Shown: piece by piece, positions 1 through 53,367 of the stretch
Numbering within the stretch: the first letter of the stretch is position 1
Layout: each line of letters starts with the position of its first letter
Origin: Candidatus Aenigmarchaeota archaeon CG_4_9_14_3_um_filter_37_18
Lineage (GTDB): Archaea; Aenigmatarchaeota; Aenigmatarchaeia; CG10238-14
Length of the DNA stretch: 53,367 nt
NCBI GenBank assembly: GCA_002789635.1
Contig: PFTQ01000044.1
Span: forward strand, 837-54,203
Direction of reading: 5' to 3'
Position numbers and translations under genes: made by a program
The notes under the pieces: generated by a model
What the model was told of the DNA's origin: nothing
The model's database searches: none
Seen by the model: only the letters and a program-made list of their open reading frames with translations

Positions 1-129
1 TAGTTTTGTTTTTTCTATCAATTCTGTTACTGATAATTCTTTATCTCTCAATAAATTCAATATTTCCAACCTTGTTGAGTTTGAAAACACTTTACACATT
101 TCAGCATGGATTTTATATAATTCTTTCAT
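1..129 (-). CDS. ArsR/SmtB-family winged-helix regulator, N-terminal part only (runs off the window edge)
   Basis: Reverse-strand ATG at 129..127 reads MKELYKIHAEMCKVFSNSTRLEILNLLRDKELSVTELIEKTKL. The RLEIL..L....LSV.EL pattern is typical of ArsR HTH domains. Absent from the ORF track because it is truncated. Confidence 0.55.
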   Translation of the reverse strand, partial: MKELYKIHAEMCKVFSNSTRLEILNLLRDKELSVTELIEKTKL

Positions 130-366
130 ATTAATATATTAGAATAGTCTAATATTTAAATACTTTTTGGTTATTAAATGGAAATCCCCCTCTTCTTTTT
201 TCAGAAAAAAGAAGCAAAAAATGGCGGCGGAAACCCCCATAAAAAACTATAGACACGACGACTTTAATTTTTTCGGACTTCGTCCGAACGTTGCACTAAA
301 AATCAAGTCTTCCTGTTGGTCAGACGAGCATAACAGGGCTTTTATGTTCAATTCCGATTTTCCGCT

Positions 367-594
367 TTAACAAATTATCTCACAAGAAAATATAATTAGA
401 AATTCATCTTCATGTCTACCTTGCAAAATTTGCACATTTCTTACATCATAACCATATCTAGCTGCAAATGATTTCCTCACTTTTTCGGGTTCCTCAACAG
501 CTTTTATATATGTACGCCCAAAAAATACATTTCCACTCACTCCAAATGTAGGATCTCTATACGGACATAGACCGTCACTCAAACCATATGTCAT
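367..594 (-). CDS. hypothetical 75-aa protein
   Basis: ORF only, with no recognisable motif. It is flanked by unusually GC-enriched non-coding patches. Confidence 0.3.
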   Translation of the reverse strand: MTYGLSDGLCPYRDPTFGVSGNVFFGRTYIKAVEEPEKVRKSFAARYGYDVRNVQILQGRHEDEFLIIFSCEIIC

Positions 595-893
595 ATTTTA
601 GAATTATACAAAAAAACATTTAAATCTATTCATGGTGGAAAAATCGGGACTCTTCGCATTTTGCACTTCGTCAAAAAACTCGGTCTCGTTCGCGATTATA
701 ATTACTCTACTCACCAGACAAATATAACAGGAATTAAACGCAATTATTGTTGGTAAATCTATGGTTTTGAAAAACTATTAGATATGAGTAAGAAGTTGCA
801 AAAGGTTGATCCTAGGGAAGAAAAGAGTATATCATCATCCCAGTTGTAATTTGGCTGCAAAAATTTAAAAACATCTATAACTTAATTTTAAAC

Positions 894-1493
894 ATGAATA
901 TAATCAGAAAAAAATACGATAAGAATTATTTTCAAAATATTTTTTATAAAGAAAATCCCAAATCTCAAAGAAAAAGAAACCAAATAAAAGAACTCCTTAA
1001 ATACAAAAATAATGGAAATCTATTGGAAGTTGGATGTGGTGTAGGGAACTTCTTGAAAGAGGCAGAAAAATATTTTAGGATTACCGGAGTCGATATTTCT
1101 GAATATGCTGTAAATGAAGCGAAAAAATCATTTAGAGGTAAAATAAGTGTAGGAAATATCGAAGAAATAAATTTGGAATCAAATCATTATGATGTTATTG
1201 TGGTATTCGATCTGCTAGAGCATCTCAAAAATCCAAGAAACACCATTGAAAAACTGTATAAATCTCTCAAAAAAGAAGGTATATTAATAGGATCGGTTCC
1301 AAACAATTTTGGATTTGTTGGGGTATTAGCAACACTATTTTTTAATGCAATGGATAAAACACATCGCTCAACATTTTCGCCTCATATTTGGCATGAATAT
1401 TTCATAGATATAGGTTTTGAGAATGTATTATTTTTTGGCGAAATTCAAATTATAAATAATCATTTTTACGTAAAAAATAAATTCTGGAGATAG
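894..1493 (+). CDS. class I SAM-dependent methyltransferase
   Basis: Motif I LLEVGCGVGNF, an acidic loop GVDIS and motif IV-like DVIVVFDLLEHL. Confidence 0.8.
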   Translation: MNIIRKKYDKNYFQNIFYKENPKSQRKRNQIKELLKYKNNGNLLEVGCGVGNFLKEAEKYFRITGVDISEYAVNEAKKSFRGKISVGNIEEINLESNHYDVIVVFDLLEHLKNPRNTIEKLYKSLKKEGILIGSVPNNFGFVGVLATLFFNAMDKTHRSTFSPHIWHEYFIDIGFENVLFFGEIQIINNHFYVKNKFWR

Positions 1494-1687
1494 TTGTCTT
1501 TTAACCTGATGTTTATATGTAAAAAATAATTTCAGTATGAACTTCTCGTTCAATAAAATCAGTCAATCAAAGTTTGGAAGATATGAAACTGATAATATTC
1601 AATCTTGCTTACTTGACTAGATATTCATTCTGAAATTTCTGGTGAAGTTAAGCCTGAACAATCTTTTTTAAATCCAAAAATCAAGAA

Positions 1688-1960
1688 ATGAAAATGAAAG
1701 AAAAACATATAATAAGAGATTATTTAGCTCAATACAGAACTGACCTTGCAAACGAAAGAACATTATTAGCTTATTGGAGAACATCATTTTCATTGTTTGT
1801 ATTAGGGATATTTCTTGTAAAATTTTTACCTTCAGCCCATTTCATAATCTTTGGTGTTATAGCAATAGCATTAGGTGTGTTATTGTTTTTTTACGGGATT
1901 ATGAGATTTTTAGATTACAAAAAGAAAATAAACCATATATGGGATAATGGGTCGGATTAA
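1688..1960 (+). CDS. DUF202/YidH-like small membrane protein
   Basis: DLANERTLLAYWRTSFSLFVLG signature followed by two TM helices. Confidence 0.65.
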   Translation: MKMKEKHIIRDYLAQYRTDLANERTLLAYWRTSFSLFVLGIFLVKFLPSAHFIIFGVIAIALGVLLFFYGIMRFLDYKKKINHIWDNGSD

Positions 1961-2286
1961 ATATTCTTCAAAAACCCTTTCCTTCTAATCCATTCGGCTT
2001 GTGTCGGAGTGTATCTCCACTTAACATCGCATCTCTCGTCGCTCTGGACTTTCCAAGGCTCTACAAGAATCAAGTCGCCGACACGTATCCATACACGCTT
2101 TCTAAGCTTGCCAGGAATCCTTGCCATTCTTTCCTTTCCGTCTTCACATTGCACACGAAGCTTGTCTGACCCCAACATCATCTCCACTAAAGCGTAAATC
2201 TGTCCTGGTTCTGGCCTCTTGGTTCTGCCTATTTCTTCTTCTGGTGTCAATTGCGGCCTCTTATATGCTATGATATCACCAAACAT
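1957..2286 (-). CDS. eif1a: translation initiation factor aIF-1A
   Basis: S1-like OB-fold core ...QIYALVEMMLGSDKLRVQCEDGKERMARIPGKLRKRVWIRVGDLILVEPW...RYT, near-collinear with known aIF-1A. Its stop shares TTAA with the convergent gene. Confidence 0.92.
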   Translation of the reverse strand: MFGDIIAYKRPQLTPEEEIGRTKRPEPGQIYALVEMMLGSDKLRVQCEDGKERMARIPGKLRKRVWIRVGDLILVEPWKVQSDERCDVKWRYTPTQAEWIRRKGFLKNI

Positions 2287-2332
2287 TCCTTAGATTAGTA
2301 GATTTATAACTGTTTAGGGCTTAAATAGTAGT

Positions 2333-2857
2333 ATGCCTGTTTGGATTCTGCGATTAGGGCATAGGTTGCCCAGGGATGAAAGGATATCCACGCATTGCGG
2401 TTTAGTTGCAAGAGCTTTTGGGTCTGAAGGTATTATCTTCTCCGGGCAAGAGGATAAAGGCCTGCTGGAATCTATCCAAAGAATAACTAATAAATGGGGT
2501 GGATTATTTGAGGTTAGATATGAAAAGAATTGGAAAAATGTTATAAAGAATTTTAAATCCCAAGGCTACTATACTGTTCTTCTGACAATGTATGGAATCA
2601 ACCTTCCTGATATTATAGATAAAGTCAGAAAGAAGGTTAATCTTCTTGTAATTGTTGGGAGTGAAAAGGTTCCTGGCGATGTATATGGCTTATGTGATGC
2701 CCAAGTTGCTGTTGGAAATCAGCCGCACTCTGAAATTGCTGCTCTTGCTATATTTTTAGACAGATATTTCAAAGGAGAATGCCTGAATAAAGAATTTTCC
2801 GGGAAGATTAAGGTTATGCCGCAGCTGAAAGGCAAAAAAATAATCAATTCAACATAG
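2333..2857 (+). CDS. trm56: tRNA (cytidine56-2'-O)-methyltransferase aTrm56 (SPOUT)
   Basis: LRLGHRLPRDERISTHCGLVARAFG...WGG.F.......W......LTMYG...IVGSEKVP......D..VAVGNQPHSEIAALAIFLDR, collinear with archaeal aTrm56. Confidence 0.88.
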   Translation: MPVWILRLGHRLPRDERISTHCGLVARAFGSEGIIFSGQEDKGLLESIQRITNKWGGLFEVRYEKNWKNVIKNFKSQGYYTVLLTMYGINLPDIIDKVRKKVNLLVIVGSEKVPGDVYGLCDAQVAVGNQPHSEIAALAIFLDRYFKGECLNKEFSGKIKVMPQLKGKKIINST

Positions 2858-3102
2858 GTGTTAAGTCGCTCCACCAGCATTTTCCATGATCAACAAGCTT
2901 TTGGACCATAGGATGACTGCATAATCTATAAGGAACATTTCTCCCGCTATTGCATTCTTTCAAACAATCAATATACGACCATTCAGCCGAATTAAACAAA
3001 AAAATAAGGAGAATAAAAAATAGCGTTAAAGCAACAGCTATAATGATTTTGTTGATTTTTATCCACCTTCAGTAAAAATTCAAAAATAAAAAATAAAAAT
3101 CA

Positions 3103-3336
3103 CTACTTCCTTCTGCCGCGAGCCATTTTAGCCCTAGCTGCGTTACCTTGCTTGTCGATAAAGTATAGGTAACCTTTTTCTCTCTTTATTCCGCAATTGT
3201 GCAGGACATCTTGTTTTTTATCTACTTTCTGGCCTTTTCTTGCCATTTTACATCTGGCCGCATTTCCTTTCTTGTCGATAAAATACAAGTAGCCTTTTTC
3301 TCTCTTTATTCCGCATTTGCATAAAACTTCTGCCAT
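3103..3336 (-). CDS. small basic protein built from two tandem ~38-aa repeats, function unknown
   Basis: The module C(K/N)CGIKREKGYLYFIDK(K/Q)GNAAR(C/A)KMAR(K/G) occurs twice. The duplication is also visible in the DNA (about 3121-3216 versus 3241-3336). Confidence 0.6.
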   Translation of the reverse strand: MAEVLCKCGIKREKGYLYFIDKKGNAARCKMARKGQKVDKKQDVLHNCGIKREKGYLYFIDKQGNAARAKMARGRRK

Positions 3337-3416
3337 ATTTACACCTCATTAAAAGGCTTACTATCAGATATTATGATGTTTTTTTTATTTATATCAGTGT
3401 TTTATTGATAATAGGG

Positions 3417-4169
3417 TTATTTTATCTCTAATTGTTTGATTTCCAATGAACAAATGTTATTTTCGCATTTTATTGTGTATTCAGGGCACATCATGGTACA
3501 TACCTGATGCAAGCCTTTTGAATAATCTTTATTTATAGCTTCTATGCCGCAGCAGTTGTCTGTGCTTTGTATGGTGCATTCGCTGTCATCCTCACAAAAC
3601 TTTTCAAATATCTTCGGGGCGCATCCAATATATCCTCCCCATGCATGATCAACCAAATCCTTGCCGCCAATCTCAGCGCATTTTTCCTTAGAATTTATAT
3701 TCTCAAAAGCTATCCAAACTCCCCCATAATCTGGGCAGACATCAGAACAGAAATAACCCTCAATAAGCTTTAATCCATTTTTTGAATATAGTCCTAGAGT
3801 TTTCGGATAATCTTTTGGATCAATATTTTTGTTGTCTGGATAAGTGTTGATTTTTCTCAAATTTTTTAATTCATTTACTATATCATCGTCTGTAAGGATT
3901 CTATTGTTCCATTCTACCTGGCATTTTCCATTTACACAGGCACATGAGCCTTGGCCGCAGTCCATAGTTTCCCCTCGACATTCCAGTGTACAGGGAACTT
4001 TTTCGCAGTTAGGTCTTTGGCTTAAAGGAACACAACTAGTTGGATGGCAGCATTGAGCAGGAACGCAATCATTATCTGTTTGACATTTATTGAGTATTTG
4101 AGGGTTTTGAATACATCCACTAACCAAAATAAGACCAATTAGAAACAATGCAAATAATATTGTTTTCAT
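3417..4169 (-). CDS. Cys-rich secreted lipoprotein-like protein
   Basis: Preferred start MKTILFALFLIGLILVSGC (lipobox-like VSGC) lies 5 nt after GGTGA. It shares ATGA with the stop of the upstream ORF. About 30 Cys fall in CxxDxDC-type modules. Confidence 0.7.
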   Translation of the reverse strand: MKTILFALFLIGLILVSGCIQNPQILNKCQTDNDCVPAQCCHPTSCVPLSQRPNCEKVPCTLECRGETMDCGQGSCACVNGKCQVEWNNRILTDDDIVNELKNLRKINTYPDNKNIDPKDYPKTLGLYSKNGLKLIEGYFCSDVCPDYGGVWIAFENINSKEKCAEIGGKDLVDHAWGGYIGCAPKIFEKFCEDDSECTIQSTDNCCGIEAINKDYSKGLHQVCTMMCPEYTIKCENNICSLEIKQLEIK

Positions 4170-4465
4170 CTTTTCACCTTTTTGTAGACCCAAAATATTA
4201 AACAAGCGATTAAGTACCAAAATACTACATCAACTATAAAATTAAAAATAAGGAATTTCGGTGGAATAACAACAGTTGCACATAAAACCCATGGTGGGCA
4301 TAGATATAACTCATAAAAAATTAAGGGAAAACCTAACTCGTTTGGTATTCTTAGACCTCCTTCAAAAATAATATAATTCCTAAAACTTGGTATTAAGGAA
4401 CTTAATAAAAATAATACCAGAAATAAAAAAATTATTTTAGGGTTGAAAAATTTTTTCCATTTCAT
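4166..4465 (-). CDS. small membrane protein (3 predicted TM)
   Basis: Hydrophobic ORF packed between the regulator (which ends at 4466) and the lipoprotein gene (ATGA overlap). Confidence 0.5.
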   Translation of the reverse strand: MKWKKFFNPKIIFLFLVLFLLSSLIPSFRNYIIFEGGLRIPNELGFPLIFYELYLCPPWVLCATVVIPPKFLIFNFIVDVVFWYLIACLIFWVYKKVKR

Positions 4466-4999
4466 TTATATCTCCCAATTCTTCTTCCTCTTCATCATAA
4501 TTAACACAAATATTCCAATTAAAGCTATCACAAACAACCCAATCGATAAATACAGAAACCATGGAGTTGCAGAAATCATAGCATCAGCGTTCCCTCCTCC
4601 TACGTTAGTCACTAATTCTGGCGCTTCAAGGGTTTTATCATTTATAGCCATCCTATAAGATGGCTGTGTCAAGTATCCTATCATCGAGAATACCCCGCCG
4701 ATTATCGACAAAAATACTGTTGATAAAATTATAACCAGCCTCTGGTCTTTCTTTGAAACATATGATTCCCCTTTTTTTGTTAATGAATAGAACACCCATT
4801 TATATCCAGGCCTTTCAATCTTCTCGACTAAGCCTGCGTTGATCAGCTTCTCCAAATGTTCGACTATCGTGGATTTGCTTTTGTCCAGCATTCTGCTTAG
4901 GTCGGATGGCGTTCTGTCCCCTTCAGACAATATCTTAACTATTTCTCTCCTTGTATCCGAGACAAGGGATTTCAGGACTTCTTCATCCTCATTTAACAT
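4466..4999 (-). CDS. ArsR-family wHTH regulator with two C-terminal TM helices
   Basis: LVSDTRREIVKILSEGDRTPSDLSRMLDKSKSTIVEHLEKLINAGLVEK, followed by two hydrophobic spans. Confidence 0.75.
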   Translation of the reverse strand: MLNEDEEVLKSLVSDTRREIVKILSEGDRTPSDLSRMLDKSKSTIVEHLEKLINAGLVEKIERPGYKWVFYSLTKKGESYVSKKDQRLVIILSTVFLSIIGGVFSMIGYLTQPSYRMAINDKTLEAPELVTNVGGGNADAMISATPWFLYLSIGLFVIALIGIFVLIMMKRKKNWEI

Positions 5000-5062
5000 A
5001 CATAATACTTGCCAGTTGGGCTTAAAATTCCTTACTATTATGTTAGGAACAGACCAAACGAT

Positions 5063-5986
5063 CTATTTCTTGAGTAAAACTACCCTGCTAGGCTTAAAAA
5101 CATCCTTTATTCTAAAAGAAGAGTGTTTCTCTATTTCCTTAGAAAACTCGATTATATCTTCATGATAGGGCATCGCGTCCATCGGCAGCCTTTTTTGGGA
5201 TTCCCCGACATGAACATATCCCTTTGCTTCAACAAAATCTGGGTTTGCTTTCTCGATCAGTTTGGCGTATTCCTCTGGCTCAACCATATTTAATCCTTTT
5301 ACTAGAGTTAACCTAATGACTTTCCTGCAATCAAATGAGTCGATCAGCTCTAAAGTTTCCATGATTTTATCCCACAACTTTGGAGTGGATGGCTGACATA
5401 ATTTCTTGTAAGTTTCTTTATTCGGCGCTGGCAGTGTGACGTAGAGTTGGAATGGTTTTGTATTCAAGGATTGCAATCTATCCGGTAAAGTCCCATTTGT
5501 GACTAGAAAAGAAATTATATTCATCCTCTTGGCTTCTTGAATTAATTCATCCAATTTAGGATACATCGTTGGTTCTCCAGTTAGGCTTATAGCCATCATA
5601 TTCGGTTTTAAGGCTTCTTCCCACTTTCTCTTGTCAACTCGTTCAAAACCTTTAAACCCTGTCAATAATGATTTTCTTTGTTCTATGCATTTCTCTAGAA
5701 TATCTTTAGGTTCATCCAAGACTAAACCTTCAAAAGATTCCTTCCAAGAAAACCCTCTATCTCCTGAATGTAGACGCCAGCAGAACAAGCATCTGTGATT
5801 GCAAACTAAAGATGGCGACATCTGCATGCATCTATGGCTCTTGACAGGCGGGTACCATTTCTCCTTGTAGCATACCTTACCCTCAACTAGACTCTTCTTT
5901 GTCCATCTGCATATCTTAACTACGCTGTGATTCCCGGAAAACCTATACTGCTGCTTCTCAAGCAATTTCTTGAGATTTTCATCCAT
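5063..5986 (-). CDS. taw1: tRNA 4-demethylwyosine synthase Taw1/TYW1 (radical SAM)
   Basis: CYKEKWYPPVKSHRCMQMSPSLVCNHRCLFCWR cluster and ISLTGEPTMYP. Start moved to MDENLKK (ATG 5986) because the longer track ORF overlaps the upstream gene. Confidence 0.88.
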   Translation of the reverse strand: MDENLKKLLEKQQYRFSGNHSVVKICRWTKKSLVEGKVCYKEKWYPPVKSHRCMQMSPSLVCNHRCLFCWRLHSGDRGFSWKESFEGLVLDEPKDILEKCIEQRKSLLTGFKGFERVDKRKWEEALKPNMMAISLTGEPTMYPKLDELIQEAKRMNIISFLVTNGTLPDRLQSLNTKPFQLYVTLPAPNKETYKKLCQPSTPKLWDKIMETLELIDSFDCRKVIRLTLVKGLNMVEPEEYAKLIEKANPDFVEAKGYVHVGESQKRLPMDAMPYHEDIIEFSKEIEKHSSFRIKDVFKPSRVVLLKK

Positions 5987-6023
5987 ATAATCAAAACTAG
6001 TGGATATTAGAAATATAAATAAA

Positions 6024-6449
6024 CTAAACTTTAATCTTGATTTCAGTCTCTTCAATCCCGCAATAGGATTTGGCAAAAACAGCAACAGTATAATTTCCTT
6101 CTGAGCCAACAATTGGGCTCATGTAAACAAATATTTCTTCAGATTTTCCCTGCCCTAGATCCATCTTTAATGGTCTAGTTGCAATCCAGTCAGGGCCCTT
6201 AAATCCAATATCAAATGTGTCCTCAAACCCATTATTTGTGATGTTTACCCTGATTAATTTTCCATACCCTACCTCTAATTCAGCAGAATAGGATTCTGGC
6301 TTCAAATCAACAGAAAAATGCTTGCAGTATTCTGGATCCCTGTAGATGGTGGCTGATAAGTTATTGTAAACTATCCACCCAACTAACCCAATGAGCATCA
6401 GCAAAGCTGCTAATGTAAGAACAAATGCCAAAAGACTGTTTGTTTTCAT
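6024..6449 (-). CDS. membrane-anchored surface protein with one CARDB/NEW3-like beta-sandwich module
   Basis: N-terminal TM segment. The module NITNNGFEDTFDIGFKGPDWIATRP....L..G.SEEIFVYMSP is paralogous to modules of the 6614..8134 protein. Confidence 0.6.
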   Translation of the reverse strand: MKTNSLLAFVLTLAALLMLIGLVGWIVYNNLSATIYRDPEYCKHFSVDLKPESYSAELEVGYGKLIRVNITNNGFEDTFDIGFKGPDWIATRPLKMDLGQGKSEEIFVYMSPIVGSEGNYTVAVFAKSYCGIEETEIKIKV

Positions 6450-6450
6450 C

Positions 6451-6612
6451 TTATCCCCGGAGCAGTTTAACTATTACGTAGATGAGATCAACTACCCCCA
6501 CTAGAAGACCTGTGTAAACGATAAACCTGCCTAAATCTGACTTAATCTTTGCTTCCAAAGCAACAGCCAAAAATACCAAAAAACTCGCAATTAACAACAC
6601 CATTTCTATCAT
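6451..6612 (-). CDS. 53-aa two-TM membrane peptide (not in the ORF track)
   Basis: ATG 6612 to TAA 6451 reads MIEMVLLIASFLVFLAVALEAKIKSDLGRFIVYTGLLVGVVDLIYVIVKLLRG. It exactly fills the gap between two operon genes. Confidence 0.45.
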   Translation of the reverse strand: MIEMVLLIASFLVFLAVALEAKIKSDLGRFIVYTGLLVGVVDLIYVIVKLLRG

Positions 6613-6613
6613 T

Positions 6614-8134
6614 TTAACCCCTCATTACTATTAAATAGATTACAACAAGAATAGCCAATGCAATTACAAAACCTATGATCAGAGACAAAACTATCTTATT
6701 TAATTTCAGCTCATCTACCTTTTTGCTTATTGTTGAACTGAGTGATTCAATTTTTTCCCAGACTTTTCCAAGCATGCCTGTAGGTTCTGTTATATTGATT
6801 TCAGGCGGTTCTGGAATTTTTTCAGTTGTAGTAGTTTCTCCAAACCCAATTGTAGTGGCCGTAGTTTCTTGGGACTCGACATTAACCAAAACTGTTTCAG
6901 TGTCAGAAGCATTTCCGCTTTCTGCAGTCAATTGAACATTATATTCTCCAGAAGCCCCATACTCAGGGCTATAGTATACGAAAATAGTCTGGGATTCATT
7001 CGGTGAAAGTGTCAGATTTTCTGGCCTTATAGCAATCCAGTTTGCACTCGCCATAATTCCAAATGTATCTTGCCTGGATCCAGTATTCTTTATAGATGGC
7101 TTTGTCAATTTTCCAGTCCCTGCTTGGATCGTCAATTCTTGAGTGTCTAATTCAAGCTCAACGCCATAGCATTTTTCAGACATAAATCTGATCAAGCCTT
7201 GCTCTTCTTTTGAACTTGAAGAAACTTTGAATGGTATTTCATAAATGCCTTCTTCTTTAACAAATGAAACCTCTAAAATTTTCTCTTGGCCAGGCTCTAT
7301 ATTAATGATATCAGAATATCCTATTTCTTCAATATTTACTTCAAAGTTGTCTTTCTTTACTCCAGTGTTTCTGACAGATATCTGGAATTTTTGATCTACC
7401 CCGCCGCATGTCCTGACCTCTTCTGGATATGTTATCTGGAAGTCGTAGCATTGTTTCTTTTGGATTGCTGTTTGAATTGAAGCTGAAGTATAGCTGTTTG
7501 TCGACTTTATAGAAATTTCCAGATTGTAGGTTTTTTCATCAGCGTCGCATACCGGCAAGATTCTTATTGGGATTTGTTTTATCTCTCCCGGCTCGATTGT
7601 AAAGCTTTTCAACTCAACATCAATTATATCTAATGCGTCTCCTGAAAGAGTTAATTCAAGATTTTCAGAATATTTTCCGATATTTTCAACAACTATCATT
7701 GTCTGATCCTCTTCGCATAAACATGAAGTTAATTGGCTAGGAGCTGATAATCTGACCAAATGATCTTTTACTATATTCAACCTAAATGTTTCAGAAGCAT
7801 TTGTGCCTTCAACGCTAACCAAACCGATATAAATATCATTTTCAGTTGGCTGGGGGGTAATGAACAGATAGACAGTTTTACTTTCGCCCGCTGAAAGAGT
7901 TAGAGATTCATGGCTTAAAGAGTACCAATCATCTGGTATTCCTTTAACAGAAAGGGTGTATGTTTCGGCTGTAGTTCCTTTGTTTTGAATATTAATGTCA
8001 TAAACAGCTATTTCATATGGGTTAGCTGTCAATTCATTTGGCATTATACTTATAGAAACATCTTGATTTTGTGCAAAAGCACCGGCAATTATTGCAAGAC
8101 CGAAAATTACCCCGAATATCCATTTTGTTTTCAT
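6614..8134 (-). CDS. large cell-surface protein with signal peptide, at least 4 CARDB/NEW3-like modules, Thr-rich stalk and C-terminal TM anchor
   Basis: Signal MKTKWIFGVIFGLAIIAGAFA. Repeated x(N)xGxxxxx(F/Y) modules (NIQNKGTTAETY, VENIGKYSENL, VRNTGVKKDNF, IKNTGSRQDTF). ETTATTIGFGETTTTEK linker, then LSLIIGFVIALAILVVIYLIV. Confidence 0.65.
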   Translation of the reverse strand: MKTKWIFGVIFGLAIIAGAFAQNQDVSISIMPNELTANPYEIAVYDINIQNKGTTAETYTLSVKGIPDDWYSLSHESLTLSAGESKTVYLFITPQPTENDIYIGLVSVEGTNASETFRLNIVKDHLVRLSAPSQLTSCLCEEDQTMIVVENIGKYSENLELTLSGDALDIIDVELKSFTIEPGEIKQIPIRILPVCDADEKTYNLEISIKSTNSYTSASIQTAIQKKQCYDFQITYPEEVRTCGGVDQKFQISVRNTGVKKDNFEVNIEEIGYSDIINIEPGQEKILEVSFVKEEGIYEIPFKVSSSSKEEQGLIRFMSEKCYGVELELDTQELTIQAGTGKLTKPSIKNTGSRQDTFGIMASANWIAIRPENLTLSPNESQTIFVYYSPEYGASGEYNVQLTAESGNASDTETVLVNVESQETTATTIGFGETTTTEKIPEPPEINITEPTGMLGKVWEKIESLSSTISKKVDELKLNKIVLSLIIGFVIALAILVVIYLIVMRG

Positions 8135-8270
8135 GACTAATCAATAAATAAGATTCGTATTAAGCATTTAATCCTTTTCTAGGCAAAGCTTAAGAACATT
8201 AAAGGAAATATGAAGGTAAATTTTGCAATATAAAACAGAAAATCCAGAAGAGTATAAGTGGCAATTAGCT

Positions 8271-8288
8271 AAAAGATTTAATATTATT
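8271..8288 (+). promoter_or_regulatory. putative BRE/TATA promoter of tRNA-Thr
   Basis: AAAAGATTTAATATTATT is centred about 27 nt upstream of tRNA position 1, the archaeal TATA spacing. Confidence 0.45.
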
Positions 8289-8308
8289 TGAGTTAAATTA
8301 ATTGACAT

Positions 8309-8382
8309 GCCTCGGTAGCTCAACCCGGCAGAGCAACTGACTTGTAATCAGTAGGTTAAGGGTTCAACTCCCTTCCGAGGCT
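8309..8382 (+). tRNA. tRNA-Thr (anticodon UGU)
   Basis: Hand-folded cloverleaf: acceptor GCCTCGG/CCGAGGC, D arm GCTC..GAGC, anticodon arm ACTGA-CTTGTAA-TCAGT, T arm AAGGG-TTCAACT-CCCTT. Confidence 0.9.
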
Positions 8383-8384
8383 TA
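8361..8384. repeat. 24-bp direct repeat, copy 1 (T arm to 3' end of tRNA-Thr); attL-like
   Basis: GGTTCAACTCCCTTCCGAGGCTTA is identical to 9150..9173. Confidence 0.9.
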
Positions 8385-8452
8385 CCTTTAACCAAGAATT
8401 CTTCTACTTATCAAAAAAATATTGGTTCCTGTAGAATGAAATTTAGGTGGGA

Positions 8453-8962
8453 TTAATGACCTAGAGCAGTTCTTACAGGTAAAAGAACTTCTGGTCCAGG
8501 GTTCCCTAAAACATAAGATCCACTCGGACCACTGGTTGCTTGGACTACCATTCTATGACCGAAAGATTCATATAAACCATCAGGAGATAAATATTTACTT
8601 AATAAAACTGGTGTCATAACAGAAACTTCTTCTACACCTCGATGATCCCCATATCCATATGACGATTCTAGTAAAATAGTATGTGTATTTAATGCGGCTA
8701 AATCTTGTAATGTATTTTCAAAAATTCTTCTCACTTCACCCTGATCAGCTACAGCAGCAAGATCTCCCATTATATTCAAATTTACAATAAGGTGGGTTAT
8801 TCTAGCCTCATAAACTTCTAGAGCAAGATTGGCCAAAATTTGTTCTGAAAAACTTCTTCTCGCTACATCCCATGCCTGTGTTAATGACCTGACATCGTCT
8901 GTTCCGGCAAAGTGAATCACCATTTCATAAAGTGTTCTTTGGCCCTTATTTAACTGGATCAT
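8453..8962 (-). CDS. hypothetical 169-aa protein, cargo of the att-bounded islet
   Basis: Clean ORF with no TM segment and no motif I recognise. Its composition differs from the neighbouring genes. Confidence 0.55.
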   Translation of the reverse strand: MIQLNKGQRTLYEMVIHFAGTDDVRSLTQAWDVARRSFSEQILANLALEVYEARITHLIVNLNIMGDLAAVADQGEVRRIFENTLQDLAALNTHTILLESSYGYGDHRGVEEVSVMTPVLLSKYLSPDGLYESFGHRMVVQATSGPSGSYVLGNPGPEVLLPVRTALGH

Positions 8963-9149
8963 ATTCTAAATCTCGATTATTAAATTTAAATATTTGGTTA
9001 GCGCATAACTCTTCCATCAATCTTTATTATCAACAATTCCTATACAATTAAACAGGCTGAGTCAAGACCTTGTCAAGACAGGACAAGACATTAGGTGTGT
9101 GCATGACTGGAATTGACTCCAAATAATCAGGTTTAGACTCCAGCGGAGT

Positions 9150-9173
9150 GGTTCAACTCCCTTCCGAGGCTTA
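9150..9173. repeat. 24-bp direct repeat, copy 2; attR-like partial tRNA-Thr 3' end
   Basis: Identical to 8361..8384. No matching 5' acceptor strand lies upstream, so it is not a second tRNA. Confidence 0.9.
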
Positions 9174-9422
9174 ACCCTAGTGAAATACAGTTATTTTTTC
9201 TAGAGGGATAGAGGTAAACAATTTAAAAATAGAATCCCTTAAAATTATGTAATTCAGTGAGAATATGGGCATCGTTCAAACAGTAATTTCATCTTTGTCA
9301 GCATTGACCGTATTAAGCCATGTTTTTTAGGCTTTCTGATACTGTATTTTATAATTAAAAAAATATTAAAGAAAAATATTTCAATTCTTGATAATTTTTT
9401 CGGGTTTTTTAGAAATAGAGCA

Positions 9423-9830
9423 TTGATAATAGCTTTTATTATCGCGGCTACTGCGACTTTAGGAAGCCTTTTCTTTTCTGAAGCAGCAAAATATGAGCAG
9501 TGTGAATTGTGCTGGTTCCAGCGCATATTCATGTACCCGCAAGCTATAATTTTAGGAGTTGCTTTACTGAAGAAGAGGGGTGAAATTTCAGATTATAATT
9601 TGGCTCTCAGTTCAATAGGAGTGGCAATAGCAACCTATCATTATTACATCAGCCAGATCGCAAGACAGGTATCAAACACATGCTCAGCAGCAGGAATTTC
9701 TTGTGCATCCCAATATTACACGAGTTATGGCTATATCACAATACCAATGATGTCTCTAACTGTGTTCACATTAATAATAATATTTTCCTCGCTCAAAAAA
9801 ACTGATAATAAAAAGCCAACACGAAAATAA
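9423..9830 (+). CDS. DsbB/BdbC-like disulfide bond formation protein
   Basis: Four TM helices. First loop CELCWFQRIFMYP (CxxC), second loop CSAAGISC. Size and layout match BdbC. TTG start. Confidence 0.75.
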   Translation: MIIAFIIAATATLGSLFFSEAAKYEQCELCWFQRIFMYPQAIILGVALLKKRGEISDYNLALSSIGVAIATYHYYISQIARQVSNTCSAAGISCASQYYTSYGYITIPMMSLTVFTLIIIFSSLKKTDNKKPTRK

Positions 9831-9844
9831 ATCTTAAAAAATCA

Positions 9845-10351
9845 TTAAACCTTTGCAATTGTTCTCCATAATTCCCTTTCCTTAAGGAATAAAACAGCAA
9901 GAAAAAAGAAGAATACCATTCCAAAAATATAAGTCAAGTAAAACATAAGAGGCGTTCCATAAGGCACTCCAACCAAGCTCCAAAGCCAACTGACAAATGT
10001 ATCATTGCCAGCAAGGCAACTCATATTACCAGGAGATAAAAGAATATTGCCTTGACGGGAAATGCATAAAGGCGGCATCACTATCTCAAATGCTATAAAA
10101 AGGAATGTTGTCCCTAAAGTCAGCCTTGTGATATGGATGGGTTTCCTCAAAAGTGCAAAAGAAAATATGCCCCAGGTGATTATGTAGCCGATTTGGTGCG
10201 TTATGTAGGCGAAAGGTATTGGTGTGTCTGGATTGTTCTCGAGATGGATTAGGTAAGACCTCATGAAAACTATATTCCATAGCAAAGACCAGATAACTGC
10301 GAATACAAGGAATATTATTTCCCTTTTTTCTATCAGCTTGAATTTAGCCAT
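9845..10351 (-). CDS. polytopic membrane protein, unknown function
   Basis: 168 aa with about 5 hydrophobic spans. Confidence 0.5.
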   Translation of the reverse strand: MAKFKLIEKREIIFLVFAVIWSLLWNIVFMRSYLIHLENNPDTPIPFAYITHQIGYIITWGIFSFALLRKPIHITRLTLGTTFLFIAFEIVMPPLCISRQGNILLSPGNMSCLAGNDTFVSWLWSLVGVPYGTPLMFYLTYIFGMVFFFFLAVLFLKERELWRTIAKV

Positions 10352-10421
10352 ATTATCTTTTATTAGATTTGATTTTCATGTGTTTAAATTTATTTTTATT
10401 GTCTTAATTCCAAGTATTGTT

Positions 10422-10922
10422 ATGCTTGAATATTCTTTTTGGGAAGTTGTATCCGCTTTTGGCAGTTTGGAATTCTGGATTGGGGCGTCCTTGACTTGCC
10501 TTTTATTGTTTTTTGCTGTGCCTAAAAAATCCAGAAAATATTTTGTGTGGTTTATCTTTCTTGTTCTTCCTTCAGTAATAATCGCTGATAGCATAGGCCA
10601 TGCAATCAAATTTATTCTCCAAGTTCCTAGGCCTTGTTATGGTCTTGTCGAATGCCCTAGCGGATATTCAATGCCTAGTGGACATGCAACTGTCGCTTTT
10701 GCTGCTATGACTGCTTTAGGCCTGCATTACAAGGATAGAAAGTATCTGATACTTTTTTTAATTTTAGCAGAATTTGTCGGGATATCTAGAATTGCCCTTG
10801 GCTTCCATACTATCCCTGATGTGTTAGTTGGATCTGTTATTGGTATGATGACCGGCTTTTTTGTTGAAAAAGCGTATGAGATGTATTATATAAGGTTTCA
10901 GAGAGTTGTTAAGAGGATTTAA
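10422..10922 (+). CDS. PAP2-family (type 2 phosphatidic acid / polyprenyl-PP) phosphatase
   Basis: The three PAP2 motifs occur in order: KFILQVPRP, PSGH, SRIALGFHTIPD. Start moved to ATG 10422 to avoid a 5' overlap with the divergent gene. Confidence 0.82.
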   Translation: MLEYSFWEVVSAFGSLEFWIGASLTCLLLFFAVPKKSRKYFVWFIFLVLPSVIIADSIGHAIKFILQVPRPCYGLVECPSGYSMPSGHATVAFAAMTALGLHYKDRKYLILFLILAEFVGISRIALGFHTIPDVLVGSVIGMMTGFFVEKAYEMYYIRFQRVVKRI

Positions 10923-11745
10923 TTTTTCTAATAATACCTTCAGCGAAATAGTACATTGCAAAAAGTGAAAGCCCAAATGGCATATAACCTAAATATCCAG
11001 GGAGGTACATCTCAAAAATTTTAAAGGTCGTTATAGGTGTTAAAAACCCAAGATTATGCAGCAAAGGGATGTTATAAAACCACTTCGGATAAGCCCAAAA
11101 ATTCCAAAATTCCCAAAAGAAGCCGCATATCAATGTAGCTATCATTATATATAGAATCTCATTAAATTTTCCTTTCTCCAAGTTTTTTAGAATTGATGGT
11201 CTTTTCTTAATATAATTAATTGGATCTAAGATTAAGAATGGAAAGAACCAAATTCCGCCGAAGAAATAGTAGGGTGATACTATTACACCTAACATCAGCA
11301 ACAAACCAAAAATCACTATAATAAAAATTAAATTTTTAGTGATCTTAATCTCAAAAGGCAGTTTAATCCTTTCAAATATCTTTAATGATTTTAAAAGATA
11401 GGATGTTTCAAAGACAGCCAATATAACAGTCGAAAATGCAATTGAAAAAATCAACCATATCGGCTCTTGAATATTTTTATAATACCAATTTCTTGTAAAT
11501 AGATTACAAAATTCGAAAAACCACCAGACGAAAATAGAGATAAACAACATTTTAATTGCTTTTATCGGCTCATTTATGATAATAGATTTTTTCTTAATTT
11601 CATAAACTAGAGAATCAACAAAAAGAATATAACCGAACCAAATAGGATAAAAATACCAAGTTGAAAGTGGTTGAATTTTAAGAAGCATTATAACTTCTGC
11701 GTATATAATTAACAACAACCCAAGAATCCCATGTTTTTTTAACAT
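10909..11745 (-). CDS. polytopic membrane protein (about 8 TM), unknown function
   Basis: 278 aa, rich in W/F/Y, lying within the lipid-related cluster. Confidence 0.5.
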   Translation of the reverse strand: MLKKHGILGLLLIIYAEVIMLLKIQPLSTWYFYPIWFGYILFVDSLVYEIKKKSIIINEPIKAIKMLFISIFVWWFFEFCNLFTRNWYYKNIQEPIWLIFSIAFSTVILAVFETSYLLKSLKIFERIKLPFEIKITKNLIFIIVIFGLLLMLGVIVSPYYFFGGIWFFPFLILDPINYIKKRPSILKNLEKGKFNEILYIMIATLICGFFWEFWNFWAYPKWFYNIPLLHNLGFLTPITTFKIFEMYLPGYLGYMPFGLSLFAMYYFAEGIIRKIKSS

Positions 11746-11766
11746 GATTAATTATTGGATTTCCAT

Positions 11767-12297
11767 TTAAAAATAGTCTTTTATCTTGTTTGTCAACTGT
11801 TCATGAATCAGCCAAAAGAAAAGCAAGACAGCATCCATAGAACTGAATATCAATAACCCAAAATCCTTATTGACTAGATTTGGAGAAATTACCATTAAAA
11901 TCCGCTCTATTATATTCAAACCGAAAGCATAATTCGAGAAAGGATAAAATGGAACTATATAACCGGATAAAGAAGCGTCTAGGACAAGGTGCATTGTAAA
12001 GCCAAATGCCATCATGACAAAATACAAAGAAGTCTTCTTCTTATCAATGAAATGAAAGAACATTGAAATCGCCAGAAAGAGTATAGGGAACCAGATGTTG
12101 TGTGTGTAAAGCCTGTGAATGCTAACACCGCCAAAAACCAAATAGCTCACCGGAAGGTCAATATCTGGAAATAAACCAGACAAACCAGCAAGAAGGACAT
12201 GTTTATTCGTGATGACCCCCTTTTTGCCGATTATATGATCTCTAAACAAATCTATGAGTATTATTGGGACTAGAATGTGTGTTACTGCAAGTGGCAT
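11767..12297 (-). CDS. YdjM/DUF457-like membrane-bound metal-dependent hydrolase
   Basis: N-terminal THILVP, plus FPDIDLP, H..YTH and MHLVLD histidine/aspartate motifs. Confidence 0.65.
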   Translation of the reverse strand: MPLAVTHILVPIILIDLFRDHIIGKKGVITNKHVLLAGLSGLFPDIDLPVSYLVFGGVSIHRLYTHNIWFPILFLAISMFFHFIDKKKTSLYFVMMAFGFTMHLVLDASLSGYIVPFYPFSNYAFGLNIIERILMVISPNLVNKDFGLLIFSSMDAVLLFFWLIHEQLTNKIKDYF

Positions 12298-12357
12298 GTC
12301 TTATTATTTGATTTCTAATAAAAATAAATTAATGCTTCTGAAAACACAATAAATATT

Positions 12358-13005
12358 ATGCTGAATCTACTCCCGCTGATCTTGCCCTTAATTCTTATAG
12401 GAATAATTTTTCTACTGATAATAAAATCAGAAATCAACAAAAAATTTGGAAGACAGTTTGCAAGAACATTTGTTGGCATATTTGTGATCGCATATTCAAT
12501 AAACAATAAAACCATCTTATTGGGATTATTGAGTCTAGTTATGTTATTTCTACTGTTTATATCAGAAAGAAGCCTTTTTTTCAAAAAAATGGTAGAAGAA
12601 AAGGAAAAGAAATCAGGAAAACTCACTGGACTAATTTTATACCTTTCAATGATCATACTGACTACTATATTGTTTCCATTGTGGATTGCTGGGTGTTGCT
12701 TAATCAATTTATCATTTGCTGACGGTTTTGCAACATTCGTGGGGAAAAAGGGTAGGTCTAAGTTGATGTGGAATAAAAAAAAGACATTTGAAGGTAGCAT
12801 AACATTTCTTTTTGTTAGCTTCTTAGGCTGTTTCTTAGTTATGAGTTTTCTAAGCCCTTTCACATTAGATAGAATAATTTTATTCTCTTTAATAACTTCT
12901 TTAATAGCGAGCTTTGCTGAAAGTTTGCCAATAAAAATAGACGATAATATCACAGTTCCATTGGTTACTGGCGCTGCTCTTTATTTGTTAACTATATTAT
13001 TCTAA
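12358..13005 (+). CDS. dolichol/polyprenol kinase-like CTP-dependent transferase (COG0170 family)
   Basis: SFADGFATFVGKKGRSKL...KKTFEGSITFLFVSF...SFAESLP...DDNITVPL. The antisense 212-aa ORF is judged spurious. Confidence 0.7.
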   Translation: MLNLLPLILPLILIGIIFLLIIKSEINKKFGRQFARTFVGIFVIAYSINNKTILLGLLSLVMLFLLFISERSLFFKKMVEEKEKKSGKLTGLILYLSMIILTTILFPLWIAGCCLINLSFADGFATFVGKKGRSKLMWNKKKTFEGSITFLFVSFLGCFLVMSFLSPFTLDRIILFSLITSLIASFAESLPIKIDDNITVPLVTGAALYLLTILF

Positions 13006-13024
13006 AAATTGTAAATTATTTTTG

Positions 13025-13867
13025 ATGTCTAGAAAAGATGGGTTAACATTTTGGAAATTAGTCAAGATTAGCAGGCCTTTATTTTGGATATATTTTCCTC
13101 TTATATTTTATTTAGGAGTTCTGTTTTCAGGTGGGGGCCTAGATTTATATCAAATTTTAATTATGGCTAGTATGACTTTTCCATTAGAACTTGCAGGACT
13201 CGGATTAAATGATATATATGATTACAAATCTGATCTAGCAAACCCAAGAAAGGGTGGTATTCAGGGTTACAAATTATCTAAGCCAGAAATCAAAAAACTC
13301 AAAATAATTTCATATTTAGCCGCAATTCCTACTTATTTAATCGTATTGCTTACTGGGAAAATACAATTTATCTTAACAATGTTTTTATTTGGACTAATAT
13401 CTTATCTTTACATTGTGCCTCCATTCAGGTTAAAGGGGAAACCTATACTTGATTTGGTAAGCGGGGGGTTGGTTCTAATTCTTCTTCCTTTTGCTGCAGG
13501 TTTTTCATATCATCAAAGTGTTGTAAATCTCCCATGGAAAATATACATAGTAACCCTCTATATGTCAGGGCTTCAAGGGATTGCAATGACAATGGATATG
13601 AAATATGATAAGCTGGCGGGGGACAAAAGCACTCCAATTGTTTTTGGTGCAAGAAATACTATGGTCATTGCTTTCTTAATCTTTTTTTCTATATTCGCTT
13701 TTGTAAATTTTAGCCCCCTGCTTCATCTATTCATCGGAATTAGTACAATAGGGGCATTCTTTCTAATTTTTAGGCCAGAAGGAGTGCATTCGAGGATATT
13801 GACTCTTATTTACGTGCTGGTTTCATTAATTTTCGCTATATTTTATATTTTATTTTACTGGATTTAA
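13025..13867 (+). CDS. UbiA-family prenyltransferase
   Basis: NDIYDYKSD (NDxxDxxxD) and DMKYD second Asp-rich motif, with about 8 TM helices. Confidence 0.82.
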   Translation: MSRKDGLTFWKLVKISRPLFWIYFPLIFYLGVLFSGGGLDLYQILIMASMTFPLELAGLGLNDIYDYKSDLANPRKGGIQGYKLSKPEIKKLKIISYLAAIPTYLIVLLTGKIQFILTMFLFGLISYLYIVPPFRLKGKPILDLVSGGLVLILLPFAAGFSYHQSVVNLPWKIYIVTLYMSGLQGIAMTMDMKYDKLAGDKSTPIVFGARNTMVIAFLIFFSIFAFVNFSPLLHLFIGISTIGAFFLIFRPEGVHSRILTLIYVLVSLIFAIFYILFYWI

Positions 13868-14940
13868 TAGAGACCAAAATCTTCATCTACAAATTCCTGG
13901 AAGATAGGTCCAAATCCTTTACCAAGCAAAGCTCCAAAATTAAATAGCCAATCAGGGAATTTATGCAATATACTGCTTGAAAAAACTCCTTGAATTATTG
14001 GCCACCTCAATTTTTCTTTCCATTTATCATCATAATTTCGCTTTAAAAATTTGTAATCATAATTCCCGGACTCCAAAGATTTCTTGCAAGCATTGGAAGC
14101 AATTTTAGCAGCAGTCAATCCATAAATTAATCCTCCACCACTGATCGGTTTGATCTGACAAGCAGCATCCCCGACAAGAAGAACCCTGTCTGCAACAGAA
14201 TTCTCGATTAGACCATACCTTATTACTCCCCCGACTTTATCCCGCGTGTTAATAACTTTGCCAAACCTCTTTTTAACGAATTTCTCTAAGTAATATCCAG
14301 ATTTTTGAGAAGAACCAATCCCAACTCTTGCCCATTTATCATTTTCAGGAACAACCCAACCAAAAAAATCCGGTGAGATAGTAGAACCAAACCATAATTC
14401 AGCCTGATCAGAGTCAAAGAAGTCTTGAACTGTCTCTTGAATACCAACGATGAGACTGTCTGGTAATTTAAGATTAGAAACCCCAGCTACAGGAGAATTG
14501 GGACCATCTGCCCCGACAAGAAGTTTAGTTTTAAAGTTCCCTTTGCTCGTTTTTATTTCTAGAAAATTGCTTTCTCTGGAAAAATCTTTGAATTCTGTTT
14601 TCATTTTGATCTCAACATCATTTTTCTCAGCTTTCTTAGCCATTTCCTTATCAAATAACTCCCTATCAAAGACATAAAAAGGCCTTTTGGATTTTAGAGT
14701 AACATGGTTCCCGTTAGGAGAGAAAAAACCTGCTCTAGTGATTTTATTCAGGACTATTTTTCTTGATGCCCCAGAAAGCTCGAATATCCTGTCACTAGTG
14801 AAGCCTGTACATTGGACTGGTTTGCCTATCTCTGTCTTTTTGTCGAGAATCAATATTTTGTGATCTTTTCCTAACAATTCCCCGACTTTACAGCCGATCG
14901 GGCCCGCGCCAACTATCACTACGTCATACATGTCTTTCAT
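13864..14940 (-). CDS. geranylgeranyl reductase family flavoprotein
   Basis: YDVVIVGAGPIGC dinucleotide-binding motif, LVGADG, LLVGDAA.Q..P..GGG. Confidence 0.85.
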   Translation of the reverse strand: MKDMYDVVIVGAGPIGCKVGELLGKDHKILILDKKTEIGKPVQCTGFTSDRIFELSGASRKIVLNKITRAGFFSPNGNHVTLKSKRPFYVFDRELFDKEMAKKAEKNDVEIKMKTEFKDFSRESNFLEIKTSKGNFKTKLLVGADGPNSPVAGVSNLKLPDSLIVGIQETVQDFFDSDQAELWFGSTISPDFFGWVVPENDKWARVGIGSSQKSGYYLEKFVKKRFGKVINTRDKVGGVIRYGLIENSVADRVLLVGDAACQIKPISGGGLIYGLTAAKIASNACKKSLESGNYDYKFLKRNYDDKWKEKLRWPIIQGVFSSSILHKFPDWLFNFGALLGKGFGPIFQEFVDEDFGLY

Positions 14941-14983
14941 ACAACCAAATAGAAAATATAATTACAAAAAGATAATACTTGTT

Positions 14984-15901
14984 ATGCAAAAAACAATGAT
15001 TCTAGCTTTAGGAGGGAATATGATAAAGAAAGCAAAAGAAAAAGGTACATTTGAAGAACAATATGAGAATGTGACGACTAGTTGCGATCAAATCATTGAA
15101 ATAATCAAGCAGGGTTGGAATATTGTTATAACGCATGGGAATGGTCCACAAGTAGGTAATCTCCTGCTGCAACAAGAATTATTAAAAGACAAAATACCAC
15201 CTATGCCTCTGGACGTTTGCGGAGCTTTAAGCCAGGGAGAAATAGGATATCTGGTCCAGCAAATCCTTAGGAACAAACTGAAGAAAAACAAAATCAACAA
15301 GAAAGTCGTGACTATTATCACTCAAGTTTTAGTTGATGAAAAAGATCCAGAATTCAAGAATCCGTCCAAACCAATAGGGCCATTCTACAAAATCAAAAAT
15401 AACAGGTTTCCGATGGTTTATCAGACAGGAAAAGGCTGGAGGAGAGTTGTTCCGTCACCCGATCCTAAAGAGATAATAGAAAAAGACCAGATTAAAGACT
15501 TAGTAGAAAACGGGGATGTTGTTATTGCTTGCGGGGGAGGAGGGATACCAGTTGTTGAAAGGAGAGGACAATTGAAAGGGATAGAAGGTGTAATTGACAA
15601 AGACCTAGCCTCAGAAAAGTTAGCAGAAGAATTAGGAATAAAAACTATGATGATTTTAACAGATGTAGATAATGTTTACCTTAATTATGGAGAAAAAAAC
15701 CAGAAGAAACTGGAAAAAGTAACGCTAAAAGAAATCAAGGAACACCAAAAAAGAGGGCATTTCCAAAAAGGAAGCATGGGGCCAAAAATAGAAGCATCTA
15801 TTCGATTGTTAGAGAATGGAGGAGAAGGAGTATTCATAACTTCACCCAAGCTTGCAATAAAGTGCCTGCAAGGAAAAGCAGGAACTGCACTAATCAGATA
15901 A
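14984..15901 (+). CDS. arcC: carbamate kinase
   Basis: ILALGGN, ITHGNGPQVGNLLLQ, ACGGGGIPV, TDVD.VYLNYG. Confidence 0.88.
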   Translation: MQKTMILALGGNMIKKAKEKGTFEEQYENVTTSCDQIIEIIKQGWNIVITHGNGPQVGNLLLQQELLKDKIPPMPLDVCGALSQGEIGYLVQQILRNKLKKNKINKKVVTIITQVLVDEKDPEFKNPSKPIGPFYKIKNNRFPMVYQTGKGWRRVVPSPDPKEIIEKDQIKDLVENGDVVIACGGGGIPVVERRGQLKGIEGVIDKDLASEKLAEELGIKTMMILTDVDNVYLNYGEKNQKKLEKVTLKEIKEHQKRGHFQKGSMGPKIEASIRLLENGGEGVFITSPKLAIKCLQGKAGTALIR

Positions 15902-15935
15902 AAATAAAAGATGCAACGTCAATATTATCAGAGAT

Positions 15936-16051
15936 GGGGTTTTGGCTCAACTTGGTAGAGCGTCAGGCTCCAGCACATCGTGCATGGAACGTTGATTTCA
16001 AGATGATATGAAGAAACCTGAAGGTTGGGGGTTCAAATCCCTCAGACCCCA
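15936..16051 (+). tRNA. tRNA-Trp (anticodon CCA) with a 42-nt intron (15974..16015) at the canonical 37/38 position
   Basis: Acceptor GGGGTTT/AGACCCC, D arm GCTC..GAGC, anticodon stem TCAGG/CCTGA interrupted after CTCCAG, T arm GGGGG-TTCAAAT-CCCTC. Confidence 0.85.
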
Positions 16052-16125
16052 TGTCTATTTTGTATAAAATTATTTTCTATTTAATAGTATAAAGAAATCT
16101 AGTATTCTTGAAATATCTCATAAAA

Positions 16126-16344
16126 CTACTTTTTAGTTTTCAAAACATTTTTATTTGTAGTTTTTACAAACAATACTAAGAAACCACCTATCACAAAACC
16201 TAAGCCTATAATAGCATTTTTTACCTGATATGAAACTGGTTCATTGGTTCCAAATAAAGGTGTTGTTACAATTAAAAAAACACCACAAACTATCATCACT
16301 ACAGAAGCTATTTTTTGGATATTCAATTTTCCCATTTCTATCAA
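16126..16344 (-). CDS. 72-aa two-TM membrane protein
   Basis: ORF lying between the tRNA-Trp 3' end and its 13-bp duplicate. Confidence 0.4.
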   Translation of the reverse strand: MIEMGKLNIQKIASVVMIVCGVFLIVTTPLFGTNEPVSYQVKNAIIGLGFVIGGFLVLFVKTTNKNVLKTKK

Positions 16345-16457
16345 AGTAGATTTCGAAAATTCAATTTAAATACCTATCTTTGGGGTCAAAAATTGTATTT
16401 GAAATGAAAGTTCCTCAGACCCCATTCTGACTTGAAGTTTGAATTCGTGAACTCCCT

Positions 16458-17093
16458 TCACTTCAACTCCACAAAAATATAATTACCAAGATTAGTTCTG
16501 GTCAACTCACCATTATCGATCTTCTGAAACAATGCCATTTCTTGATGGTTATCAGAGTTTATTGGAGCAACTATTCTGCCGCCAAGTTTGGCCTGATCTA
16601 TAACCAGTTCAGGAACACTATCGCAAGCAGCATTGATGAGAATGCAATCATACGGAGAATTTTTAGGATAGCCTTTCTTTCCATCCCCGCAAACCAATTC
16701 GATGTTACTCAGGTTGGTTTTAACTATGTTATTTTTTGAGAATTCTACTAGTCTGGGTTCAAGCTCTATTCCTGTCACTTTTCCGTTTTTCCCAACTATT
16801 TTAGCGAGAAGGCAAGTCGTCCATCCAGTACCAGAGCCGATATCAAGAACGTTATCTTTTATATCAGGACTCAAAGCCTCAAGCATTGTTGCTACTGTAT
16901 ATGGTTGGGAGATAGTCTGACCTTTCATAGTCGGCAAAGCAATATCTCTATAAGCATGGTCAATGTGTCTTTCTGGAACAAACCAGTGGCGTGATATTTC
17001 AAGAAACGCATTAATTATTCTTTTTGTCCTTAAGACGCCTAATGCCGCAAGGGACTCAACCAAAGCTTTGTTCTCTTCTTCAAATTTACTCAT
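16458..17093 (-). CDS. pcm: protein-L-isoaspartate O-methyltransferase
   Basis: GQTISQPYTVATMLE, VLDIGSGTGWTT and the C-terminal GGR.V.P pattern. Confidence 0.9.
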   Translation of the reverse strand: MSKFEEENKALVESLAALGVLRTKRIINAFLEISRHWFVPERHIDHAYRDIALPTMKGQTISQPYTVATMLEALSPDIKDNVLDIGSGTGWTTCLLAKIVGKNGKVTGIELEPRLVEFSKNNIVKTNLSNIELVCGDGKKGYPKNSPYDCILINAACDSVPELVIDQAKLGGRIVAPINSDNHQEMALFQKIDNGELTRTNLGNYIFVELK

Positions 17094-17140
17094 GATTAGG
17101 ATTAGTTTTTAAAAAATAAAAGAAAGAGGAAAGAGTTCTC

Positions 17141-17476
17141 TTACTTTGCTAAAATAATGTTCATTGTAGAAACGTTTATCTTGTTTCCGCCTTCTACTTC
17201 TCTTTCTTCTGTTCCAATGTCTATGTTCTTGACTTTTAGGTCTGACATAAACTTATTTTTGACAACTTCTGCTACGTCAACTGCTCTAGAGATTGATCTG
17301 CCTCTGGCTTTTATGTTGACTTCTTTAACCCCAGCTGAAAATTGGGTTATTACAGCCAGCACATAGCTCATTGTTGGTTTTTGCCCGACAAAGACTACGT
17401 TATCATCCATTCTTGCTCTTTTTTGCGGCTGTTTTTGTTTTTCAGTTTGTTGTTTTTCAACTTTTTTTTCTGCCAA
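17141..17476 (-). CDS. albA: Alba DNA/RNA-binding chromatin protein with a K/Q-rich N-terminal tail
   Basis: [49 protein letters not shown]. Confidence 0.9.
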
Positions 17477-17547
17477 TTACTTCACCTCTTGTTTTATTGG
17501 TATTATATATCTAATTTTAATTGAAAATAAAGTTTAAATCTTTAATT

Positions 17548-18000
17548 CTACTGGCTCTTTGTGAAATTAATGAACATGAATCCCAAGTGAATATCATCAT
17601 CTGAGTATCTGATCGAAACTGGGGTTTTAAAACTTGGTTTGAAGTCCCCTCCTATAACCCATTCTTTATTGTTGTCAAGGTCAGTGACTTTTATTCTATA
17701 GATATTATCAGGATAGGATATCTCGGAGAATAGCGGGGTAGGGTTTGCTGCTAATGAGTCAAGCTTGCCCTTGTCCAAGACTCCCCTGTGTATTGTGCTA
17801 TCGGTGTAAGCCATTTTTTCAGAAGAGAGCAGGACATTCGATAGAATAACCCTTCTCCTCAATATTTCATTTTCTTCTACTGTTACTTTTACCCCTTGGC
17901 CTCTTGAGATGAAGAAGAAAACTAGCATCCCTACAAGAGCAACTGTAAGCAAGCCTACTAGCATATGAGAAAGGCTTGTCGCCTGCGCTTTTGTCCTCAT
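17548..18000 (-). CDS. type IV pilin-like protein (class III signal)
   Basis: MRTKA/QATSLSHMLVGLLTVALVGMLVFFFI N-terminus. ATGA overlap with the upstream pilin gene. Confidence 0.6.
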   Translation of the reverse strand: MRTKAQATSLSHMLVGLLTVALVGMLVFFFISRGQGVKVTVEENEILRRRVILSNVLLSSEKMAYTDSTIHRGVLDKGKLDSLAANPTPLFSEISYPDNIYRIKVTDLDNNKEWVIGGDFKPSFKTPVSIRYSDDDIHLGFMFINFTKSQ

Positions 18001-18401
18001 TTCCCATCAACCTTATACTTTTCAACGCCATTCACAACTGTCTTTTCGATTGTAAAATCTTTAGCATCTGAAAATGAGCCAGAAACATCCACTAGAACAG
18101 GATCAGACGAATCTTGCTTCCCGCTATTGAATTCCCTTGAAGCAGCAACCTCCCTATTCGATATGCCGACATCATAACTGTTATCGGAAGAAACCTTGTA
18201 TCTTATCATGATATCTCCAGGAGCTGCTGCGCTTATTGAAACTAGTGCTGCAAGATCCTTCGAAACGACTTCTGGCGAATCTATTGTGAACATGCTAATC
18301 GCTTCCTGTATGGTTGGGATAATAACAGGTATTAAAGCCACTAAAATCACCATAATACCTATTATTGAAAAAACTTCTGTTGTTTCAGCCTGGCCTTTCA
18401 T
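17997..18401 (-). CDS. type IV pilin-like protein (class III signal)
   Basis: MKG/QAETTEVFSIIGIMVILVALIPVII: short basic leader, Gly at -1, then a hydrophobic helix. Confidence 0.65.
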   Translation of the reverse strand: MKGQAETTEVFSIIGIMVILVALIPVIIPTIQEAISMFTIDSPEVVSKDLAALVSISAAAPGDIMIRYKVSSDNSYDVGISNREVAASREFNSGKQDSSDPVLVDVSGSFSDAKDFTIEKTVVNGVEKYKVDGK

Positions 18402-18479
18402 AATATAGAATGGTTTTTTGTTAAGTTAAGTTTTACAAAAAGGATATTTGTTTTAAAGATAAAAATAATATCAGATAAA

Positions 18480-19379
18480 ATGAGAAAATTAATACTATTG
18501 GGTTTTTTGGGATTAGTTCTACTCTTTTCTGGCTGTGATAATCAGACTACAAATGGGTGCAGCGACAGCGGCCTGAAGCTTGTGGACTACAATGTTTATC
18601 CTCTCGAAAAAATCTATCAAGGAGATATAGTGGCGTTTGCATTCTGGCTTGAAAACAAAGGCAGCTCTACTGCGGGGAATGTTAAAGTCGACTTCTTTGA
18701 TACGCCTGGCTTTGATGTAACAAGGCTCGAATGCCAAGAAAATCCATCCGGAGGCAAGGAATGCAATTTGGGGGAGATACTTTCTGAAGAAGGCTGCCTA
18801 GGCGAAATGAGACAGGTAAAAACTGAGTTGAGGGCTAGAGGTTCCGGGGACAATACTGTCAGCTTTGCTGTTATATATAATTACCATGGCAATTCCCTGC
18901 TTTCATTTGGTATTTGGGAGAAGAATTCAAAAAACCAGTATGGAAACAAACGCATTGGAAGCACATATGGGCCTGTTAAAGTTGAGATAAACCCAGGCTT
19001 CTTGATGAGCAGAATAGTTGACGACAGGAAGCAAACAACCACTGAATGGGTGGAAGAAGGCCAGAGATTCACTGTTAACATTAATGTCAGGGAGAGCGGA
19101 AATTTTGGCCAAAGCTCATCAAAAACATCAATATCAAACTTTAAGGTAAAGCTCAATTATTTAGAGCCTATAGCTGATGGGAAATGCGATTTTATTCTGA
19201 GCGGGGAATATTTAGTGCCAAAAGAATCTATTGAAGTCCCTACAAAGAAGCCTTTAAAATGTGATTTAAAAGCTAATGATAATATCGGGCAGGAATGGAT
19301 TACCGGCGGGATAGAGGTGGATTATGATTATGAGTATAGCTTTGTCAAGCAGCAAACCTTCAAGATAAACACCGAATAA
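18480..19379 (+). CDS. secreted lipoprotein-like protein with a CARDB-like module
   Basis: MRKLILLGFLGLVLLFSGC lipobox-like signal. YQGDIVAFAFWLENKGSSTAGNVKVDFF module. Confidence 0.6.
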   Translation: MRKLILLGFLGLVLLFSGCDNQTTNGCSDSGLKLVDYNVYPLEKIYQGDIVAFAFWLENKGSSTAGNVKVDFFDTPGFDVTRLECQENPSGGKECNLGEILSEEGCLGEMRQVKTELRARGSGDNTVSFAVIYNYHGNSLLSFGIWEKNSKNQYGNKRIGSTYGPVKVEINPGFLMSRIVDDRKQTTTEWVEEGQRFTVNINVRESGNFGQSSSKTSISNFKVKLNYLEPIADGKCDFILSGEYLVPKESIEVPTKKPLKCDLKANDNIGQEWITGGIEVDYDYEYSFVKQQTFKINTE

Positions 19380-19416
19380 AGTTATTATTGTCTCTTTCTA
19401 AATATTAACAGATAAT

Positions 19417-20742
19417 ATGGATGACGAGGAAAGGATTAAAAGGCTAGCGGAATTAGCCAGACAAAAAGAAGAAATGGAAAGAAAAAGGCTAGCCGAGCAG
19501 CAGAATCTTCAAGGCAGAGACCAAAAAACCCAACAAGAACTAAAAGAGAAACAACTGCAGGAACTCAAGAGGCAGCAGGAATTAAGCCAAAGAATGGGTG
19601 CCCCTAGTGGGGGACAGCCTGGATATCAGTCATCTTCTCCTCAAAAAGATTCAACTGTTAAGTATATTGCAATAGTTCTTGTTATTGCTGTTGTAGGCTT
19701 TTTCGGATATAGGTATAAGGATGATATATTATTTGAGGGAAGTAAAATCCTGCAATCCATAGAGAGAATGCTTCCGGATGACCTTTTGAAGTCTTGGTCT
19801 TGTATATTGGGGACTTTAACAGGGAAAAAATCAGCTGATGAATGCTTCGGAAATGTCCCCCCAATAATAACGAATCAGAATGATTTTATTGATGTGAAAT
19901 TTGGCTCTGGAGATGGATATCCCCTAAACCCAGAAAGATTGCAAAAATATTCGCTGCCTGTTAGGATTTCAAACAGCAAGGAAAAAGCTTTGAATGTTGA
20001 GGTTAATGGTGTGCTTCATTGCACTGTTGAATCCCCGCTTATGGATGGTGATATTGAAGAGTCTTTTAATTTAAAGGCTTCTACTCCTTCCTTCAGAATA
20101 GAGAAAGATGAAGTGTCATTAAGGCTTGAAAGCGAGGAAGCACTGCCATGCACTCTGAAAGCGTGCACTAATGCTGAAGTTATTGCAAGCTATTCAGACC
20201 AGAACGATTTTACAACTTCATTTACATTAGGGAAGACAAGGCAGGACGCATTAAAAACTCAAATAAAATCAGAAACAAGCCCTGGTCCTATTTCTATAAG
20301 AGCTGAGTTTCATCCCCTGAATTATTATTATCTTGATCAGAATGTTCAAGAAACTGAAGTTATTTTTACATTCACAAATAAAGGAACCGGAAAAGCAGAT
20401 ATAGCTAGTTTTCAGGTAGGGGTAGATGAAGATACAAAAGATTTTTTTAGCAGTTTTGGCCCCTGCTCATGCTCTTGTCATGAAGATTTTAATAAAATGA
20501 TTGGCGAAGCAAAAGAATTTAGTATAAACTCCGATGGGAAGAATGGAATGGATGTGATTTTAGACCAGAATTCTAGATGCGAATGCCTATGTGATTTTAA
20601 GATCAACGAAAATAAAGTTAATGGCTTGCCAGATTATGGAGCTAGCAAAACAGCAAATTTCTATTTTAGTGTTTTTTATAAATTTGACAGGACTGAAAAA
20701 TATGCAGGTTTGGCTCTTCAGGGGGATAAGTGCAGTGATTAA
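19417..20742 (+). CDS. type II membrane protein with cytoplasmic K/E/Q coiled coil, one TM and a Cys-containing ectodomain
   Basis: N-terminal EERIKRLAELARQKEEMERKRLAEQQ..., TM segment YIAIVLVIAVVGFFGY, and a 340-aa external part. Confidence 0.6.
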   Translation: MDDEERIKRLAELARQKEEMERKRLAEQQNLQGRDQKTQQELKEKQLQELKRQQELSQRMGAPSGGQPGYQSSSPQKDSTVKYIAIVLVIAVVGFFGYRYKDDILFEGSKILQSIERMLPDDLLKSWSCILGTLTGKKSADECFGNVPPIITNQNDFIDVKFGSGDGYPLNPERLQKYSLPVRISNSKEKALNVEVNGVLHCTVESPLMDGDIEESFNLKASTPSFRIEKDEVSLRLESEEALPCTLKACTNAEVIASYSDQNDFTTSFTLGKTRQDALKTQIKSETSPGPISIRAEFHPLNYYYLDQNVQETEVIFTFTNKGTGKADIASFQVGVDEDTKDFFSSFGPCSCSCHEDFNKMIGEAKEFSINSDGKNGMDVILDQNSRCECLCDFKINENKVNGLPDYGASKTANFYFSVFYKFDRTEKYAGLALQGDKCSD

Positions 20743-20767
20743 TCCACAGTTTAAATAAGTTCAAATC

Positions 20768-23047
20768 TTAACCTAACCTTGAAATAAAATCATTCCAATC
20801 AAAAGCAGGGCCCGGATCAAATTTTCCTGATGTTACTTCATCATGGCCTATGATATGAGTTCTGTCTACTGTAATGCCGGAATTTCTTCTAATAATGTCA
20901 GAAACAAGCCCGATCAAAGAATTCATTTGTTCTTCAGGGTAGGCCTCCCAGTAATCAGTGTTGCCTCGAAGAGCATGCGCAAGGAATTTGCATCTGTCTG
21001 AATTTACACCTAACTTGTCATCGCACAAATAGCCATAATTAACAACTTCTATGCCTATTGATCTTGGGTTCATCCCTTCAATGCAATTGGGATCAGATTG
21101 GGTTTTTGTGCATCCAGCATGCCAAGCACTATATTTCTCATCAACAAGCCTGTATATTGTCCCATCTCTGTCTACAACATAATGAACACTCGCTTTTCTA
21201 TTTTTATCATCTGCAAGCGTATCCAGCGTTGGACCAATGTCCCTTGCTGTGTAATGTATCACAACCCTGTCTATAATTGTCTCCCATCTTGTGCTGTCAT
21301 ATTTCGACGAGTCAGCTGGGTGGTCTATTATATCGAGAGAACCGCCAATAGTTGTTGTCGTGGTTGTAACTTCTTTCTTCTGGCATCGTTTCCAATCCTG
21401 ATAGCCAGGGTAAACTGTATCATCTACATACCTTAATATTATCTTCGCTTTACCGCCTGGATCATTGCAATATACATTATATTTTTCGCACATAGCTTTA
21501 CAGGCATCAGTCATCACCTGCATGTTGTTCATGCTTTCCCACTTACTGTCTCCTGCTATTTTTATAGCCTCTTGAATAGTAGCCTGGCCTCCATTATAAG
21601 AAGCTAACCCTAATTTTATCAGGTTTTCAAAGTCATAATTATTGTAGCTTCCCATGGAAGATAATTTACTTTTCAGTATTCTGACGCCGCATCTTATGTT
21701 TAACCCAGCACTAGTTGAAAGCTCTTCCCATGAGCCTATGCCATCGCAGCCTTTTGCGGATGATAGAGTTACCTGCATTATACCGCATCCGCTCGACGCA
21801 GAACAGGTTGTAAACTGATTCCAATTGCTCTCCTGTGTTATTACTGCAGCTACCAAATAAGTGGCTTCCTCTAAAGGTATGTAATCTGTCAAGCCCTCGG
21901 TTGAAATCGCACTAACTATTGTGTCTTTGTATGAATTATATTTGTTGACATGCGGGGAAGCTAAGCCCGGGCAAGAAACCAATTCACCAGGCACACCATT
22001 ACTTCTACAGGCTAAGTCTGGGCATTTATTCACACCAGAAGCGCTCCATGAGCAGGAATCAGTGCATGAAGAATCCATACAGTAGCAGTTTGTACCGGGA
22101 ATTATTGACATTTCTGTTATAGATTCCTTTATTTGGCATGTATTTTTATCAGGCTCAAACTCATAATTCCCGACAACAACATAAAATTTCAACCCAATCT
22201 TCTTGTAATCAGTTTTCTTCGTTAAGTAGTCGTAGACAGGATATTCCTGGGAATTGTCTGTTATTTCAACCAAATACCTTAAAGCAAATTTTGACTCATC
22301 TCCATCTAGAACATAGATTTTGCTTGGCGTTAATCTTATTTCTATATCTTCAGAATTGTAGCCTGTTTTTCCTGGGATTCCTTCATTCAATTCTCCTCCA
22401 AGGTTGTGGATCTTATCCATAGCTTCATTATAAGTCGCGGAATCTGGAATTTTCTTCCCTAAAATATCATCATCAAGAAATTCTTTTTTTCCTATCTCAA
22501 ACAGCCTTAACGTTCTGGGTTCAGCGTCAGCTGCAATTTCCAATCCTTCATTAATTTCAACCATCGGCCTTTTCAACCCTAACGCTTCAGCAGCAACTGC
22601 TTTAATTGTTGTTTTGCCTGAAGACCCGCTAAGATCAACAGAATTATATTCCGGGATATCAACTTCCCCTTTAAAAGATTTTGCGTATTTGTTGAAGAAG
22701 TGCAGCGTTGTTGTTTCCAAGTTTTTTTCATACTCAGGAAATTCAATGCTGTCATATATCCTCCAGTAGGGTATGCAGTCATAGCAGTCTGTTTTTTCCA
22801 GGTTATAATAGCCGCCCTGGTCAGAAACAAGATAGGATGATTGGTAGAAGGAATTCTTCAGGGACTGGGTCAAGGATATTTTCGACAGCTCCACTTTGTT
22901 TATCCCGTCTATGATGTTCACTTCCATTGCTGCTCTTTTTGAGATGTTTGACCTGTTAAAAAAAGAGATAAACACTACTCCAGAAACCATGATCAATCCA
23001 AACATCCCTATTAAAAGAATGGAAAATGGGCCTATTCCTTTTCTCAA
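20768..23047 (-). CDS. pilin-like protein fused to an SLT lytic transglycosylase domain and an N-acetylmuramoyl-L-alanine amidase (amidase_2/PGRP) domain
   Basis: N-terminus MRKG/IGPFSILLIGMFGLIMVSGVVFISFF. SLT motifs VITQES, GCGIMQVT, LNIRCGVRIL, LASYNGG (nt about 21413..21925). TTTTTT linker. Amidase_2 motifs VVIHYTA, SVHYVVDRDGTIY, SAWHAG, NPRSIGIEVVN, IIGHDEV..GKFDPGPAFDW (nt about 20771..21295). Confidence 0.85.
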   Translation of the reverse strand: MRKGIGPFSILLIGMFGLIMVSGVVFISFFNRSNISKRAAMEVNIIDGINKVELSKISLTQSLKNSFYQSSYLVSDQGGYYNLEKTDCYDCIPYWRIYDSIEFPEYEKNLETTTLHFFNKYAKSFKGEVDIPEYNSVDLSGSSGKTTIKAVAAEALGLKRPMVEINEGLEIAADAEPRTLRLFEIGKKEFLDDDILGKKIPDSATYNEAMDKIHNLGGELNEGIPGKTGYNSEDIEIRLTPSKIYVLDGDESKFALRYLVEITDNSQEYPVYDYLTKKTDYKKIGLKFYVVVGNYEFEPDKNTCQIKESITEMSIIPGTNCYCMDSSCTDSCSWSASGVNKCPDLACRSNGVPGELVSCPGLASPHVNKYNSYKDTIVSAISTEGLTDYIPLEEATYLVAAVITQESNWNQFTTCSASSGCGIMQVTLSSAKGCDGIGSWEELSTSAGLNIRCGVRILKSKLSSMGSYNNYDFENLIKLGLASYNGGQATIQEAIKIAGDSKWESMNNMQVMTDACKAMCEKYNVYCNDPGGKAKIILRYVDDTVYPGYQDWKRCQKKEVTTTTTTIGGSLDIIDHPADSSKYDSTRWETIIDRVVIHYTARDIGPTLDTLADDKNRKASVHYVVDRDGTIYRLVDEKYSAWHAGCTKTQSDPNCIEGMNPRSIGIEVVNYGYLCDDKLGVNSDRCKFLAHALRGNTDYWEAYPEEQMNSLIGLVSDIIRRNSGITVDRTHIIGHDEVTSGKFDPGPAFDWNDFISRLG

Positions 23048-23463
23048 TTAATCACCAAAACCAAATTTTCAACCAGCTTGTCTGGATTGTAGGGTAAAGT
23101 TATGTTCACGCTTGAAGTGTATTCCTTAGGTGTGCAGCCAGAGCTCTTTGCCAACACTTTGGAAGGGGTTGATAGTTTGTAGCATCTGCCCTCAACTAAT
23201 TTGTCCAGCTTATCCTTGAGGAATGTTAGGTCGTCTGGCTGGCCAAAGGCTAGGTTGTCGCCGATCAATTCCTGGACAGTTTTTCCGTCGTAAGTAGAGG
23301 TTAGCAATGAGATTAGAATCATCTGCGTATTTTCATAATTCTCTTCATACTGGATTACTCTCAGGGAAGGGGCTGTAATAAATTTAGGGACTATTAAGAT
23401 TCCAAATACCAAGAACACAGTAAAAACCAGGACAACAAATGGTATGTTCAATTGGCCTTTCAT
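23044..23463 (-). CDS. type IV pilin-like protein (class III signal)
   Basis: MKG/QLNIPFVVLVFTVFLVFGILIV. ATGA overlap with the downstream hydrolase gene. Confidence 0.65.
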   Translation of the reverse strand: MKGQLNIPFVVLVFTVFLVFGILIVPKFITAPSLRVIQYEENYENTQMILISLLTSTYDGKTVQELIGDNLAFGQPDDLTFLKDKLDKLVEGRCYKLSTPSKVLAKSSGCTPKEYTSSVNITLPYNPDKLVENLVLVIN

Positions 23464-23659
23464 AACAATAGATTGATTTCTCAGGTTAAATTTTTACAAG
23501 GGGGGTGGTTTCAGATGACAGTCTGATTATCGGATTTTATGGCTTTTGATAATATTTTATTTAAACGAAGTTATCTTTTTTGATAACTATAATGCAAGAA
23601 AATAAGATTTAATGCTTAAATATTCTGCGAGGATTGCATATCAAAATAAAGAGGAATAA

Positions 23660-23935
23660 TCAGCCTAAATTTTTACAATCATCTATGCTGTTCGGCTTTT
23701 CTATACCGAGGCTTTCACAATCTTCTGGTTTTATATCTCCCCAATCTCCGGGGTCCTGGCCTTTCAGAGTCCATCTTTCGCAGTAATTCATGTATTTTGC
23801 CGTGCATGTTGCTTTGTTGGCTTCGATCGGAGTTTGGCCTATAAAAAACCAAAAAGTAACAAGGGTAAAAATAAGAAGTAAACCCATCACAGCTATTAAA
23901 AACAGCGTGTGGGTTGCTATTGCTTTTGGTGACAT
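23660..23935 (-). CDS. short four-Cys pilin-like protein
   Basis: MSPKA/IATHTLFLIAVMGLLLIFTLV. CTAKYMNYCERWTLKG is paralogous to the next gene. Confidence 0.6.
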   Translation of the reverse strand: MSPKAIATHTLFLIAVMGLLLIFTLVTFWFFIGQTPIEANKATCTAKYMNYCERWTLKGQDPGDWGDIKPEDCESLGIEKPNSIDDCKNLG

Positions 23936-23969
23936 AATAACATTTTGATTTTATTTTCTAATATAATTA

Positions 23970-24251
23970 TTAGCCTAAAACTCCTTCACAATAAGCTCGT
24001 GTGAGAATCGCCCAACTATAACTTGAACAATCTGGATTTTTCGCTACAAATGTTTCTGTAGCCGCAAGAGTTGAATAACCTTTTCTCGACCAATCTGCAC
24101 AAAACGTGAATGCTTTCGTTTGACAGAACTTTTCAGTTGATGCTCCTCCACCCCTTCCAATCCATGTCCAAACCAAATATCCTAAGCCGACAATAACTAT
24201 CAAACCTATTACAAGACCAACAATAGTTTGTGTTGCTACTCCTTTTGCCAT
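23970..24251 (-). CDS. short four-Cys pilin-like protein
   Basis: Preferred start MAKG/VATQTIVGLVIGLIVIVGL lies 4 nt after AGGTGA (24256..24261). CQTKAFTFCADWSRKG is paralogous to the 23660..23935 gene. Confidence 0.65.
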   Translation of the reverse strand: MAKGVATQTIVGLVIGLIVIVGLGYLVWTWIGRGGGASTEKFCQTKAFTFCADWSRKGYSTLAATETFVAKNPDCSSYSWAILTRAYCEGVLG

Positions 24252-24322
24252 ACATTCACCTAGCAATTATTTTTGGATTTTTAGTTATTAAATATATCGG
24301 TTGCAAACAAGTAAGTAAAAAT

Positions 24323-26857
24323 TCATTTCACCGCAACACAATTTCCACCAGAGCATATTAAACCTCTGCAGCAATTATGAGTAGGGTCGCAAAATGTTGT
24401 TAATTCACTACATTGCTCACAATAGATATTAACGCAATTGTTTGAACAGCAATCTGAATGCTCTAAACATGGCCTGCTTGGCATGTCGCCTATGCATAAT
24501 TCTGCTCCGCAAGTACCATCTGGGTTGCAGGTTTCATAACCTTCGCAACATGACTTGAAGCCCAAACCGTCAGAGCATGATTGGCAATATAGATCATTTT
24601 GATGGCTTATGCAAGTAGGCTCTGAATTAGAAAACTGATTGCAAACACCGGATAGGGCTATACTATGATGTCCAATTATAAAATGATAATCGAGCTGCTG
24701 TTTGTTTCTATTTATGAACCAAGAGTCAAACCAGACATAATTAACAAAACTGCCATCTGAGCATTTAGCCAAATAACATTGCTTAATAGAACCGTCATTG
24801 AAAGTAACGCAAATTGTTTTACCACCAGCGCCATCTACTATGTCTATTTTATCAACATAATCAGGTAAATCTAAACGCGTTGTTGTATACTGGCTAGCTG
24901 AGCATGAGTCTATATGTATTTTTTGGATTTTGTCCATAAAGTCATGGGCATTAAGAGTCAGGAATTCATTTTTATTCATGCAGGGTTTGAATCCTAAAGG
25001 ATTCCATTCACAGTCGCCTAACCCACACCCATCATGATTACATTCAAGATCATTCTTATAATCTGTGCAAGATTTAATTTTATCACAGTTGCATTCTACT
25101 TCACAAGCTTGACGGCCAATTTCAGCGTTGCTGATGCAGTCGCATTTAGAAAATGATCCGGAACAAATTGACTGACAAAAATCTAAACAATGTATCTGGA
25201 TATTACAGTTTGATCCAATACTAAGAGTTATTTTTCTTTGGCCAGCCGCAGGCGGTGTGGGAGGCATCAATTTATTTTCTAATGTTAGAACAAATTTATT
25301 TCCGCTTCCAGTTATAAATCCTTGGCTATCGTCAAAGCCGAAGTATTGGATGTCGCTATCAGGGCATACAGCATCAAAACAATACCTGCCTGCAGTAGAT
25401 CCATCCCTGCCATTGAAATATAAGCAAATATCTTTTTTCGCGGGCGTTCCGATATTTTCAACAGTCATCTTATCAATGCTATTTGGAAGCTGGATCGTAC
25501 GGCCAAAACTGGCGCCAATAGGAAGGCTGCATAAATCACTTATCATTTGTTTCATCTCCCCTATAAATGGGCTGTTAAACTCCAATTGCTTTTTATGGCA
25601 TATTGTAGTTCCTGGAAAAGTCTTCCCGCCGCCAATAGCAGGCAAATTTTCAGAGTATATGAAGTATTCGTCATTATTCAGGTTGCATGAACAGTAATCA
25701 GAACCAAGAAAACCGCATTTTTCACATGATGTACCCTCTTTTCCATCCTCTAATAATTCTCTTGATATAAAAAGCCATAGTTGACCTCCGCCAAGAAGAG
25801 AAGAATGCTCGCATTCCTCATTTGAAAACTCCAAATTAGCCTCTTTTCCTTCTTCATCTCTTACTTTATTTAAAATATCATCTTTTTTCAGATTAATTGG
25901 ATTTTCCAATTTAATGTTAATCGGATTCATTTTAGCATCATCGCCGCAAATCTTGCCATCTTCTTTTTTAGTATCAGTCCATTCCTGCTTGCAGAAATCA
26001 GTCTTACAACTCTTTTCAACGCTATCAGCATCTATCCATGTTAAATCTTCAATTTTAGATGACCCGCACCCTTCCTTGCATCTGTAGTAAGAGCAGTCTA
26101 TAGCTTTTTGAATATTCGTGCTTTCGGTTTCAGTCTTCTCGCAGATGAAAGTTGCAGGAAAAACAGAATTGGGCAATATATTAAATGTATTATAGCCTGG
26201 AGGTAGCTCTGTTGATATGGAATAATCCCCAGGAATCAAATTACATTCGCAGTAGTCTAGTTCTGGAAAACATTTTTTACACGCAATATTTTCATCTGTC
26301 CCTTCTAACAAACTTTTTGATATATAAATCCATAGATTGGTAGGTGGGTTTAAATTTATCCCATGAAGTTTGCAATCTTCACCAGCAATATCAATATTAG
26401 ATTTCACAACCTCTTTTAAAGCTTCACTCGTCTTTAAAGTAATCATCCTATCCATTGTAAATGTAACTGGATGAGCTTTAGTATCATCATCGCATATCTT
26501 TCCATCCTCTTCTCCAGTATCTGTCCACTCTTTGTTGCAGAAATCATCCTTGCAACTCCATATCTTATCTTCAGAATCTTTCCATTGTAGCTTATCCAAT
26601 CCAGGTTTATCGCAACCATCTTTGCATCTATAATAAGAACAAGTTAAAGCAACTTGAAAACTTTTCGCAAGCCTTTGTGAAGCAGGATCCATTCCGAACA
26701 GCGACATTAAATAATCAAGAAAGCCGTTCATTATATTCTTTCCAGGGCCAAGAAGAAACCATGACATTACAACAATCAGCAAAACAGCTAATACGAGCTT
26801 ATACACCGTTTCTTCAGCCATGCCTTTGCTCAAATCAACACCCCGAACACATTCCAC
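24323..26857 (-). CDS. giant Cys-rich pilin-like surface protein with internal tandem duplications and a knottin-like C-terminus
   Basis: N-terminus ..LSKG/MAEETVYKLVLAVLLIVVM. The likely true start is TTG 26833, giving MSKG/MAEE, right after the upstream stop. Residues 66-241 and 247-421 are clear duplicates. There are more than 90 Cys. Confidence 0.7.
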   Translation of the reverse strand: MECVRGVDLSKGMAEETVYKLVLAVLLIVVMSWFLLGPGKNIMNGFLDYLMSLFGMDPASQRLAKSFQVALTCSYYRCKDGCDKPGLDKLQWKDSEDKIWSCKDDFCNKEWTDTGEEDGKICDDDTKAHPVTFTMDRMITLKTSEALKEVVKSNIDIAGEDCKLHGINLNPPTNLWIYISKSLLEGTDENIACKKCFPELDYCECNLIPGDYSISTELPPGYNTFNILPNSVFPATFICEKTETESTNIQKAIDCSYYRCKEGCGSSKIEDLTWIDADSVEKSCKTDFCKQEWTDTKKEDGKICGDDAKMNPINIKLENPINLKKDDILNKVRDEEGKEANLEFSNEECEHSSLLGGGQLWLFISRELLEDGKEGTSCEKCGFLGSDYCSCNLNNDEYFIYSENLPAIGGGKTFPGTTICHKKQLEFNSPFIGEMKQMISDLCSLPIGASFGRTIQLPNSIDKMTVENIGTPAKKDICLYFNGRDGSTAGRYCFDAVCPDSDIQYFGFDDSQGFITGSGNKFVLTLENKLMPPTPPAAGQRKITLSIGSNCNIQIHCLDFCQSICSGSFSKCDCISNAEIGRQACEVECNCDKIKSCTDYKNDLECNHDGCGLGDCEWNPLGFKPCMNKNEFLTLNAHDFMDKIQKIHIDSCSASQYTTTRLDLPDYVDKIDIVDGAGGKTICVTFNDGSIKQCYLAKCSDGSFVNYVWFDSWFINRNKQQLDYHFIIGHHSIALSGVCNQFSNSEPTCISHQNDLYCQSCSDGLGFKSCCEGYETCNPDGTCGAELCIGDMPSRPCLEHSDCCSNNCVNIYCEQCSELTTFCDPTHNCCRGLICSGGNCVAVK

Positions 26858-27077
26858 CTAAATTCCCTAAAAACCCAAGCAGCCCTTTGCAGAACATGCT
26901 ACATTTTATTCCTGCCATTATCCTCTCAACACTCTGGAAGACTATCTCTTTCGCCCCGGTCAAAAAAATCCACAATAAAGCTAAAGCTATTATTGCCAGA
27001 ACTAAGGATATTATTGTTGTTAATATGCTGCCTGAAACACCTTTTCCCACAATCTCATCCCCATAGTTTCGGAACAC
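26835..27077 (-). CDS. short pilin-like protein
   Basis: ..GKG/VSGSILTTIISLVLAIIALALL. The probable real start is GTG 27050 (MGKG/VSG..), 4 nt after the stop of the 44-aa ORF. Confidence 0.55.
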   Translation of the reverse strand: MFRNYGDEIVGKGVSGSILTTIISLVLAIIALALLWIFLTGAKEIVFQSVERIMAGIKCSMFCKGLLGFLGNLGGMCSGC

Positions 27078-27189
27078 CCTTTAAGATATTTATCGCCGAG
27101 AGATAAAATAAAGCTAACACTATAATCACCACTATCAGCAGGATAATAAACCAGATCATATACCTTGAAACATCTCCTTTGCTGTTCAT
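27055..27189 (-). CDS. 44-aa mini pilin-like ORF (not in the ORF track)
   Basis: MNSKG/DVSRYMIWFIILLIVVIIVLALFYLSAINILKGVPKLWG. Its ATG shares ATGA with the platform gene stop. Confidence 0.45.
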   Translation of the reverse strand: MNSKGDVSRYMIWFIILLIVVIIVLALFYLSAINILKGVPKLWG

Positions 27190-29141
27190 GCAACCCACAT
27201 CATCTTAATCATTGAAGTCAAAATCAGGTAGAGCACAATCATAGTGATTGAATAGATTATAATTGCGGTCAGCAGGTTTTTGCCTAAATCATATGTTCTT
27301 TGGATCTTCTCATCCCCATACTCTATTATGCTCATGAATATCGAAAGCATCACAACAACCTCTATCATATAAAACCCGACAATCAGCTGAAAATAATGAA
27401 TGGATATTATTTTATCGATGCTCAAAATATTCTTGAATATGTCCCCGCCTAGATCCCCGACAGGGCCATATGACCCTAAATTCCCCTGAACAGACTCTGT
27501 CCATCCGCTTAAGCTCAGCATCATGCTTATCATCATCGCAGTCAATGCAACAACAATTCCAGAAGACAAGGGCGCTAATGCCAGAGCCTGAATCTTCATC
27601 GTTGATATTACCTCAGAAAGAACATCCTTCAGATATTCTTCAACTTCAGATATATTCCTGAGATAGTTTGATATTGATATTAAAGATTGGGATAGGACAG
27701 CAGAGCCGGAAGAAGAGATTTCAGAGATGGCTTTTAGAATGGCTTTTATCAGGTTGGATGGGTACTGGTATATTGCGCCGTTCTTTTCGTTGAATACAGC
27801 GTTCTGAAAAGTCATCCCGAAGATCTGGATGTTGCTTATTATAGAGCCAAAGAGATCAGACACTTTCAATTCCTGTATTTTTGTCTTGATCTTGAGAATA
27901 TTGCTTTCAATTGAGCCGCCGCTTCTTATCTGGTGGCCTAACTGGAACAAGACCATATGCAATTCGCTCTCCATCTCAACAATCTTGTTCTTAGCCTTCA
28001 TCTTAGGCATGCTATCCAGGAAAGAGTATGAAATTATACCTCCGGAAACGCCAACTAAAACTAACAAAGAATAAAGCAACAAGCCAAAACTAAAGTGCTC
28101 TTGGGATGAAAGCAATTTATAAAGGCCGAACCCGGATAAAAGAATTATCATCAAAACTGGGATTATTATCTTCAGGCTAAAAATCTTCTGGAAAATGCTT
28201 TTCTTTATTTCAATTATCTCTGGCTGATGGAAAGTTGTTGGCCTTTTAGTCAAAAATGATCTCATCAGCAGGAATATAACAATCGGCAGCGAGATATTAT
28301 AGCCTATAACAAGAGCTATTGGCTTTACAGTGTCAGGCATAAAAACCGCTATCATCGGGAAGAAAATCAGCCCTATTATCGGAAGCAAAATCCCAAGGGC
28401 GTTCAGGAGTGTTAGAGATGACCTCAACTCTCTAGAATAATCTTTCATCTGGTTTTTTGACCCCAAAAGGACTATTTCAACAGCTTCCTCCAGAACCTTA
28501 TCCCTTTCTGCGTAGCTTTGATAAAGGGATGTTTTTATCAGGTTGATCGCCTGCGTGAATTCCTCGTTCCCAAGCTTCCATTTTTTTATGAAGTCGTCCA
28601 AAGCAACTTCCACTGAATAATATTTTCCATTATAGACATCCCACATTAATTCAGACAAATCGCTTCCCATAGGCCCTTTCAGATTCGTTGCGGCAAAAAT
28701 AACTGCATTCTCTAGATTGGACCTGACTTTCATCGAAACCGTCAAATAAAGCACAGTCAACACCATCTCAGAAGTTGCCTTTATTTTGTATTGCGTGACG
28801 TAATAGGAAGGGTATCTGAAAATGAAGTAGCCCATGCCTAAAATACCGGAGAATAGAATAAGCATTAATTTGAACGGGATTATTCCTATGGCTGTCAATA
28901 ATACACTCAACAAGGAGAAGCCAGCAGTAAAAAGAATTGTGAATGAAAGAACGCCTGCAGGAGTTATATAAAGGTGGCAGAAATCTATTGGCTCTTGGAA
29001 TTTTTTCTGCATCTTCTCAGGGAATGGAATCGATAAAATTCTCTCTGAAAAATTGCACAGCTTCTCGTAAACAGATGTTTTCTTTGCTTTTAATTTTGAT
29101 TGAAGAAGCTCTTCTTTTGTTTTTTGAATATCAAACACCAA
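27186..29141 (-). CDS. FlaJ/TadC/PilC-like polytopic platform protein of a type IV filament system
   Basis: 651 aa with two clusters of TM helices separated by soluble helical regions. It lies directly downstream of, and overlaps, the secretion ATPase gene, as in fla/pil operons. The call rests on architecture and context, not on a motif. Confidence 0.6.
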   Translation of the reverse strand: MVFDIQKTKEELLQSKLKAKKTSVYEKLCNFSERILSIPFPEKMQKKFQEPIDFCHLYITPAGVLSFTILFTAGFSLLSVLLTAIGIIPFKLMLILFSGILGMGYFIFRYPSYYVTQYKIKATSEMVLTVLYLTVSMKVRSNLENAVIFAATNLKGPMGSDLSELMWDVYNGKYYSVEVALDDFIKKWKLGNEEFTQAINLIKTSLYQSYAERDKVLEEAVEIVLLGSKNQMKDYSRELRSSLTLLNALGILLPIIGLIFFPMIAVFMPDTVKPIALVIGYNISLPIVIFLLMRSFLTKRPTTFHQPEIIEIKKSIFQKIFSLKIIIPVLMIILLSGFGLYKLLSSQEHFSFGLLLYSLLVLVGVSGGIISYSFLDSMPKMKAKNKIVEMESELHMVLFQLGHQIRSGGSIESNILKIKTKIQELKVSDLFGSIISNIQIFGMTFQNAVFNEKNGAIYQYPSNLIKAILKAISEISSSGSAVLSQSLISISNYLRNISEVEEYLKDVLSEVISTMKIQALALAPLSSGIVVALTAMMISMMLSLSGWTESVQGNLGSYGPVGDLGGDIFKNILSIDKIISIHYFQLIVGFYMIEVVVMLSIFMSIIEYGDEKIQRTYDLGKNLLTAIIIYSITMIVLYLILTSMIKMMWVA

Positions 29142-31389
29142 GTTTTTCTTTTAATTTTCCCTTAAACCAAATATCCCAATTTTTGTAGATTTCTTTTGAG
29201 TCCAAGCTCCCTAACTCCTGCCTGACATCATCTGAAATTTGGTGGAACATGTCATTCGCATCGATAACCCATTCCGCTTCTAGTATCTCTCTCCTGTTTA
29301 ATTTGTTTGAATACTCAACCATTTTTTCCTTTATTTTTCCCCTCAGCAATATGTTGTCCCAGACCGCATCCCAGTTCCCATGCCACTCCTTGACTCGCTT
29401 CGCAATCTCGTTAATAATATGTGATTCCCCGTTGATTAAAGTGCTAGTCGGCTTTAATTTATCTTCCTTAGCAGAGTATTCCATCAGGTTGACAAACCCA
29501 TTCTCATCCATAGGATCGTTCTTCCAATGCTTCCTTATTTCAGTAACTTCAACAACCCTCCTGTTCCTGTGAAGCCCATCAGCGCTCCTGATCATCCCAC
29601 AAATCGTGATTATGTCTGTGGCTTTAAAGCTTGTTGTCGGGACTCCTAGGTCATTCACAACCCTGTCAAACACTCCGTAAGCTGACTCGCCGTGTATTGT
29701 TCCTGCAACTACATGGGCCAAAGCACCGATCCTCATAGCCTCCCAAAGGGCTTTAGCCTCGTGGCTTCTGACCTCGCCTATTATTAAGCAGGAATCCCCC
29801 AGACGCAGAGCCGTTCTTAAGGCTTCATCTGCAGGCAGCTCAGATTCCACTCTTGTGATGACTGACCTTGACTTCATCCTCTCAATATTATAGCCTAGAT
29901 TTCTCATGCTTACAATTGGGAGCTCAAGCGTATCTTCAACCGAAACTATCCTAAACTTCCTCATTATCTCAACCATTGTTGCACCCAATAGGCTGCTTTT
30001 GCCGCTTGACCTTCCGCCTGCAAACAAGAGCGAGCGGGAGCCTTGAATAAGGAAATTCATCAGCCCAGAATACAAAGGATCAAACATCTTTTCATTTATG
30101 AATAAAGGGTATGTCCATGGCTTATCCCTGTGCCTCCTTAATGCATATCCTATACCTTCAGGGCTTAGTGTTCTTGTTATTGCTGCAACCCTAGCCCTCC
30201 CGCCAGGAACCATAAGCTCTGTGTCAAGGACAGGATTGGCTTCATCCAGCGGCCTGCCTGACAGCATCCTAAATCTCGTCGCCCAGCTTTCAGCATCTTC
30301 TTTAGTTGGGATAAGGTTTGTCTCGCACTCTTCAAAGTCGCTATGACCGACAAAAATAGGGGCAATGCCTATTGGCGAGTTGATGTAGATGTCCTGTAAT
30401 TTAGAGTCTGCCAACAAAACTTCAAGAATGCCGAAACCAGCAGTATACCTTGCAAGTATGTTTGTCATTTCATTTAATTCTGCCGAAGAAAGATGAACCC
30501 CCCTCTCATCTGCTATTTTAAGGATTGTGTCTTTTCCCATGTTCATGAAAACTTCCCTTGCCCTTTCTGGTTGGACAAATTCTGTTTCTGTCGGCTTGTG
30601 CTCTGCAAGGTATCTTCTTGCTGTATCAAGGATAAAATATTGGCTTTCTGAGAGCCTAAATTCTGGCGGTGTTATGTAGTAGAATGGCCTTGTTTTGCCT
30701 GGCACTTTGAAAATTTCAACAATGATTTTGGTTGGCAGCTCATACCTATCGAGCATCCTTGCCCCCTTTGGTGGGATAGAAACGTATCTTGTCAGCATAA
30801 AAGTGGGCCTTATCAGGGGCGTGAAGATTTTTCTATATATTGAGCGGTCTCCTAGCCTATAGCCATGAATCTTATCCTTGACAGCCTGTATAAGCATGGT
30901 TGACTCCAATTTTTTGTTGATTTCTTCAAGAAGCCTTATGTAATCTTCGGCTGCTTTTTTAACATCTCCCCTGCTTTTCAATGCCCTTGACCTATGCTTC
31001 CTAATAAATCTTTTGATCTGAACATAAGCAGCAATAGGATCTCTCCTTAACATTTCCTTGAGGACAAGATTCAATTCATTCGATATATTTGGTATGAAGT
31101 GCTTGATCTCAGCAATAAAGGGGCTCTCTAGAATTCTGTCTTCGTTCAAAAACTTGTCATACAACAGAGCTATTTCTACTAAAAGCCTTGTTTGGTCGTA
31201 ATCATATTCATGCTCCCTGCTTTCTGTTAAAATAATCCTTTCTACTTTTTTAACTTCCCTGATCTTATCGATGGTTGTAGCCATGCATACATCAAAATCC
31301 TCGACTGAGGAGCCAAAAACACAGCCTTTGCAGTTGACTTTTATTATTCCTTCTATAACTTCATAGTCGCAGACCAAAATTCCCACCAA
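29131..31389 (-). CDS. GspE/FlaI/PilB-family type IV filament assembly ATPase with a long N-terminal extension
   Basis: In order: Walker A-like AGGRSSGKSS, Asp box SVEDTLEL, Walker B CLIIGEVRSHEA, His box AGTIHGESA. GTG start. The N-terminus carries C-x13-C-x2-C-x12-C. Confidence 0.85.
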   Translation of the reverse strand: MVGILVCDYEVIEGIIKVNCKGCVFGSSVEDFDVCMATTIDKIREVKKVERIILTESREHEYDYDQTRLLVEIALLYDKFLNEDRILESPFIAEIKHFIPNISNELNLVLKEMLRRDPIAAYVQIKRFIRKHRSRALKSRGDVKKAAEDYIRLLEEINKKLESTMLIQAVKDKIHGYRLGDRSIYRKIFTPLIRPTFMLTRYVSIPPKGARMLDRYELPTKIIVEIFKVPGKTRPFYYITPPEFRLSESQYFILDTARRYLAEHKPTETEFVQPERAREVFMNMGKDTILKIADERGVHLSSAELNEMTNILARYTAGFGILEVLLADSKLQDIYINSPIGIAPIFVGHSDFEECETNLIPTKEDAESWATRFRMLSGRPLDEANPVLDTELMVPGGRARVAAITRTLSPEGIGYALRRHRDKPWTYPLFINEKMFDPLYSGLMNFLIQGSRSLLFAGGRSSGKSSLLGATMVEIMRKFRIVSVEDTLELPIVSMRNLGYNIERMKSRSVITRVESELPADEALRTALRLGDSCLIIGEVRSHEAKALWEAMRIGALAHVVAGTIHGESAYGVFDRVVNDLGVPTTSFKATDIITICGMIRSADGLHRNRRVVEVTEIRKHWKNDPMDENGFVNLMEYSAKEDKLKPTSTLINGESHIINEIAKRVKEWHGNWDAVWDNILLRGKIKEKMVEYSNKLNRREILEAEWVIDANDMFHQISDDVRQELGSLDSKEIYKNWDIWFKGKLKEKLGV

Positions 31390-31436
31390 TAACTAAATTA
31401 TATTTGTTCAATTTTACAATAATTATTATTGATTTC

Positions 31437-31835
31437 ATGGTATTTGAAAGAAAACCACAAACTCAGTTCAATCAGGTGAACACCGAAGTAGTAAGGATTA
31501 CAAATGATAACACAAGAAGGATTAGAATCCTTGAACAAAGCTTAGATTCAGCGAGAACCAGAATAAGCTCCCTTGAAGAAAGAATGATAGATGAAATGGG
31601 CGACATCAAAAAATGGATGGATCAATTGTCTTTAGATATAAAGGAAATTTCAAAAGAATTAAAGGAGATAAGGAGCGAGTTGCTGAGGGTGAATAAGGAT
31701 CTTGAAAAAACAGCCAGAAAAACAGAGGTCAAGGAGCTTGAAAGCCTGTTAGACCTGTATGATCCGATAAAATCACATTTTATAACAAGGGGAGAAGTGA
31801 TGAGGATTTTAGAAAGAGAATTGAATAAAGTTTAA
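31437..31835 (+). CDS. coiled-coil protein, unknown function
   Basis: Heptad-rich sequence RIRILEQSLDSARTRISSLEERMIDEMGDIKKWMDQLSLDIKEISKELKEIRSELLRV. ATG 31437 is preferred over TTG 31404. Confidence 0.55.
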   Translation: MVFERKPQTQFNQVNTEVVRITNDNTRRIRILEQSLDSARTRISSLEERMIDEMGDIKKWMDQLSLDIKEISKELKEIRSELLRVNKDLEKTARKTEVKELESLLDLYDPIKSHFITRGEVMRILERELNKV

Positions 31836-31889
31836 TACTCAGAAAAGAAAATTTAAATTATGAAATCAATTATTATTAAGGTGTAAAAA

Positions 31890-32591
31890 TTGATAAAATT
31901 TCTTTCATCAAATAAAAAACAGCCAGAAAAAGCCCCTAGTTTAGGAAGAGGTTCGATACCATCAGAAAAGATAAAAACCCTAAGCGGGAGGGGATTTTCA
32001 GAGCCAGAAATTATTGATGTCCTTAGAAAAGAAGGCTATAGCTCTGAAGAAATAGATGCTGGACTGACGCAGGCGTTGAAATTAGGCGTGACAGGGGGAG
32101 ATCAAAGCTTTGTTTCAAAGCCGCCAACTCTTCAAGAGCTTCAGATGCAGCAGGATCAATTTACTCAAGGGCAAAATGAAATGACTAACATGATGCAGGA
32201 GACCCAATTTGCTCCGCAGATACCAGAGCCTTCAATGCAATTTCAGCAGAATTATTATCAAGATGATTACAACACAGAAGAGCTTGTTGAATCAATAGTC
32301 CAGGAAAGGATGGGTGAATTGGATACTAAACTGAACGAGTTCAGGGCTAAATACAATAATATGGAAAGGAAAATGATGGACCTTCACAATCAATTGTCAG
32401 TTGTTTCTAAAGGCAGGAACGAGGCTGAAAATACCATCCTAAATAAAATAGATTCTTTTGGATCTACGCTTGGCGAGATGAATGCGAGGCTTTCCAGCCT
32501 TGAGAAAGCATTCAAGGAAGCACTGCCAGCATTAATAGAGAGTGTACGCTCATTAACTGACCTTGTCGCAAGATTTAAAAGAGAAACTTAA
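31890..32591 (+). CDS. protein with a small N-terminal helical domain, a Q-rich linker and a C-terminal coiled coil
   Basis: GFSEPEIIDVLRKEGYSSEEIDAGL, then a Q/M-rich low-complexity stretch, then a heptad region. TTG start lies 8 nt after AGGTG. Confidence 0.55.
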   Translation: MIKFLSSNKKQPEKAPSLGRGSIPSEKIKTLSGRGFSEPEIIDVLRKEGYSSEEIDAGLTQALKLGVTGGDQSFVSKPPTLQELQMQQDQFTQGQNEMTNMMQETQFAPQIPEPSMQFQQNYYQDDYNTEELVESIVQERMGELDTKLNEFRAKYNNMERKMMDLHNQLSVVSKGRNEAENTILNKIDSFGSTLGEMNARLSSLEKAFKEALPALIESVRSLTDLVARFKRET

Positions 32592-32628
32592 ACCAAGTTA
32601 TTTATTGTCACTTTCTTAATTATTTTTC

Positions 32629-33165
32629 ATGGTCAATCCTTTTCAGATAGTTGCAGAGAGGCTTAGAGATTTAGGGTTCTTTGATTTCTTTATACCTTGG
32701 GTGATGACGTCGGCCCTTTTATATGCGCTTCTTAGAAAATCTAAAATATTCGGCGACGATGCAATAGTAATAAATTCTGTGCTGTCGATATCTGTGTCTT
32801 TTTTTACATGGGGTTTTATAGTGCTTGCTGGCGGGGGCGGCATAGGGGCTGCTTTATCTAAATTTGTCACAGAAATAGTTCTTATTGGGATAGGATTTTT
32901 ATTCATAGTCCTGATTGCCGGCATATTTATTCCAGATTTAAAGGATTTCTTAAGCACTCTCCCGAATAAAGGTGCGACATTCTTGATAATAGCTCTTGTG
33001 ATAGGAGTGACTCTGATGATTGGAAGTGGTTTATTCAATTTGGGCTCCGCGATATATAATCTTCTTAGTGCATTTGGGAAAGTTCCTGGAGGGGATGCGG
33101 GATTGTTGATTGTGGCTATTCTTATTTTAGTTCTTTTACTCATAATTATATCGATAGTAAGGTGA
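32629..33165 (+). CDS. membrane protein, paralog 1 of 3 (unknown family)
   Basis: Shared N-terminal motif L..LGFFDFFIPWVMTSALLYALLRKSKIFG plus 4 TM helices. Confidence 0.6.
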   Translation: MVNPFQIVAERLRDLGFFDFFIPWVMTSALLYALLRKSKIFGDDAIVINSVLSISVSFFTWGFIVLAGGGGIGAALSKFVTEIVLIGIGFLFIVLIAGIFIPDLKDFLSTLPNKGATFLIIALVIGVTLMIGSGLFNLGSAIYNLLSAFGKVPGGDAGLLIVAILILVLLLIIISIVR

Positions 33166-33169
33166 TTGG

Positions 33170-33799
33170 TTGGCTGATGATATATTTACAATAGCAATAA
33201 AAAAACTGCAGGAGATGGGTGCATTCAACTTCCTGTTTCCATTCATGCTTACTACTGCTATCTTCTATGGGCTGCTTAGAAAATCAAAAGTATTCACTGC
33301 AAAAAAAGATCTGTTCGACGCGAACCTGAAAAAAATAGGGGAGATAGAAGTATCAGAATCTGTAAATGCCGTCGTTGCTTTGATTGCTGGGTTCATGGTC
33401 TGGGCCTATCCTATACTTTCTGGCGTGAATATAGAGCAGCAGCTGTCTACATTCTTTCTTCATGGATTGATTGTTACATTGGTTTTGCTTGTGGTTATGA
33501 TGATAATGAGCATGTTTATGCCACCTGACTTACCAACAGAATTACAAAAACAGTTTTTGAAAGGAGGAACAGTAGGAGTGGTCTTAGTTGCTGTGGTTGT
33601 AATAGGAGTTATAATCTTTTTGACAAGCGGATTGATCAACCTGATAGCCGGACCTATATTTGCGAGTATAGATTTAGGCAATGACACTGTGATGACAATA
33701 GTTGTGTTAGGTTTATTAATATTGCCGATAATATTTATATTCAGGGGAAGTGGTACAATAACCACTGACGAAAAGGAAAATAATAAAGGTGGTAAATAA
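33170..33799 (+). CDS. membrane protein, paralog 2 of 3 (unknown family)
   Basis: L.EMGAFNFLFPFMLTTAIFYGLLRKSKVF plus 4 TM helices. TTG start follows AAGGTGA. Confidence 0.6.
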   Translation: MADDIFTIAIKKLQEMGAFNFLFPFMLTTAIFYGLLRKSKVFTAKKDLFDANLKKIGEIEVSESVNAVVALIAGFMVWAYPILSGVNIEQQLSTFFLHGLIVTLVLLVVMMIMSMFMPPDLPTELQKQFLKGGTVGVVLVAVVVIGVIIFLTSGLINLIAGPIFASIDLGNDTVMTIVVLGLLILPIIFIFRGSGTITTDEKENNKGGK

Positions 33800-34393
33800 A
33801 TGTCTTTGTTCAGCGGCGTTGTAGATTCACTTTTTAAATACGGAGTTTATGAATTCTATTTGCCTTTTCTGCTGACATTTGCTATATTCTATGCATTAAT
33901 AAGAAGAACCAGGGTTTTCGGTGGAGATAAAGTTGCAAACAATATTAGTACTTTAGTATCATTAGTCGCCGCGCTTTATGTGATGGCTTTCAGCCCGTTT
34001 GCAGGCTCTATCAGCACGTTCTTTGCAACATTTTTTGCAGGGACTTCTGTTGTTTTAGTAGTTATACTATCACTGCTCATGATAACAATGATGTTGTTCG
34101 GGCCATTCTGGACTAAATTTGGGGATATGGAATGGTGGGGGAAACATCTGTGGGTATTTGTTATTATTGGGCTATTAATTACATTATCTTTATTTGTTGC
34201 CAGTGGGGGAGGAAAATTATTTGGCCTGATTATACCCCCAAATTTTGGAATACCTGGCTTAAATGGAGAAGATGTTGCAATAATAATACTACTATTGTTG
34301 ACTGTCGGAATAGTATTCCTGGTGCAGGGAACAAGCAGTGAAGAGGAAAAAGACCCAGAATTCACGATCCAAAAACGCAAGAAAGATTCATAG
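33800..34393 (+). CDS. membrane protein, paralog 3 of 3 (unknown family)
   Basis: L.KYGVYEFYLPFLLTFAIFYALIRRTRVFGG plus 4 TM helices. It starts 1 nt after the paralog 2 stop. Confidence 0.6.
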   Translation: MSLFSGVVDSLFKYGVYEFYLPFLLTFAIFYALIRRTRVFGGDKVANNISTLVSLVAALYVMAFSPFAGSISTFFATFFAGTSVVLVVILSLLMITMMLFGPFWTKFGDMEWWGKHLWVFVIIGLLITLSLFVASGGGKLFGLIIPPNFGIPGLNGEDVAIIILLLLTVGIVFLVQGTSSEEEKDPEFTIQKRKKDS

Positions 34394-34636
34394 AACTAAT
34401 TTCCATGTTAATTGACCATTCTTCTTTTGTTTTTTCTAAATTTTTCCCAGCATTAAAAAGAAATTATTTTCAAAAGTTTAAAAAAATCCTTTTTTTCACG
34501 TCACTAAAATCAGGGACCATCAACAAAAGCGGTTTTTTCTGTGAGTATATTGTTCTAGCAATATAACTTATTATCGATTTTTATTTTCATTGTCTTATTG
34601 TTTATCATAAGAATACCTAAACAATTACCTAACTCG

Positions 34637-34879
34637 TCAATCTTTCAAAACTTTCAAATCTTCTCCTGCCTCAAACAATCCCCAGTCGAAGGAAATAGCT
34701 TCCCATGCCCTGATATAATCCCCTTGATCTAGAAAATGCTCTGTGTCAATGATGTATGCCTGTATATTCTTCAGGAGTTCTTCACCTTTCTTGTCAGCTG
34801 GCTTGACATTTTCCATTTTTTTCTTAAGCTTATTCAGCCATTTTTCTATCAGTTCTTTTGGTATTTTATCTTTAACCAT
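34637..34879 (-). CDS. DUF357-like small archaeal protein
   Basis: 80-aa helical protein. The IQAYIIDTEHFLDQGDYIRAWEAISFDWG pattern resembles DUF357, recalled from memory. Confidence 0.5.
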   Translation of the reverse strand: MVKDKIPKELIEKWLNKLKKKMENVKPADKKGEELLKNIQAYIIDTEHFLDQGDYIRAWEAISFDWGLFEAGEDLKVLKD

Positions 34880-35629
34880 TCAATCAGCTCTATGATACTC
34901 GAGATATTCTTTTTCTGTAAAGTGTAATTTTCCTAGAATTATTAACACGAAAGGCGGGTTTCCAAAATCCTTATCAATTAAATTTTTAATTTTCCCATAA
35001 GCTATGAGAGGTTCTTCGCTTCCAGCTCTGCCGAAAATAACTATTTCATCCTCTTGTGTGATGTCATCTGACTTTAAAAGAACTTCCATTCCTTCACTCG
35101 GAGTCATGTATTTTTCTTTTTCTGAGATCAGATCAAGCAGACATAAGGTATGTAAATCTCTTCCCTTGTTATCACGAATTATCTTAGAGACGCTCTTTGG
35201 AAATTGATTGTTCATTTTTTCAAGAAAAGGTATGGTCACAGTTGCGCCGAACTTGTACAGATGCAGCCCTGTCTCTCCTGCAGCCGAATAGATTGATGCG
35301 TTGTGAATAACCCGTGTTTTTATTCCTAGTTTTTTTGCTTCTATCAGCAATGCTGTGTGTGTGGTTGCAACTAATGGATCGCCAAAAATCAGGATGGAAA
35401 TTGTTTGATTTTTCGCTTCCTTCAGGATTTTTTCTAGGTTTTCTTCGAGATCTGGTCTTTTTAGCTGCATTATTTTTTTGCCTGTCATCTTTTCGAGGTT
35501 TTCGATCGACCCAAACCATTTGGATGTATATAATTCTATGTAAACTTTATCCGATTTTTTTAGAGTTTCTAAACCTTCCAATGTTAACCCTTTCTCATCT
35601 GAGAGGCCTAGACCCATTAGATTCAGCAT
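34880..35629 (-). CDS. dph5: diphthine synthase
   Basis: MLNLMGLGLSDEKGLTLEGLETLKKSDKVYIELYTS, FGDPLVATTH, and tetrapyrrole-methylase-like layout. The 99-aa N-terminal extension in the track overlaps a plus-strand gene and was trimmed. Confidence 0.88.
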   Translation of the reverse strand: MLNLMGLGLSDEKGLTLEGLETLKKSDKVYIELYTSKWFGSIENLEKMTGKKIMQLKRPDLEENLEKILKEAKNQTISILIFGDPLVATTHTALLIEAKKLGIKTRVIHNASIYSAAGETGLHLYKFGATVTIPFLEKMNNQFPKSVSKIIRDNKGRDLHTLCLLDLISEKEKYMTPSEGMEVLLKSDDITQEDEIVIFGRAGSEEPLIAYGKIKNLIDKDFGNPPFVLIILGKLHFTEKEYLEYHRAD

Positions 35630-35672
35630 ATAAAATCTATTTATTAACGAGATATTAAATTTAAATAGGGTT

Positions 35673-35945
35673 TTGAGTGTGGGAAAAGCTATAAAAATTA
35701 TAATATCAATTGTTTGGGATTTTCTAGATATCGCAAAACTTATTCCATTCGCTGGTACAATTATAGAAATTTTTGGTAGTATATTAGCATTTATATTATG
35801 GGGTAAAGCAGGATTATGGTATTTTGTAATAGAACTTCTACCGGATTTAATTGGGATTTTTTTCCCGCCGATGTATGTTATAGGTCGCCTCTCTGCGTTC
35901 GTCCCAACAATGACATTAATAGGCATTTTTTCAAAAAGTTATTAA
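35673..35945 (+). CDS. small membrane protein
   Basis: 90 aa, 3 hydrophobic spans, GTG start. Confidence 0.45.
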   Translation: MSVGKAIKIIISIVWDFLDIAKLIPFAGTIIEIFGSILAFILWGKAGLWYFVIELLPDLIGIFFPPMYVIGRLSAFVPTMTLIGIFSKSY

Positions 35946-35963
35946 ATCTAAGAGTGAATTATC

Positions 35964-36242
35964 ATGGACTATCTAGTTAAAGCTCTTGTTGGAATTGTAT
36001 TTCTAGCAGTTGCATTCTCCCCGTCAATCATTCCTAGCTCAAGTGCTGTTTCAATCCCAGTCTGGTTGAGGGTTATAGCTGGGTTGCTTGGCTTAAGATT
36101 CCTTTTCGGGAAACTCATCGGCATTATATCAATAATTTTAGGCATAGGGGCGTTTTTTTCATTATTAATTCCGTTTTTAGGGTTTATCGGGGTTCCTTTA
36201 GGTGTTGCCCTGATTTTATTGGGAATATTCATGCTGATATAA
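35964..36242 (+). CDS. small membrane protein
   Basis: 92 aa, 3 hydrophobic spans. Confidence 0.45.
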   Translation: MDYLVKALVGIVFLAVAFSPSIIPSSSAVSIPVWLRVIAGLLGLRFLFGKLIGIISIILGIGAFFSLLIPFLGFIGVPLGVALILLGIFMLI

Positions 36243-36273
36243 ACTATATAACTTTCGTCTTGTTTTATAATTT

Positions 36274-37068
36274 ATGAAATTATCATCATACGACATCCTC
36301 GGCTCAAAAGAAAAATCAATAGCAATAATTGAAGAAACAGAAAACCCGAAAGAAATAGGCGAAAAAATAATGAAAGAGCATAAGAACATAAAATCAGTCC
36401 TGATGAAGCTCTCAGAAAGAAAAGGAGTCGAAAGAAAAAGAGAGTATAAATTCATCCTAGGCGATCCGGATACAGAAGTAATTCATAAAGAGAGCTACTG
36501 CAGATTTAGGCTGGATCCACAAAAACTCTACTTCTCAGGAAGGGAAGGAACAGAAAGATTAAGAATAGCGGAAATGGTCCATCCAAAAGAAACCGTTCTA
36601 GTCATGTTTTCAGGGGTAGGTCCTTTCTCAATTCTAATAGCAAAAAAACAGAGAGAAGTCGATAAAATACCATCCATTGAAATTAATCCAGAAGCTGTAG
36701 AATACATGAAAGATAATAAAAAAATAAACAAAGTCCAAGATAAAGTCATCCCGATTCTAGGCGATGTCAAAGAAAAATGCCAAGAATGGTTTGGAAAATG
36801 CGATCGTATAGTTATGCCATTGCCGCATGATGCCACATCATATCTAGAATTAGCCTATAAATGCCTAAAGCCAAGGGGTGGGATAATTCACCTCTATATT
36901 ATAGAAAAAGAAAATGAAGCCGAAAAGGCTGTCGAAGAATTAATGGAAGACTTCCAAGAAAAAATAAAAAGAAAATTAACCTACAAGACAAGAAAAGTCC
37001 TGCCTTACTCTCCAAGAACATACAAGTATTGTGTTGATATTCATATCAGTGAAGGTAAATTAAATTGA
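36274..37068 (+). CDS. trm5: tRNA (guanine37-N1)-methyltransferase Trm5 / Taw22-type (Met-10+ family)
   Basis: YDILGSKEKSIAIIE, FRLDPQKLYFSGREGTERLRIA, VLVMFSGVGPFSI, IVMPLPH. Confidence 0.85.
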   Translation: MKLSSYDILGSKEKSIAIIEETENPKEIGEKIMKEHKNIKSVLMKLSERKGVERKREYKFILGDPDTEVIHKESYCRFRLDPQKLYFSGREGTERLRIAEMVHPKETVLVMFSGVGPFSILIAKKQREVDKIPSIEINPEAVEYMKDNKKINKVQDKVIPILGDVKEKCQEWFGKCDRIVMPLPHDATSYLELAYKCLKPRGGIIHLYIIEKENEAEKAVEELMEDFQEKIKRKLTYKTRKVLPYSPRTYKYCVDIHISEGKLN

Positions 37069-37568
37069 AATAAATCCAACAGCCAAGTCACAGAATAATA
37101 ACCAGAATAGGAAAGGATCAAATTATAAGCTATCTTTGATAAAAGAACCGCAATAAAAAACCTTTTGAGATCAAACCGTATAATACCACAAAATACTGCA
37201 ATCACACCCCCACCCAAAGGTATAAAATTGGCGATAACTATCCACCAAATGGCTTTATATTTATCAAAATTCCTCCTAGTCCTTTCTAGATATTTGCCAT
37301 ATTTTCTTTCTATAACATCCTTGAACCCGCGACCCAAAATATAAGCGAAAACTGATCCAATAGCCCCGCCAAAACCAGAAATAACCCCAAGCAAAAATGG
37401 GTTAAGTATCTTGCCAAAACTGAACACAAAAAATGATGTAGGCAAAGGGAACAATGAGATAGTCGCAGTTTCCAAGAAGTTGAACAAAAACATCCCTAGA
37501 TACCCCCATCTATAGATAAATTCATAGCCTCCTGTTAAGATTGATATCAAAAATCCTGTTAAAACCAT
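37041..37568 (-). CDS. YqaA/DedA-like (VTT domain) membrane protein
   Basis: GYLGMFLFNFLETATISLFPLPTS..., four to five TM helices, typical size. Confidence 0.65.
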   Translation of the reverse strand: MVLTGFLISILTGGYEFIYRWGYLGMFLFNFLETATISLFPLPTSFFVFSFGKILNPFLLGVISGFGGAIGSVFAYILGRGFKDVIERKYGKYLERTRRNFDKYKAIWWIVIANFIPLGGGVIAVFCGIIRFDLKRFFIAVLLSKIAYNLILSYSGYYSVTWLLDLFQFNLPSLI

Positions 37569-37610
37569 ATTATCTAGATAAAATTAGTCGGATTAATACT
37601 TAAATCACTG

Positions 37611-38213
37611 CTAAGGCAAATGGACCGCAACTAAAGTTAGAATGGTAAAAAACATTAGGAATACCCAAAACCAGATCGACCATGTGAAGACATGCCCCCC
37701 TTCTAAAGGCGGCATAGGCAGTAAACCAAAGAAAGCTAAAATACCATTGATCTTGCTGATAATTTGGAAGATTTCTATGTGATTTATTGTATAAGCTACA
37801 CCAAAAAATGTCATCAGAAATAAGTTGACCCCGACTCCAGCCAAAGCTATATAGGCATAATCCCTCGGCGTCATTTTTATCAGTTTAATCCCCCATCTCC
37901 CAAATTTGTAAGGAATGATCTCAACATAACCTAACCCTAAAAATACAAAACCCAAAATTGATTTGAGCAGCAAAGACAGCAAGCCTATAGCAGCGCCTGG
38001 AAGCCACAATTTAAAAGTCGCCATGCAGCCAAGCCTGTCAGCCATTAATTTATGGGCTGCATATCTTAAAGAGATGGATAAAAGTATTATAACAAATATG
38101 CCGAGAAAATTTAATCCTTGAATGGGAAAAGAAAATATCAATGTTGCTAAAGCAATAACTATTGCGAGATCCCTTACTTCTGATAGTTCAATCCTTTTTC
38201 TTACTTTTTCCAT
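37611..38213 (-). CDS. M50 site-2-protease-like membrane protein with substituted catalytic motifs
   Basis: AAHKLMADRLG sits where HExxH is expected (nt 38040..38054). GLLPMPPLEGG sits where NxxPxxPLDGG is expected. Confidence 0.6.
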   Translation of the reverse strand: MEKVRKRIELSEVRDLAIVIALATLIFSFPIQGLNFLGIFVIILLSISLRYAAHKLMADRLGCMATFKLWLPGAAIGLLSLLLKSILGFVFLGLGYVEIIPYKFGRWGIKLIKMTPRDYAYIALAGVGVNLFLMTFFGVAYTINHIEIFQIISKINGILAFFGLLPMPPLEGGHVFTWSIWFWVFLMFFTILTLVAVHLP

Positions 38214-38247
38214 ATTAACACTTGATTTTTCTAAAATATATTTACTT

Positions 38248-39246
38248 CTATTCTAGATTTATTTCTTCTTTGTAGTCTTTTGTGTAGAATCTTATCAGAG
38301 TTATTAGTATTGTAAGAATTAAAGGGCCGACAATAATCCCGATTGGGCCAAAAACTTTCAATCCACTTACTATTCCTATAAATATCAGGAAGAAGTTTAT
38401 TTGGAATTTATTCCCAACAGCTTTCATTGCAAGCATATTCTCCAGTTGATTTGTTACCATATATAAGACAAGCAATAGAGCACCTATCAAATAATCGCCG
38501 AATATAATCAGGTGTATAGCCCCCCCTAGCCAGACTGGAAAGTTGCCTATTATTGGTATAAAGGATAATATCATCATCAAAAATCCCCACAGAAAAGCAT
38601 TGGGAATCCCAAAAAGATAAAAAATCAAGCCGCCTATAAGACCGCTTAAAATTGAAGAGATGAGCATGCTATAAATCATTCCCTTGGTCACAGAGCTGAA
38701 TTCATTAATCAAAGCTTCTTTTTGTGTTTTTTCAATCGGAATTGTTACTTTGAATTTTTTTATAAGGTCAGGGCCATTCTTCAAAAACATATAAACTGCG
38801 AATAAAAAAACCAAAACATTGAATAGCCTATTTGTAATTTCTGGGATAATTCTCGAGATTAAATTCAACAGGTTCAAGCCTATAGATTCAGATAGTTTTA
38901 TCATGTAATTGTTCACAATAGGAGCCAATTCCGGCGTTATGAAAGGCATAGAATTAATATCTAAATTTCTTAAAAACCAGATAAAATTTGAAATATCGTC
39001 AATAAGGCTGTATGTTATCAAGGCTATTGGCCCTAAAACCAATAATATCCCTACAAATAAAACGAGTATTATGGATAAATTTTCATTTTTAACTTTAGAA
39101 TTAACTTTCTTGTAGATTGGATAAAGGCTGTAGCTTATTATCATTGCAAATATCAAAGAGCTTAAAAAGGGCTTGAATAGAAGAAAAGAAAGGTATAGGA
39201 TTATTAAAAGAAACGCCAGCGAAAATAATTCTTTCTCCTTGATCAT
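38248..39246 (-). CDS. AI-2E/PerM (UPF0118) family transporter
   Basis: 332 aa, about 8 TM helices, with family-typical length and C-terminal GP.G...GP pattern. Confidence 0.65.
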   Translation of the reverse strand: MIKEKELFSLAFLLIILYLSFLLFKPFLSSLIFAMIISYSLYPIYKKVNSKVKNENLSIILVLFVGILLVLGPIALITYSLIDDISNFIWFLRNLDINSMPFITPELAPIVNNYMIKLSESIGLNLLNLISRIIPEITNRLFNVLVFLFAVYMFLKNGPDLIKKFKVTIPIEKTQKEALINEFSSVTKGMIYSMLISSILSGLIGGLIFYLFGIPNAFLWGFLMMILSFIPIIGNFPVWLGGAIHLIIFGDYLIGALLLVLYMVTNQLENMLAMKAVGNKFQINFFLIFIGIVSGLKVFGPIGIIVGPLILTILITLIRFYTKDYKEEINLE

Positions 39247-39288
39247 ATATAAAATTTATCTTTGCTTATTAAATTGTTATGGGATCAA

Positions 39289-40113
39289 ATGACAACAAAA
39301 ATTGGTTTGGCATTGAGTGGCGGAGGAGCAAGAGGCCTGACCCACATTGGGGTAATAAAAGTTTTAGAAGAAAATGAAATTCCAATAGACATAATAACAG
39401 GGACAAGCGCTGGGGCTTTGTTTGGCGGGGTTTATGCGAGCGGGACTAGCATTGAAAAAATAGAAAAAGTCTCTGTTTCAAGCGGATATAGAAAAATACT
39501 CTCATTGATATTTGACCCGACTAGAAATACTGGCGGGTTGGTAAAAGGCGATAAAGTAGCTAAGTTCATCTCAAAAAACCTTTCTAAAAAAAGGATTGAA
39601 AATTTTCCGATCAAGTTCGGCTGTGTTGCCACTGATATGATATCTGAGAAGAAGATTTTCTTCACAAAAGGGGATGCATCTAATGCTATAAGGGCTAGCA
39701 CATCTTTTCCAGGTTTTTTTAGGCCTTTAAAATACAAAGAAATGTATTTGATAGATGGCGGGATTATAGACCCGATTCCGATAGATATTGCAAAAAAACT
39801 AGGGGCCGACATAATAATAGCAGTTGACGCCACAGGAACATTAAAAGAATTGAAAGAAAAGATAAGGGACGGAAAGAATTTATCGATAGCTGATTCTCTG
39901 AAATTTTCTATATACAGGATGGGAAAAGAGCTCATGGAAAAAAGCTTTAAAGAAGTGGATGCTATAAAAATTAAGCCGAATGTCGGGGATATAAGCGTTT
40001 TTAATTTTGGGTCTTCAAAAGTCATGAAAAGAGCGATAAAAGAAGGTGAGAAGTCTGCAAAGAAAAAAATTGAAGAAATAAAAGAAGCGATAAAAAACTG
40101 CCAGAAAAAATAG
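39289..40113 (+). CDS. patatin-like phospholipase
   Basis: GLALSGGGARG oxyanion motif, GTSAGA nucleophile elbow, IDGG catalytic Asp motif. Confidence 0.85.
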   Translation: MTTKIGLALSGGGARGLTHIGVIKVLEENEIPIDIITGTSAGALFGGVYASGTSIEKIEKVSVSSGYRKILSLIFDPTRNTGGLVKGDKVAKFISKNLSKKRIENFPIKFGCVATDMISEKKIFFTKGDASNAIRASTSFPGFFRPLKYKEMYLIDGGIIDPIPIDIAKKLGADIIIAVDATGTLKELKEKIRDGKNLSIADSLKFSIYRMGKELMEKSFKEVDAIKIKPNVGDISVFNFGSSKVMKRAIKEGEKSAKKKIEEIKEAIKNCQKK

Positions 40114-40250
40114 ATTTTTAAGGTTTGTTATCTAAAATCTGAGTATAAATGGTGTGCCAGATGACAGGGGAATATCTTTGCAAGGTTTAAATTGATTTTT
40201 ACTAGTTCTGTTTCTAATTTATTCTCAAAAATTAAGAATATTCTAGGTGT

Positions 40251-40321
40251 GCCGAGTTGGCAGAACGGCCATGCACCCGCCTGCAGAGCGGGGGAAGCGA
40301 GTTCGACTCTCGCACTCGGCT
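40251..40321 (+). tRNA. tRNA-Cys (anticodon GCA)
   Basis: Acceptor GCCGAGT/ACTCGGC, anticodon arm CCCGC-CTGCAGA-GCGGG, T arm GCGAG-TTCGACT-CTCGC. Confidence 0.88.
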
Positions 40322-40332
40322 TTTTGTTTTTT
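40321..40332 (+). terminator. oligo-T tract after tRNA-Cys
   Basis: TTTTTGTTTTTT begins at the discriminator base. Archaeal termination commonly uses oligo-T tracts. Confidence 0.45.
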
Positions 40333-40392
40333 GCCTCTATAATAAGTTATAAATATTGAGAAAATTATACATCTGAGGGATGAAAATGTCCG

Positions 40393-40614
40393 GTGAAAGC
40401 CTTTGCATTGCCGAAGTCGGCTCAAGAAATATTTAGGGTTTTATCTAGTTCTGCCTATACACCTCAAGAAATTCATGAAATTACTGGAATTCCTCCAAGA
40501 ACAATAAGGTTCGCTCTCAATTTCCTTAAAAAGAAAGGGCTAATTATCGACAAAAAATCATTCAATGATATGAGGAGAAATTATTGCACAAGAGGTGGAG
40601 TAAATGAAAGGTGA
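40393..40614 (+). CDS. small winged-helix DNA-binding protein
   Basis: EIFRVLSSSAYTPQEIHEITGIPPRTIRFALNFLKKKGLI. Its stop overlaps the cysK GTG start. Confidence 0.6.
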   Translation: MKAFALPKSAQEIFRVLSSSAYTPQEIHEITGIPPRTIRFALNFLKKKGLIIDKKSFNDMRRNYCTRGGVNER

Positions 40615-41516
40615 ATATTTTTGCCAAAAAAAATCTTTTAGAATTGATCGGGAATACCCCTATGACTGAAATAAAAATGGATTCGGAGACTATATATGCC
40701 AAAATGGAAAATCTAAACCCATCAGGGTCTATCAAAGACAGAATTGCAAAATACATGATTGAAGACGCTGAAAAAAGAGGGATTCTAAAGCCTGGTATGA
40801 CAATAGTTGAACCGACTAGTGGAAATACAGGAATAGCGCTTTCATTCGTATCTTCAATAAAAGGTTATGAATTTATCGCAGTTATACCTGAATTTGCAAG
40901 CAAAGAAAGAATCGAAATAATGAAGCATTATGGCGCTAAAGTTGTTCTAACTCGAAAAGAAATTGGCGTAAAAGGTGCTGTTGAAAAAGCCAAAAAATTA
41001 GCTGAAAGATTAAACGGGTTCATGCCTAACCAATTTGAAAATGAAAATAATGTTCTCGCGCATAAAGAAACTACAGGAAAAGAAATATTAGAACAGGTTA
41101 AAAATGTTGATGTTTTTGTTGCAGGAGTCGGGACAGGAGGTACATTAATAGGGGTAGCTAAAGCATTGAAAGAAAAGAACCCAAATGTTAAAATAATAGG
41201 GGTCGAGCCAGCATCATCTCCTCTATTGTCTAAAGGTAAGGTGGGTCATCATAAAATAGAGGGTATAGGAGAGGATTTTATACCTAAAATAGTCGAAAAT
41301 AATTTAGAATTGATAGATCAAATTATTGTAGTTACAGACAAAGAAGCAATCCAAACATCAAGAAGGCTAGCGAGGGAAGGGTTGTTCGTAGGGATATCTT
41401 CGGGAGCAAATGTATCTGCATCCTTAAAAATTGCCAAGAAACTAAAAAATAAAAAGGTAGTTACCGTATTACCTGATAGTGCTGATAGGTATTATAGCAC
41501 TGAATTATTCCCTTGA
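40611..41516 (+). CDS. cysK: cysteine synthase (O-acetylserine / O-phosphoserine sulfhydrylase family)
   Basis: IGNTPM, NPSGSIKDR (PLP lysine), SGNTGIAL, GVGTGGTL. Confidence 0.88.
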   Translation: MNIFAKKNLLELIGNTPMTEIKMDSETIYAKMENLNPSGSIKDRIAKYMIEDAEKRGILKPGMTIVEPTSGNTGIALSFVSSIKGYEFIAVIPEFASKERIEIMKHYGAKVVLTRKEIGVKGAVEKAKKLAERLNGFMPNQFENENNVLAHKETTGKEILEQVKNVDVFVAGVGTGGTLIGVAKALKEKNPNVKIIGVEPASSPLLSKGKVGHHKIEGIGEDFIPKIVENNLELIDQIIVVTDKEAIQTSRRLAREGLFVGISSGANVSASLKIAKKLKNKKVVTVLPDSADRYYSTELFP

Positions 41517-41593
41517 GGTAATTGCCGCTAAAATAAACTATAAGATAAACATTTAACAATAAAAAAATCAGAAAAATAATAAGGTAGTGAAAA

Positions 41594-41989
41594 ATGAGTG
41601 ATTTAATAAAAAGAGTTGAGACAAAAAGGGCACCTAAAGCAATAGGTCCTTATTCTCAAGGAGTTATAGCCGGTAAATATATTTTTATTTCTGGGCAAAT
41701 TGCAATAGATCCTTCAACCGGAAAATTTGTCGAAGGAGAAATTAAAGAACAAACTACTCAAGTTATAAATAACATAAAAGTGATTTTGGAGTCACAAGGA
41801 ATAGGGCTTGATAAAGTCGTGAAATCTGAAGTTTATTTAACAGATATTAGAGACTTTCAATATATGAATGAAGTATACGCCTCAATGTTTTCAAGTGACC
41901 CGAAACCTGCAAGACAAGTTGCAGAGGTTAGTAAATTGCCACTGAATGCCAAGATAGAAATATCATGTATTGCATACCTAAAAAAATAG
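41594..41989 (+). CDS. ridA: RidA/YjgF-family reactive intermediate deaminase
   Basis: APKAIGPYSQGV...FISGQIAIDP..G......I..QT.QV..N...IL, and AR..V.V..LP....IEI. Confidence 0.88.
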   Translation: MSDLIKRVETKRAPKAIGPYSQGVIAGKYIFISGQIAIDPSTGKFVEGEIKEQTTQVINNIKVILESQGIGLDKVVKSEVYLTDIRDFQYMNEVYASMFSSDPKPARQVAEVSKLPLNAKIEISCIAYLKK

Positions 41990-41992
41990 TAG

Positions 41993-43399
41993 GTGGAAAA
42001 AATGGAAATAAAACTTTTCAACACAATGGGTCGCCAAAAGCAAGTATTCGAACCAATTATTCCAGGAGAAGTTAAGCTTTACGCCTGTGGCCCAACTGTT
42101 TATGATTACGCCCATATAGGCCATTTCTTTGCTTACGTGTTCGTAGACACTTTAGTGAGGATGTTAAAATACAATGGATTGAAAGTAACCCATGTCATGA
42201 ATATAACAGATGTTGGACACCTAACAGATGATGCTGATGAAGGGGAAGATAAAATAGAAAGAAAAGCGGAAACAGAAAAGAAAAGCGTCTGGGAGATTTC
42301 CGAATACTACACAAAAGATTTTTTTGATGCAATGGAAAAATTGAATGTTGAAAAGCCAGATATTGTATGCAAAGCAACAGACCATATTGAAGATATGATC
42401 AACCTTGTTAAGAAAATAGAAGAAAATGGGTATACTTACAAAACATCTGACGGAATATATTTTGACACTTCTAAACTTCAGGACTATGGTAAACTTGCTG
42501 GATTGAATATTGAAGGTTTAAAAGAGGGAGCGAGAGTTGAAAAAAACCCTGAAAAGAAAAACCACACTGATTTTGCCCTATGGAAATTTTCTCCAAAAGA
42601 CAAGAAGAGACAGATGGAATGGAAGTCCCCTTTTGGTAAGGGCTTTCCTGGCTGGCATATTGAATGCTCTGCAATGTCAATGCGGTATTTAGGGGAAACT
42701 TTCGACATCCACACTGGCGGCATAGACCACATACCAGTCCACCATACAAACGAAATAGCGCAGTCAGAAGCCGCAACTGGAAAGAATTTTGTCAGCTACT
42801 GGGTGCATAACAACTTTATCACAACCAATGGAGAAAAAATGAGCAAATCAAAAGGCAATTTTTATGCGATGAAAGATATTGAAGAGAATAAGATAGACCC
42901 GCTGGCAATAAGATACTTGTTCTTAACTGCGAATTACAGGACGCAATTGAACTTTACTTGGGAAAGCGCAGAATCAGCCGAAAACACTTTAAACACTTTG
43001 AGGGAACATATGAGATTGCTGCAAGAGCCAGATAACAGGCAAAGCAGCTTTGAAAAAATCGAAGAATACAAGCAAAAATTCCTAGGGTTTATTAATGACG
43101 ATTTAAACACACCAGAGGCTCTATCATTGATGTGGAAGTTAATAAGGGAAGAAAAGGAAATCAGCAGCAAGGACAAGTATGAGTTGATACTAGACTTTGA
43201 CAGGGTTTTTGGCTTAAAGCTGAATGAAATAAGAATAGAAGAAAAAATACCAGAAAAAATCCAAAAATTAATTGTAGATAGGGAAGAAGCCAGAGAAAAC
43301 AAAAATTATGAAAAAGCGGATAAGATAAGGGATAAGATAAAAGAAATGGGTTATGATCTTCAAGACGCAAAGGATAGGGTTAAGGTAAGAAAGGTATGA
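41993..43399 (+). CDS. cysS: cysteinyl-tRNA synthetase
   Basis: CGPTVYDYAHIGH (HIGH), GWHIECS, KMSKS. The start may be ATG 42002. Confidence 0.93.
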   Translation: MEKMEIKLFNTMGRQKQVFEPIIPGEVKLYACGPTVYDYAHIGHFFAYVFVDTLVRMLKYNGLKVTHVMNITDVGHLTDDADEGEDKIERKAETEKKSVWEISEYYTKDFFDAMEKLNVEKPDIVCKATDHIEDMINLVKKIEENGYTYKTSDGIYFDTSKLQDYGKLAGLNIEGLKEGARVEKNPEKKNHTDFALWKFSPKDKKRQMEWKSPFGKGFPGWHIECSAMSMRYLGETFDIHTGGIDHIPVHHTNEIAQSEAATGKNFVSYWVHNNFITTNGEKMSKSKGNFYAMKDIEENKIDPLAIRYLFLTANYRTQLNFTWESAESAENTLNTLREHMRLLQEPDNRQSSFEKIEEYKQKFLGFINDDLNTPEALSLMWKLIREEKEISSKDKYELILDFDRVFGLKLNEIRIEEKIPEKIQKLIVDREEARENKNYEKADKIRDKIKEMGYDLQDAKDRVKVRKV

Positions 43400-43404
43400 A
43401 TTAA

Positions 43405-43686
43405 ATGCAAGGAACATGCTCAAGGTGAGAACAACTTTACAAACAAGTTAATCCGAGTCTTTTTCTCCACCCCGAGAGCTCGCAAGCATCATTACGTTTG
43501 CCTTATAGCTGCTTCCTTCCGGACCTGACTCGTTCAACATACAAACGACCCTGGGAGACGAGGTTTCTCAGTCCAAAACCCGGGCTTGAGTGTATCGTTG
43601 AGCTGCCCTTGAACTATGATTTCACCATGAACCGGATTTGTGATAACAGGAGACCGGTAGCCTCCCAACCAGCGGTTCCTTGCAAT
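43405..43686 (-). ncRNA. ffs: signal recognition particle RNA (archaeal 7S type)
   Basis: The reverse strand contains the universally conserved domain IV sequence GTCAGGTCCGGAAGGAAGCAGC (plus strand gctgcttccttccggacctgac). TGCAAGGAAC at 43406..43415 and GTTCCTTGCA at 43675..43684 (both as plus-strand sequence) are reverse complements, so the two RNA termini pair to form the closing helix. The segment is markedly more GC-rich than its surroundings. Ends are approximate. Confidence 0.8.
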
Positions 43687-43722
43687 AGATAATATTGTAA
43701 TCATCCTTAAATAAGTTGATGT

Positions 43723-44265
43723 TTATACCTGAAAAATAGAAATCAAGGCTTCCCCTAACTTCCAGAAATAGAATATATTTATACCAAAAGTTATTAGATT
43801 TACAAACAATTCTTGGCCAAAATCTGATTCTGTGATTGATCTGATAATAACAACTAAACCTCCATACAAAAAGGATAAAATTATAGATTCAGTGATAAAA
43901 TTCAAGTTGAGTGGGATTGAGGCTAAATTCACAAGAAGATTAATAATAAGATAAACAAAAACACTTGGTTTAAAATCTCCAGAAAATATTCCTGGAATGA
44001 AACCTGCCAAAATAACAAACAAAAATGTATAACCAAATCCTAGAGTAGATGTAATTATTATACTTAGAAAAAATACTGGAGTAAAATCTACAGGTATTTG
44101 AAGAAAATAGTTCAAAAAAACAATTAGTCCTGTTAATAATGTTAATCCTATGAAAATTAGTATACTAGGTATTTTTTTAATGAGTAGAAATAACAGTAAG
44201 GTTACAGCAAAAAACAATAATAAATATTTTATGTCTGATTTTTCTAATTTCATAAATAATGACAT
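43723..44265 (-). CDS. polytopic membrane protein, unknown function
   Basis: About 6 TM helices. Start trimmed to ATG 44265 to avoid overlap with the divergent gene. Confidence 0.5.
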   Translation of the reverse strand: MSLFMKLEKSDIKYLLLFFAVTLLLFLLIKKIPSILIFIGLTLLTGLIVFLNYFLQIPVDFTPVFFLSIIITSTLGFGYTFLFVILAGFIPGIFSGDFKPSVFVYLIINLLVNLASIPLNLNFITESIILSFLYGGLVVIIRSITESDFGQELFVNLITFGINIFYFWKLGEALISIFQV

Positions 44266-44296
44266 GAATTTAATTGTGAAAAAATAAATATAATCT

Positions 44297-45661
44297 ATGT
44301 TTCTTGAAACTTTTTTCAACCCTAAATCCGTAGCAATAATAGGGGCTTCGCATAAGCCAGGGAAGATCGGGTATGTTGTTTTTACCAATTTCTTAAGCGG
44401 CTTGTTCAACGGAAAAGTCTATCCTATCAACCAAGACACATCTCCTATTCTAGGGCACAAAGTGTATGATTCTATTTCTAACATTCCAGGAAGCATTGAT
44501 TTGGCGGTGATAGTTGTGCCTACAAAATTTGTTCAAGGAGTTTTATCAGAGTGTGCAAAAAAAGGTGTAAAGTCTGTTATTATCATAAGCAGCGGATTCT
44601 CGGAAATGGGCGAAGACGGCAAAAGACTGGAAGAAGATCTGAAAAAAAATATCCGTGCAACCAAGACTAGAGTTATAGGCCCGAACTGTTTGGGTGTGTA
44701 TGATTCATCCTCACAAATAGACACGCTATTTCTGTCCAGGAAAAGATGCGGCAGGCCTGACCAAGGCAACATCGCTTTCATTTCCCAGTCCGGGGCAGTT
44801 GGATCGACTATACTTGATTGGCTGTCAGAAGAGAATATTGGAATGAGCAAATTCATCTCTTATGGAAACGGTATGGATGTTGATGAGAGCGACTTGATAG
44901 AGTATCTTGGAAATGACAGCAAAACAAAAGTCATTACTGCTTATATTGAAGGGTTGAAGGGTGATGGAAAAAAATTCATGAACATATGCAAGAATGTGTC
45001 AAGAAAAAAGCCTGTGATTATTCTAAAGGCAGGAAAAACCAAGAAGGGAACAGAAGCGGTCTCCTCGCATACAGGATCTCTTGCAGGATCTGGAAGGATT
45101 TATTCCGCAGCTTTCAAACAATCTGGCGTGATCGAAGCAGAGACCTGGCAGGAGCTATTTGATTATGCACGAGCTTTTTCCAGCCAGCCAATTCCTGAAG
45201 GTGAAAAAATCCTTATTGTAACAGATGGCGGCGGCTTCGGAGTTTTAGCCACGGATGAAAGTGAACGCTCCAGTCTTGAATTGCCTAAACCATCAGAAAA
45301 ACTAAAAAATAGAATAAAACATGTGATGCCGCCTTATGCTATCCTTAAAAATCCGATCGACTTGACAGGGGACGCTGATGCTAAAAGGTATAAAGTAACA
45401 ATAGAAGAAGCGCTTAAGTCAGGTGAATATGATGGAATAATTGCTATAACACTGTTCCAAGTCCCAACATTAGAAGAAGATGTTGTCGATCAGCTCATTG
45501 AATTGAAGAAGTATAAGAAGCCCATTATTGCATGCGCTGCTGGGGGAAATTATTCCAACAAACTTAGCGAAAAATTAACTAAAGGCGGAGTCCCTGTTTA
45601 TCCTACCCCAGAAAGGGCTGTTAAAGCTATGAAAGCTTTAGCTGAATATGGAAAAAAATAG
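44297..45661 (+). CDS. ADP-forming acetyl-CoA synthetase alpha-type subunit (CoA-binding plus CoA-ligase domains)
   Basis: FFNPKSVAIIGASHKPGKIG, VYPINQ, DLAVIVVP, IIISSGFSEMGEDG, ISQSGA, HTGSLAG. Confidence 0.82.
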   Translation: MFLETFFNPKSVAIIGASHKPGKIGYVVFTNFLSGLFNGKVYPINQDTSPILGHKVYDSISNIPGSIDLAVIVVPTKFVQGVLSECAKKGVKSVIIISSGFSEMGEDGKRLEEDLKKNIRATKTRVIGPNCLGVYDSSSQIDTLFLSRKRCGRPDQGNIAFISQSGAVGSTILDWLSEENIGMSKFISYGNGMDVDESDLIEYLGNDSKTKVITAYIEGLKGDGKKFMNICKNVSRKKPVIILKAGKTKKGTEAVSSHTGSLAGSGRIYSAAFKQSGVIEAETWQELFDYARAFSSQPIPEGEKILIVTDGGGFGVLATDESERSSLELPKPSEKLKNRIKHVMPPYAILKNPIDLTGDADAKRYKVTIEEALKSGEYDGIIAITLFQVPTLEEDVVDQLIELKKYKKPIIACAAGGNYSNKLSEKLTKGGVPVYPTPERAVKAMKALAEYGKK

Positions 45662-45695
45662 GATTGTTTTTATTTTCGAAAAATTATAATAGAAT

Positions 45696-47360
45696 GTGCA
45701 AAGAAAATATATTTTTATTTCGGGGGGAGTAATGTCCAGTGTTGGCAAAGGAATAGTAGTTTCTTCTATCTGCCTGCTCCTAAAAAAACATGGTTATAGA
45801 GTTGTCCCGATTAAATGCGAGAACAACCTAAATATCGACTTTGGAACCATTAATCCAATTGAGCATGGGGATCCGTTCTTATGCGAGGATGGGTTAGAGG
45901 CAGATGTTGATTTGGGAAATTACGAGAGATTCCTAAACGAGAACATGGGAAAAGAAAATTTCATAACAATGGGGCAAATATACAAATCTGTAATAGACAG
46001 GGAGAGGTCTATGGGGTACAATGGGGAGGATGTTGAAGCTATACCTCATGTATGCGATGAGATAATCAAAAGAATAAAAGATTCAAGCAAGAAGAAAAAT
46101 GCTGAAATAGTTGTGATAGAGCTTGGCGGGACAGCAGGAGAGTATCAGAATGCCCTTTACTATGAAGCCAGCAGGATAATGGCGCTGAAGGAAGATGTAC
46201 TGCATATCCATGTAAGCTATGTTCCTATACCCCCTCATATAGGCGAACCGAAGACTAAACCCACTCAACTATCCTTCAGGCATCTTATGTCTATGGGAAT
46301 TCAGCCGCATATCATAGTGACTAGGAGCGAGAGCGATATAGATGACCGAAGAAAATACAAGCTTGCTTTGACCTGCAATATTGACCCGAAAGATGTATTT
46401 TCAAATCCTAATGTGGAAACTATCTACAAAGTCCCTCTCATACTTCACAAACAAGGCTTAGACAAAAGAATACTCGAAAAGCTAGGGCTGCCAAAAAAGA
46501 AAATAAACCTAAGGGATTGGGATAACTTAGTGAAGAAAATAACCAGCAAAAAAAGCAAGAAAGTAAAAATATCAATAGTCGGCAAGTATTTTGGGACTGG
46601 AAATTATTCTATGGCAGATTCGTATTTTGCATTGATCGAAGCAATAAAACACTCTTGCTGGAAGCTTGGCGTCGACTCAATGCTCAACTTTGTCAATTCC
46701 GATAAGGATGAAGGAAATATTGAGGAATTAATAGAAGGTTCAGACGGCGTGATAGTGCCGATAGGCTGGGGATCAAGGGGAGTTGAAGGAAAAATAAAAG
46801 CTGTGAAATTTTGCAGGGAAAATAAAATCCCATATTTAGGGCTGTGCTATGGGATGCAATTAGCATGCGTGGAATTCGCTAGAGATGTTATCGGCTGGAA
46901 AAACTCGAATACAGTAGAAGTTGATCCTAACACCAATTATCCCGTCATTCATGCAATACCTTTCAATAAAAAATATCAAGTAATAAAAGGGAATGGTGCG
47001 TCAATGAGGCTTGGGGGCTGCGACTGCATTTTAAAAAAGAATTCCCTCTTGTATGAAATTTATAATAGGCATAACTCATTCAAAGACAAGGAGAAAAGCA
47101 TAGTCTCTGAAAGGCATAGGCACAGGTTTGAATTCAACAATAAATATAGGCAGGATTTTGAAAGGCATGGCTTGGTATTTTCTGGCATGTCTCCAGATGG
47201 CTTCTTTGTAGAGATGATAGAACTGCCGAAATCCAAGCACCCATTCTTTATAGGAACGCAGGGGCATCCGGAATATAAATCCACTCCATTAAAGCCGCAT
47301 CCTATATTTTTAGAATTTATTGAAATTTGCGAAAAAAACCAAAAGAAAACTAACAATTAA
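45696..47360 (+). CDS. pyrG: CTP synthase
   Basis: KYIFISGGVMSSVGKG, ELGGTAGE, GLCYGMQ (GATase Cys), GTQGHPE. Confidence 0.93.
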   Translation: MQRKYIFISGGVMSSVGKGIVVSSICLLLKKHGYRVVPIKCENNLNIDFGTINPIEHGDPFLCEDGLEADVDLGNYERFLNENMGKENFITMGQIYKSVIDRERSMGYNGEDVEAIPHVCDEIIKRIKDSSKKKNAEIVVIELGGTAGEYQNALYYEASRIMALKEDVLHIHVSYVPIPPHIGEPKTKPTQLSFRHLMSMGIQPHIIVTRSESDIDDRRKYKLALTCNIDPKDVFSNPNVETIYKVPLILHKQGLDKRILEKLGLPKKKINLRDWDNLVKKITSKKSKKVKISIVGKYFGTGNYSMADSYFALIEAIKHSCWKLGVDSMLNFVNSDKDEGNIEELIEGSDGVIVPIGWGSRGVEGKIKAVKFCRENKIPYLGLCYGMQLACVEFARDVIGWKNSNTVEVDPNTNYPVIHAIPFNKKYQVIKGNGASMRLGGCDCILKKNSLLYEIYNRHNSFKDKEKSIVSERHRHRFEFNNKYRQDFERHGLVFSGMSPDGFFVEMIELPKSKHPFFIGTQGHPEYKSTPLKPHPIFLEFIEICEKNQKKTNN

Positions 47361-48027
47361 TATTCTTGATCTTTTCATCGCTGCTTGGAGTTTTGACGCA
47401 AGTATCTTCATTCAGGCAGCAAACAACCTTCTCATTATTATCTAAATAATAGTAATTCATGCCGGCTGACCCGCAAGCGCTCTTGGCATAATTGCAAGCT
47501 AAATTATCAATGTCGCTTTTAAGGCTGTTGTAGTTGTCCTTCAAGGAATTATACTCGGATTCCTTTTTCTTTAAGTCTTCATTTGCTAGCTGTATGTCAG
47601 AAGCCAAACCTAATTTATCCTCATTGCAAATACCTAGATTATTCTTTGTGCTCTCATAACTGAGCGTTATTTTTGAAAGCTCTCCTTTTGTTTCTTCCAG
47701 AGTTGATTCGGTGGTCTGAAGGTCAGAGCTGCATTTTGTTAACTTTCCCGCGGAATCATCCAGTTCAGTTTTCAAGCTGTCAATCTCTTTTGTTTTAATC
47801 AGGTTGTCGCTCTGCAGGGTGTTGATCTTGCCGGTATATGCTATGTAGCCGGATATAGTTCCAGTGACTAGAAGAAAGCCAAGAGCAACAGCTGTAATTG
47901 TGACTTTATTGAGTTTAATGTTTTTAAGGCTGGAGCTGCCGAGCTTTTCTTGGATCTTTTGTTTTATCTGGTTGAATTTTTCCTTGAGATTTAAGCCTTT
48001 ATTTTCTTCGCCATATGGTTCATACAT
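47350..48027 (-). CDS. membrane-anchored coiled-coil protein with a Cys-rich C-terminus
   Basis: Short cytoplasmic N-terminus, TM segment ITAVALGFLLVTGTISGYIAY, an external heptad region, then 7 Cys. Confidence 0.55.
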   Translation of the reverse strand: MYEPYGEENKGLNLKEKFNQIKQKIQEKLGSSSLKNIKLNKVTITAVALGFLLVTGTISGYIAYTGKINTLQSDNLIKTKEIDSLKTELDDSAGKLTKCSSDLQTTESTLEETKGELSKITLSYESTKNNLGICNEDKLGLASDIQLANEDLKKKESEYNSLKDNYNSLKSDIDNLACNYAKSACGSAGMNYYYLDNNEKVVCCLNEDTCVKTPSSDEKIKNINC

Positions 48028-48065
48028 ATTATCTAATTGATTTTAGAAATCCAGTTATAAATAAA

Positions 48066-48344
48066 TTACTTTAAAGCCCTGAGAAACTCTTTTTCTAGAT
48101 CCTTGACCTTGACTTCTATTCTTTTTCCTGCATCTGCTAAAGCTTTTTCAGGCTTGCTCTTGCCTTTCATCTTCATGAATAATTTAGGCTGCTCCATGTA
48201 TGGGTGCTCTTTTATAGGGGCGGCCTCAGAAATATTGGCATCATTCCAGAGCTCTTCTGAAAGAAGGTTGGCAAATGTCTTGCTTTCCCCTTCCAATTCT
48301 AGCATGAGTATCCCGCTTTCATCCTTGATTTTTTTGACTTCCAT
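48066..48344 (-). CDS. rpoL: DNA-directed RNA polymerase subunit L (Rpo11)
   Basis: L.LELEGES.TFANLLSEELWND..I..AA..KEHPYMEQPKLFMK. Confidence 0.8.
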   Translation of the reverse strand: MEVKKIKDESGILMLELEGESKTFANLLSEELWNDANISEAAPIKEHPYMEQPKLFMKMKGKSKPEKALADAGKRIEVKVKDLEKEFLRALK

Positions 48345-48428
48345 TCAACCACCAGGCTCTAAATTATGTTAACCTATAAGTTTTTAAATATAACAGAGAA
48401 CCAAATAATTAATATAAGAGGAGATAAA

Positions 48429-50291
48429 ATGAGAAAATATGTGTTAATCTGTGTTTTAGCCGTTCTATTTAGCTTGGGGGTTGTTTTAGGAGGAAATTAT
48501 AATATGATGGTTGGTAATACTGCTGAAATTAACGGAAACACTATAAGTCTCGAAAATGTGGGTAGTTCTGGTGTTGTTAGATTAAATATCAACGGTGTTT
48601 CATATTCAGTTGAAGGGACGGAAAAACATGCTGGCTTTGAAATTACTGTTGTTAATTATACTTATGATGAAATTTTGGTGAATAGAAAAGCTACATTAAA
48701 CATTTCCATTTATGTGGCTCCAGGAAAAGTTTTAATGGTTGGGCAAAGCGATACAACACATGATAAAACTGTCACTTTGAATAATGTTGGTAGTACAGGT
48801 TCAGTAAGAGTTTTTGTAATTGACAATAGTGAAACTGAAATATGCACTATTACTGGAACCGAAATATGTAGTGGGATAAAAATAACAGTTGTGGATTTTT
48901 ATTATGACGAATATCTTAAAAATAGATGGGCTAAGTTAAGTTTTGAAGAAGAATGTTTTGACAGCGATGGAGAGAATTACTATGAAAAAGGCTATTGTAA
49001 AACAACAAGACCAAATGAACTATATTATGATTTCTGCATAGATAATTCAAAACTAGCTGAGTATCATTGTATTGGTGAAGGGGTTAGTTCAACCTGTGCT
49101 TATTTAACTTCTGGTGTTTATTGCAAAAACGGATGCAGAGACGGAGCCTGCCTTGATTATAACAAAAAAATCTCAATATCTGATTTGACATGTAATAATG
49201 GCAAAATAACTATGAAATTAAAGAACGAAGGCGGTTTAGATATAACTCATGCTGATCTAAAGGTACTCATAGATAATGTGGATGTTTCTGAAGAAATGTA
49301 TTTTGGAGTAATCTATGTTGGGTCAACTTTCACATCTTTTATAGATAAAGGGTATACAGGCAAACATATTATACTTGCAGTTGCACCAAGTAATTCTGTC
49401 AGGCAAACAGTCTATTGTCAAGGTGCGGTAACTACTACAACTGTAGCTTCTTCTATATGCACCGACTCTGATGGCGGAAAAGATTATTATACGAAAGGAA
49501 CAACTCTGATTAAGGGGAGTCAATATGCAACTGATTTTTGTTGGAATTATGATGAGGGAAAATATGGATCTTGTGAAGGTAATGAAGAAGGCTGTGTTCT
49601 TGTGGAACATTCTTGTAAAGACTATTGGGATGGCACTTATGGTTATGGGTGGAAAGAAAAATATAAATGTCCTAATGGGTGCAAAGATGGAGCTTGTATA
49701 AAAGAAACTACTGAATGTAGAATAGATGAAGACTGTCCAAAATTAGTGTGTATAAAAGCACCTTGCCCACAATACAAATGTTTAGATGGAAAGTGTGTTC
49801 TAGAATATTCTACTACAACAACTCTGCCAAAAACTGATGAGAAGATGTGCAAAGAAGGTGGCGGTGAATGGAAGCAATTCGGCAGCGGATGCCATGATGA
49901 ATGCTGGATTGTAAGATCAAAAGAGCCTGTTAAATGCACTATGGCGCTTTCTTATGGATGTGACTGTGGGGATGATAAATGCTGGAATGGGAGGTCATGT
50001 GAAGACAATTACCCGACCTCAAGTACAACCATTCCAATTAACAGATGCCCAAATGGCTGTTTAATGAATGATATTTGCCTGCCTTTTGGAAACAGAGTTA
50101 AAGTCGAAAGTACTCCATCTTACTGTGACATTGACAAAACAATTAAGCCGCAAAAAGAGATGGAAGACTCTTGCATGAACGATTATGAATGCCTAAGTAA
50201 TGATTGTTCAGACAGTAAATGTGTAAGTACTTACAGTCTTCTCCAGAAGATATGGGAATTTCTTAAGAACATTTTTAGTTTCAGGAGTTAG
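48429..50291 (+). CDS. secreted protein with two copies of a beta-rich module followed by a long Cys-rich region
   Basis: Start MRKYVLICVLAVLFSLGVVLG follows GAGGAGAT. The module NGNTISLENVGSSGVVRLNINGVSYSV...GFEITVVNYTYDE is repeated. More than 50 Cys follow. Confidence 0.7.
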   Translation: MRKYVLICVLAVLFSLGVVLGGNYNMMVGNTAEINGNTISLENVGSSGVVRLNINGVSYSVEGTEKHAGFEITVVNYTYDEILVNRKATLNISIYVAPGKVLMVGQSDTTHDKTVTLNNVGSTGSVRVFVIDNSETEICTITGTEICSGIKITVVDFYYDEYLKNRWAKLSFEEECFDSDGENYYEKGYCKTTRPNELYYDFCIDNSKLAEYHCIGEGVSSTCAYLTSGVYCKNGCRDGACLDYNKKISISDLTCNNGKITMKLKNEGGLDITHADLKVLIDNVDVSEEMYFGVIYVGSTFTSFIDKGYTGKHIILAVAPSNSVRQTVYCQGAVTTTTVASSICTDSDGGKDYYTKGTTLIKGSQYATDFCWNYDEGKYGSCEGNEEGCVLVEHSCKDYWDGTYGYGWKEKYKCPNGCKDGACIKETTECRIDEDCPKLVCIKAPCPQYKCLDGKCVLEYSTTTTLPKTDEKMCKEGGGEWKQFGSGCHDECWIVRSKEPVKCTMALSYGCDCGDDKCWNGRSCEDNYPTSSTTIPINRCPNGCLMNDICLPFGNRVKVESTPSYCDIDKTIKPQKEMEDSCMNDYECLSNDCSDSKCVSTYSLLQKIWEFLKNIFSFRS

Positions 50292-50334
50292 CAACATATC
50301 GAAAATAATAAGATGAGACAAAAATCTTTTAAAT

Positions 50335-51054
50335 ATGACAGAAACCCAAATTATGGGTAGTGATATTGTGAAAAAATATATTATTTTTGGTCTTTTAGCG
50401 ATTTTTCTGGTTTTAGGGGTGTTCTATATCAAAGCTTCTCAATCCAAGACAGGAAAAGCTTCAGCAGTAGATGGGAACGACTATACCCTAGGGATAGGTG
50501 AAAGTGTTATTATAAATGGGAATAATATACAACTGCAAGATGTTGACAGTCAAGGTAATGTAAAACTTTATATCAACAGCATCCGTTACACAGTGAAAGA
50601 TTATGGGGAATTTGCTGGGTTTGCAATCAGCATTGTTGATTATAATTATGATGATTCTAAAGTTGGAAGAAAAGTTACATTTCATATTTCTCCGTATAAG
50701 CCTGATGGGGCTTTAATGATTGGTGGGAGTACTGTGACCAAAGGAAAAACAATTATTATAGATGATGTATCTTCATCCGGGATCATAAAGATTCAAGTTG
50801 GGGGGAAAGCTTATGAGATCAGTGAATCTGGCGTCTATGATGGTGTTGATATTATATTAGATGATTTTTACTACACTTATAACCAAGAAGAAAGGTGGGT
50901 CAAATTAAGCTTTAGGGAAGATATTATTACTACGACCACCACCGAAAAAGTCGAGATCCAAAAAACAACAACTACTTCCTTCAAACCTCCAGAGCAGGAT
51001 TATAACTTCTTTCAAATAATACTTAACTGGGTTTCCGGTCTATTTTCTCGTTGA
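50335..51054 (+). CDS. secreted/anchored paralog carrying the same duplicated beta-rich module, without the Cys-rich region
   Basis: INGNNIQLQDVDSQGNVKLYINSIRYTV..YGEFAGFAISIVDYNYDD and a second copy. Thr-rich tail ITTTTTEKVEIQKTTTT. Confidence 0.65.
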   Translation: MTETQIMGSDIVKKYIIFGLLAIFLVLGVFYIKASQSKTGKASAVDGNDYTLGIGESVIINGNNIQLQDVDSQGNVKLYINSIRYTVKDYGEFAGFAISIVDYNYDDSKVGRKVTFHISPYKPDGALMIGGSTVTKGKTIIIDDVSSSGIIKIQVGGKAYEISESGVYDGVDIILDDFYYTYNQEERWVKLSFREDIITTTTTEKVEIQKTTTTSFKPPEQDYNFFQIILNWVSGLFSR

Positions 51055-51681
51055 TTGTTTTCTGATGACATACAAATCTACATCAAAGCTGACAGCGGGT
51101 TTTTTGTGGAACTTAAACATGCAAGGGACTCGAAAACTGAATTTCTTTATACTATCCACTTTCCCGCCATACTTCTCAACATATCTTGTCAGGAACATCC
51201 TTGACTTTGAGTAGGACCGATGCAATGAATAAATAATACTACCGCACTCCAAAGCTTTCTCAAGGAATATTCTGTCTGCGTGTTCTTTCTGTATTCCAAA
51301 AGGCGGGTTCTGAATTACTGTATCTGCATGACCTTTGAACTCTTCTATATCTGAATGAACGAATTGTATTTTTCTCTTGATTTTTTGGGTAGAAAGTTCT
51401 TCTGCTGTTTCGATGTTTTCTTCGGCAACTTGAATTACTTTTTTATCAATGTCAATTCCGATTGCTTTTTTTGCACTCATTAGAGCACAACCTATTGCCA
51501 ATCTTCCAGAACCGCAGCCAAGATCAAGAACAACCTTATCTCTAATATCCCCTGATAACAAGGCTTGATTGATTATTTCAGCTGCTAAATCTCCTGGTAT
51601 TTCATATTGCTCTAAACTGGGATTAGGGGTAGGATTAGATTTAAGTTGGGAAAGTATTATCGCTAATTGTTTTTTAGACAA
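51040..51681 (-). CDS. N6-adenine-type RNA methyltransferase (METTL5/COG2263-like)
   Basis: VLDLGCGSGRLAIG (motif I) and VIQNPPFG (motif IV, NPPF). Confidence 0.78.
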   Translation of the reverse strand: MSKKQLAIILSQLKSNPTPNPSLEQYEIPGDLAAEIINQALLSGDIRDKVVLDLGCGSGRLAIGCALMSAKKAIGIDIDKKVIQVAEENIETAEELSTQKIKRKIQFVHSDIEEFKGHADTVIQNPPFGIQKEHADRIFLEKALECGSIIYSLHRSYSKSRMFLTRYVEKYGGKVDSIKKFSFRVPCMFKFHKKPAVSFDVDLYVIRKQSTRK

Positions 51682-51741
51682 GATAGTATCACCTTAATTA
51701 TATGTTTATATGATAGAAATTTCAATTAATATTTGATAAAA

Positions 51742-51867
51742 ATGTCGAAAAAAATAGAAGTGAAACCGCACTTAAGGCATGTACCAGGGAAGAAAAAACG
51801 AGTTAAAGTTAAAACTCATTTTAGATTAGTAAAGAAAAAAACTCTTAAAAGAATATTTCATGATTAA
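51742..51867 (+). CDS. 41-aa very basic peptide (not in the ORF track)
   Basis: MSKKIEVKPHLRHVPGKKKRVKVKTHFRLVKKKTLKRIFHD. It overlaps the next gene by 8 nt. Confidence 0.35.
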   Translation: MSKKIEVKPHLRHVPGKKKRVKVKTHFRLVKKKTLKRIFHD

Positions 51868-52411
51868 GATGGCGCTTACCATTATTTTTGATACCAACAT
51901 ATATCTAGATTTCCTACTGATAGAAGATAAAAAAGATTCTAAAGAGTCCATCCCAAAATATTTGAAACAAAGCAATGATATTTACGACTTGATTCCAAAG
52001 AGAAAATTCAAAGTTATACACTCAATTTGGAATGAATTCGAATTGAGGGATCAAATATCAAAACTAAACTTGGAAAGAAAATTTATCATGCATGGTTTTT
52101 CCGTACCTGAATTTGGAAAAGCTAAAGAGATCATTGTATTGAATGAAAATGATAAAAATGCTATAGATGATGCTGCTCTCTCTTTATTGGAAATCTCAAA
52201 ACATGAAGAGGTTGAATTAAATATGAATGAAATCCTCAAAATGGTTAGAAAAGGGTTGAGTTTTATGGATTCAATATTAGTTTTCCAAGCTGAGTACAAT
52301 AAAAATTGCGATTACCTAGTTACACGAGACAATACTCTGAGAAAACAAGTTAATGAATTCAAATTTTCTGAAAAAGTCATTGGCGGAAAAACATTTTTAT
52401 CAAAAATATAA
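51860..52411 (+). CDS. PIN-domain-like protein (VapC-like nuclease fold)
   Basis: N-terminal IIFDTNIYLDF, and C-terminal FMDSILVFQAEYNKNCDYLVTRDNTL, typical of PIN acidic-residue positions. Confidence 0.5.
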   Translation: MIKMALTIIFDTNIYLDFLLIEDKKDSKESIPKYLKQSNDIYDLIPKRKFKVIHSIWNEFELRDQISKLNLERKFIMHGFSVPEFGKAKEIIVLNENDKNAIDDAALSLLEISKHEEVELNMNEILKMVRKGLSFMDSILVFQAEYNKNCDYLVTRDNTLRKQVNEFKFSEKVIGGKTFLSKI

Positions 52412-53281
52412 TTCATCATCAAACCTTGGGCAGATCATGTTAACCAAAACATCAAACTTAAGTCCTTCTAATTTCTCCTTTGTAACCCTGTCAAAAGCTA
52501 GTATCGTGACTTCTTTGCCTTTTTTCTCCAAACCCACTTTTAATTTTCTCGCTTCATCTATTCTATTTTGGCCTTTTTTCCATGAGACTAGTATCCCGAC
52601 ATTTTTCGCATCTTCCAATCGACTATTATGCCACGCCTTTTTCTTGAGGTATTTCATCTTCTCTTTTTCCATACCAATTACTTCATTCTTTTCTAAATCC
52701 AAGCTATAGACTGGTTTATCAGTTTTTACTGCAACGCCAAGCGGATGGAATTTTCCCGAGCCAACATAAAGGAATGTGTCAACTTTATCATCAATTTTCT
52801 CAGCAGCATAAGTGCAGCATCCCAAGATCTGGCCAGGATATTTCAAAACTTTCTCAACAAAAACTTCTTTCCCATTCTTTTCAAGGTATTTTTTTACTTT
52901 GTTCATCGCTTTAACATATTGTACGCTTGTAATCAATCCTATTTTCTTGAATGGTTTTAGTTTATCAAATTCTTTTTTCAGAGTAGGTATTGGGTCAACA
53001 TCTATTTCATATTCCCAGTAGATGACCGGCATCTCGGATCTCATTCCAAAATCAGAGTGCCCTATATGAAGGATAGCATTGCAGCCTAATCTTTTCGCTT
53101 CTTGATCTCTCAAGTCACAAGACCCAAATGTTGGCTCTAGACATAAGATAACCTCAAAACCCTCTTTTTCAAGGCTCTTTGAGATATCAACTACCTTCAA
53201 TTTTAGACCTTCTGGGTACTGAACAAATACTTTTTTCGCTTTTTTCTCTTTAAGCTCCTTAATCACGTTTTCCAGACTCAT
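52400..53281 (-). CDS. dph2: diphthamide biosynthesis enzyme Dph2 (2-(3-amino-3-carboxypropyl)histidine synthase)
   Basis: KKVFVQYPEGLK, ILCLEPTFGSCD, ILHIGHS, YVGSGKFHPLG. Confidence 0.85.
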   Translation of the reverse strand: MSLENVIKELKEKKAKKVFVQYPEGLKLKVVDISKSLEKEGFEVILCLEPTFGSCDLRDQEAKRLGCNAILHIGHSDFGMRSEMPVIYWEYEIDVDPIPTLKKEFDKLKPFKKIGLITSVQYVKAMNKVKKYLEKNGKEVFVEKVLKYPGQILGCCTYAAEKIDDKVDTFLYVGSGKFHPLGVAVKTDKPVYSLDLEKNEVIGMEKEKMKYLKKKAWHNSRLEDAKNVGILVSWKKGQNRIDEARKLKVGLEKKGKEVTILAFDRVTKEKLEGLKFDVLVNMICPRFDDELYF

Positions 53282-53367
53282 AACAAGAATTAAATCTTTC
53301 TATTTTTAAATACAAGACATGCAAGATATTTCTTGGAAAACTAGAAGAAAGGGCTACTGGCTGTTCA

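Follow-up and report, generated by a model that had tools for sequence, protein, structure and literature searches.

What placed two identical copies of the 3' end of a tRNA-Thr gene around a one-gene, 0.8-kb islet in an archaeal chromosome, and does this islet still come and go? The locus lies in contig PFTQ01000044.1 of Candidatus Aenigmarchaeota archaeon CG_4_9_14_3_um_filter_37_18, within a stretch of 53,367 nt that was analysed as a whole and is called the window here. An earlier note, made from the letters alone, proposed that the islet had been inserted at the 3' end of the tRNA gene, and held that an islet conserved among relatives with no empty site would speak against this. In this study, we found that the islet is probably a mobile-element remnant, recently gained or lost in an almost clonal natural population. 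The coordinates of its parts are given in Table 1.

Table 1. Features of the tRNA-Thr locus, in window coordinates
Feature	Position	Strand	Basis
tRNA-Thr(UGU) gene, intact, intron-free, target gene	8309..8382	+	ARAGORN; Rfam RF00005 70.5 bits, E 4e-15
Core copy 1, attL-like	8361..8384	+	exact 24-nt match to 9150-9173
789-bp unit, present or precisely absent in the population	8385..9173 (equivalently 8361-9149)		alignments of contigs L050 and L052
Left non-coding islet end, 68 nt, downstream of the ORF stop	8385..8452		sequence reading; missing from empty-site contigs
Sole islet gene, 169-aa orphan protein	8453..8962	-	ORF list; strong codon periodicity
A/T box AAATATTTAAATTTAATAA, candidate archaeal TATA region	8977..8995	-	sequence reading
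Three CAAGAC repeats, starts 9063, 9074, 9084 (spacing 11, 10 nt)	9063..9089	+	repeat scan
Core copy 2, attR-like, outside any tRNA	9150..9173	+	exact repeat; no tRNA model match

Results

The core repeat and the tRNA-Thr gene

The 24-mer GGTTCAACTCCCTTCCGAGGCTTA occurs at two exact places in the window, 8361-8384 and 9150-9173, as the earlier note had read. No third copy was found in the window at up to 3 mismatches, 0 of 100 shuffles gave two matches, and the two sites are the sole occurrences in the 891-kb genome. Copy 1 extends from the third base of the T-stem (gene position 53) through the T loop, the 3' acceptor strand and the discriminator to 2 nt beyond it. The direct repeat matches the 3' part of the gene, which itself stays intact, as in tRNA-targeting integrative elements, and the tRNA-Thr sequence is the same in occupied and empty alleles. 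The two cores are identical at 24 of 24 positions, and both attL and attR are kept, as in cis-mobilizable elements (CIMEs). The T arm to the 3' end of a tRNA gene is reportedly a classical sublocation of integrase targets (Williams 2002, as cited in PMC2718499).

Copy 2 is not a tRNA, in agreement with the first reading: it had no match in ARAGORN (introns allowed), in Rfam at E<=10 or in a whole-genome RF00005 search. When the core 24-mer was scanned in public collections (IMG/VR, JGI contigs), it matched only tRNA-Thr genes of other archaea. These were tRNA-Thr(CGU) genes, one of them in a record titled Candidatus Aenigmatarchaeota.

Contents of the islet

Between the copies there is one ORF of at least 40 aa (8453-8962, minus strand), the same single ORF that the first reading had noted and that the ORF list confirms. 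Searches of Pfam, NCBIfam, PHROG and PADLOC with this ORF revealed no integrase, integrase fragment or mobility gene in the islet, and no integrase gene of the islet stands beside an att site. Split int(N)/int(C) frames of the SSV type were sought across the cores, where the longest open frame was 42 aa and had no integrase match. The claim that the islet is without an integrase was thus borne out. Genome-wide, PF00589 matched on contigs C19, C47 and C50 only, which gives three tyrosine recombinase genes (275, 391 and 282 aa, respectively), all outside the islet. A free-form attP junction (islet right end, core, left end) was present in none of the fetched contigs.

The 169-aa protein is acidic (pI 5.3, 2 Lys) and, by its computed physical properties, soluble. 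A single-sequence AF2 model had a pLDDT of 52, with helices in residues 6-101 of the N-terminal half. Against collections of 5.8 billion and 1.84 billion proteins, no homologue was found outside its own cluster; one candidate, P0002, was a spurious match inflated by repeats. The protein had no match in Pfam (also at E<=10), NCBIfam, PHROGs or PADLOC, and a PDB sequence search was empty. The structure comparison that had been suggested for it was run, and Foldseek with the AF2 model gave no match in PDB or BFVD at E<=0.001. The ORF was sought in 60 relatives and not found, and neither islet DNA nor ORF had a relative in IMG/VR, GTDB genomes and two protein collections. A single variant of the protein was seen, with two non-synonymous changes, G7V and R79I. 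We expect the protein to be a soluble cytoplasmic cargo of the lost element.

The ORF had been described as compositionally foreign and visibly richer in G+C than its neighbours. The difference in G+C did not hold up: the ORF has 37.7% G+C versus a mean of 37.6 +/- 4.1% in the genome's 642 long ORFs (45th percentile), and islet and window both have 36.3%. Its synonymous codon use also agrees with that of the host (93rd percentile). What remains atypical is a high GC1 (53%, 97.5th percentile), a low GC3 (21%, 3.4th percentile) and a low Lys content (1.2%, 0.3rd percentile).

The A/T box sits 15-33 nt upstream of the ORF start and resembles the TTTAATATTA box upstream of tRNA-Thr, which is kept in relatives. 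Judged from its letters and place, it may be the TATA region of a leaderless or short-leader mRNA. The CAAGAC triple, about 60 nt inside copy 2, may provide protein-binding (arm-type) sites. This triple is unique in the genome, but with 46 phased triples over all hexamers in its 891 kb, p is about 0.01, post hoc. A small hairpin, ACTCC/GGAGT, stands immediately before copy 2. Positions 8963-9175 were also considered as a structured RNA, and this candidate was rejected as a marginal, unconvincing fold (z of -1.98 for the plus and -0.06 for the minus strand).

Empty, occupied and third alleles

The empty site that the earlier note had suggested looking for was found in two metagenome contigs, L050 and L052, in which tRNA-Thr is followed by one core and then by the flank from 9174 onwards, with exactly 789 bp absent. 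In L050, positions 1-5774 correspond to 14923-9150 of the window and positions 5751-13521 to 8384-614, and the 24-nt overlap is one core; L052 aligns likewise. L050 is a 41.7-kb contig, and its empty junction is far from the ends. The flanks of both contigs are about 99.97% identical to those of the window, and this empty allele on a near-identical background supports insertion at the 3' end of tRNA-Thr. A further place that resembles the empty junction is listed besides these two. Two congeners in which the tRNA-Thr locus is assembled (G001 and G004) are also free of the islet. Since empty sites exist and these congeners lack the islet, the locus does not show the conserved islet that had been named as evidence against insertion. 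The flank after copy 2 was also compared with the native flank of G004; AACCCTA follows the tRNA in both, and the resemblance was discarded as not significant (alignment p=0.18).

Three further contigs end at the edges of the cores: L048 and L049 stop precisely at 8384, and the SPAdes contig L043 precisely at 9150. Just 12 sites are variable over about 14 kb in 20 loci, all of this polymorphism being read from assembled contigs, whose haplotypes, in metagenomes, can be strain mosaics. Flanking SNP haplotypes (3201A, 6733C) are common to empty and occupied contigs. Because both alleles stand on common haplotypes with few SNPs, the indel is about as young as those SNPs.

A third junction type is present in contig L037. 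Coming from the right flank, this contig crosses copy 2, the islet and copy 1, and beyond copy 1 it continues not with the tRNA body but with 48-56 nt of an unrelated sequence, X; X is known from this one contig tail. By this junction, a second DNA probably uses this core as its joint, in the manner of tandem accretion (PMC5704250). X was sought in its own genome, in GTDB genome contigs, in IMG/VR and in 118 genomes of the order, and only A/T-rich hairpin matches were obtained. Threaded by hand as the 5' part of a tRNA with an intron, X did not form an anticodon arm, and this reading was abandoned. The contigs of two partial Ig-protein variants (P0009 and P0010), a possible route to the tRNA side of the X allele, end short of the tRNA. 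Since neither the islet nor X had a relative in IMG/VR, the GTDB genomes or the two protein collections, the parent element is hypothetical.

Other repeat-flanked cassettes in the genome

A second integrase-less islet is found on contig C26, where 38 nt of a tRNA 3' end are repeated on either side of a 1.63-kb insert; for an empty site of this islet, every place among the matches listed was occupied. On contig C16 (30145/31922), a 35-nt perfect repeat surrounds a 1.74-kb nucleotidyltransferase cassette at the promoter of a protein gene and not at a tRNA, so an integrase-independent insertion route may operate in this genome. The two cassettes share just a weak nucleotidyltransferase match, and neither resembles the tRNA-Thr islet.

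Discussion

We hold with about even confidence that the islet is an att-flanked, integrase-less mini-island of the CIME-like kind, which arose by site-specific integration and is still gained and lost at the core, probably with a helper integrase in trans. A circular element would have integrated site-specifically into the 3' end of tRNA-Thr(UGU) to give the attL and attR cores, and would have brought the tRNA 3' part with it, thereby restoring the gene. The rest of the element, integrase included, would then have been lost, so that one orphan gene with a promoter region of its own and a short arm next to attR are left. Recombination between the two cores may still add or remove the island, and the enzyme behind it would probably be a tyrosine recombinase acting in trans, from a related element with the same core or from one of the three genomic recombinase genes. 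We infer three of these points: the part of an integrase in the insertion, the continuing recombination and the source of the enzyme. Besides the core repeat at a tRNA 3' end and the empty allele, the second integrase-less islet on C26 and the three recombinase genes elsewhere in the genome favour this reading; a G+C content like that of the host, the lack of relatives of islet and X in the collections searched and the C16 cassette speak against it.

CIMEs of the streptococcal ICESt1-type islands (Pavlovic 2004; Bellanger 2011) and tandem accretion are defined in Guedon et al. 2017 (PMC5704250). Like a CIME, the islet keeps attL and attR at the 3' end of a target gene and has cargo alone, here a single orphan ORF, integration and transfer genes being lost. 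If an incoming element had undergone tandem accretion at this att site, the junction of X, core and islet would be explained. However, bacteria are the hosts of CIMEs, which span kilobases, have known ICEs as their demonstrated source and move by conjugation of the composite, whereas the islet is 0.8 kb, carries one orphan gene in a small-genome archaeon and has no known parent or helper; its mobilisation, in cis or in trans, is putative.

Among archaeal systems, tRNA-gene integrative elements and their remnants are the subject of 'Gene capture in archaeal chromosomes' (She et al. 2001), as cited in PMC2718499. Elements of the SSV and pNOB8 types also target the 3' part of a tRNA gene and regenerate the tRNA by a direct repeat, captured remnants without a working integrase are common, and ORFans are typical cargo. 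The islet differs from them in that its repeats are not bordered by an integrase gene or by int(N)/int(C) halves and that its host is of the DPANN type, neither a crenarchaeon nor a euryarchaeon. As a remnant it is also unusually small, and it is polymorphic for presence and absence in a nearly clonal natural population. Integrative elements were found to be a main source of ORFans, which are typical of their cargo (Cortez et al. 2009, PMC2718499). The orphan status and the atypical amino-acid composition of the ORF fit such an origin.

The islet might instead be an inert scar, which we consider somewhat unlikely. It would have been made by an integrase, with nothing to mobilise it today, and the empty allele would be the original one, which never took up the islet, still segregates and was brought onto the same haplotypes by homologous recombination, or would come from a rare recombinase-independent deletion between the 24-nt repeats. 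This idea is consistent with an islet that has no integrase, with the lack of a circle junction among the fetched contigs and with the failure to find another islet copy in the genome or the collections searched. A near-clonal population makes an ancestral polymorphism plausible, and G7V and R79I, both non-synonymous, give no sign of purifying selection. However, structural variation is frequent compared with the roughly 12 SNP sites, since two empty alleles, three core-edge breaks and one X junction were seen in about 19 records. The X junction also speaks for a core that still serves as a joint, and perfect identity of the cores argues in the same direction.

A more far-reaching and distinctly doubtful possibility is that the islet is an active, non-autonomous 0.8-kb single-gene cassette, one of several that a trans-acting integrase exchanges at tRNA 3' ends. 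If this is true, ultra-small archaea would have a cassette economy resembling that of integrons or satellites, with the X-bearing element as helper. Integron cassettes are likewise single-gene units without a recombinase of their own, which use a fixed site and an integrase encoded elsewhere; this is an analogy of logic only. In contrast to them, the islet has no attC-like imperfect palindrome, no attI/intI platform and no cassette array, and it targets a tRNA gene.

An improbable alternative for this locus is insertion with long target duplication (Nobusato 2000; Furuta, Abe & Kobayashi 2010, PMC2853133). By this route, linear DNA would have been inserted beside the tRNA end and 24 nt of target duplicated, independently of an integrase. 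The islet shares with this class a small insert without mobility genes and direct repeats whose sequence is present once, as the target, in the empty genome, features by which such insertions were recognised (Furuta 2010, PMC2853133), and the C16 cassette with its 35-nt repeat is in the same genome. However, that class has repeats longer than 30 bp, a threshold that excludes site-specific events (PMC2853133), at variable, non-specific targets, and consists mostly of bacterial restriction-modification genes. The repeat of the islet is 24 nt long and is a tRNA 3' end; repeats that overlap a tRNA were treated in Furuta 2010 (PMC2853133) as products of probable site-specific recombination, the tRNA end being a probable integrase target. 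In addition, the repeats at tRNA-Thr and on C26 both end 1-2 nt past the discriminator, the X junction falls at the same core edge, and the dissimilarity of the C16 and C26 cassettes to the islet further weakens this route.

It is very improbable that the assembler jumped over a repeat of 24-26 nt, so that the empty contigs and the X tail would be false and the islet fixed. The evidence for polymorphism does come wholly from assembled contigs, and some assemblers start at k-mers shorter than 24. However, the same empty junction appears in two independent assemblies of different samples, in one of them deep inside the 41.7-kb contig, and three other assemblies break at core edges, as true branching predicts. 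Unitig-based assemblers cut at unresolved repeats and do not jump them.

That copy 2 is a functional or decaying piece of tRNA and not an att site, be it the remainder of a tandem tRNA duplicate or the 3' half of a tRNA-Thr that is split or rich in introns, is hardly credible: tRNAs of this lineage do bear introns at canonical and odd positions, tRNA-Thr(GGU) was not among the tRNA calls examined (the genome is 85.6% complete) and the ACTCC/GGAGT hairpin adjoins copy 2, but no covariance model matched copy 2 even at E<=10, as the 3' half of a split tRNA should, neither the islet nor the genome, where the tRNA 5' part occurs once, offered a 5' acceptor partner, the fold of 8963-9175 is marginal and the empty allele does without the entire unit and so without copy 2.

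In conclusion, the CIME-like mini-island that we favour is not new in kind; tRNA-flanked remnants and cis-mobilizable elements are textbook matter in bacterial and archaeal genomes. Little is known of mobile elements in DPANN-type archaea, whose genomes are too small for much ballast. The locus provides a clean natural polymorphism: a single, nearly clonal population has occupied and empty alleles, and a third kind of junction besides. It is therefore a substrate for asking which recombinase acts at tRNA-Thr, whether integrase-less cassettes are mobilised in trans in archaea and how lineage-specific orphan genes originate.

Results

The 24-nt core GGTTCAACTCCCTTCCGAGGCTTA is found at two exact places in the window, and none of 100 shuffles contained two matches. 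No third copy with up to three mismatches is present in the window, and the two places are the only ones in the genome (G000; 891 kb, 67 contigs, 85.6% complete). The duplication of the tRNA-Thr 3' end described in the earlier note is therefore real. From the position of tRNA-Thr(UGU) given by ARAGORN and Rfam, copy 1 begins within the 5' strand of the T stem, covers the T loop and the 3' acceptor strand, and ends 2 nt beyond the discriminator. At copy 2, neither ARAGORN (introns allowed) nor Rfam (E ≤ 10) gave a tRNA signal, and the tRNA model run over the whole genome missed it as well, in agreement with the claim that copy 2 is not a tRNA. In the congeners the tRNA 3' end differs from the core, so the core is species-specific.

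Features of the tRNA-Thr islet and of related loci
Feature	Location	Description
tRNA-Thr(UGU)	window 8309-8382	ARAGORN and Rfam
Core copy 1	window 8361-8384	exact 24-mer
Core copy 2	window 9150-9173	exact 24-mer
Islet ORF	window 8453-8962, minus strand	169 aa
A/T box	15-33 nt upstream of the ORF ATG	similar to the box upstream of the tRNA gene
Three CAAGAC hexamers	window 9063-9089, about 60 nt inside copy 2	spacing 11 and 10 nt
Sequence X, AATCCGAAGGATTCGCAAGAAGAGGGTTTTGATAAAACTTTTTCTAAAAGTTTTAG	contig L037 (Ga0100396_1000042) 4611-4658, contig end	joined to the core and the left end of the islet
Second islet	contig C26 (L047) 4420-6178	38-nt repeat AATGCTTGCGACCTGGGTTCAAATCCCAGTTATCCCAT at 4471 and 6141
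Tyrosine recombinase	contig C47	391 aa, C-terminal zinc ribbon
Tyrosine recombinase, Xer-sized	contig C19	adjoins an intron-bearing tRNA
Tyrosine recombinase, Xer-sized	contig C50	

The tRNA-Thr(UGU) genes of the window and of the congener G001 have no intron. That of the congener G004 has a 35-nt intron after the anticodon, read in the sequence (L009), and in several relatives (G004, G007, G021 and G015; L009, L006, L007 and L008) the gene was matched in two pieces about 33-35 nt apart. A tRNA-Thr(CGU) with a D-loop intron was seen in a Candidatus Aenigmatarchaeota MAG (L046).

The 765-nt interior of the islet holds, as previously described, a single ORF of at least 40 codons. Strong three-base periodicity and an open frame of 169 codons in an A+T-rich genome argue that it is a real gene. 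It had been called visibly richer in G+C, which did not hold: its G+C content is 37.7%, against a mean of 37.6% (sd 4.1) for the 642 long ORFs of the genome, and islet and window are both at 36.3%. GC1 is 53% (97.5th percentile), GC3 is 21% (3.4th percentile), lysine accounts for 2 of the 169 residues (0.3rd percentile), and synonymous codon choice is host-like (93rd percentile). The oddity of the ORF is thus in amino-acid content rather than in base content. The A/T box upstream of the ORF could be a TATA element for a leaderless mRNA. The triple of CAAGAC hexamers, the only one in the genome, is a modest candidate for binding sites, because 46 phased triples of one hexamer or another were counted in 891 kb.

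The protein is acidic (pI 5.3), with no cysteine and no hydrophobic segment. It had no match in Pfam, NCBIfam, PHROG or PADLOC. A single-sequence AlphaFold model had an overall pLDDT of 52, was confident just for an N-terminal helical part and had no match in PDB or BFVD. Among about 5.8 billion clustered proteins and 1.84 billion representatives, its own cluster alone was found besides P0002, which was rejected as a chance match inflated by repeats. With this one gene of no matching family inside and no reading frame of more than 42 codons across either core copy, the islet has no integrase, as had been noted, and the arrangement is not that of an SSV-type split integrase. Three tyrosine recombinase genes are located elsewhere in the genome.

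In 60 related genomes the ORF was not found. A PAP2 phosphatase gene follows the tRNA by 50-270 nt in G001 and G004, which are of the same genus and have the tRNA assembled, whereas in the window the tRNA and PAP2 are separated by the islet, a DsbB-like gene and the gene of a 168-aa membrane protein; the stretch after tRNA-Thr is therefore variable. The latter two genes (window 9423-10351) are absent at this locus in G001 and G004. DsbB was seen just in a different genus of the family; G004 carries the 168-aa membrane protein on another contig.

The exact 169-aa protein was found in 112 blocks of the contig collection, in the same context throughout. The empty allele was reached via the neighbouring surface protein of 506 aa: a variant differing in one residue returned six contigs. 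The islet is present in four of them (L051, L053, L054 and L055) and absent in L050 (JGI 3300025031, 41.7 kb) and L052 (JGI 3300008009). In L050, positions 1-5774 align with window 14923-9150 and 5751-13521 with window 8384-614; the 24 nt shared by the two alignments are one core copy, and the contig lacks exactly 789 bp. The junction in L052 is identical: tRNA-Thr, core, then ACCCTAGTGAAATAC... The empty site proposed as a check in the earlier note, tRNA-Thr directly before the flank from 9174 onwards, thus exists. In other samples, three contigs break off precisely at an edge of the core (L048 and L049 at 8384, the 56-kb SPAdes contig L043 at 9150), which is the branching expected of an assembly graph if both alleles are present. 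There are 12 variable positions in about 14 kb across 20 loci, and the flanking variants 3201A and 6733C are common to empty and occupied contigs. The indel is thus of about the same age as the small number of point differences in a nearly clonal population, as read from assembled contigs, which can be strain mosaics.

A third junction was found in L037 (JGI 3300008011, 56.9 kb), which reads right flank, copy 2, islet, copy 1 and then X (AATCCGAAGG...AAAAGTTTTAG), 48-56 nt that replace the tRNA body up to the contig end. X was not found in G000, GTDB genome contigs or IMG/VR, and a tolerant search through the order (118 genomes) matched no more than its A/T-rich hairpin. It does not thread as the 5' part of a tRNA. 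On the simplest reading of this one contig tail, X is a second DNA inserted in tandem between tRNA and islet at the same core, and could form one end of another integrated element; L037 may also switch there to a free islet relative. In both cases, this one tail would have another DNA joining at the same core edge.

A genome-wide repeat scan revealed a second case of the same architecture, on C26. Its repeat is the 3' end of an intron-bearing tRNA and brackets 1.63 kb with an orphan 112-aa ORF, an ORF of 168 aa and, overlapping, a nucleotidyltransferase of 203 aa (PF18765/PF01909; weak PADLOC PDC-S09 matches). No integrase is present in the insert, and the site is occupied in all contigs among those listed. 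The scan also found a 35-nt perfect direct repeat on C16 (30145 and 31922, spacing 1777 nt), which surrounds a toxin-antitoxin-like nucleotidyltransferase cassette. The similarity of this cassette to the C26 islet is limited to a weak nucleotidyltransferase match.

Some contigs around C26 (L061 and L064, 8487-9209) carry a PIN-MazE toxin-antitoxin pair between the DUF6688 and CBS genes and others (L060) do not, a further small-cassette polymorphism of the same population. The tRNA-Thr(CGU) at C50:797-914 is broken by an N run with one and the same 20-nt piece of the T arm (GCCGTGGGTTCAACTCCCAT) on either side, which is either a scaffold overlap left unmerged or a variable insert that the assembly did not resolve. 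A 56-nt partial tRNA near tRNA-Ile (C38:15313-15368), which lacks the 5' acceptor strand and some of the D arm, shares an approximate 43-nt diagonal of 12-mer seed matches with a C59 tRNA taken as tRNA-Ala, and may be another integration scar. On several small contigs, G+C-rich repeats of at least two types, CTTCCGCCTGCGGCGTG... (C14, C28, C53) and CAAACTGCGGAGCGGTAGCGGAGCA with its reverse complement (C8, C29), are irregularly spaced (e.g. C14:43, 3855, 5927, 6748); one copy directly follows a tRNA on C53.

Discussion

An integrase-type origin is favoured because both the anatomy and the population data fit it. The islet would have arisen when the attP of an element recombined site-specifically with the tRNA 3' end, and would since have been stripped to one cargo gene with both att copies kept, while the cores would still recombine with an enzyme supplied in trans. 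We regard these three steps together as about an even proposition. The same integrase origin with an islet that is inert today is possible, though clearly less probable. [quoted passage not shown] It is very improbable that the empty allele and the other variant junctions are assembly artefacts, given an identical empty junction in two contigs. That copy 2 is a tRNA fragment, despite three negative tRNA searches, is hardly credible.

The locus belongs to a kind already known. It works like a cis-mobilizable element (CIME), which keeps attL and attR and has lost the genes for integration and transfer, and like captured remnants of archaeal integrative elements with tRNA flanks. Lacking an integrase, it is not an autonomous integrative element, and without a split int it is not an SSV-type insertion. 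Tandem joining of an incoming element to a CIME is known as accretion (PMC5704250). Cortez et al. identified integrative elements, often adjoining tRNA genes, as a main source of ORFans and considered that small clusters could be what is left of older elements (PMC2718499).

What sets this locus apart is the DPANN-type archaeal host, the very small unit and its orphan cargo gene, together with live polymorphism and three junction types in a natural population. There is an outside chance that it represents an actively trans-mobilised system of single-gene cassettes in ultra-small archaea.

Follow-up and report, generated by a model that had tools for sequence, protein, structure and literature searches.

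Gene content of the filament locus

Positions 17548 to 34393 of the window (the whole 53,367-nucleotide stretch analysed here, from a Candidatus Aenigmarchaeota genome) hold a type IV filament locus. It encodes an ATPase of the FlaI/TadA class and a divergent T2SSF platform protein, and nine of its proteins have class-III-like N-termini; two coiled-coil genes and three paralogous membrane-protein genes are divergent from the ATPase gene. An earlier note on this DNA had described such a locus and called its subunit repertoire large and heterogeneous. Both claims were supported, the first by the T2SSE ATPase, the T2SSF orthologues of the platform protein and the nine N-termini. All the genes it named were present where it had placed them, although comparison with orthologues revised the starts of w80, w844 (w836 below), w98 (w93 below), the ATPase and the first coiled-coil gene.

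The assembly ATPase (29131..31377, minus strand; 748 aa from TTG 31377, the longest ORF reaching 31389) consists of a FlaI/TadA/GspE2-class core and a ~270-aa N-terminal extension. It matched Pfam T2SSE at 3.9e-14, and its best solved relatives in the PDB were A. fulgidus GspE (2oap, 6e-29), CpaF (3e-15) and FlaI (9e-13), whereas VirB11 and PilT reached only 1e-5 to 1e-4. FlaI was the best NCBIfam model (8e-35), followed by TadA (3e-32), both under their own cutoffs. The earlier note's reading would have failed had the enzyme clustered with DNA-uptake or conjugation ATPases; by PDB and NCBIfam scores it grouped with filament ATPases, not with those of conjugation or DNA transfer. It carries the sole Walker A motif (GGRSSGKS), and is the sole P-loop ORF, in the window. 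The polytopic platform protein (27186..29141, minus strand; 651 aa, ~10 hydrophobic segments, 105 homologues) had no Pfam match itself, and a profile search gave a weak match to GspF (0.32). We identify it as a divergent member of the T2SSF/TadC/FlaJ family because 12 of 36 orthologues (42–47% identical) matched PF00482 T2SSF (best 1.1e-15).

Pilin-like N-termini were scored by a home-made, FlaFind-like test: [KR][GAS] within the first 32 residues, then a 16-residue uncharged hydrophobic window. All nine ORFs claimed to have (K/R)(G/A) before a hydrophobic helix passed, as did none of the nine other locus genes and two of ~40 other window ORFs, the latter only via upstream extension of ordinary Sec or lipoprotein signals. 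For none of the nine did Pfam or NCBIfam give a match to a curated pilin family, even with the threshold relaxed to E<=10. All are encoded on the minus strand; the hyphen in each N-terminal sequence below marks the predicted prepilin-peptidase cleavage point. The mini-protein w44 (27055..27189; 44 aa) starts MNSKG-DVSRY, followed by the hydrophobic helix. It is kept at the same position in relatives (tblastn: L007, 73% over 41 aa, E 2e-10; also L008 and L009), and its counterpart is called as a gene of 47–65 aa in L013–L015. The small protein w80 (26835..27050; 71 aa from GTG 27050, 80 aa as the longest ORF; 4 Cys) starts MGKG-VSGS, with MGKG, MKKG or MRKG in orthologues. The large w836 (24323..26833; 836 aa from TTG 26833, MSKG-MAEETVYK) is rich in Cys (66 residues), carries a 'CSYYRC' module twice and has a C-terminus of knottin-like type. 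It found no match in Pfam or the PDB, a positional homologue of 211–826 aa is present in all relatives, and it is a candidate adhesin.

Two short 4-Cys proteins follow, w93 (23970..24251; 93 aa from ATG 24251, MAKG-VATQ) and its paralogue w91 (23660..23935; MSPKA-IATH), which cross-matched in HMM searches at ~1e-9. The w93 gene has its own TATA-like element and a GGTGA ribosome-binding site, relatives hold two or three copies of this type, and w93 is a candidate major subunit. The minor proteins are w139 (23044..23463; MKG-QLNIPF), w134 (17997..18401; MKG-QAETTEV), w150 (17548..18000; MRTKA-QATS) and the terminal w759, described below. The window also contains a DsbB gene, which fits oxidative folding of Cys-rich exported subunits.

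The overlaps that the earlier note saw at several junctions are real: −11 nt between ATPase and platform genes, and −4 nt (ATGA) between platform and w44 genes and between w134 and w150. Spacing is +4 for w44/w80, +1 for w80/w836 and −4 (TTGA) for w139/w759. Its claim of a single operon was too strong: gaps of 71, 34 and 196 nt precede w93, w91 and w139, and the first and last of these contain AT-rich TATA-like elements.

The accessory genes are all on the plus strand. A 299-aa exported protein with a lipobox-like LLFSGC (18480..19379) had no family match and was found only in the closest relatives (L007, L012). Next to it is a 441-aa bitopic protein (19417..20742) with a charged coiled-coil N-terminus, one TM segment and a Cys-rich ectodomain. 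A 59-nt spacer separates the ATPase gene from that of the first cytoplasmic coiled-coil protein (31437..31835; 132 aa from ATG 31437), which also adjoins the ATPase in a Woesearchaeota locus and is 28% identical in L010 (E 1e-8) and 34–86% in other loci. The second cytoplasmic protein (31890..32591; 233 aa) combines a conserved N-domain (GFSEPEIIDVLRKEGY), a Q-rich linker and a C-terminal coiled coil, with orthologues 37–69% identical in L007, L009 and L012–L015. Three tandem paralogous membrane proteins (32629..34393; 178, 209 and 197 aa; 5–6 TM each) gave no significant family match; a role as peptidase was rejected for them because they have no conserved acidic residues.

Conserved gene order and absence of archaellum parts

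The locus architecture was found again in ten independent related loci, and we therefore regard it as a lineage-conserved system. ATPase orthologues were 59–83% identical in nine of the ten; the ATPase of L017 (745 aa) was identified by Pfam T2SSE only. The same gene order was seen in L007, L008, L009, L012–L015 and L017, among them contigs of 625 and 838 kb that also share their housekeeping neighbours. Judging from this synteny, the locus is a conserved feature of the lineage and no oddity of a single genome. The pair at 17548–18401, which had been taken for a separate second pilin block, is a displaced portion of the canonical operon, because the order in related loci places it inside the main cluster. 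The w134 counterpart lies within the main operon in L008, L009 and L013–L015, and in L017 by gene size and order. The block of coiled-coil and three paralogous genes stands beside the ATPase in the ten related loci, with L013, which has only the two coiled-coil genes, as the exception; it is therefore taken as part of the system. That these proteins may replace canonical accessory ones is inferred from synteny.

The absence of an A24 prepilin peptidase, FlaH and archaellin from the window, as the earlier note had it, was borne out by Pfam search and P-loop scan. Peptidase_A24 matched no multi-TM ORF of the window even at E<=10, and neither the window nor the +/-10 kb around those related loci that were checked yielded a prepilin peptidase. 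With the pilus ATPase as the only P-loop ORF, FlaH/KaiC is absent from the window. Pfam matches to archaellins or pilins were lacking there, as were matches to FlaF/G and FlaC/D/E. An archaellum remnant or motility organelle is implied by the annotation of 'FlaG, FlaI, FlaJ and adjacent archaellum homologs' in Aenigmarchaeota (PMC8407114), and the present locus probably corresponds to the genes so annotated ('FlaI, FlaJ and adjacent archaellum homologs'). Although FlaI is the best NCBIfam model for the ATPase, the equivalog score was 120 bits against a cutoff of 550, and the subunits (44–836 aa) are Cys-rich or enzyme-bearing. Together with the missing components, this makes an archaellum remnant or motility organelle highly improbable. 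The earlier proposal of an adhesion or attack pilus rather than a motility organelle thus stands in its second half; the only basis for 'attack' is the peptidoglycan-hydrolase domains, and a surface-display or scavenging role fits equally well.

The pilin-like carrier protein and its enzyme modules

The carrier domain of w759 (residues 1–310; 22118..23047, minus strand) starts MRKG-IGPF and continues with a 71-residue helix and an alpha/beta head. It is joined to an SLT lytic transglycosylase module (residues 397–502; 21542..21859, minus strand; Pfam SLT, 3e-10) and an Amidase_2 (N-acetylmuramoyl-L-alanine amidase) module (residues 592–747; 20807..21274, minus strand; Pfam, 1e-29). To judge by their motifs, both modules look intact. 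QES, GIMQ and SYNGG of the SLT module are readable and conserved in A1, and the amidase matched AmpDh2 (4bol, 2.7e-20) and AmiD (9e-9) in the PDB, with HYT and IGH..K.DPGP aligned.

The carrier family comprises 279 cluster representatives at 50% identity. The FlaFind-like test was passed by 121 of 157 members, with K at −2 in 119 and G at −1 in 102, and failures were mostly truncated gene calls or one Glu in the helix. K-G before the helix was thus nearly invariant although overall identity is ~25%. An AlphaFold2 model of the carrier (pLDDT 91.2, pTM 0.82) shows a helix at 6–76, then beta-sheets. Foldseek against the PDB returned no pilin or pseudopilin (best E 0.016, TM<=0.15), so that the label 'pilin' is based on the N-terminus and the context.

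Enzyme-free, stand-alone carriers of ~290 aa exist. The terminal gene encodes the carrier alone in L008, L015 and L017, carrier+SLT+M15 in L007, carrier+M23 in L012 and carrier+SLT+Amidase_2 in the window. Among 71 long family members, modules were SLT (7), M23 (4), NlpC/P60 (3), Amidase_2, C39_2 and M15_4 (2 each), and glucosaminidase, Amidase_6, polysaccharide lyase and papain (1 each). Most members have no recognisable enzyme; hydrolysis is therefore an add-on and not the core function. Other minor-pilin families also bear enzymes: a 720-aa w139-family protein in L009 (w139 HMM, 6e-10) has a GH5 cellulase/mannosidase domain, and the L012 gene at the w150 position has a Glucosaminidase domain. 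On domain composition, w759 is a modular carrier with interchangeable hydrolase modules, a generalisation absent from the earlier note.

The missing pilin profile and fold matches, and a window search that found no peptidase, would also suit an ordinary membrane-anchored ecto-enzyme, whose helix is a signal anchor that is neither cleaved nor polymerised and which is merely a neighbour of, or co-regulated with, a plain adhesion pilus. We consider this unlikely, given the near-invariant K-G directly before the helix. In addition, in every one of the ten related loci the carrier gene closes the row of four minor-pilin genes. Its start runs into the end of the pilin gene before it, both in the window and, by called coordinates, in L008, L014 and L017, and a mere anchor leaves the enzyme-free carriers unexplained.

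With moderate confidence, we favour a pilus or pseudopilus that is armed with enzymes and acts on bacterial murein, built by a type IV filament system conserved in Aenigmarchaeota. The single ATPase and the TadC/FlaJ-like platform would polymerise small disulfide-bonded subunits, the candidates being w93/w91 and perhaps w80 and w44. Four conserved minor proteins, in the canonical order w134, w150, w139, w759N, would prime or cap the filament. As the last and largest of these, w759 would enter it via the N-terminal helix of its ~300-aa carrier, extended here by the lytic transglycosylase and the AmpDh2/AmiD-like amidase. The filament would then display murein-cutting enzymes outside an archaeon expected to be without murein. 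With these it could bind bacterial cell walls and open them locally, whether to attach, to reach a host or prey, or to set wall fragments free. The two cytoplasmic coiled-coil and three membrane proteins of the divergent block and the convergent bitopic protein would be system-specific accessory parts. Two bacterial-wall-cutting enzymes on a pilus-subunit-like protein suggest that this tiny groundwater archaeon deals with bacteria and not only with other archaea. Published opinion favours archaeal hosts for Aenigmarchaeota (PMC8407114), which counts against this reading, as do the failure to find a prepilin peptidase in the window and the flanks searched, the lack of pilin profile and fold matches, and the enzyme-free majority of carriers.

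The same machinery might instead form only a short pseudopilus or an envelope-embedded array for bindosome- or T2SS-like surface display, with no long pilus and no cell-to-cell attack. This is a possible though less probable reading. The Sulfolobus bindosome (PMC3047682) is a precedent for enzymes with class III signals that a T4P-like system assembles; non-murein cargo (GH5, polysaccharide lyase, papain, dockerin) suits polymer scavenging, the single P-loop ORF leaves the window without a retraction ATPase, and the measurements fit long and short filaments alike. However, the BasE equivalog, whose cutoff is 1000 bits, scored 54, no domain of a substrate-binding protein turned up, the cargo is mostly murein-specific, and the duplicated small 4-Cys subunits with a promoter-like element resemble a major pilin.

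Com and T2SS layouts have four minor pilins and a short major pilin, which the present subunit set recalls. A competence-pilus-like filament for DNA uptake or other transport, with murein hydrolases helping to reach the DNA or cytoplasm of lysed or contacted bacteria, would also agree with weaker ATPase matches (ComGA, 1e-9; the TadA 'conjugal transfer-associated' model, 3e-32) and with the lack of nucleotide synthesis in DPANN archaea (PMC8407114). We judge it decidedly improbable, as the closest ATPase relatives are GspE2, CpaF and FlaI, the locus has no ComEA, ComEC or nuclease domain, and no DNA-binding module was recognised. Hardly any weight goes to self-directed remodelling, in which SLT would open the producer's own wall for the filament as do VirB1, BfpH and R64 PilT in bacteria. 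The producer is archaeal by its SRP RNA and by homologue names, and archaea, to our knowledge, lack murein. Many relatives keep the whole machine without any enzyme, and the polymorphic cargo includes endopeptidases and GH5, although SLT genes are known to recur within bacterial operons for T4P, T4SS and T3SS (Koraimann 2003, as cited in PMC11452946).

Comparison with known systems

Type IV pilus loci of Euryarchaeota and DPANN archaea have been catalogued, including subclade 4F with the coiled-coil arCOG07564 and 'nanoarchaeal' ATPases of that clade without identifiable cognate pilins (Makarova, Koonin & Albers 2016, PMC4858521), as have DPANN islands of 'dark-matter pilins' (Makarova et al. 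2019, PMC6393860, Fig. 2A). The present locus shares with them an ATPase+TadC module followed by several pilin-signal proteins outside known pilin families, and a cytoplasmic coiled-coil partner, likened here by their published description. It differs in a full subunit set and fixed order defined across ten related loci, in the three paralogous membrane proteins, the second cytoplasmic protein and the convergent bitopic protein, and in a subunit that is a carrier for murein hydrolases.

The Sulfolobus bindosome (Bas) likewise has class-III-signal, non-filament 'cargo' proteins that depend on a T4P-like ATPase and a membrane protein, but its cargo consists of sugar-binding proteins, whereas the present locus encodes small pilin-like subunits as a full set and has a BasE score far below the cutoff. 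VirB1, BfpH and R64 PilT also have a family-1 SLT domain encoded within a filament or secretion operon. These enzymes act on the sacculus of the very cell that makes them and form no part of the filament; here the archaeal producer is expected to be without murein, and a pilin-like subunit carries the enzyme as a fusion. In polymorphic toxin/effector systems and contact-dependent murein-hydrolase effectors (T6SS Tae/Tge, AmpDh3; the bacteria-killing T4SS, PMC6536674), as here, the N-terminal delivery domain is conserved while the murein amidase, peptidase or glycosidase at the C-terminus can be swapped. In contrast to these, the device that might deliver the enzymes into a target cell would be an archaeal type IV filament, and an immunity gene is neither needed nor seen.

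In the modular type IV pilins of bacteria (S. sanguinis PilB/PilC; Raynaud et al. 2021, PMC8179133), a functional module is likewise grafted C-terminally on a pilin module. With these and the large tip pseudopilin GspK, w759 shares a predicted tip location, many alternative modules per carrier and its place in a set of four minor-pilin genes, of which it is the last or largest. In structure, however, its carrier head matched neither GspK nor any pilin. The machinery here is archaeal, and murein hydrolases take the place of adhesion domains as modules; the bacterial survey predicted peptidases of the S74 and M26 types only (Raynaud et al. 2021, PMC8179133). Finally, Woesearchaeota and Pacearchaeota encode large extracellular SLT-domain proteins (Castelle et al. 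2021, PMC8204110; also PMC10936187), which are likewise DPANN murein lytic transglycosylases read as tools for bacterial-wall attachment or degradation. Those proteins, of up to 3,000 aa, belong to other phyla and have no pilus link, whereas here SLT belongs to a range of exchangeable modules borne by a pilin-like carrier within an Aenigmarchaeota type IV filament operon.

ATPase, platform and pilin-like subunits

All the genes that the earlier note had listed for a type IV filament locus at 17548-34393 were present, and its observation as a whole was confirmed by gene content, the ATPase, the platform protein, the pilin-like N-termini, the gene junctions and the negative searches of the window. 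A type IV filament requires a hexameric secretion ATPase of the PilB/FlaI/TadA family with Walker A/B motifs, and the window ATPase is such a protein: it matched Pfam T2SSE (3.9e-14), and the sole Walker A motif in the window, GGRSSGKS, is in this protein. Its nearest solved relatives were the A. fulgidus GspE-type protein 2oap (6e-29), CpaF of the Tad pilus (3e-15) and FlaI (9e-13). VirB11 and PilT were far weaker relatives in the same PDB comparison, and we regard a DNA-uptake filament as a minor alternative. The 651-aa platform protein, whose gene overlaps the ATPase gene by 11 nt, has about 10 hydrophobic segments and 105 homologues. It had no Pfam match itself; PF00482 (T2SSF) was matched by 12 of 36 sampled orthologues (42-47% identity; best 1.1e-15), and the platform-family profile gave just a weak GspF match against PDB sequences (0.32). 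Its sequence family marks the protein as a divergent member of the T2SSF/PilC/TadC/FlaJ platform proteins. The ATPase/platform module of the locus is complete.

For the nine genes claimed to encode pilin-like N-termini, we used a home-made, FlaFind-like class III pattern rather than FlaFind itself ([KR][GAS] in the first 32 residues, then an uncharged 16-residue hydrophobic window). All nine passed, compared with none of the nine other locus genes; the two passes elsewhere in the window both came from upstream ORF extension of ordinary signal peptides. The start codons of several genes shifted upon ortholog comparison, and each protein then starts M-x-K-G. The 44-aa ORF proved to be real: relatives keep its position and sequence, and three of these have it as a called gene. 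No curated pilin or archaellin family matched the nine proteins (Pfam, E<=0.01). Likewise, no pilin family matched the eight proteins other than the 759-aa subunit at Pfam E<=10, or the five scanned with NCBIfam at E<=0.1. The 836-aa Cys-rich protein (24323-26833 (-)), all the small pilins and the two plus-strand proteins, a lipoprotein-like protein (18480-19379) and a bitopic protein (19417-20742), had no match in PDB or Pfam. The 836-aa protein has 66 Cys residues, and each short pilin has four. Two copies of a Cys-rich module, CSYYRC..., are present in the 836-aa protein, and the module is also found as an insertion in P0113, a homologue of the 759-aa subunit, indicating module shuffling among the pilin-like proteins. 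A DsbB-family gene (Pfam PF02600, 6.7e-11) lies at 9423-9830 (+) in the same window as these Cys-rich exported proteins; it agrees with their extreme richness in Cys and suggests extracytoplasmic oxidative folding in this archaeon.

As the earlier note had stated, no A24 prepilin peptidase was found in the 53-kb window when multi-TM ORFs were searched with Pfam (E<=0.01, or E<=10 for unassigned ones), and none of the A24 type (PibD/FlaK/EppA) was found within 10 kb on either side of the related loci that were checked. The three TM paralogues of the accessory block were ruled out as a divergent peptidase: their 13-member alignment has no conserved Asp, with just P, F and G conserved. Three multi-TM ORFs, at 10909-11745 (-), 12358-13005 (+) and 43723-44409 (-), had no family match even at relaxed thresholds, and prepilin-peptidase motifs were not seen in them. 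The second of these (215 aa) has a segment, FADGFATFVGKK, that we take to be dolichol-kinase/CTP-transferase-like.

The reported lack of archaellum parts also held. The pilus ATPase is the only P-loop ORF of at least 80 aa in the window, leaving no candidate for the KaiC/RecA-like ATP-binding protein FlaH, and KaiC matches were absent from the neighbours. Archaellin, FlaF/G and pilin families in Pfam were unmatched among the locus proteins. The NCBIfam FlaI and TadA models did match the ATPase, far under their equivalog cutoffs. With a FlaI score of 120.5 bits against a cutoff of 550 and no FlaH, archaellin or FlaF/G, an archaellum was rejected as a family assignment and is a minor alternative as a reading of the locus. 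The earlier annotation of the locus as a partial archaellum was likely a mis-annotation, which is now corrected.

Locus layout, setting and conservation

The overlapping junctions were as claimed (-11, ATGA, TTGA and ATGA), but the single operon is doubtful. Gaps of 71, 34 and 196 nt interrupt the cluster, the first and the last of them holding AT-rich, TATA-like elements, and the cluster therefore probably comprises more than one transcription unit. With revised starts, the divergent ATPase and coiled-coil genes begin just 59 nt apart (31378-31436); the AT-rich spacer holds a TTATATTT element that could serve both directions.

An archaeal SRP RNA at 43408-43682 identifies the window as archaeal DNA. 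The locus is flanked by housekeeping genes (Alba, PCMT methyltransferase, tRNAs, diphthine-synthase-like TP_methylase and TYW2) and is therefore chromosomal rather than carried on a mobile element. A full-length Rfam tRNA match of 116 nt at 15936-16051 (+) (56.8 bits; not reported by ARAGORN) is probably an intron-containing archaeal tRNA. The 506-aa protein at 6614-8134 (-) carries a signal at its N-terminus, a TM segment at its C-terminus and several repeats of the Ig-like/fn3-like kind; it resembles an S-layer or surface protein. A protein from Candidatus Aenigmarchaeota archaeon CG_4_10_14_0_8_um_filter is 100% identical to the platform protein, and the exact 139-aa pilin-like protein occurs in 202 blocks of the assembly collection, NCBI GCA_009993355.1 among them. 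The 20-kb region of the locus was 99.95-99.98% identical in six other samples, and because of this near identity no hypervariable subunit was found through their strain variation.

Using platform and carrier homologues as handles, we found ten independent related loci: L007, L008, L009, L012-L015, L017, L016 (partial) and the more distant L010. BLAST and family HMMs gave a canonical order. On the divergent side are three or four TM paralogues, the 233-aa protein and the 132-aa coiled-coil protein. On the other side, the ATPase and platform are followed by a mini-protein of about 45 aa, a protein of about 75 aa and a large Cys-rich protein (211-836 aa). Next come one to three 4-Cys short proteins of the w93 type (named, as are the other small pilins, by length) and one of the w91 type, and the cluster ends with w134, w150, w139 and a w759-type carrier. 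The bitopic protein (charged coiled coil, TM segment and Cys-rich ectodomain) is often convergent at the cluster end. The w134/w150 pair lies inside the cluster in L008, L009 and L013-L015, and also in L017 as judged by gene sizes and order; it lies apart in L007, L012 and the window, where it occupies 17548-18401. Because the pair is inside the cluster in other loci, its position in the window is a local rearrangement that goes with the two plus-strand genes. A Woesearchaeota locus keeps together just the coiled-coil protein, ATPase and platform. The earlier interpretation, an adhesion or attack pilus with an unusually large and heterogeneous set of subunits, found partial support and can be made more precise: the locus encodes a type IV filament system that is conserved and lineage-specific and has accessory proteins of its own.

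Several of the related loci had features of their own. L008 (MFRS01000003.1, GCA_001784635.1), labelled 'Candidatus Micrarchaeota archaeon RBG_16_49_10', holds a complete locus with an ATPase 68% and a platform 52% identical to those of the window; its phylum label may be outdated, or the locus may span phyla. L016 (MHEH01000087.1, GCA_001803785.1), labelled 'Nitrospirae bacterium RBG_13_43_8', is a 10.7-kb contig with an archaeal platform fragment and a pilin block including a 295-aa carrier, and was almost certainly mis-binned. In L009, a TM-paralogue accessory protein (2962-3915 (-)) is extended by a Peptidase_S74 domain, an auto-cleaving intramolecular chaperone, and toxin-antitoxin or AbiEii genes lie in or beside the accessory block of L009 and L007.

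A carrier family with interchangeable enzyme modules

The 759-aa subunit contains an SLT domain at residues 397-502 (Pfam, 3e-10) and an Amidase_2 domain at residues 592-747 (1e-29). Lytic transglycosylases of family 1 are recognized by a Glu in an ES motif and by GLMQ and AYNxG motifs; the SLT domain has TQES, with the catalytic Glu, GIMQ and SYNGG, all kept in homologues, and is predicted to be active. The amidase aligns to P. aeruginosa AmpDh2 (4bol, 2.7e-20) and E. coli AmiD through HYT and IGH..K.DPGP, which correspond to the HxT ... GH..K.DPG pattern with its Zn-binding His/His/Asp and catalytic Lys, and its activity is likewise predicted.

The first ~300 residues (MxKGIGPF..., with an invariant CIPYW) are common to the homologues, and the downstream part varies: SLT+Amidase_2, SLT+M15_4, SLT+C39-like, SLT+M23 or glucosaminidase. 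The N-domain also occurs alone (262-302 aa). A modular pilin links a pilin module at its N-terminus with a functional module that is autonomous, and one carrier recurs alone or with varied modules; the carrier family follows this pattern. The N-domain profile detected 279 cluster representatives at E<=1e-3 (178 at <=1e-10), of which the best 150 were 79 to 998 aa long. Among 71 long members, Pfam found SLT (7), M23 (4), NlpC/P60 (3), Amidase_2 (2), C39_2 (2) and M15_4 (2), as well as papain, glucosaminidase, Amidase_6, polysaccharide lyase, fn3 and dockerin. At the terminal gene of the related loci, the carrier is bare in L008, L015 and L017, joined to M23 in L012 and to SLT+M15 in L007. Other minor-pilin families can carry enzymes too: a w139-type protein bears GH5 in L009 (w139 HMM 6e-10; Pfam), and a glucosaminidase-bearing gene lies at the w150 position in L012. 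A profile search of genome contigs with the carrier alignment yielded one short contig.

In the carrier family, 121 of 157 members passed the class-III-like pattern; position -2 is K in 119 and position -1 is G in 102. The members that failed were mostly incomplete gene calls or had a single Glu in the helix. Such conservation of K-G, at an overall identity of about 25%, indicates a functional constraint like the one that a prepilin peptidase would impose. Beside such a constraint, the alternative that the 759-aa subunit is a plain membrane anchor has a minor place. An AlphaFold2 model from 38 sequences (pLDDT 91.2, pTM 0.82) has a helix of 71 residues (6-76), then beta-sheets and a helical insert; a first run with a 7-sequence alignment (pLDDT 49) was discarded. 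A Foldseek search of PDB with the model (best E 0.016) gave nothing significant and returned neither a pilin nor a pseudopilin, which leaves no ground for calling the head GspK-like or the fold that of a type IV pilin, in which a long alpha-helix at the N-terminus packs against an antiparallel beta-sheet. The proteins form a pilin-like carrier family that we describe as new; it counts 279 cluster representatives (50% identity), and its interchangeable murein hydrolases appear intact from their motifs.

Proposed function and comparison with known systems

The locus combines a conserved accessory block with nine proteins that have pilin-type N-termini and a fixed order, this carrier among them; beyond domain identity, we infer the functional steps. 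From what is established for type IV filaments, a prepilin peptidase whose gene lies elsewhere would cleave after K/R-G/A, and the ATPase and platform would extrude a filament consisting mostly of small 4-Cys proteins. These are the candidate main subunits because relatives have duplicate copies of them and because they come with a promoter-like element and a Shine-Dalgarno sequence of their own. The four-gene block w134-w150-w139-carrier may form an initiating or tip complex, as four minor pilins do in T4P and T2SS of bacteria, and the enzyme module would thus be exposed at the tip.

To our knowledge, archaea have no murein, and the substrate of the hydrolases would therefore have to be bacterial. 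Self-wall remodelling was rejected as a family assignment and is a minor alternative. We give an even chance to an enzyme-armed filament that acts on the walls of bacteria. The data fit its main rival too, in which a surface display resembling a bindosome or pseudopilus serves to scavenge wall debris; the non-murein cargos (GH5 and polysaccharide lyase) favour this rival somewhat, and we hold it to be the less likely of the two. The Sulfolobus bindosome itself was rejected as a family assignment (BasE model 54.2 bits against a cutoff of 1000; no SBP domains in Pfam). Returning to the armed filament, a broader form of it is possible, though we think it less likely than not: in Aenigmarchaeota and possibly other DPANN, the type IV pilus may be a contact-dependent bacteriolytic or wall-breaching device, its tip a carrier of polymorphic effectors with the module (murein amidase, glycosidase or endopeptidase) matched to the wall type of the bacterial host or prey. 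If true, Aenigmarchaeota would have the first 'armed pilus' of any archaeon, and the genomes would be direct evidence for parasitism or predation on bacteria across domains by this phylum. Few DPANN archaea have known hosts. A conserved filament with interchangeable murein-specific hydrolases leads to the testable hypothesis that Aenigmarchaeota physically engage bacterial walls.

The locus is a lineage-specific type IV filament system with a polymorphic, enzyme-bearing subunit. Archaea are known to have T4P loci in which many of the pilins are unrecognisable (PMC4858521), and DPANN 'dark-matter' pilin islands were noted in 2019 (PMC6393860). The 2016 census (PMC4858521) described subclade 4F, marked by its ATPase clade, the coiled-coil arCOG07564 and a major pilin of the PilA family, with a cytoplasmic coiled-coil partner, as in the window, and 'nanoarchaeal' ATPases without known pilins; the likeness to 4F is a lead from that census only. 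Five conserved accessory proteins, and a sixth, bitopic one in some relatives, are without known counterpart in type IV filament biology. The sole phylum-focused genomic study found lists 'FlaG, FlaI, FlaJ and adjacent archaellum homologs'; it explicitly discounts bacteria as hosts of Aenigmarchaeota and argues that the hosts are archaea (PMC8407114). The literature searched contained no prior description of pilin-fused murein hydrolases in DPANN or archaea, which does not disprove that one exists. Bacterial modular pilins are established, with mostly adhesive modules (PMC8179133), and the carrier family takes the concept of the 'modular pilin' into archaea and adds enzymes to its cargo. SLT-domain proteins of Woesearchaeota and Pacearchaeota have been read as tools against bacterial walls (PMC8204110, PMC10936187); those proteins are not linked to pili, whereas the SLT domain of the window sits on a pilus-locus subunit. 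Two separately known DPANN oddities are thereby joined in one testable device, which bears on whom Aenigmarchaeota interact with.

What the first reader, a model, noticed from the sequence alone, without database searches (positions are those of the whole stretch)
20768..23047. Pilin-like protein carrying two bacterial-type murein hydrolase domains in an archaeon
Seen in sequence. The 759-aa ORF starts MRKG/IGPFSILLIGMFGLIMVSGVVFISFF: a short basic leader, a Gly, then about 25 hydrophobic residues, which is a class III / type IV pilin-like signal. Residues about 395-490 carry the family-1 lytic transglycosylase signature in the canonical order: VITQES (catalytic Glu-Ser), GCGIMQVT, LNIRCGVRIL, LASYNGG. 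After a TTTTTT linker, residues about 590-759 carry the amidase_2/PGRP signature: VVIHYTA, SVHYVVDRDGTIY, SAWHAG, NPRSIGIEVVN, IIGHDEV..GKFDPGPAFDW. It is the last gene of a minus-strand operon that begins with a FlaI/PilB-type ATPase and a FlaJ/PilC-type platform protein. It overlaps the preceding pilin gene by ATGA. Established knowledge. SLT (Pfam PF01464) cleaves the murein glycan strand, and amidase_2 (PF01510) cleaves the MurNAc-L-Ala bond. Archaea do not synthesise murein. All housekeeping markers in the window are archaeal. Inference. The enzyme cannot serve to remodel the cell's own wall, as VirB1 or FlgJ do in bacteria. The simplest reading is a pilus-tethered or pilus-delivered wall-breaching enzyme aimed at a bacterial partner or prey of an episymbiotic archaeon. 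I know of no characterised archaeal type IV filament with this architecture.
Basis: partly seen in the sequence, partly recalled or inferred. Interest (0 to 1): 0.9.

Follow-up and report, generated by a model that had tools for sequence, protein, structure and literature searches.

The report
Archaeal pilin carrying bacterial-wall-cutting enzymes
A tiny-genome (DPANN, probably Aenigmatarchaeota) archaeon encodes, as the last gene of a pilus operon, a pilin-like protein fused to two intact enzymes that cut bacterial cell wall, and relatives swap in other wall-cutting enzymes, which suggests a filament built to breach or digest bacteria.

Summary
ORF 20768-23047(-) encodes 759 aa with Pfam SLT (E=3e-10) and Amidase_2 (E=1e-29). 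The catalytic residues are intact: E406, and H598/E667/H735/K742/D744. One correction: the overlap with the upstream gene is TTGA (TTG start), not ATGA.

It is not an assembly artefact. The same locus recurs in eight independent archaeal assemblies next to Alba/PCMT, and composition is native.

The N-terminal ~300 aa is a carrier module found in at least 315 protein clusters. It has an invariant Lys-Gly, then about 22 hydrophobic residues and a long helix. In every locus examined it is the last gene of the pilin run. Most members are bare carriers of about 290 aa. A minority carry C-terminal cargo, mostly murein hydrolases (SLT, Amidase_2, M23, NlpC/P60, M15_4, C39-like, glucosaminidase). Cargo is swapped between close relatives and between carriers in the same locus.

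Best reading: an archaeal "modular pilin" that presents exchangeable murein hydrolases on a type IV filament, aimed at bacterial walls.

Prepilin cleavage, filament incorporation and the bacterial target are all inferred. Murein hydrolases in DPANN and modular pilins in bacteria are both published. I did not find this combination in the literature searched, so I rate it a new variant of a known kind.

The parts
20768..23047 (-). Whole gene: 759-aa modular pilin-like protein (carrier + Cys-rich linker + SLT + poly-Thr + Amidase_2); TTG start
23036..23047 (-). Leader M-R-K-G; predicted prepilin-peptidase site after G4
   Evidence: K3 and G4 are invariant in alignment A3 despite leaders of different length. 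125 of 156 family representatives have [KR][GA] plus a hydrophobic stretch, with KG|I most common. Cleavage itself is inferred.
22958..23035 (-). Hydrophobic alpha1-N segment (residues 5-30); the only TM-like segment in the protein
   Evidence: It is modelled as part of one continuous helix spanning residues 6-75.
22130..23047 (-). Carrier module (residues 1-306): long N-terminal helix plus a beta-rich globular domain; invariant C91 and C304
   Evidence: Alignments A2 and A3. Models have pLDDT around 80 in the globular part, pTM 0.74. 315 representative clusters match. No structural match in PDB or BFVD.
21986..22129 (-). Cys-rich low-confidence linker (residues 307-354; also present in P0005)
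21380..21985 (-). SLT / GH23 lytic-transglycosylase module (residues 355-556); catalytic Glu E406 encoded at 21830-21832
   Evidence: Pfam hit. Foldseek top hits are MltF, MltE, MltC and Slt70. In the profile search of the PDB, E406 aligns with the catalytic Glu of goose-type lysozyme and Slt70, and it is invariant in 8 sequences.
21350..21367 (-). Poly-Thr linker (T561-T566)
   Evidence: Similar poly-Thr linkers precede cargo in P0003, P0005 and the L005 GH5 pilin.
20771..21340 (-). Amidase_2 module (residues 570-759; Pfam match 592-747): Zn ligands H598, H735, D744; catalytic E667; K742
   Evidence: Pfam hit. Alignment to P. aeruginosa AmpDh2 (4bj4, E=2e-21) and E. coli AmiD. Residue numbers. 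The same residues are kept in P0002 and P0004.
23044..23463 (-). 139-aa pilin-like gene (MKG|QLNIPFVVLVF...), overlaps the target by TTGA
   Evidence: Orthologues of 139-147 aa lie directly upstream of the carrier in L001, L002, L004, L005, L008 and L011.
23660..23935 (-). 91-aa pilin-like gene (PKA|IATHTLFLIAV...), candidate major pilin
   Evidence: Paralogous to 23970-24266. Conserved 90-100-aa genes occur in all related loci. The major-pilin role is inferred from size only.
23970..24266 (-). 98-aa pilin-like gene (AKG|VATQTIVGLVIG...), candidate major pilin
24323..26857 (-). 844-aa Cys-rich protein with a pilin-like N-terminus (SKG|MAEETVYKLVLAV...) and a tandem internal duplication
   Evidence: no Pfam hit. 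Positional orthologues of 218-769 aa occur in relatives.
26835..27077 (-). 80-aa pilin-like small gene (GKG|VSGSILTTIISLVLAII...)
   Evidence: Small genes occupy the same slot in L001, L002, L005 and L012.
27186..29141 (-). 651-aa polytopic membrane protein, putative platform (FlaJ/TadC-like by position and topology only)
   Evidence: No HMM match. TM clusters are separated by two long soluble stretches. Orthologues of ~640-655 aa follow the ATPase in relatives.
29131..31389 (-). 752-aa T2SSE-superfamily assembly ATPase (FlaI/TadA-like)
17997..18401 (-). 134-aa pilin-like gene (MKG|QAETTEVFSIIG...); its L005 orthologue carries a ~270-aa C-terminal extension
17548..18000 (-). 150-aa pilin-like gene (RTKA|QATSLSHMLVG...); orthologues carry GH5 (L005) or beta-helix + SLT-like cargo (L004)
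19417..20742 (+). Convergent 441-aa protein (coiled-coil N-terminus, one TM segment, extracellular domain); orthologues carry NlpC/P60 (L004) or glucosaminidase (L005)
18480..19379 (+). 299-aa lipoprotein-like protein (LLFSGC), conserved partner of the convergent gene
   Evidence: Its role is unknown.

Best explanation
The gene encodes an archaeal modular type IV pilin, that is, a carrier plus an enzymatic warhead. Shown here: a short basic leader ends in an invariant Lys-Gly and is followed by about 22 hydrophobic residues and a predicted ~70-residue helix with a beta-rich head (the carrier). Behind flexible Cys-rich and poly-Thr linkers sit an SLT/GH23 glycan-strand cleaving module and an AmpDh2/AmiD-type MurNAc-L-Ala zinc amidase, both with complete catalytic residues. 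Inferred: a prepilin peptidase encoded elsewhere in the genome cuts after G4. The helix then docks the protein into a filament of the small pilins (91-139 aa) assembled by the operon's ATPase and polytopic membrane protein. Because the subunit is bulky, is encoded last, and is present once per locus, it most probably sits at the tip, as proposed for bacterial modular pilins and GspK. On contact with a bacterium, the SLT module cleaves MurNAc-GlcNAc bonds, and the amidase strips stem peptides. From established knowledge, AmpD/AmiD-type amidases accept the anhydro-muropeptides that lytic transglycosylases produce. Together they would open the sacculus locally, for attachment, cytoplasmic access or nutrient release. 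Across the family the warhead is exchangeable, so lineages can re-tool for different wall chemistries.
For: Domains and catalytic residues. Carrier family: K3 and G4 are invariant despite variable leader length; 315 representatives match, almost always from their residue ~1; 125 of 156 carry [KR][GA] plus a hydrophobic stretch; the target has a single TM-like segment; the models show helix 6-75 followed by a beta domain. Stand-alone carriers of 262-318 aa occupy the same operon slot. The carrier is the last gene of the pilin run in all 8 loci examined, with the ATPase and ~650-aa membrane protein upstream wherever the contig extends that far, and Alba/PCMT alongside in most. Cargo census of 54 long members: SLT 7, M23 5, Amidase_2 3, NlpC/P60 3, C39_2 2, M15_4 2, glucosaminidase 2, Amidase_6 1, which covers glycan, amide and peptide bonds of murein (per-member map). 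Recent cargo swaps: P0010 and P0011 are 76% identical over 625 aa, then SLT versus glucosaminidase; P0006 and P0007 are collinear to the end of SLT, then C39-like versus M23; P0004 (Amidase_2) is 63% identical to the cargo-less P0012. The same cargo types appear on other carriers in the same locus. Composition and codon usage are native. The modules resemble phage lysins, including a 'lytic tail fiber protein' family. The window encodes no murein synthesis genes. Bacterial modular pilins are modelled as tip-exposed (PMC8179133), and large accessory-domain minor pilins mediate host binding in episymbiotic Saccharibacteria (PMC11623550).
Against: No prepilin peptidase (Peptidase_A24) is encoded in the window, and signal cleavage is untested. 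The carrier's globular domain matches no solved pilin or viral structure (best Foldseek E=0.08 against PDB and 0.004 against BFVD, TM-scores 0.2 or lower). The platform protein has no HMM support. Only about 11% of family representatives carry recognisable murein hydrolases (17 of 156). Some pilin-like carriers in this locus type bear GH5 or beta-helix lyase cargo instead, and one large-carrier family member hits Polysacc_lyase, so the system is not murein-specific. All cultivated DPANN have archaeal hosts, and Li et al. 2021 argued against bacterial hosts for Aenigmarchaeota (PMC8407114). No partner organism is identified. The amidase module was poorly modelled.
Confidence: 0.5

Rival explanations
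1. Nutrient scavenging rather than attack. The surface- or filament-displayed hydrolases digest detrital bacterial wall (necromass, shed sacculi) and other polymers. This releases amino sugars and stem peptides for an auxotrophic small-genome archaeon. The pilus locus would then be a display scaffold for depolymerases.
For: Relatives graft GH5 cellulase/mannanase and pectate-lyase-type beta-helix domains onto pilin-like carriers in the same locus, and a polysaccharide-lyase domain occurs in one long member of the large-carrier family. From established knowledge, a lytic transglycosylase followed by an AmpD/AmiD-type amidase is the order of steps in muropeptide recycling and would free peptides. 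Published DPANN work frames such enzymes as recycling of microbial carbon (PMC9723730).
Against: The cargo is dominated by the same families that phages and bacterial predators use for local wall breaching (SLT, M23, NlpC/P60, glucosaminidase, amidase). Tethering an enzyme to the cell limits its reach to objects the cell touches. No uptake or catabolic genes for MurNAc, GlcNAc or muropeptides are encoded in the window.
Confidence: 0.22
2. Bindosome-like surface display. The class III signal serves only for export and membrane or S-layer anchoring of the enzymes, as with Sulfolobus sugar-binding proteins and the Bas system, without incorporation into an extended pilus.
For: In archaea, class III signals are known on non-filament surface proteins (established knowledge; reviewed in PMC4858521). 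The ATPase gives a weak hit to the bindosome ATPase BasE (54 bits). The carrier's head domain resembles no solved pilin. A second, TM-anchored carrier in the locus bears the same cargo types.
Against: The BasE hit is far below the model's cut-off of 1000 bits and weaker than the FlaI hit (120 bits) and the TadA hit (112 bits). The locus encodes seven further pilin-like genes, including very small ones typical of filament subunits. The carrier also exists without any cargo as a conserved core gene of the locus, which fits a structural role.
Confidence: 0.18
3. Antibacterial defence or competition. The enzymes kill or deter neighbouring bacteria, by analogy with horizontally acquired lysozymes in other archaea, without any symbiotic or predatory dependence.
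For: The hydrolases are intact and extracellular. The amidase module's nearest relatives outside the family are mostly bacterial. From my own knowledge, a precedent exists: a GH25 lysozyme transferred to Aciduliprofundum (Metcalf et al. 2014); I did not check this paper here.
Against: Integration into a conserved core pilus locus, with frequent re-tooling of cargo across at least eight assemblies, suggests a central lifestyle function rather than an accessory weapon. Tethering limits the enzymes to contact range.
Confidence: 0.07
4. The substrate is not bacterial murein. It could be pseudomurein of a methanogen host, another GlcNAc polymer such as chitin, or a wall polymer of the archaeon itself.
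For: GH23 includes chitinases, and weak Foldseek hits to the Ralstonia GH23 chitinase appear (E about 0.1). All cultivated DPANN have archaeal hosts.
Against: From established knowledge, pseudomurein has beta-1,3 links, lacks MurNAc and D-amino acids, and is resistant to lysozyme-type enzymes and to MurNAc-L-Ala amidases. The family's cargo set (Amidase_2, M15_4, M23, NlpC/P60, glucosaminidase) is a murein toolkit. No pseudomurein-binding repeat or C71 peptidase was detected. No wall-synthesis genes occur in the window or in the roughly 150 kb of related loci whose gene tables were listed.
Confidence: 0.03

Closest known systems
Modular type IV pilins of bacteria (S. sanguinis PilB/PilC; Raynaud et al. 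2021, PMC8179133)
   Same: An N-terminal pilin module acts as carrier, linked by a short linker to a grafted functional module. The subunit is probably tip-exposed. It is the largest pilin of its locus. Architectures are highly variable.
   Different: This one is archaeal, with a class III K-G signal and no bacterial G-1/E+5 N-methylation motif (IPR012902). The carrier head is about 270 aa and of unrecognised fold. The modules are catalytic murein hydrolases rather than adhesion modules, and two are arranged in tandem. A search of that paper finds no occurrence of 'archaea', 'hydrolase' or 'peptidoglycan'.
[quoted passage not shown] 2015 and 2021, PMC8204110; Vigneron et al. 2022, PMC9723730)
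   Same: They are DPANN archaea encoding an SLT/GH23 domain normally absent from archaea. They are predicted to be extracellular and are interpreted as binding or degrading bacterial walls of hosts or prey.
   Different: Those proteins reach 3,000 aa, come from other phyla, and are not described as pilin-fused or as part of a pilus operon. The present family is in Aenigmatarchaeota-type genomes, is built on a pilin-like carrier, and pairs or replaces SLT with six other murein-hydrolase families. Homology between the two families was not tested.
Specialised lytic transglycosylases and hydrolases of bacterial trans-envelope machines (VirB1, FlgJ, T4P-associated BfpH / R64 PilT)
   Same: A GH23 domain (plus a second hydrolase in FlgJ) is genetically tied to a filament or secretion machine.
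   Different: Those enzymes cut the producer's own sacculus to make room for the machine, and they are periplasmic proteins, not pilin subunits. Here the producer has no murein, so the target must be external. This comparison rests on established knowledge, not on a test made here.
Virion-associated peptidoglycan hydrolases and tail-fibre depolymerases of phages
   Same: The enzyme families are the same (SLT, M23, NlpC/P60, glucosaminidase, amidase; beta-helix lyases and GH5 on other carriers). They are mounted at the distal end of a filament-like structure, are modular, and are frequently swapped. PHROG hits include 'lytic tail fiber protein' and endolysins.
   Different: This is a chromosomal core locus of a cellular organism flanked by housekeeping genes. 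The carrier is a pilin-type protein assembled by a T4P ATPase, not a tail protein. There are no viral genes nearby.
Sulfolobus bindosome (Bas) substrate-binding proteins with class III signals
   Same: Functional, non-structural proteins are exported with a pilin-type signal and depend on a dedicated T4P-like ATPase, membrane protein and small pilin-like proteins.
   Different: The cargo is hydrolytic enzymes, not solute-binding proteins. The ATPase is not a BasE equivalog (54 bits against a cut-off of 1000). The carrier is a conserved ~300-aa module rather than just a signal peptide.
PilX1/PilX2 minor pilins of episymbiotic Saccharibacteria (PMC11623550)
   Same: An ultrasmall, host-dependent organism has, as the largest pilin of its locus, one with a C-terminal accessory domain. 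These are implicated in host binding through cell-wall glycans.
   Different: Those are bacterial pilins with lectin-like or beta-propeller modules, and no murein-hydrolase catalytic domains are reported. Host and symbiont are both bacteria.

Membership tests
SLT / GH23 family-1 lytic transglycosylase (PF01464) | Profile match above the curated threshold | tested here: met
   40.1 bits against a cut-off of 21.3, E=3e-10, residues 397-502
SLT / GH23 family-1 lytic transglycosylase (PF01464) | Catalytic Glu in the E-S motif at the end of the first helix | tested here: met
   E406-S407 is invariant in 8 family sequences. It aligns with the RES motif holding the catalytic Glu of goose-type lysozyme 1gbs/153l, and the profile also matches Slt70 1qsa.
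SLT / GH23 family-1 lytic transglycosylase (PF01464) | Lysozyme-like alpha-helical fold | tested here: met
   The modelled domain has pLDDT around 80. Foldseek top hits are MltF 4oxv (E=2e-4), MltE, MltC and Slt70, all at probability 1.00.
SLT / GH23 family-1 lytic transglycosylase (PF01464) | Non-hydrolytic cleavage giving 1,6-anhydroMurNAc products (as opposed to g-type lysozyme hydrolysis) | not testable with these tools
   This needs muropeptide analysis of digests. By sequence, the profile scores goose-type lysozyme and Slt70 similarly.
Amidase_2 / PGRP zinc amidase (PF01510) | Profile match above the curated threshold | tested here: met
   103.9 bits against a cut-off of 26, E=1e-29, residues 592-747
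Amidase_2 / PGRP zinc amidase (PF01510) | Zn ligands His-His-Asp plus the catalytic Glu and Lys | tested here: met
   H598, H735, D744, E667 and K742 align with the conserved HYT, IGIE, GH and K.DPGP motifs of AmpDh2 4bj4 (E=2e-21). Their identification as Zn ligands and catalytic residues rests on published AmpD/AmiD structures recalled from memory. Numbering. They are conserved in P0002 and P0004.
Amidase_2 / PGRP zinc amidase (PF01510) | MurNAc-L-Ala amidase activity | not testable with these tools
   Requires a biochemical assay.
Archaeal type IV pilin / class III signal peptide protein | Short charged leader ending in [KR]-[GA], followed directly by about 20 hydrophobic residues | tested here: met
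   The sequence reads MRKG|IGPFSILLIGMFGLIMVSGVVFISFF. K3 and G4 are invariant. 125 of 156 representatives fit the pattern. There is a single TM-like segment at residues 9-27. FlaFind and PilFind themselves were not available.
Archaeal type IV pilin / class III signal peptide protein | Extended N-terminal alpha-helix followed by a globular head ('lollipop' shape) | tested here: met
   AF2 predicts helix 6-75 (35-76 in the carrier-only model), then a beta-rich domain with pLDDT around 80. Confidence is moderate and the alignments are shallow.
Archaeal type IV pilin / class III signal peptide protein | Head domain structurally related to known pilins | tested here: inconclusive
   No significant PDB or BFVD match. 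Pilin head domains are notoriously variable, so this neither supports nor excludes membership.
Archaeal type IV pilin / class III signal peptide protein | Encoded alongside a T4P assembly ATPase and a platform protein | tested here: met
   The ATPase is confirmed. The adjacent ~650-aa polytopic protein is conserved in relatives, but its platform identity rests on position and topology only.
Archaeal type IV pilin / class III signal peptide protein | Processing by a prepilin peptidase (PibD/FlaK/EppA, Peptidase_A24) present in the genome | not tested
   No A24 peptidase is among the window's ORFs.
Archaeal type IV pilin / class III signal peptide protein | Physical incorporation into a filament | not testable with these tools
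   Needs filament purification with proteomics, or cryo-ET.
Bacterial modular pilins sensu Raynaud et al. 2021 (IPR012902 + extra domain) | Pilin module + linker + grafted functional module | tested here: met
   The order is carrier 1-306, linker, SLT, poly-Thr, Amidase_2. Carrier-only homologues exist.
Bacterial modular pilins sensu Raynaud et al. 2021 (IPR012902 + extra domain) | Bacterial N-methylation motif with Glu at position +5 | tested here: not met
   The mature N-terminus would be IGPFS..., with no Glu at +5, and neither Pfam nor NCBIfam reports a pilin or N-methylation motif. It works like a modular pilin but is not a member of the bacterial family.
Sulfolobus bindosome (Bas) system | BasE-type ATPase | tested here: not met
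   NF053672 scores 54 bits against a cut-off of 1000. The FlaI and TadA models score higher.

The most novel reading that the evidence does not exclude
Aenigmatarchaeota-type DPANN archaea build a dedicated type IV filament whose terminal subunit is an exchangeable enzymatic warhead. Functionally it would be a cellular counterpart of a phage tail tip. The archaeon would use it to dock onto and pierce the murein wall of living bacteria. That would be the first molecular machinery for an archaeon-on-bacterium episymbiosis or predation, and the first enzymatically active pilin family in archaea.
Probability: 0.35. Interest if true: 0.9.

Novelty: new variant of a known kind. Interest (0 to 1): 0.72.

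Why it matters
Every cultivated DPANN archaeon lives on another archaeon. Whether some live on, or prey on, bacteria has been an open suggestion since murein-type transglycosylases were first noticed in their genomes. The one dedicated Aenigmarchaeota study set aside bacterial hosts (PMC8407114).

This locus turns that suggestion into a concrete, testable mechanism with three parts. There is a defined protein with two assayable activities. There is a defined tether: a K-G signal and a carrier module found in at least 315 clusters. And there is a defined machine, the operon.

The cargo swapping offers a read-out of target wall chemistry per lineage. For example, M23, M15 and NlpC/P60 act on different peptide bonds. 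That could guide the search for partner organisms.

For type IV filament biology, it extends the "modular pilin" principle to archaea and to catalytic modules. On the practical side, the family is a source of diverse, disulfide-rich murein hydrolases.

Tried and rejected
- **SLT against the PDB:** a single-sequence phmmer search found nothing. A family profile was needed.
- **Carrier fold:** Foldseek of the carrier-only model against PDB and BFVD gave no usable match. Its fold therefore could not be tied to any solved pilin, GspK-type minor pilin or viral protein.
- **Neighbouring genes:** Pfam at E<=1, NCBIfam and PHROGs found nothing for the putative platform protein, and Pfam and PHROGs found nothing for the 844-aa Cys-rich protein or the two convergent neighbours. 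Pfam also found nothing for the four small pilin-like genes scanned.
- **Genome-collection scan:** scanning the GTDB genome collection with the carrier alignment returned only two loci labelled 'archaeon', so taxonomic spread could not be mapped this way.
- **Cluster-member look-up:** it returned almost no names.
- **Full-length word-based homologue search:** it found only 11 proteins. The real family size appeared only with the exhaustive profile search.
- **Full-length AF2 model:** the amidase part is poor because non-homologous cargo was misaligned in A1. I did not use that part.
- **Chimeric assembly or recent graft:** rejected on conserved synteny in eight assemblies and native GC3 and codon usage.
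- **Prophage or mobile element:** rejected because the flanks are housekeeping genes and no viral families match apart from the lysin domains themselves.
- **Archaellum:** rejected as a label. No FlaB/ArlB, FlaH or FlaF/G models match, and the ATPase is far below the FlaI equivalog cut-off.

Full report
**1. The observation**

ORF 20768-23047 on the minus strand encodes 759 aa beginning MRKGIGPFSILLIGMFGLIMVSGVVFISFF. Pfam gives Amidase_2 (residues 592-747, E=1e-29, 103.9 bits against a cut-off of 26) and SLT (residues 397-502, E=3e-10, 40.1 bits against 21.3). The protein has one TM-like segment, residues 9-27.

Two details need correcting. The overlap with the upstream gene is TTGA, using a TTG start with GGTGA a few bases upstream, not ATGA. 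It is a polytopic protein with TM clusters separated by two long soluble stretches, and it always follows the ATPase. The label is therefore plausible but rests on position and topology.

**2. Host and integrity of the locus**

The window carries an archaeal SRP RNA and an intron-containing tRNA. It also encodes eIF-1A, aTrm56, Taw1 and TYW2, diphthamide synthase, geranylgeranyl reductase, Alba and PCMT. It has no murein-synthesis genes and no A24 prepilin peptidase.

GC, GC3 and codon usage of the carrier, SLT and amidase parts all lie inside the spread of the window's housekeeping genes.

The same gene order recurs in independent assemblies: ATPase, a ~650-aa membrane protein, small gene(s), a Cys-rich protein, three or more small pilin-like genes, then the carrier gene. 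In most of these loci a convergent pair, further pilin-like genes, Alba and PCMT follow. The assemblies come from NCBI, ENA and JGI (L001, L002, L004, L005, L007, L008, L011, L012), and some contigs are cut short. NCBI labels two relatives Aenigmatarchaeota/Aenigmarchaeota. Chimeric assembly and recent grafting are excluded.

**3. The catalytic modules are intact**

The amidase module aligns best with the periplasmic amidases AmpDh2 of P. aeruginosa (4bj4, E=2e-21) and AmiD of E. coli. The Zn ligands H598, H735 and D744, the catalytic E667, and K742 are all present (numbering), and they are conserved in P0002 and P0004.

A profile of eight family SLT modules matches goose-type lysozyme (E=6.6e-6) and Slt70 (E=2e-4). 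The invariant E406 lies on the catalytic Glu. The modelled SLT domain (pLDDT around 80) finds MltF, MltE, MltC and Slt70 by Foldseek.

Against phage families, the amidase part hits endolysins and the SLT part hits a 'lytic tail fiber protein' family.

The amidase module's closest relatives outside the family are at most 41% identical. They are mostly bacterial, plus one Woesearchaeota MAG. This fits a bacterial origin that is not recent. No tree was built.

**4. The N-terminal 300 residues are a carrier module of a large family**

A word-based search found only ten relatives beyond the window's own cluster (11 hits in all). Together they already showed that the N-terminal region (and, in six of the ten, SLT) is kept while the last module changes: Amidase_2, M15_4, C39-like, M23 or glucosaminidase. 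Searching with the N-terminal region alone found proteins of 262-318 aa that consist of nothing else.

An exhaustive profile search found 315 representative clusters at E<=1e-3 and 190 at E<=1e-10. Nearly all match from their own residue ~1.

In the alignment of the window's module with seven stand-alone members, K3 and G4 are invariant although leader lengths differ (MRKG, MSNKNRWKKG, MRKIQKTDLAKMMNKG, MVGMRKG). C91 and C304 are also invariant. Of 156 representatives, 125 have [KR][GA] followed by a strongly hydrophobic 18-mer, and KG|I is the commonest junction. Most exceptions are N-terminally truncated gene calls.

AF2 models give one continuous helix (residues 6-75 in the full model) followed by a beta-rich head with pLDDT around 80 and pTM 0.74. 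The head matches nothing in PDB or BFVD.

The pilin assignment therefore rests on four things: the signal, the helix, the stand-alone homologues, and the constant position as last gene of a run of pilin-like genes. It does not rest on fold homology.

Seven other genes in the window's locus have the same kind of N-terminus:
- 26835-27077: GKG|VSGS
- 24323-26857: SKG|MAEE
- 23970-24266: AKG|VATQ
- 23660-23935: PKA|IATH
- 23044-23463: MKG|QLNI
- 17997-18401: MKG|QAET
- 17548-18000: TKA|QATS

**5. Cargo is exchangeable and mostly murein-directed**

Pfam scanning of 54 long family members gave SLT 7, M23 5, Amidase_2 3, NlpC/P60 3, C39_2 2, M15_4 2, glucosaminidase 2 and Amidase_6 1. It also gave single hits to papain-like protease, polysaccharide lyase and fn3. 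A local phmmer map found 17 of 156 representatives with murein-hydrolase cargo. Most members are bare carriers of 280-450 aa.

Swaps are recent:
- P0010 and P0011 are 76% identical over 625 aa, nearly identical over the first 400. They then diverge completely into SLT versus glucosaminidase.
- P0006 and P0007 are collinear to the end of SLT, then C39-like versus M23.
- P0004 (Amidase_2) is 63% identical over the whole carrier to the cargo-less P0012.

The same cargo types also sit on other carriers in the same locus:
- The convergent TM-anchored neighbour (window 19417-20742, no cargo) carries NlpC/P60 in L004 and glucosaminidase in L005. In L002 it ends in a bare poly-Thr linker.
- The orthologue of window 17548-18000 carries GH5 after a TTTT linker in L005, and beta-helix plus an SLT-like domain in L004.
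- L012 has a 1444-aa GH5 + pectate-lyase-type beta-helix protein in a pilin slot.

The locus is thus a platform for displaying exchangeable depolymerases. Among these, murein hydrolases covering glycan, amide and peptide bonds dominate.

**6. Mechanism**

Shown: the protein is extracellular and single-anchored, has a pilin-type N-terminus and two intact murein hydrolases, and sits in a conserved T4P-like locus in an archaeon that encodes no murein genes in the regions seen.

Inferred:
- A prepilin peptidase cuts after G4.
- The protein is incorporated through its N-terminal helix into a filament of the small pilins.
- It sits at the tip. This is argued from its size, its single copy and last position, and by analogy with bacterial modular pilins and GspK (PMC8179133) and with the accessory-domain minor pilins of episymbiotic Saccharibacteria (PMC11623550).
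- The SLT module cuts glycan strands of a contacted bacterium and the amidase removes stem peptides. From established knowledge, AmpD/AmiD-type amidases accept the anhydro-muropeptides that lytic transglycosylases generate, so the pair is a natural sequence.

I put about 0.5 on the full chain (filament-presented, contact-dependent breaching of bacterial walls). I put about 0.9 on the narrower statement that this is a pilin-signal-tethered, extracellular, active murein hydrolase.

**7. Rivals**

- **Scavenging of detrital murein and other polymers (0.22).** It is favoured by the GH5 and lyase cargo in relatives and by the recycling-like enzyme order.
- **Bindosome-like surface display without a filament (0.18).** Class III signals on non-filament proteins are known in archaea, and the head domain is not recognisably pilin. 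However, the ATPase is not BasE-like, and the carrier exists as a cargo-less core gene.
- **Antibacterial defence (0.07).**
- **A non-murein substrate such as pseudomurein or chitin (0.03).** This is disfavoured by the composition of the cargo toolkit.

**8. What is known and what is new**

Murein-type lytic transglycosylases in DPANN genomes, read as tools against bacterial walls and as hints of bacterial hosts, are published for Woesearchaeota and Pacearchaeota (PMC8204110, PMC9723730, PMC10936187). None of the passages retrieved mentions a pilin signal or a pilus operon.

The 2016 census of archaeal T4P systems contains no occurrence of murein, peptidoglycan, transglycosylase, amidase or DPANN. 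The Aenigmarchaeota genomics paper describes 'archaellum homologs' and explicitly sets aside bacterial hosts. The modular-pilin survey was built on the bacterial IPR012902 motif, and a search of it finds no occurrence of 'archaea', 'hydrolase' or 'peptidoglycan'. Targeted searches for pilin-fused peptidoglycan hydrolases found nothing relevant.

Within the limits of that library, the combination appears undescribed: an archaeal modular pilin family whose modules are interchangeable murein hydrolases, embedded in a conserved pilus locus. I rate it a new variant of a known kind, with interest 0.72. It gives the question 'do some DPANN archaea live on bacteria?' a specific protein, signal and machine to test.

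Noticed in passing
window 24323-26857 (-): The 844-aa Cys-rich pilin-like protein contains a tandem duplication of a ~190-aa module (A[LI]xCSYYRCK[DE]GC ... KIC[DG]DD.K..P). The same module is inserted into the carrier of P0008, and it is the core of the positional orthologues in L006 (4163-4756) and L007 (5808-7490). No Pfam or PHROG family matches it.
   Followed up: partly
window 19417-20742 (+) and 18480-19379 (+): A conserved convergent pair lies next to the carrier gene: a coiled-coil/TM-anchored protein and a lipoprotein-like protein (LLFSGC). Orthologues of the first carry NlpC/P60 (L004 3138-5234) or glucosaminidase (L005 7557-9257). The L002 orthologue ends in a poly-Thr linker with no cargo, as if the module had been lost.
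   Followed up: partly
window 17548-18401 (-); L005 10275-12874; L004 6768-8264; L012 5652-9986: The two small downstream pilin-like genes are also carriers in other genomes. Cargo includes GH5 after a TTTT linker, an unknown ~270-aa extension, and NosD-type beta-helix plus an SLT-like domain. In L012 a 1444-aa GH5 + pectate-lyase-type beta-helix protein sits in a pilin slot.
   Followed up: partly
window 31404-34393 (+): Five genes transcribed divergently from the ATPase (143, 233, 178, 209 and 197 aa; coiled-coil and small membrane proteins, only sub-threshold Pfam hits) are conserved in number and size next to the ATPase in L001 and L011, and partly in L002. They may be accessory parts of the machine.
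   Followed up: no
window 9423-9830 (+): A DsbB-like disulfide-bond formation protein (PF02600, E=6.7e-11) is encoded here. This fits the unusually Cys-rich secreted proteins of the pilus locus: the target alone has 22 Cys, including the invariant C91 and C304.
   Followed up: no
window 39262-40113 (+): A patatin-like phospholipase (PF01734, E=2.5e-35; GGGARG and GTSAG motifs, no signal peptide). It is an acyl-ester lipase in an organism expected to have ether lipids, so it may act on bacterial-type lipids.
   Followed up: partly
window 15936-16051 (+): A 116-nt tRNA is found by the Rfam model but missed by ARAGORN. It is presumably an intron-containing archaeal tRNA.
   Followed up: no
L006 (MHEH01000087.1): A 10.7-kb contig binned as 'Nitrospirae bacterium RBG_13_43_8' carries this archaeal pilus locus, including carrier P0017. 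It is probably a mis-binned DPANN contig.
   Followed up: no
L007 1-3000: The pilus ATPase gene of this relative is interrupted by an intein (Intein_splicing + LAGLIDADG_3).
   Followed up: no
window 6614-8134 (-): A 506-aa protein with several Ig-like/fn3-like domain hits (FixG_C, Cep192-type). It is probably another surface protein.
   Followed up: no
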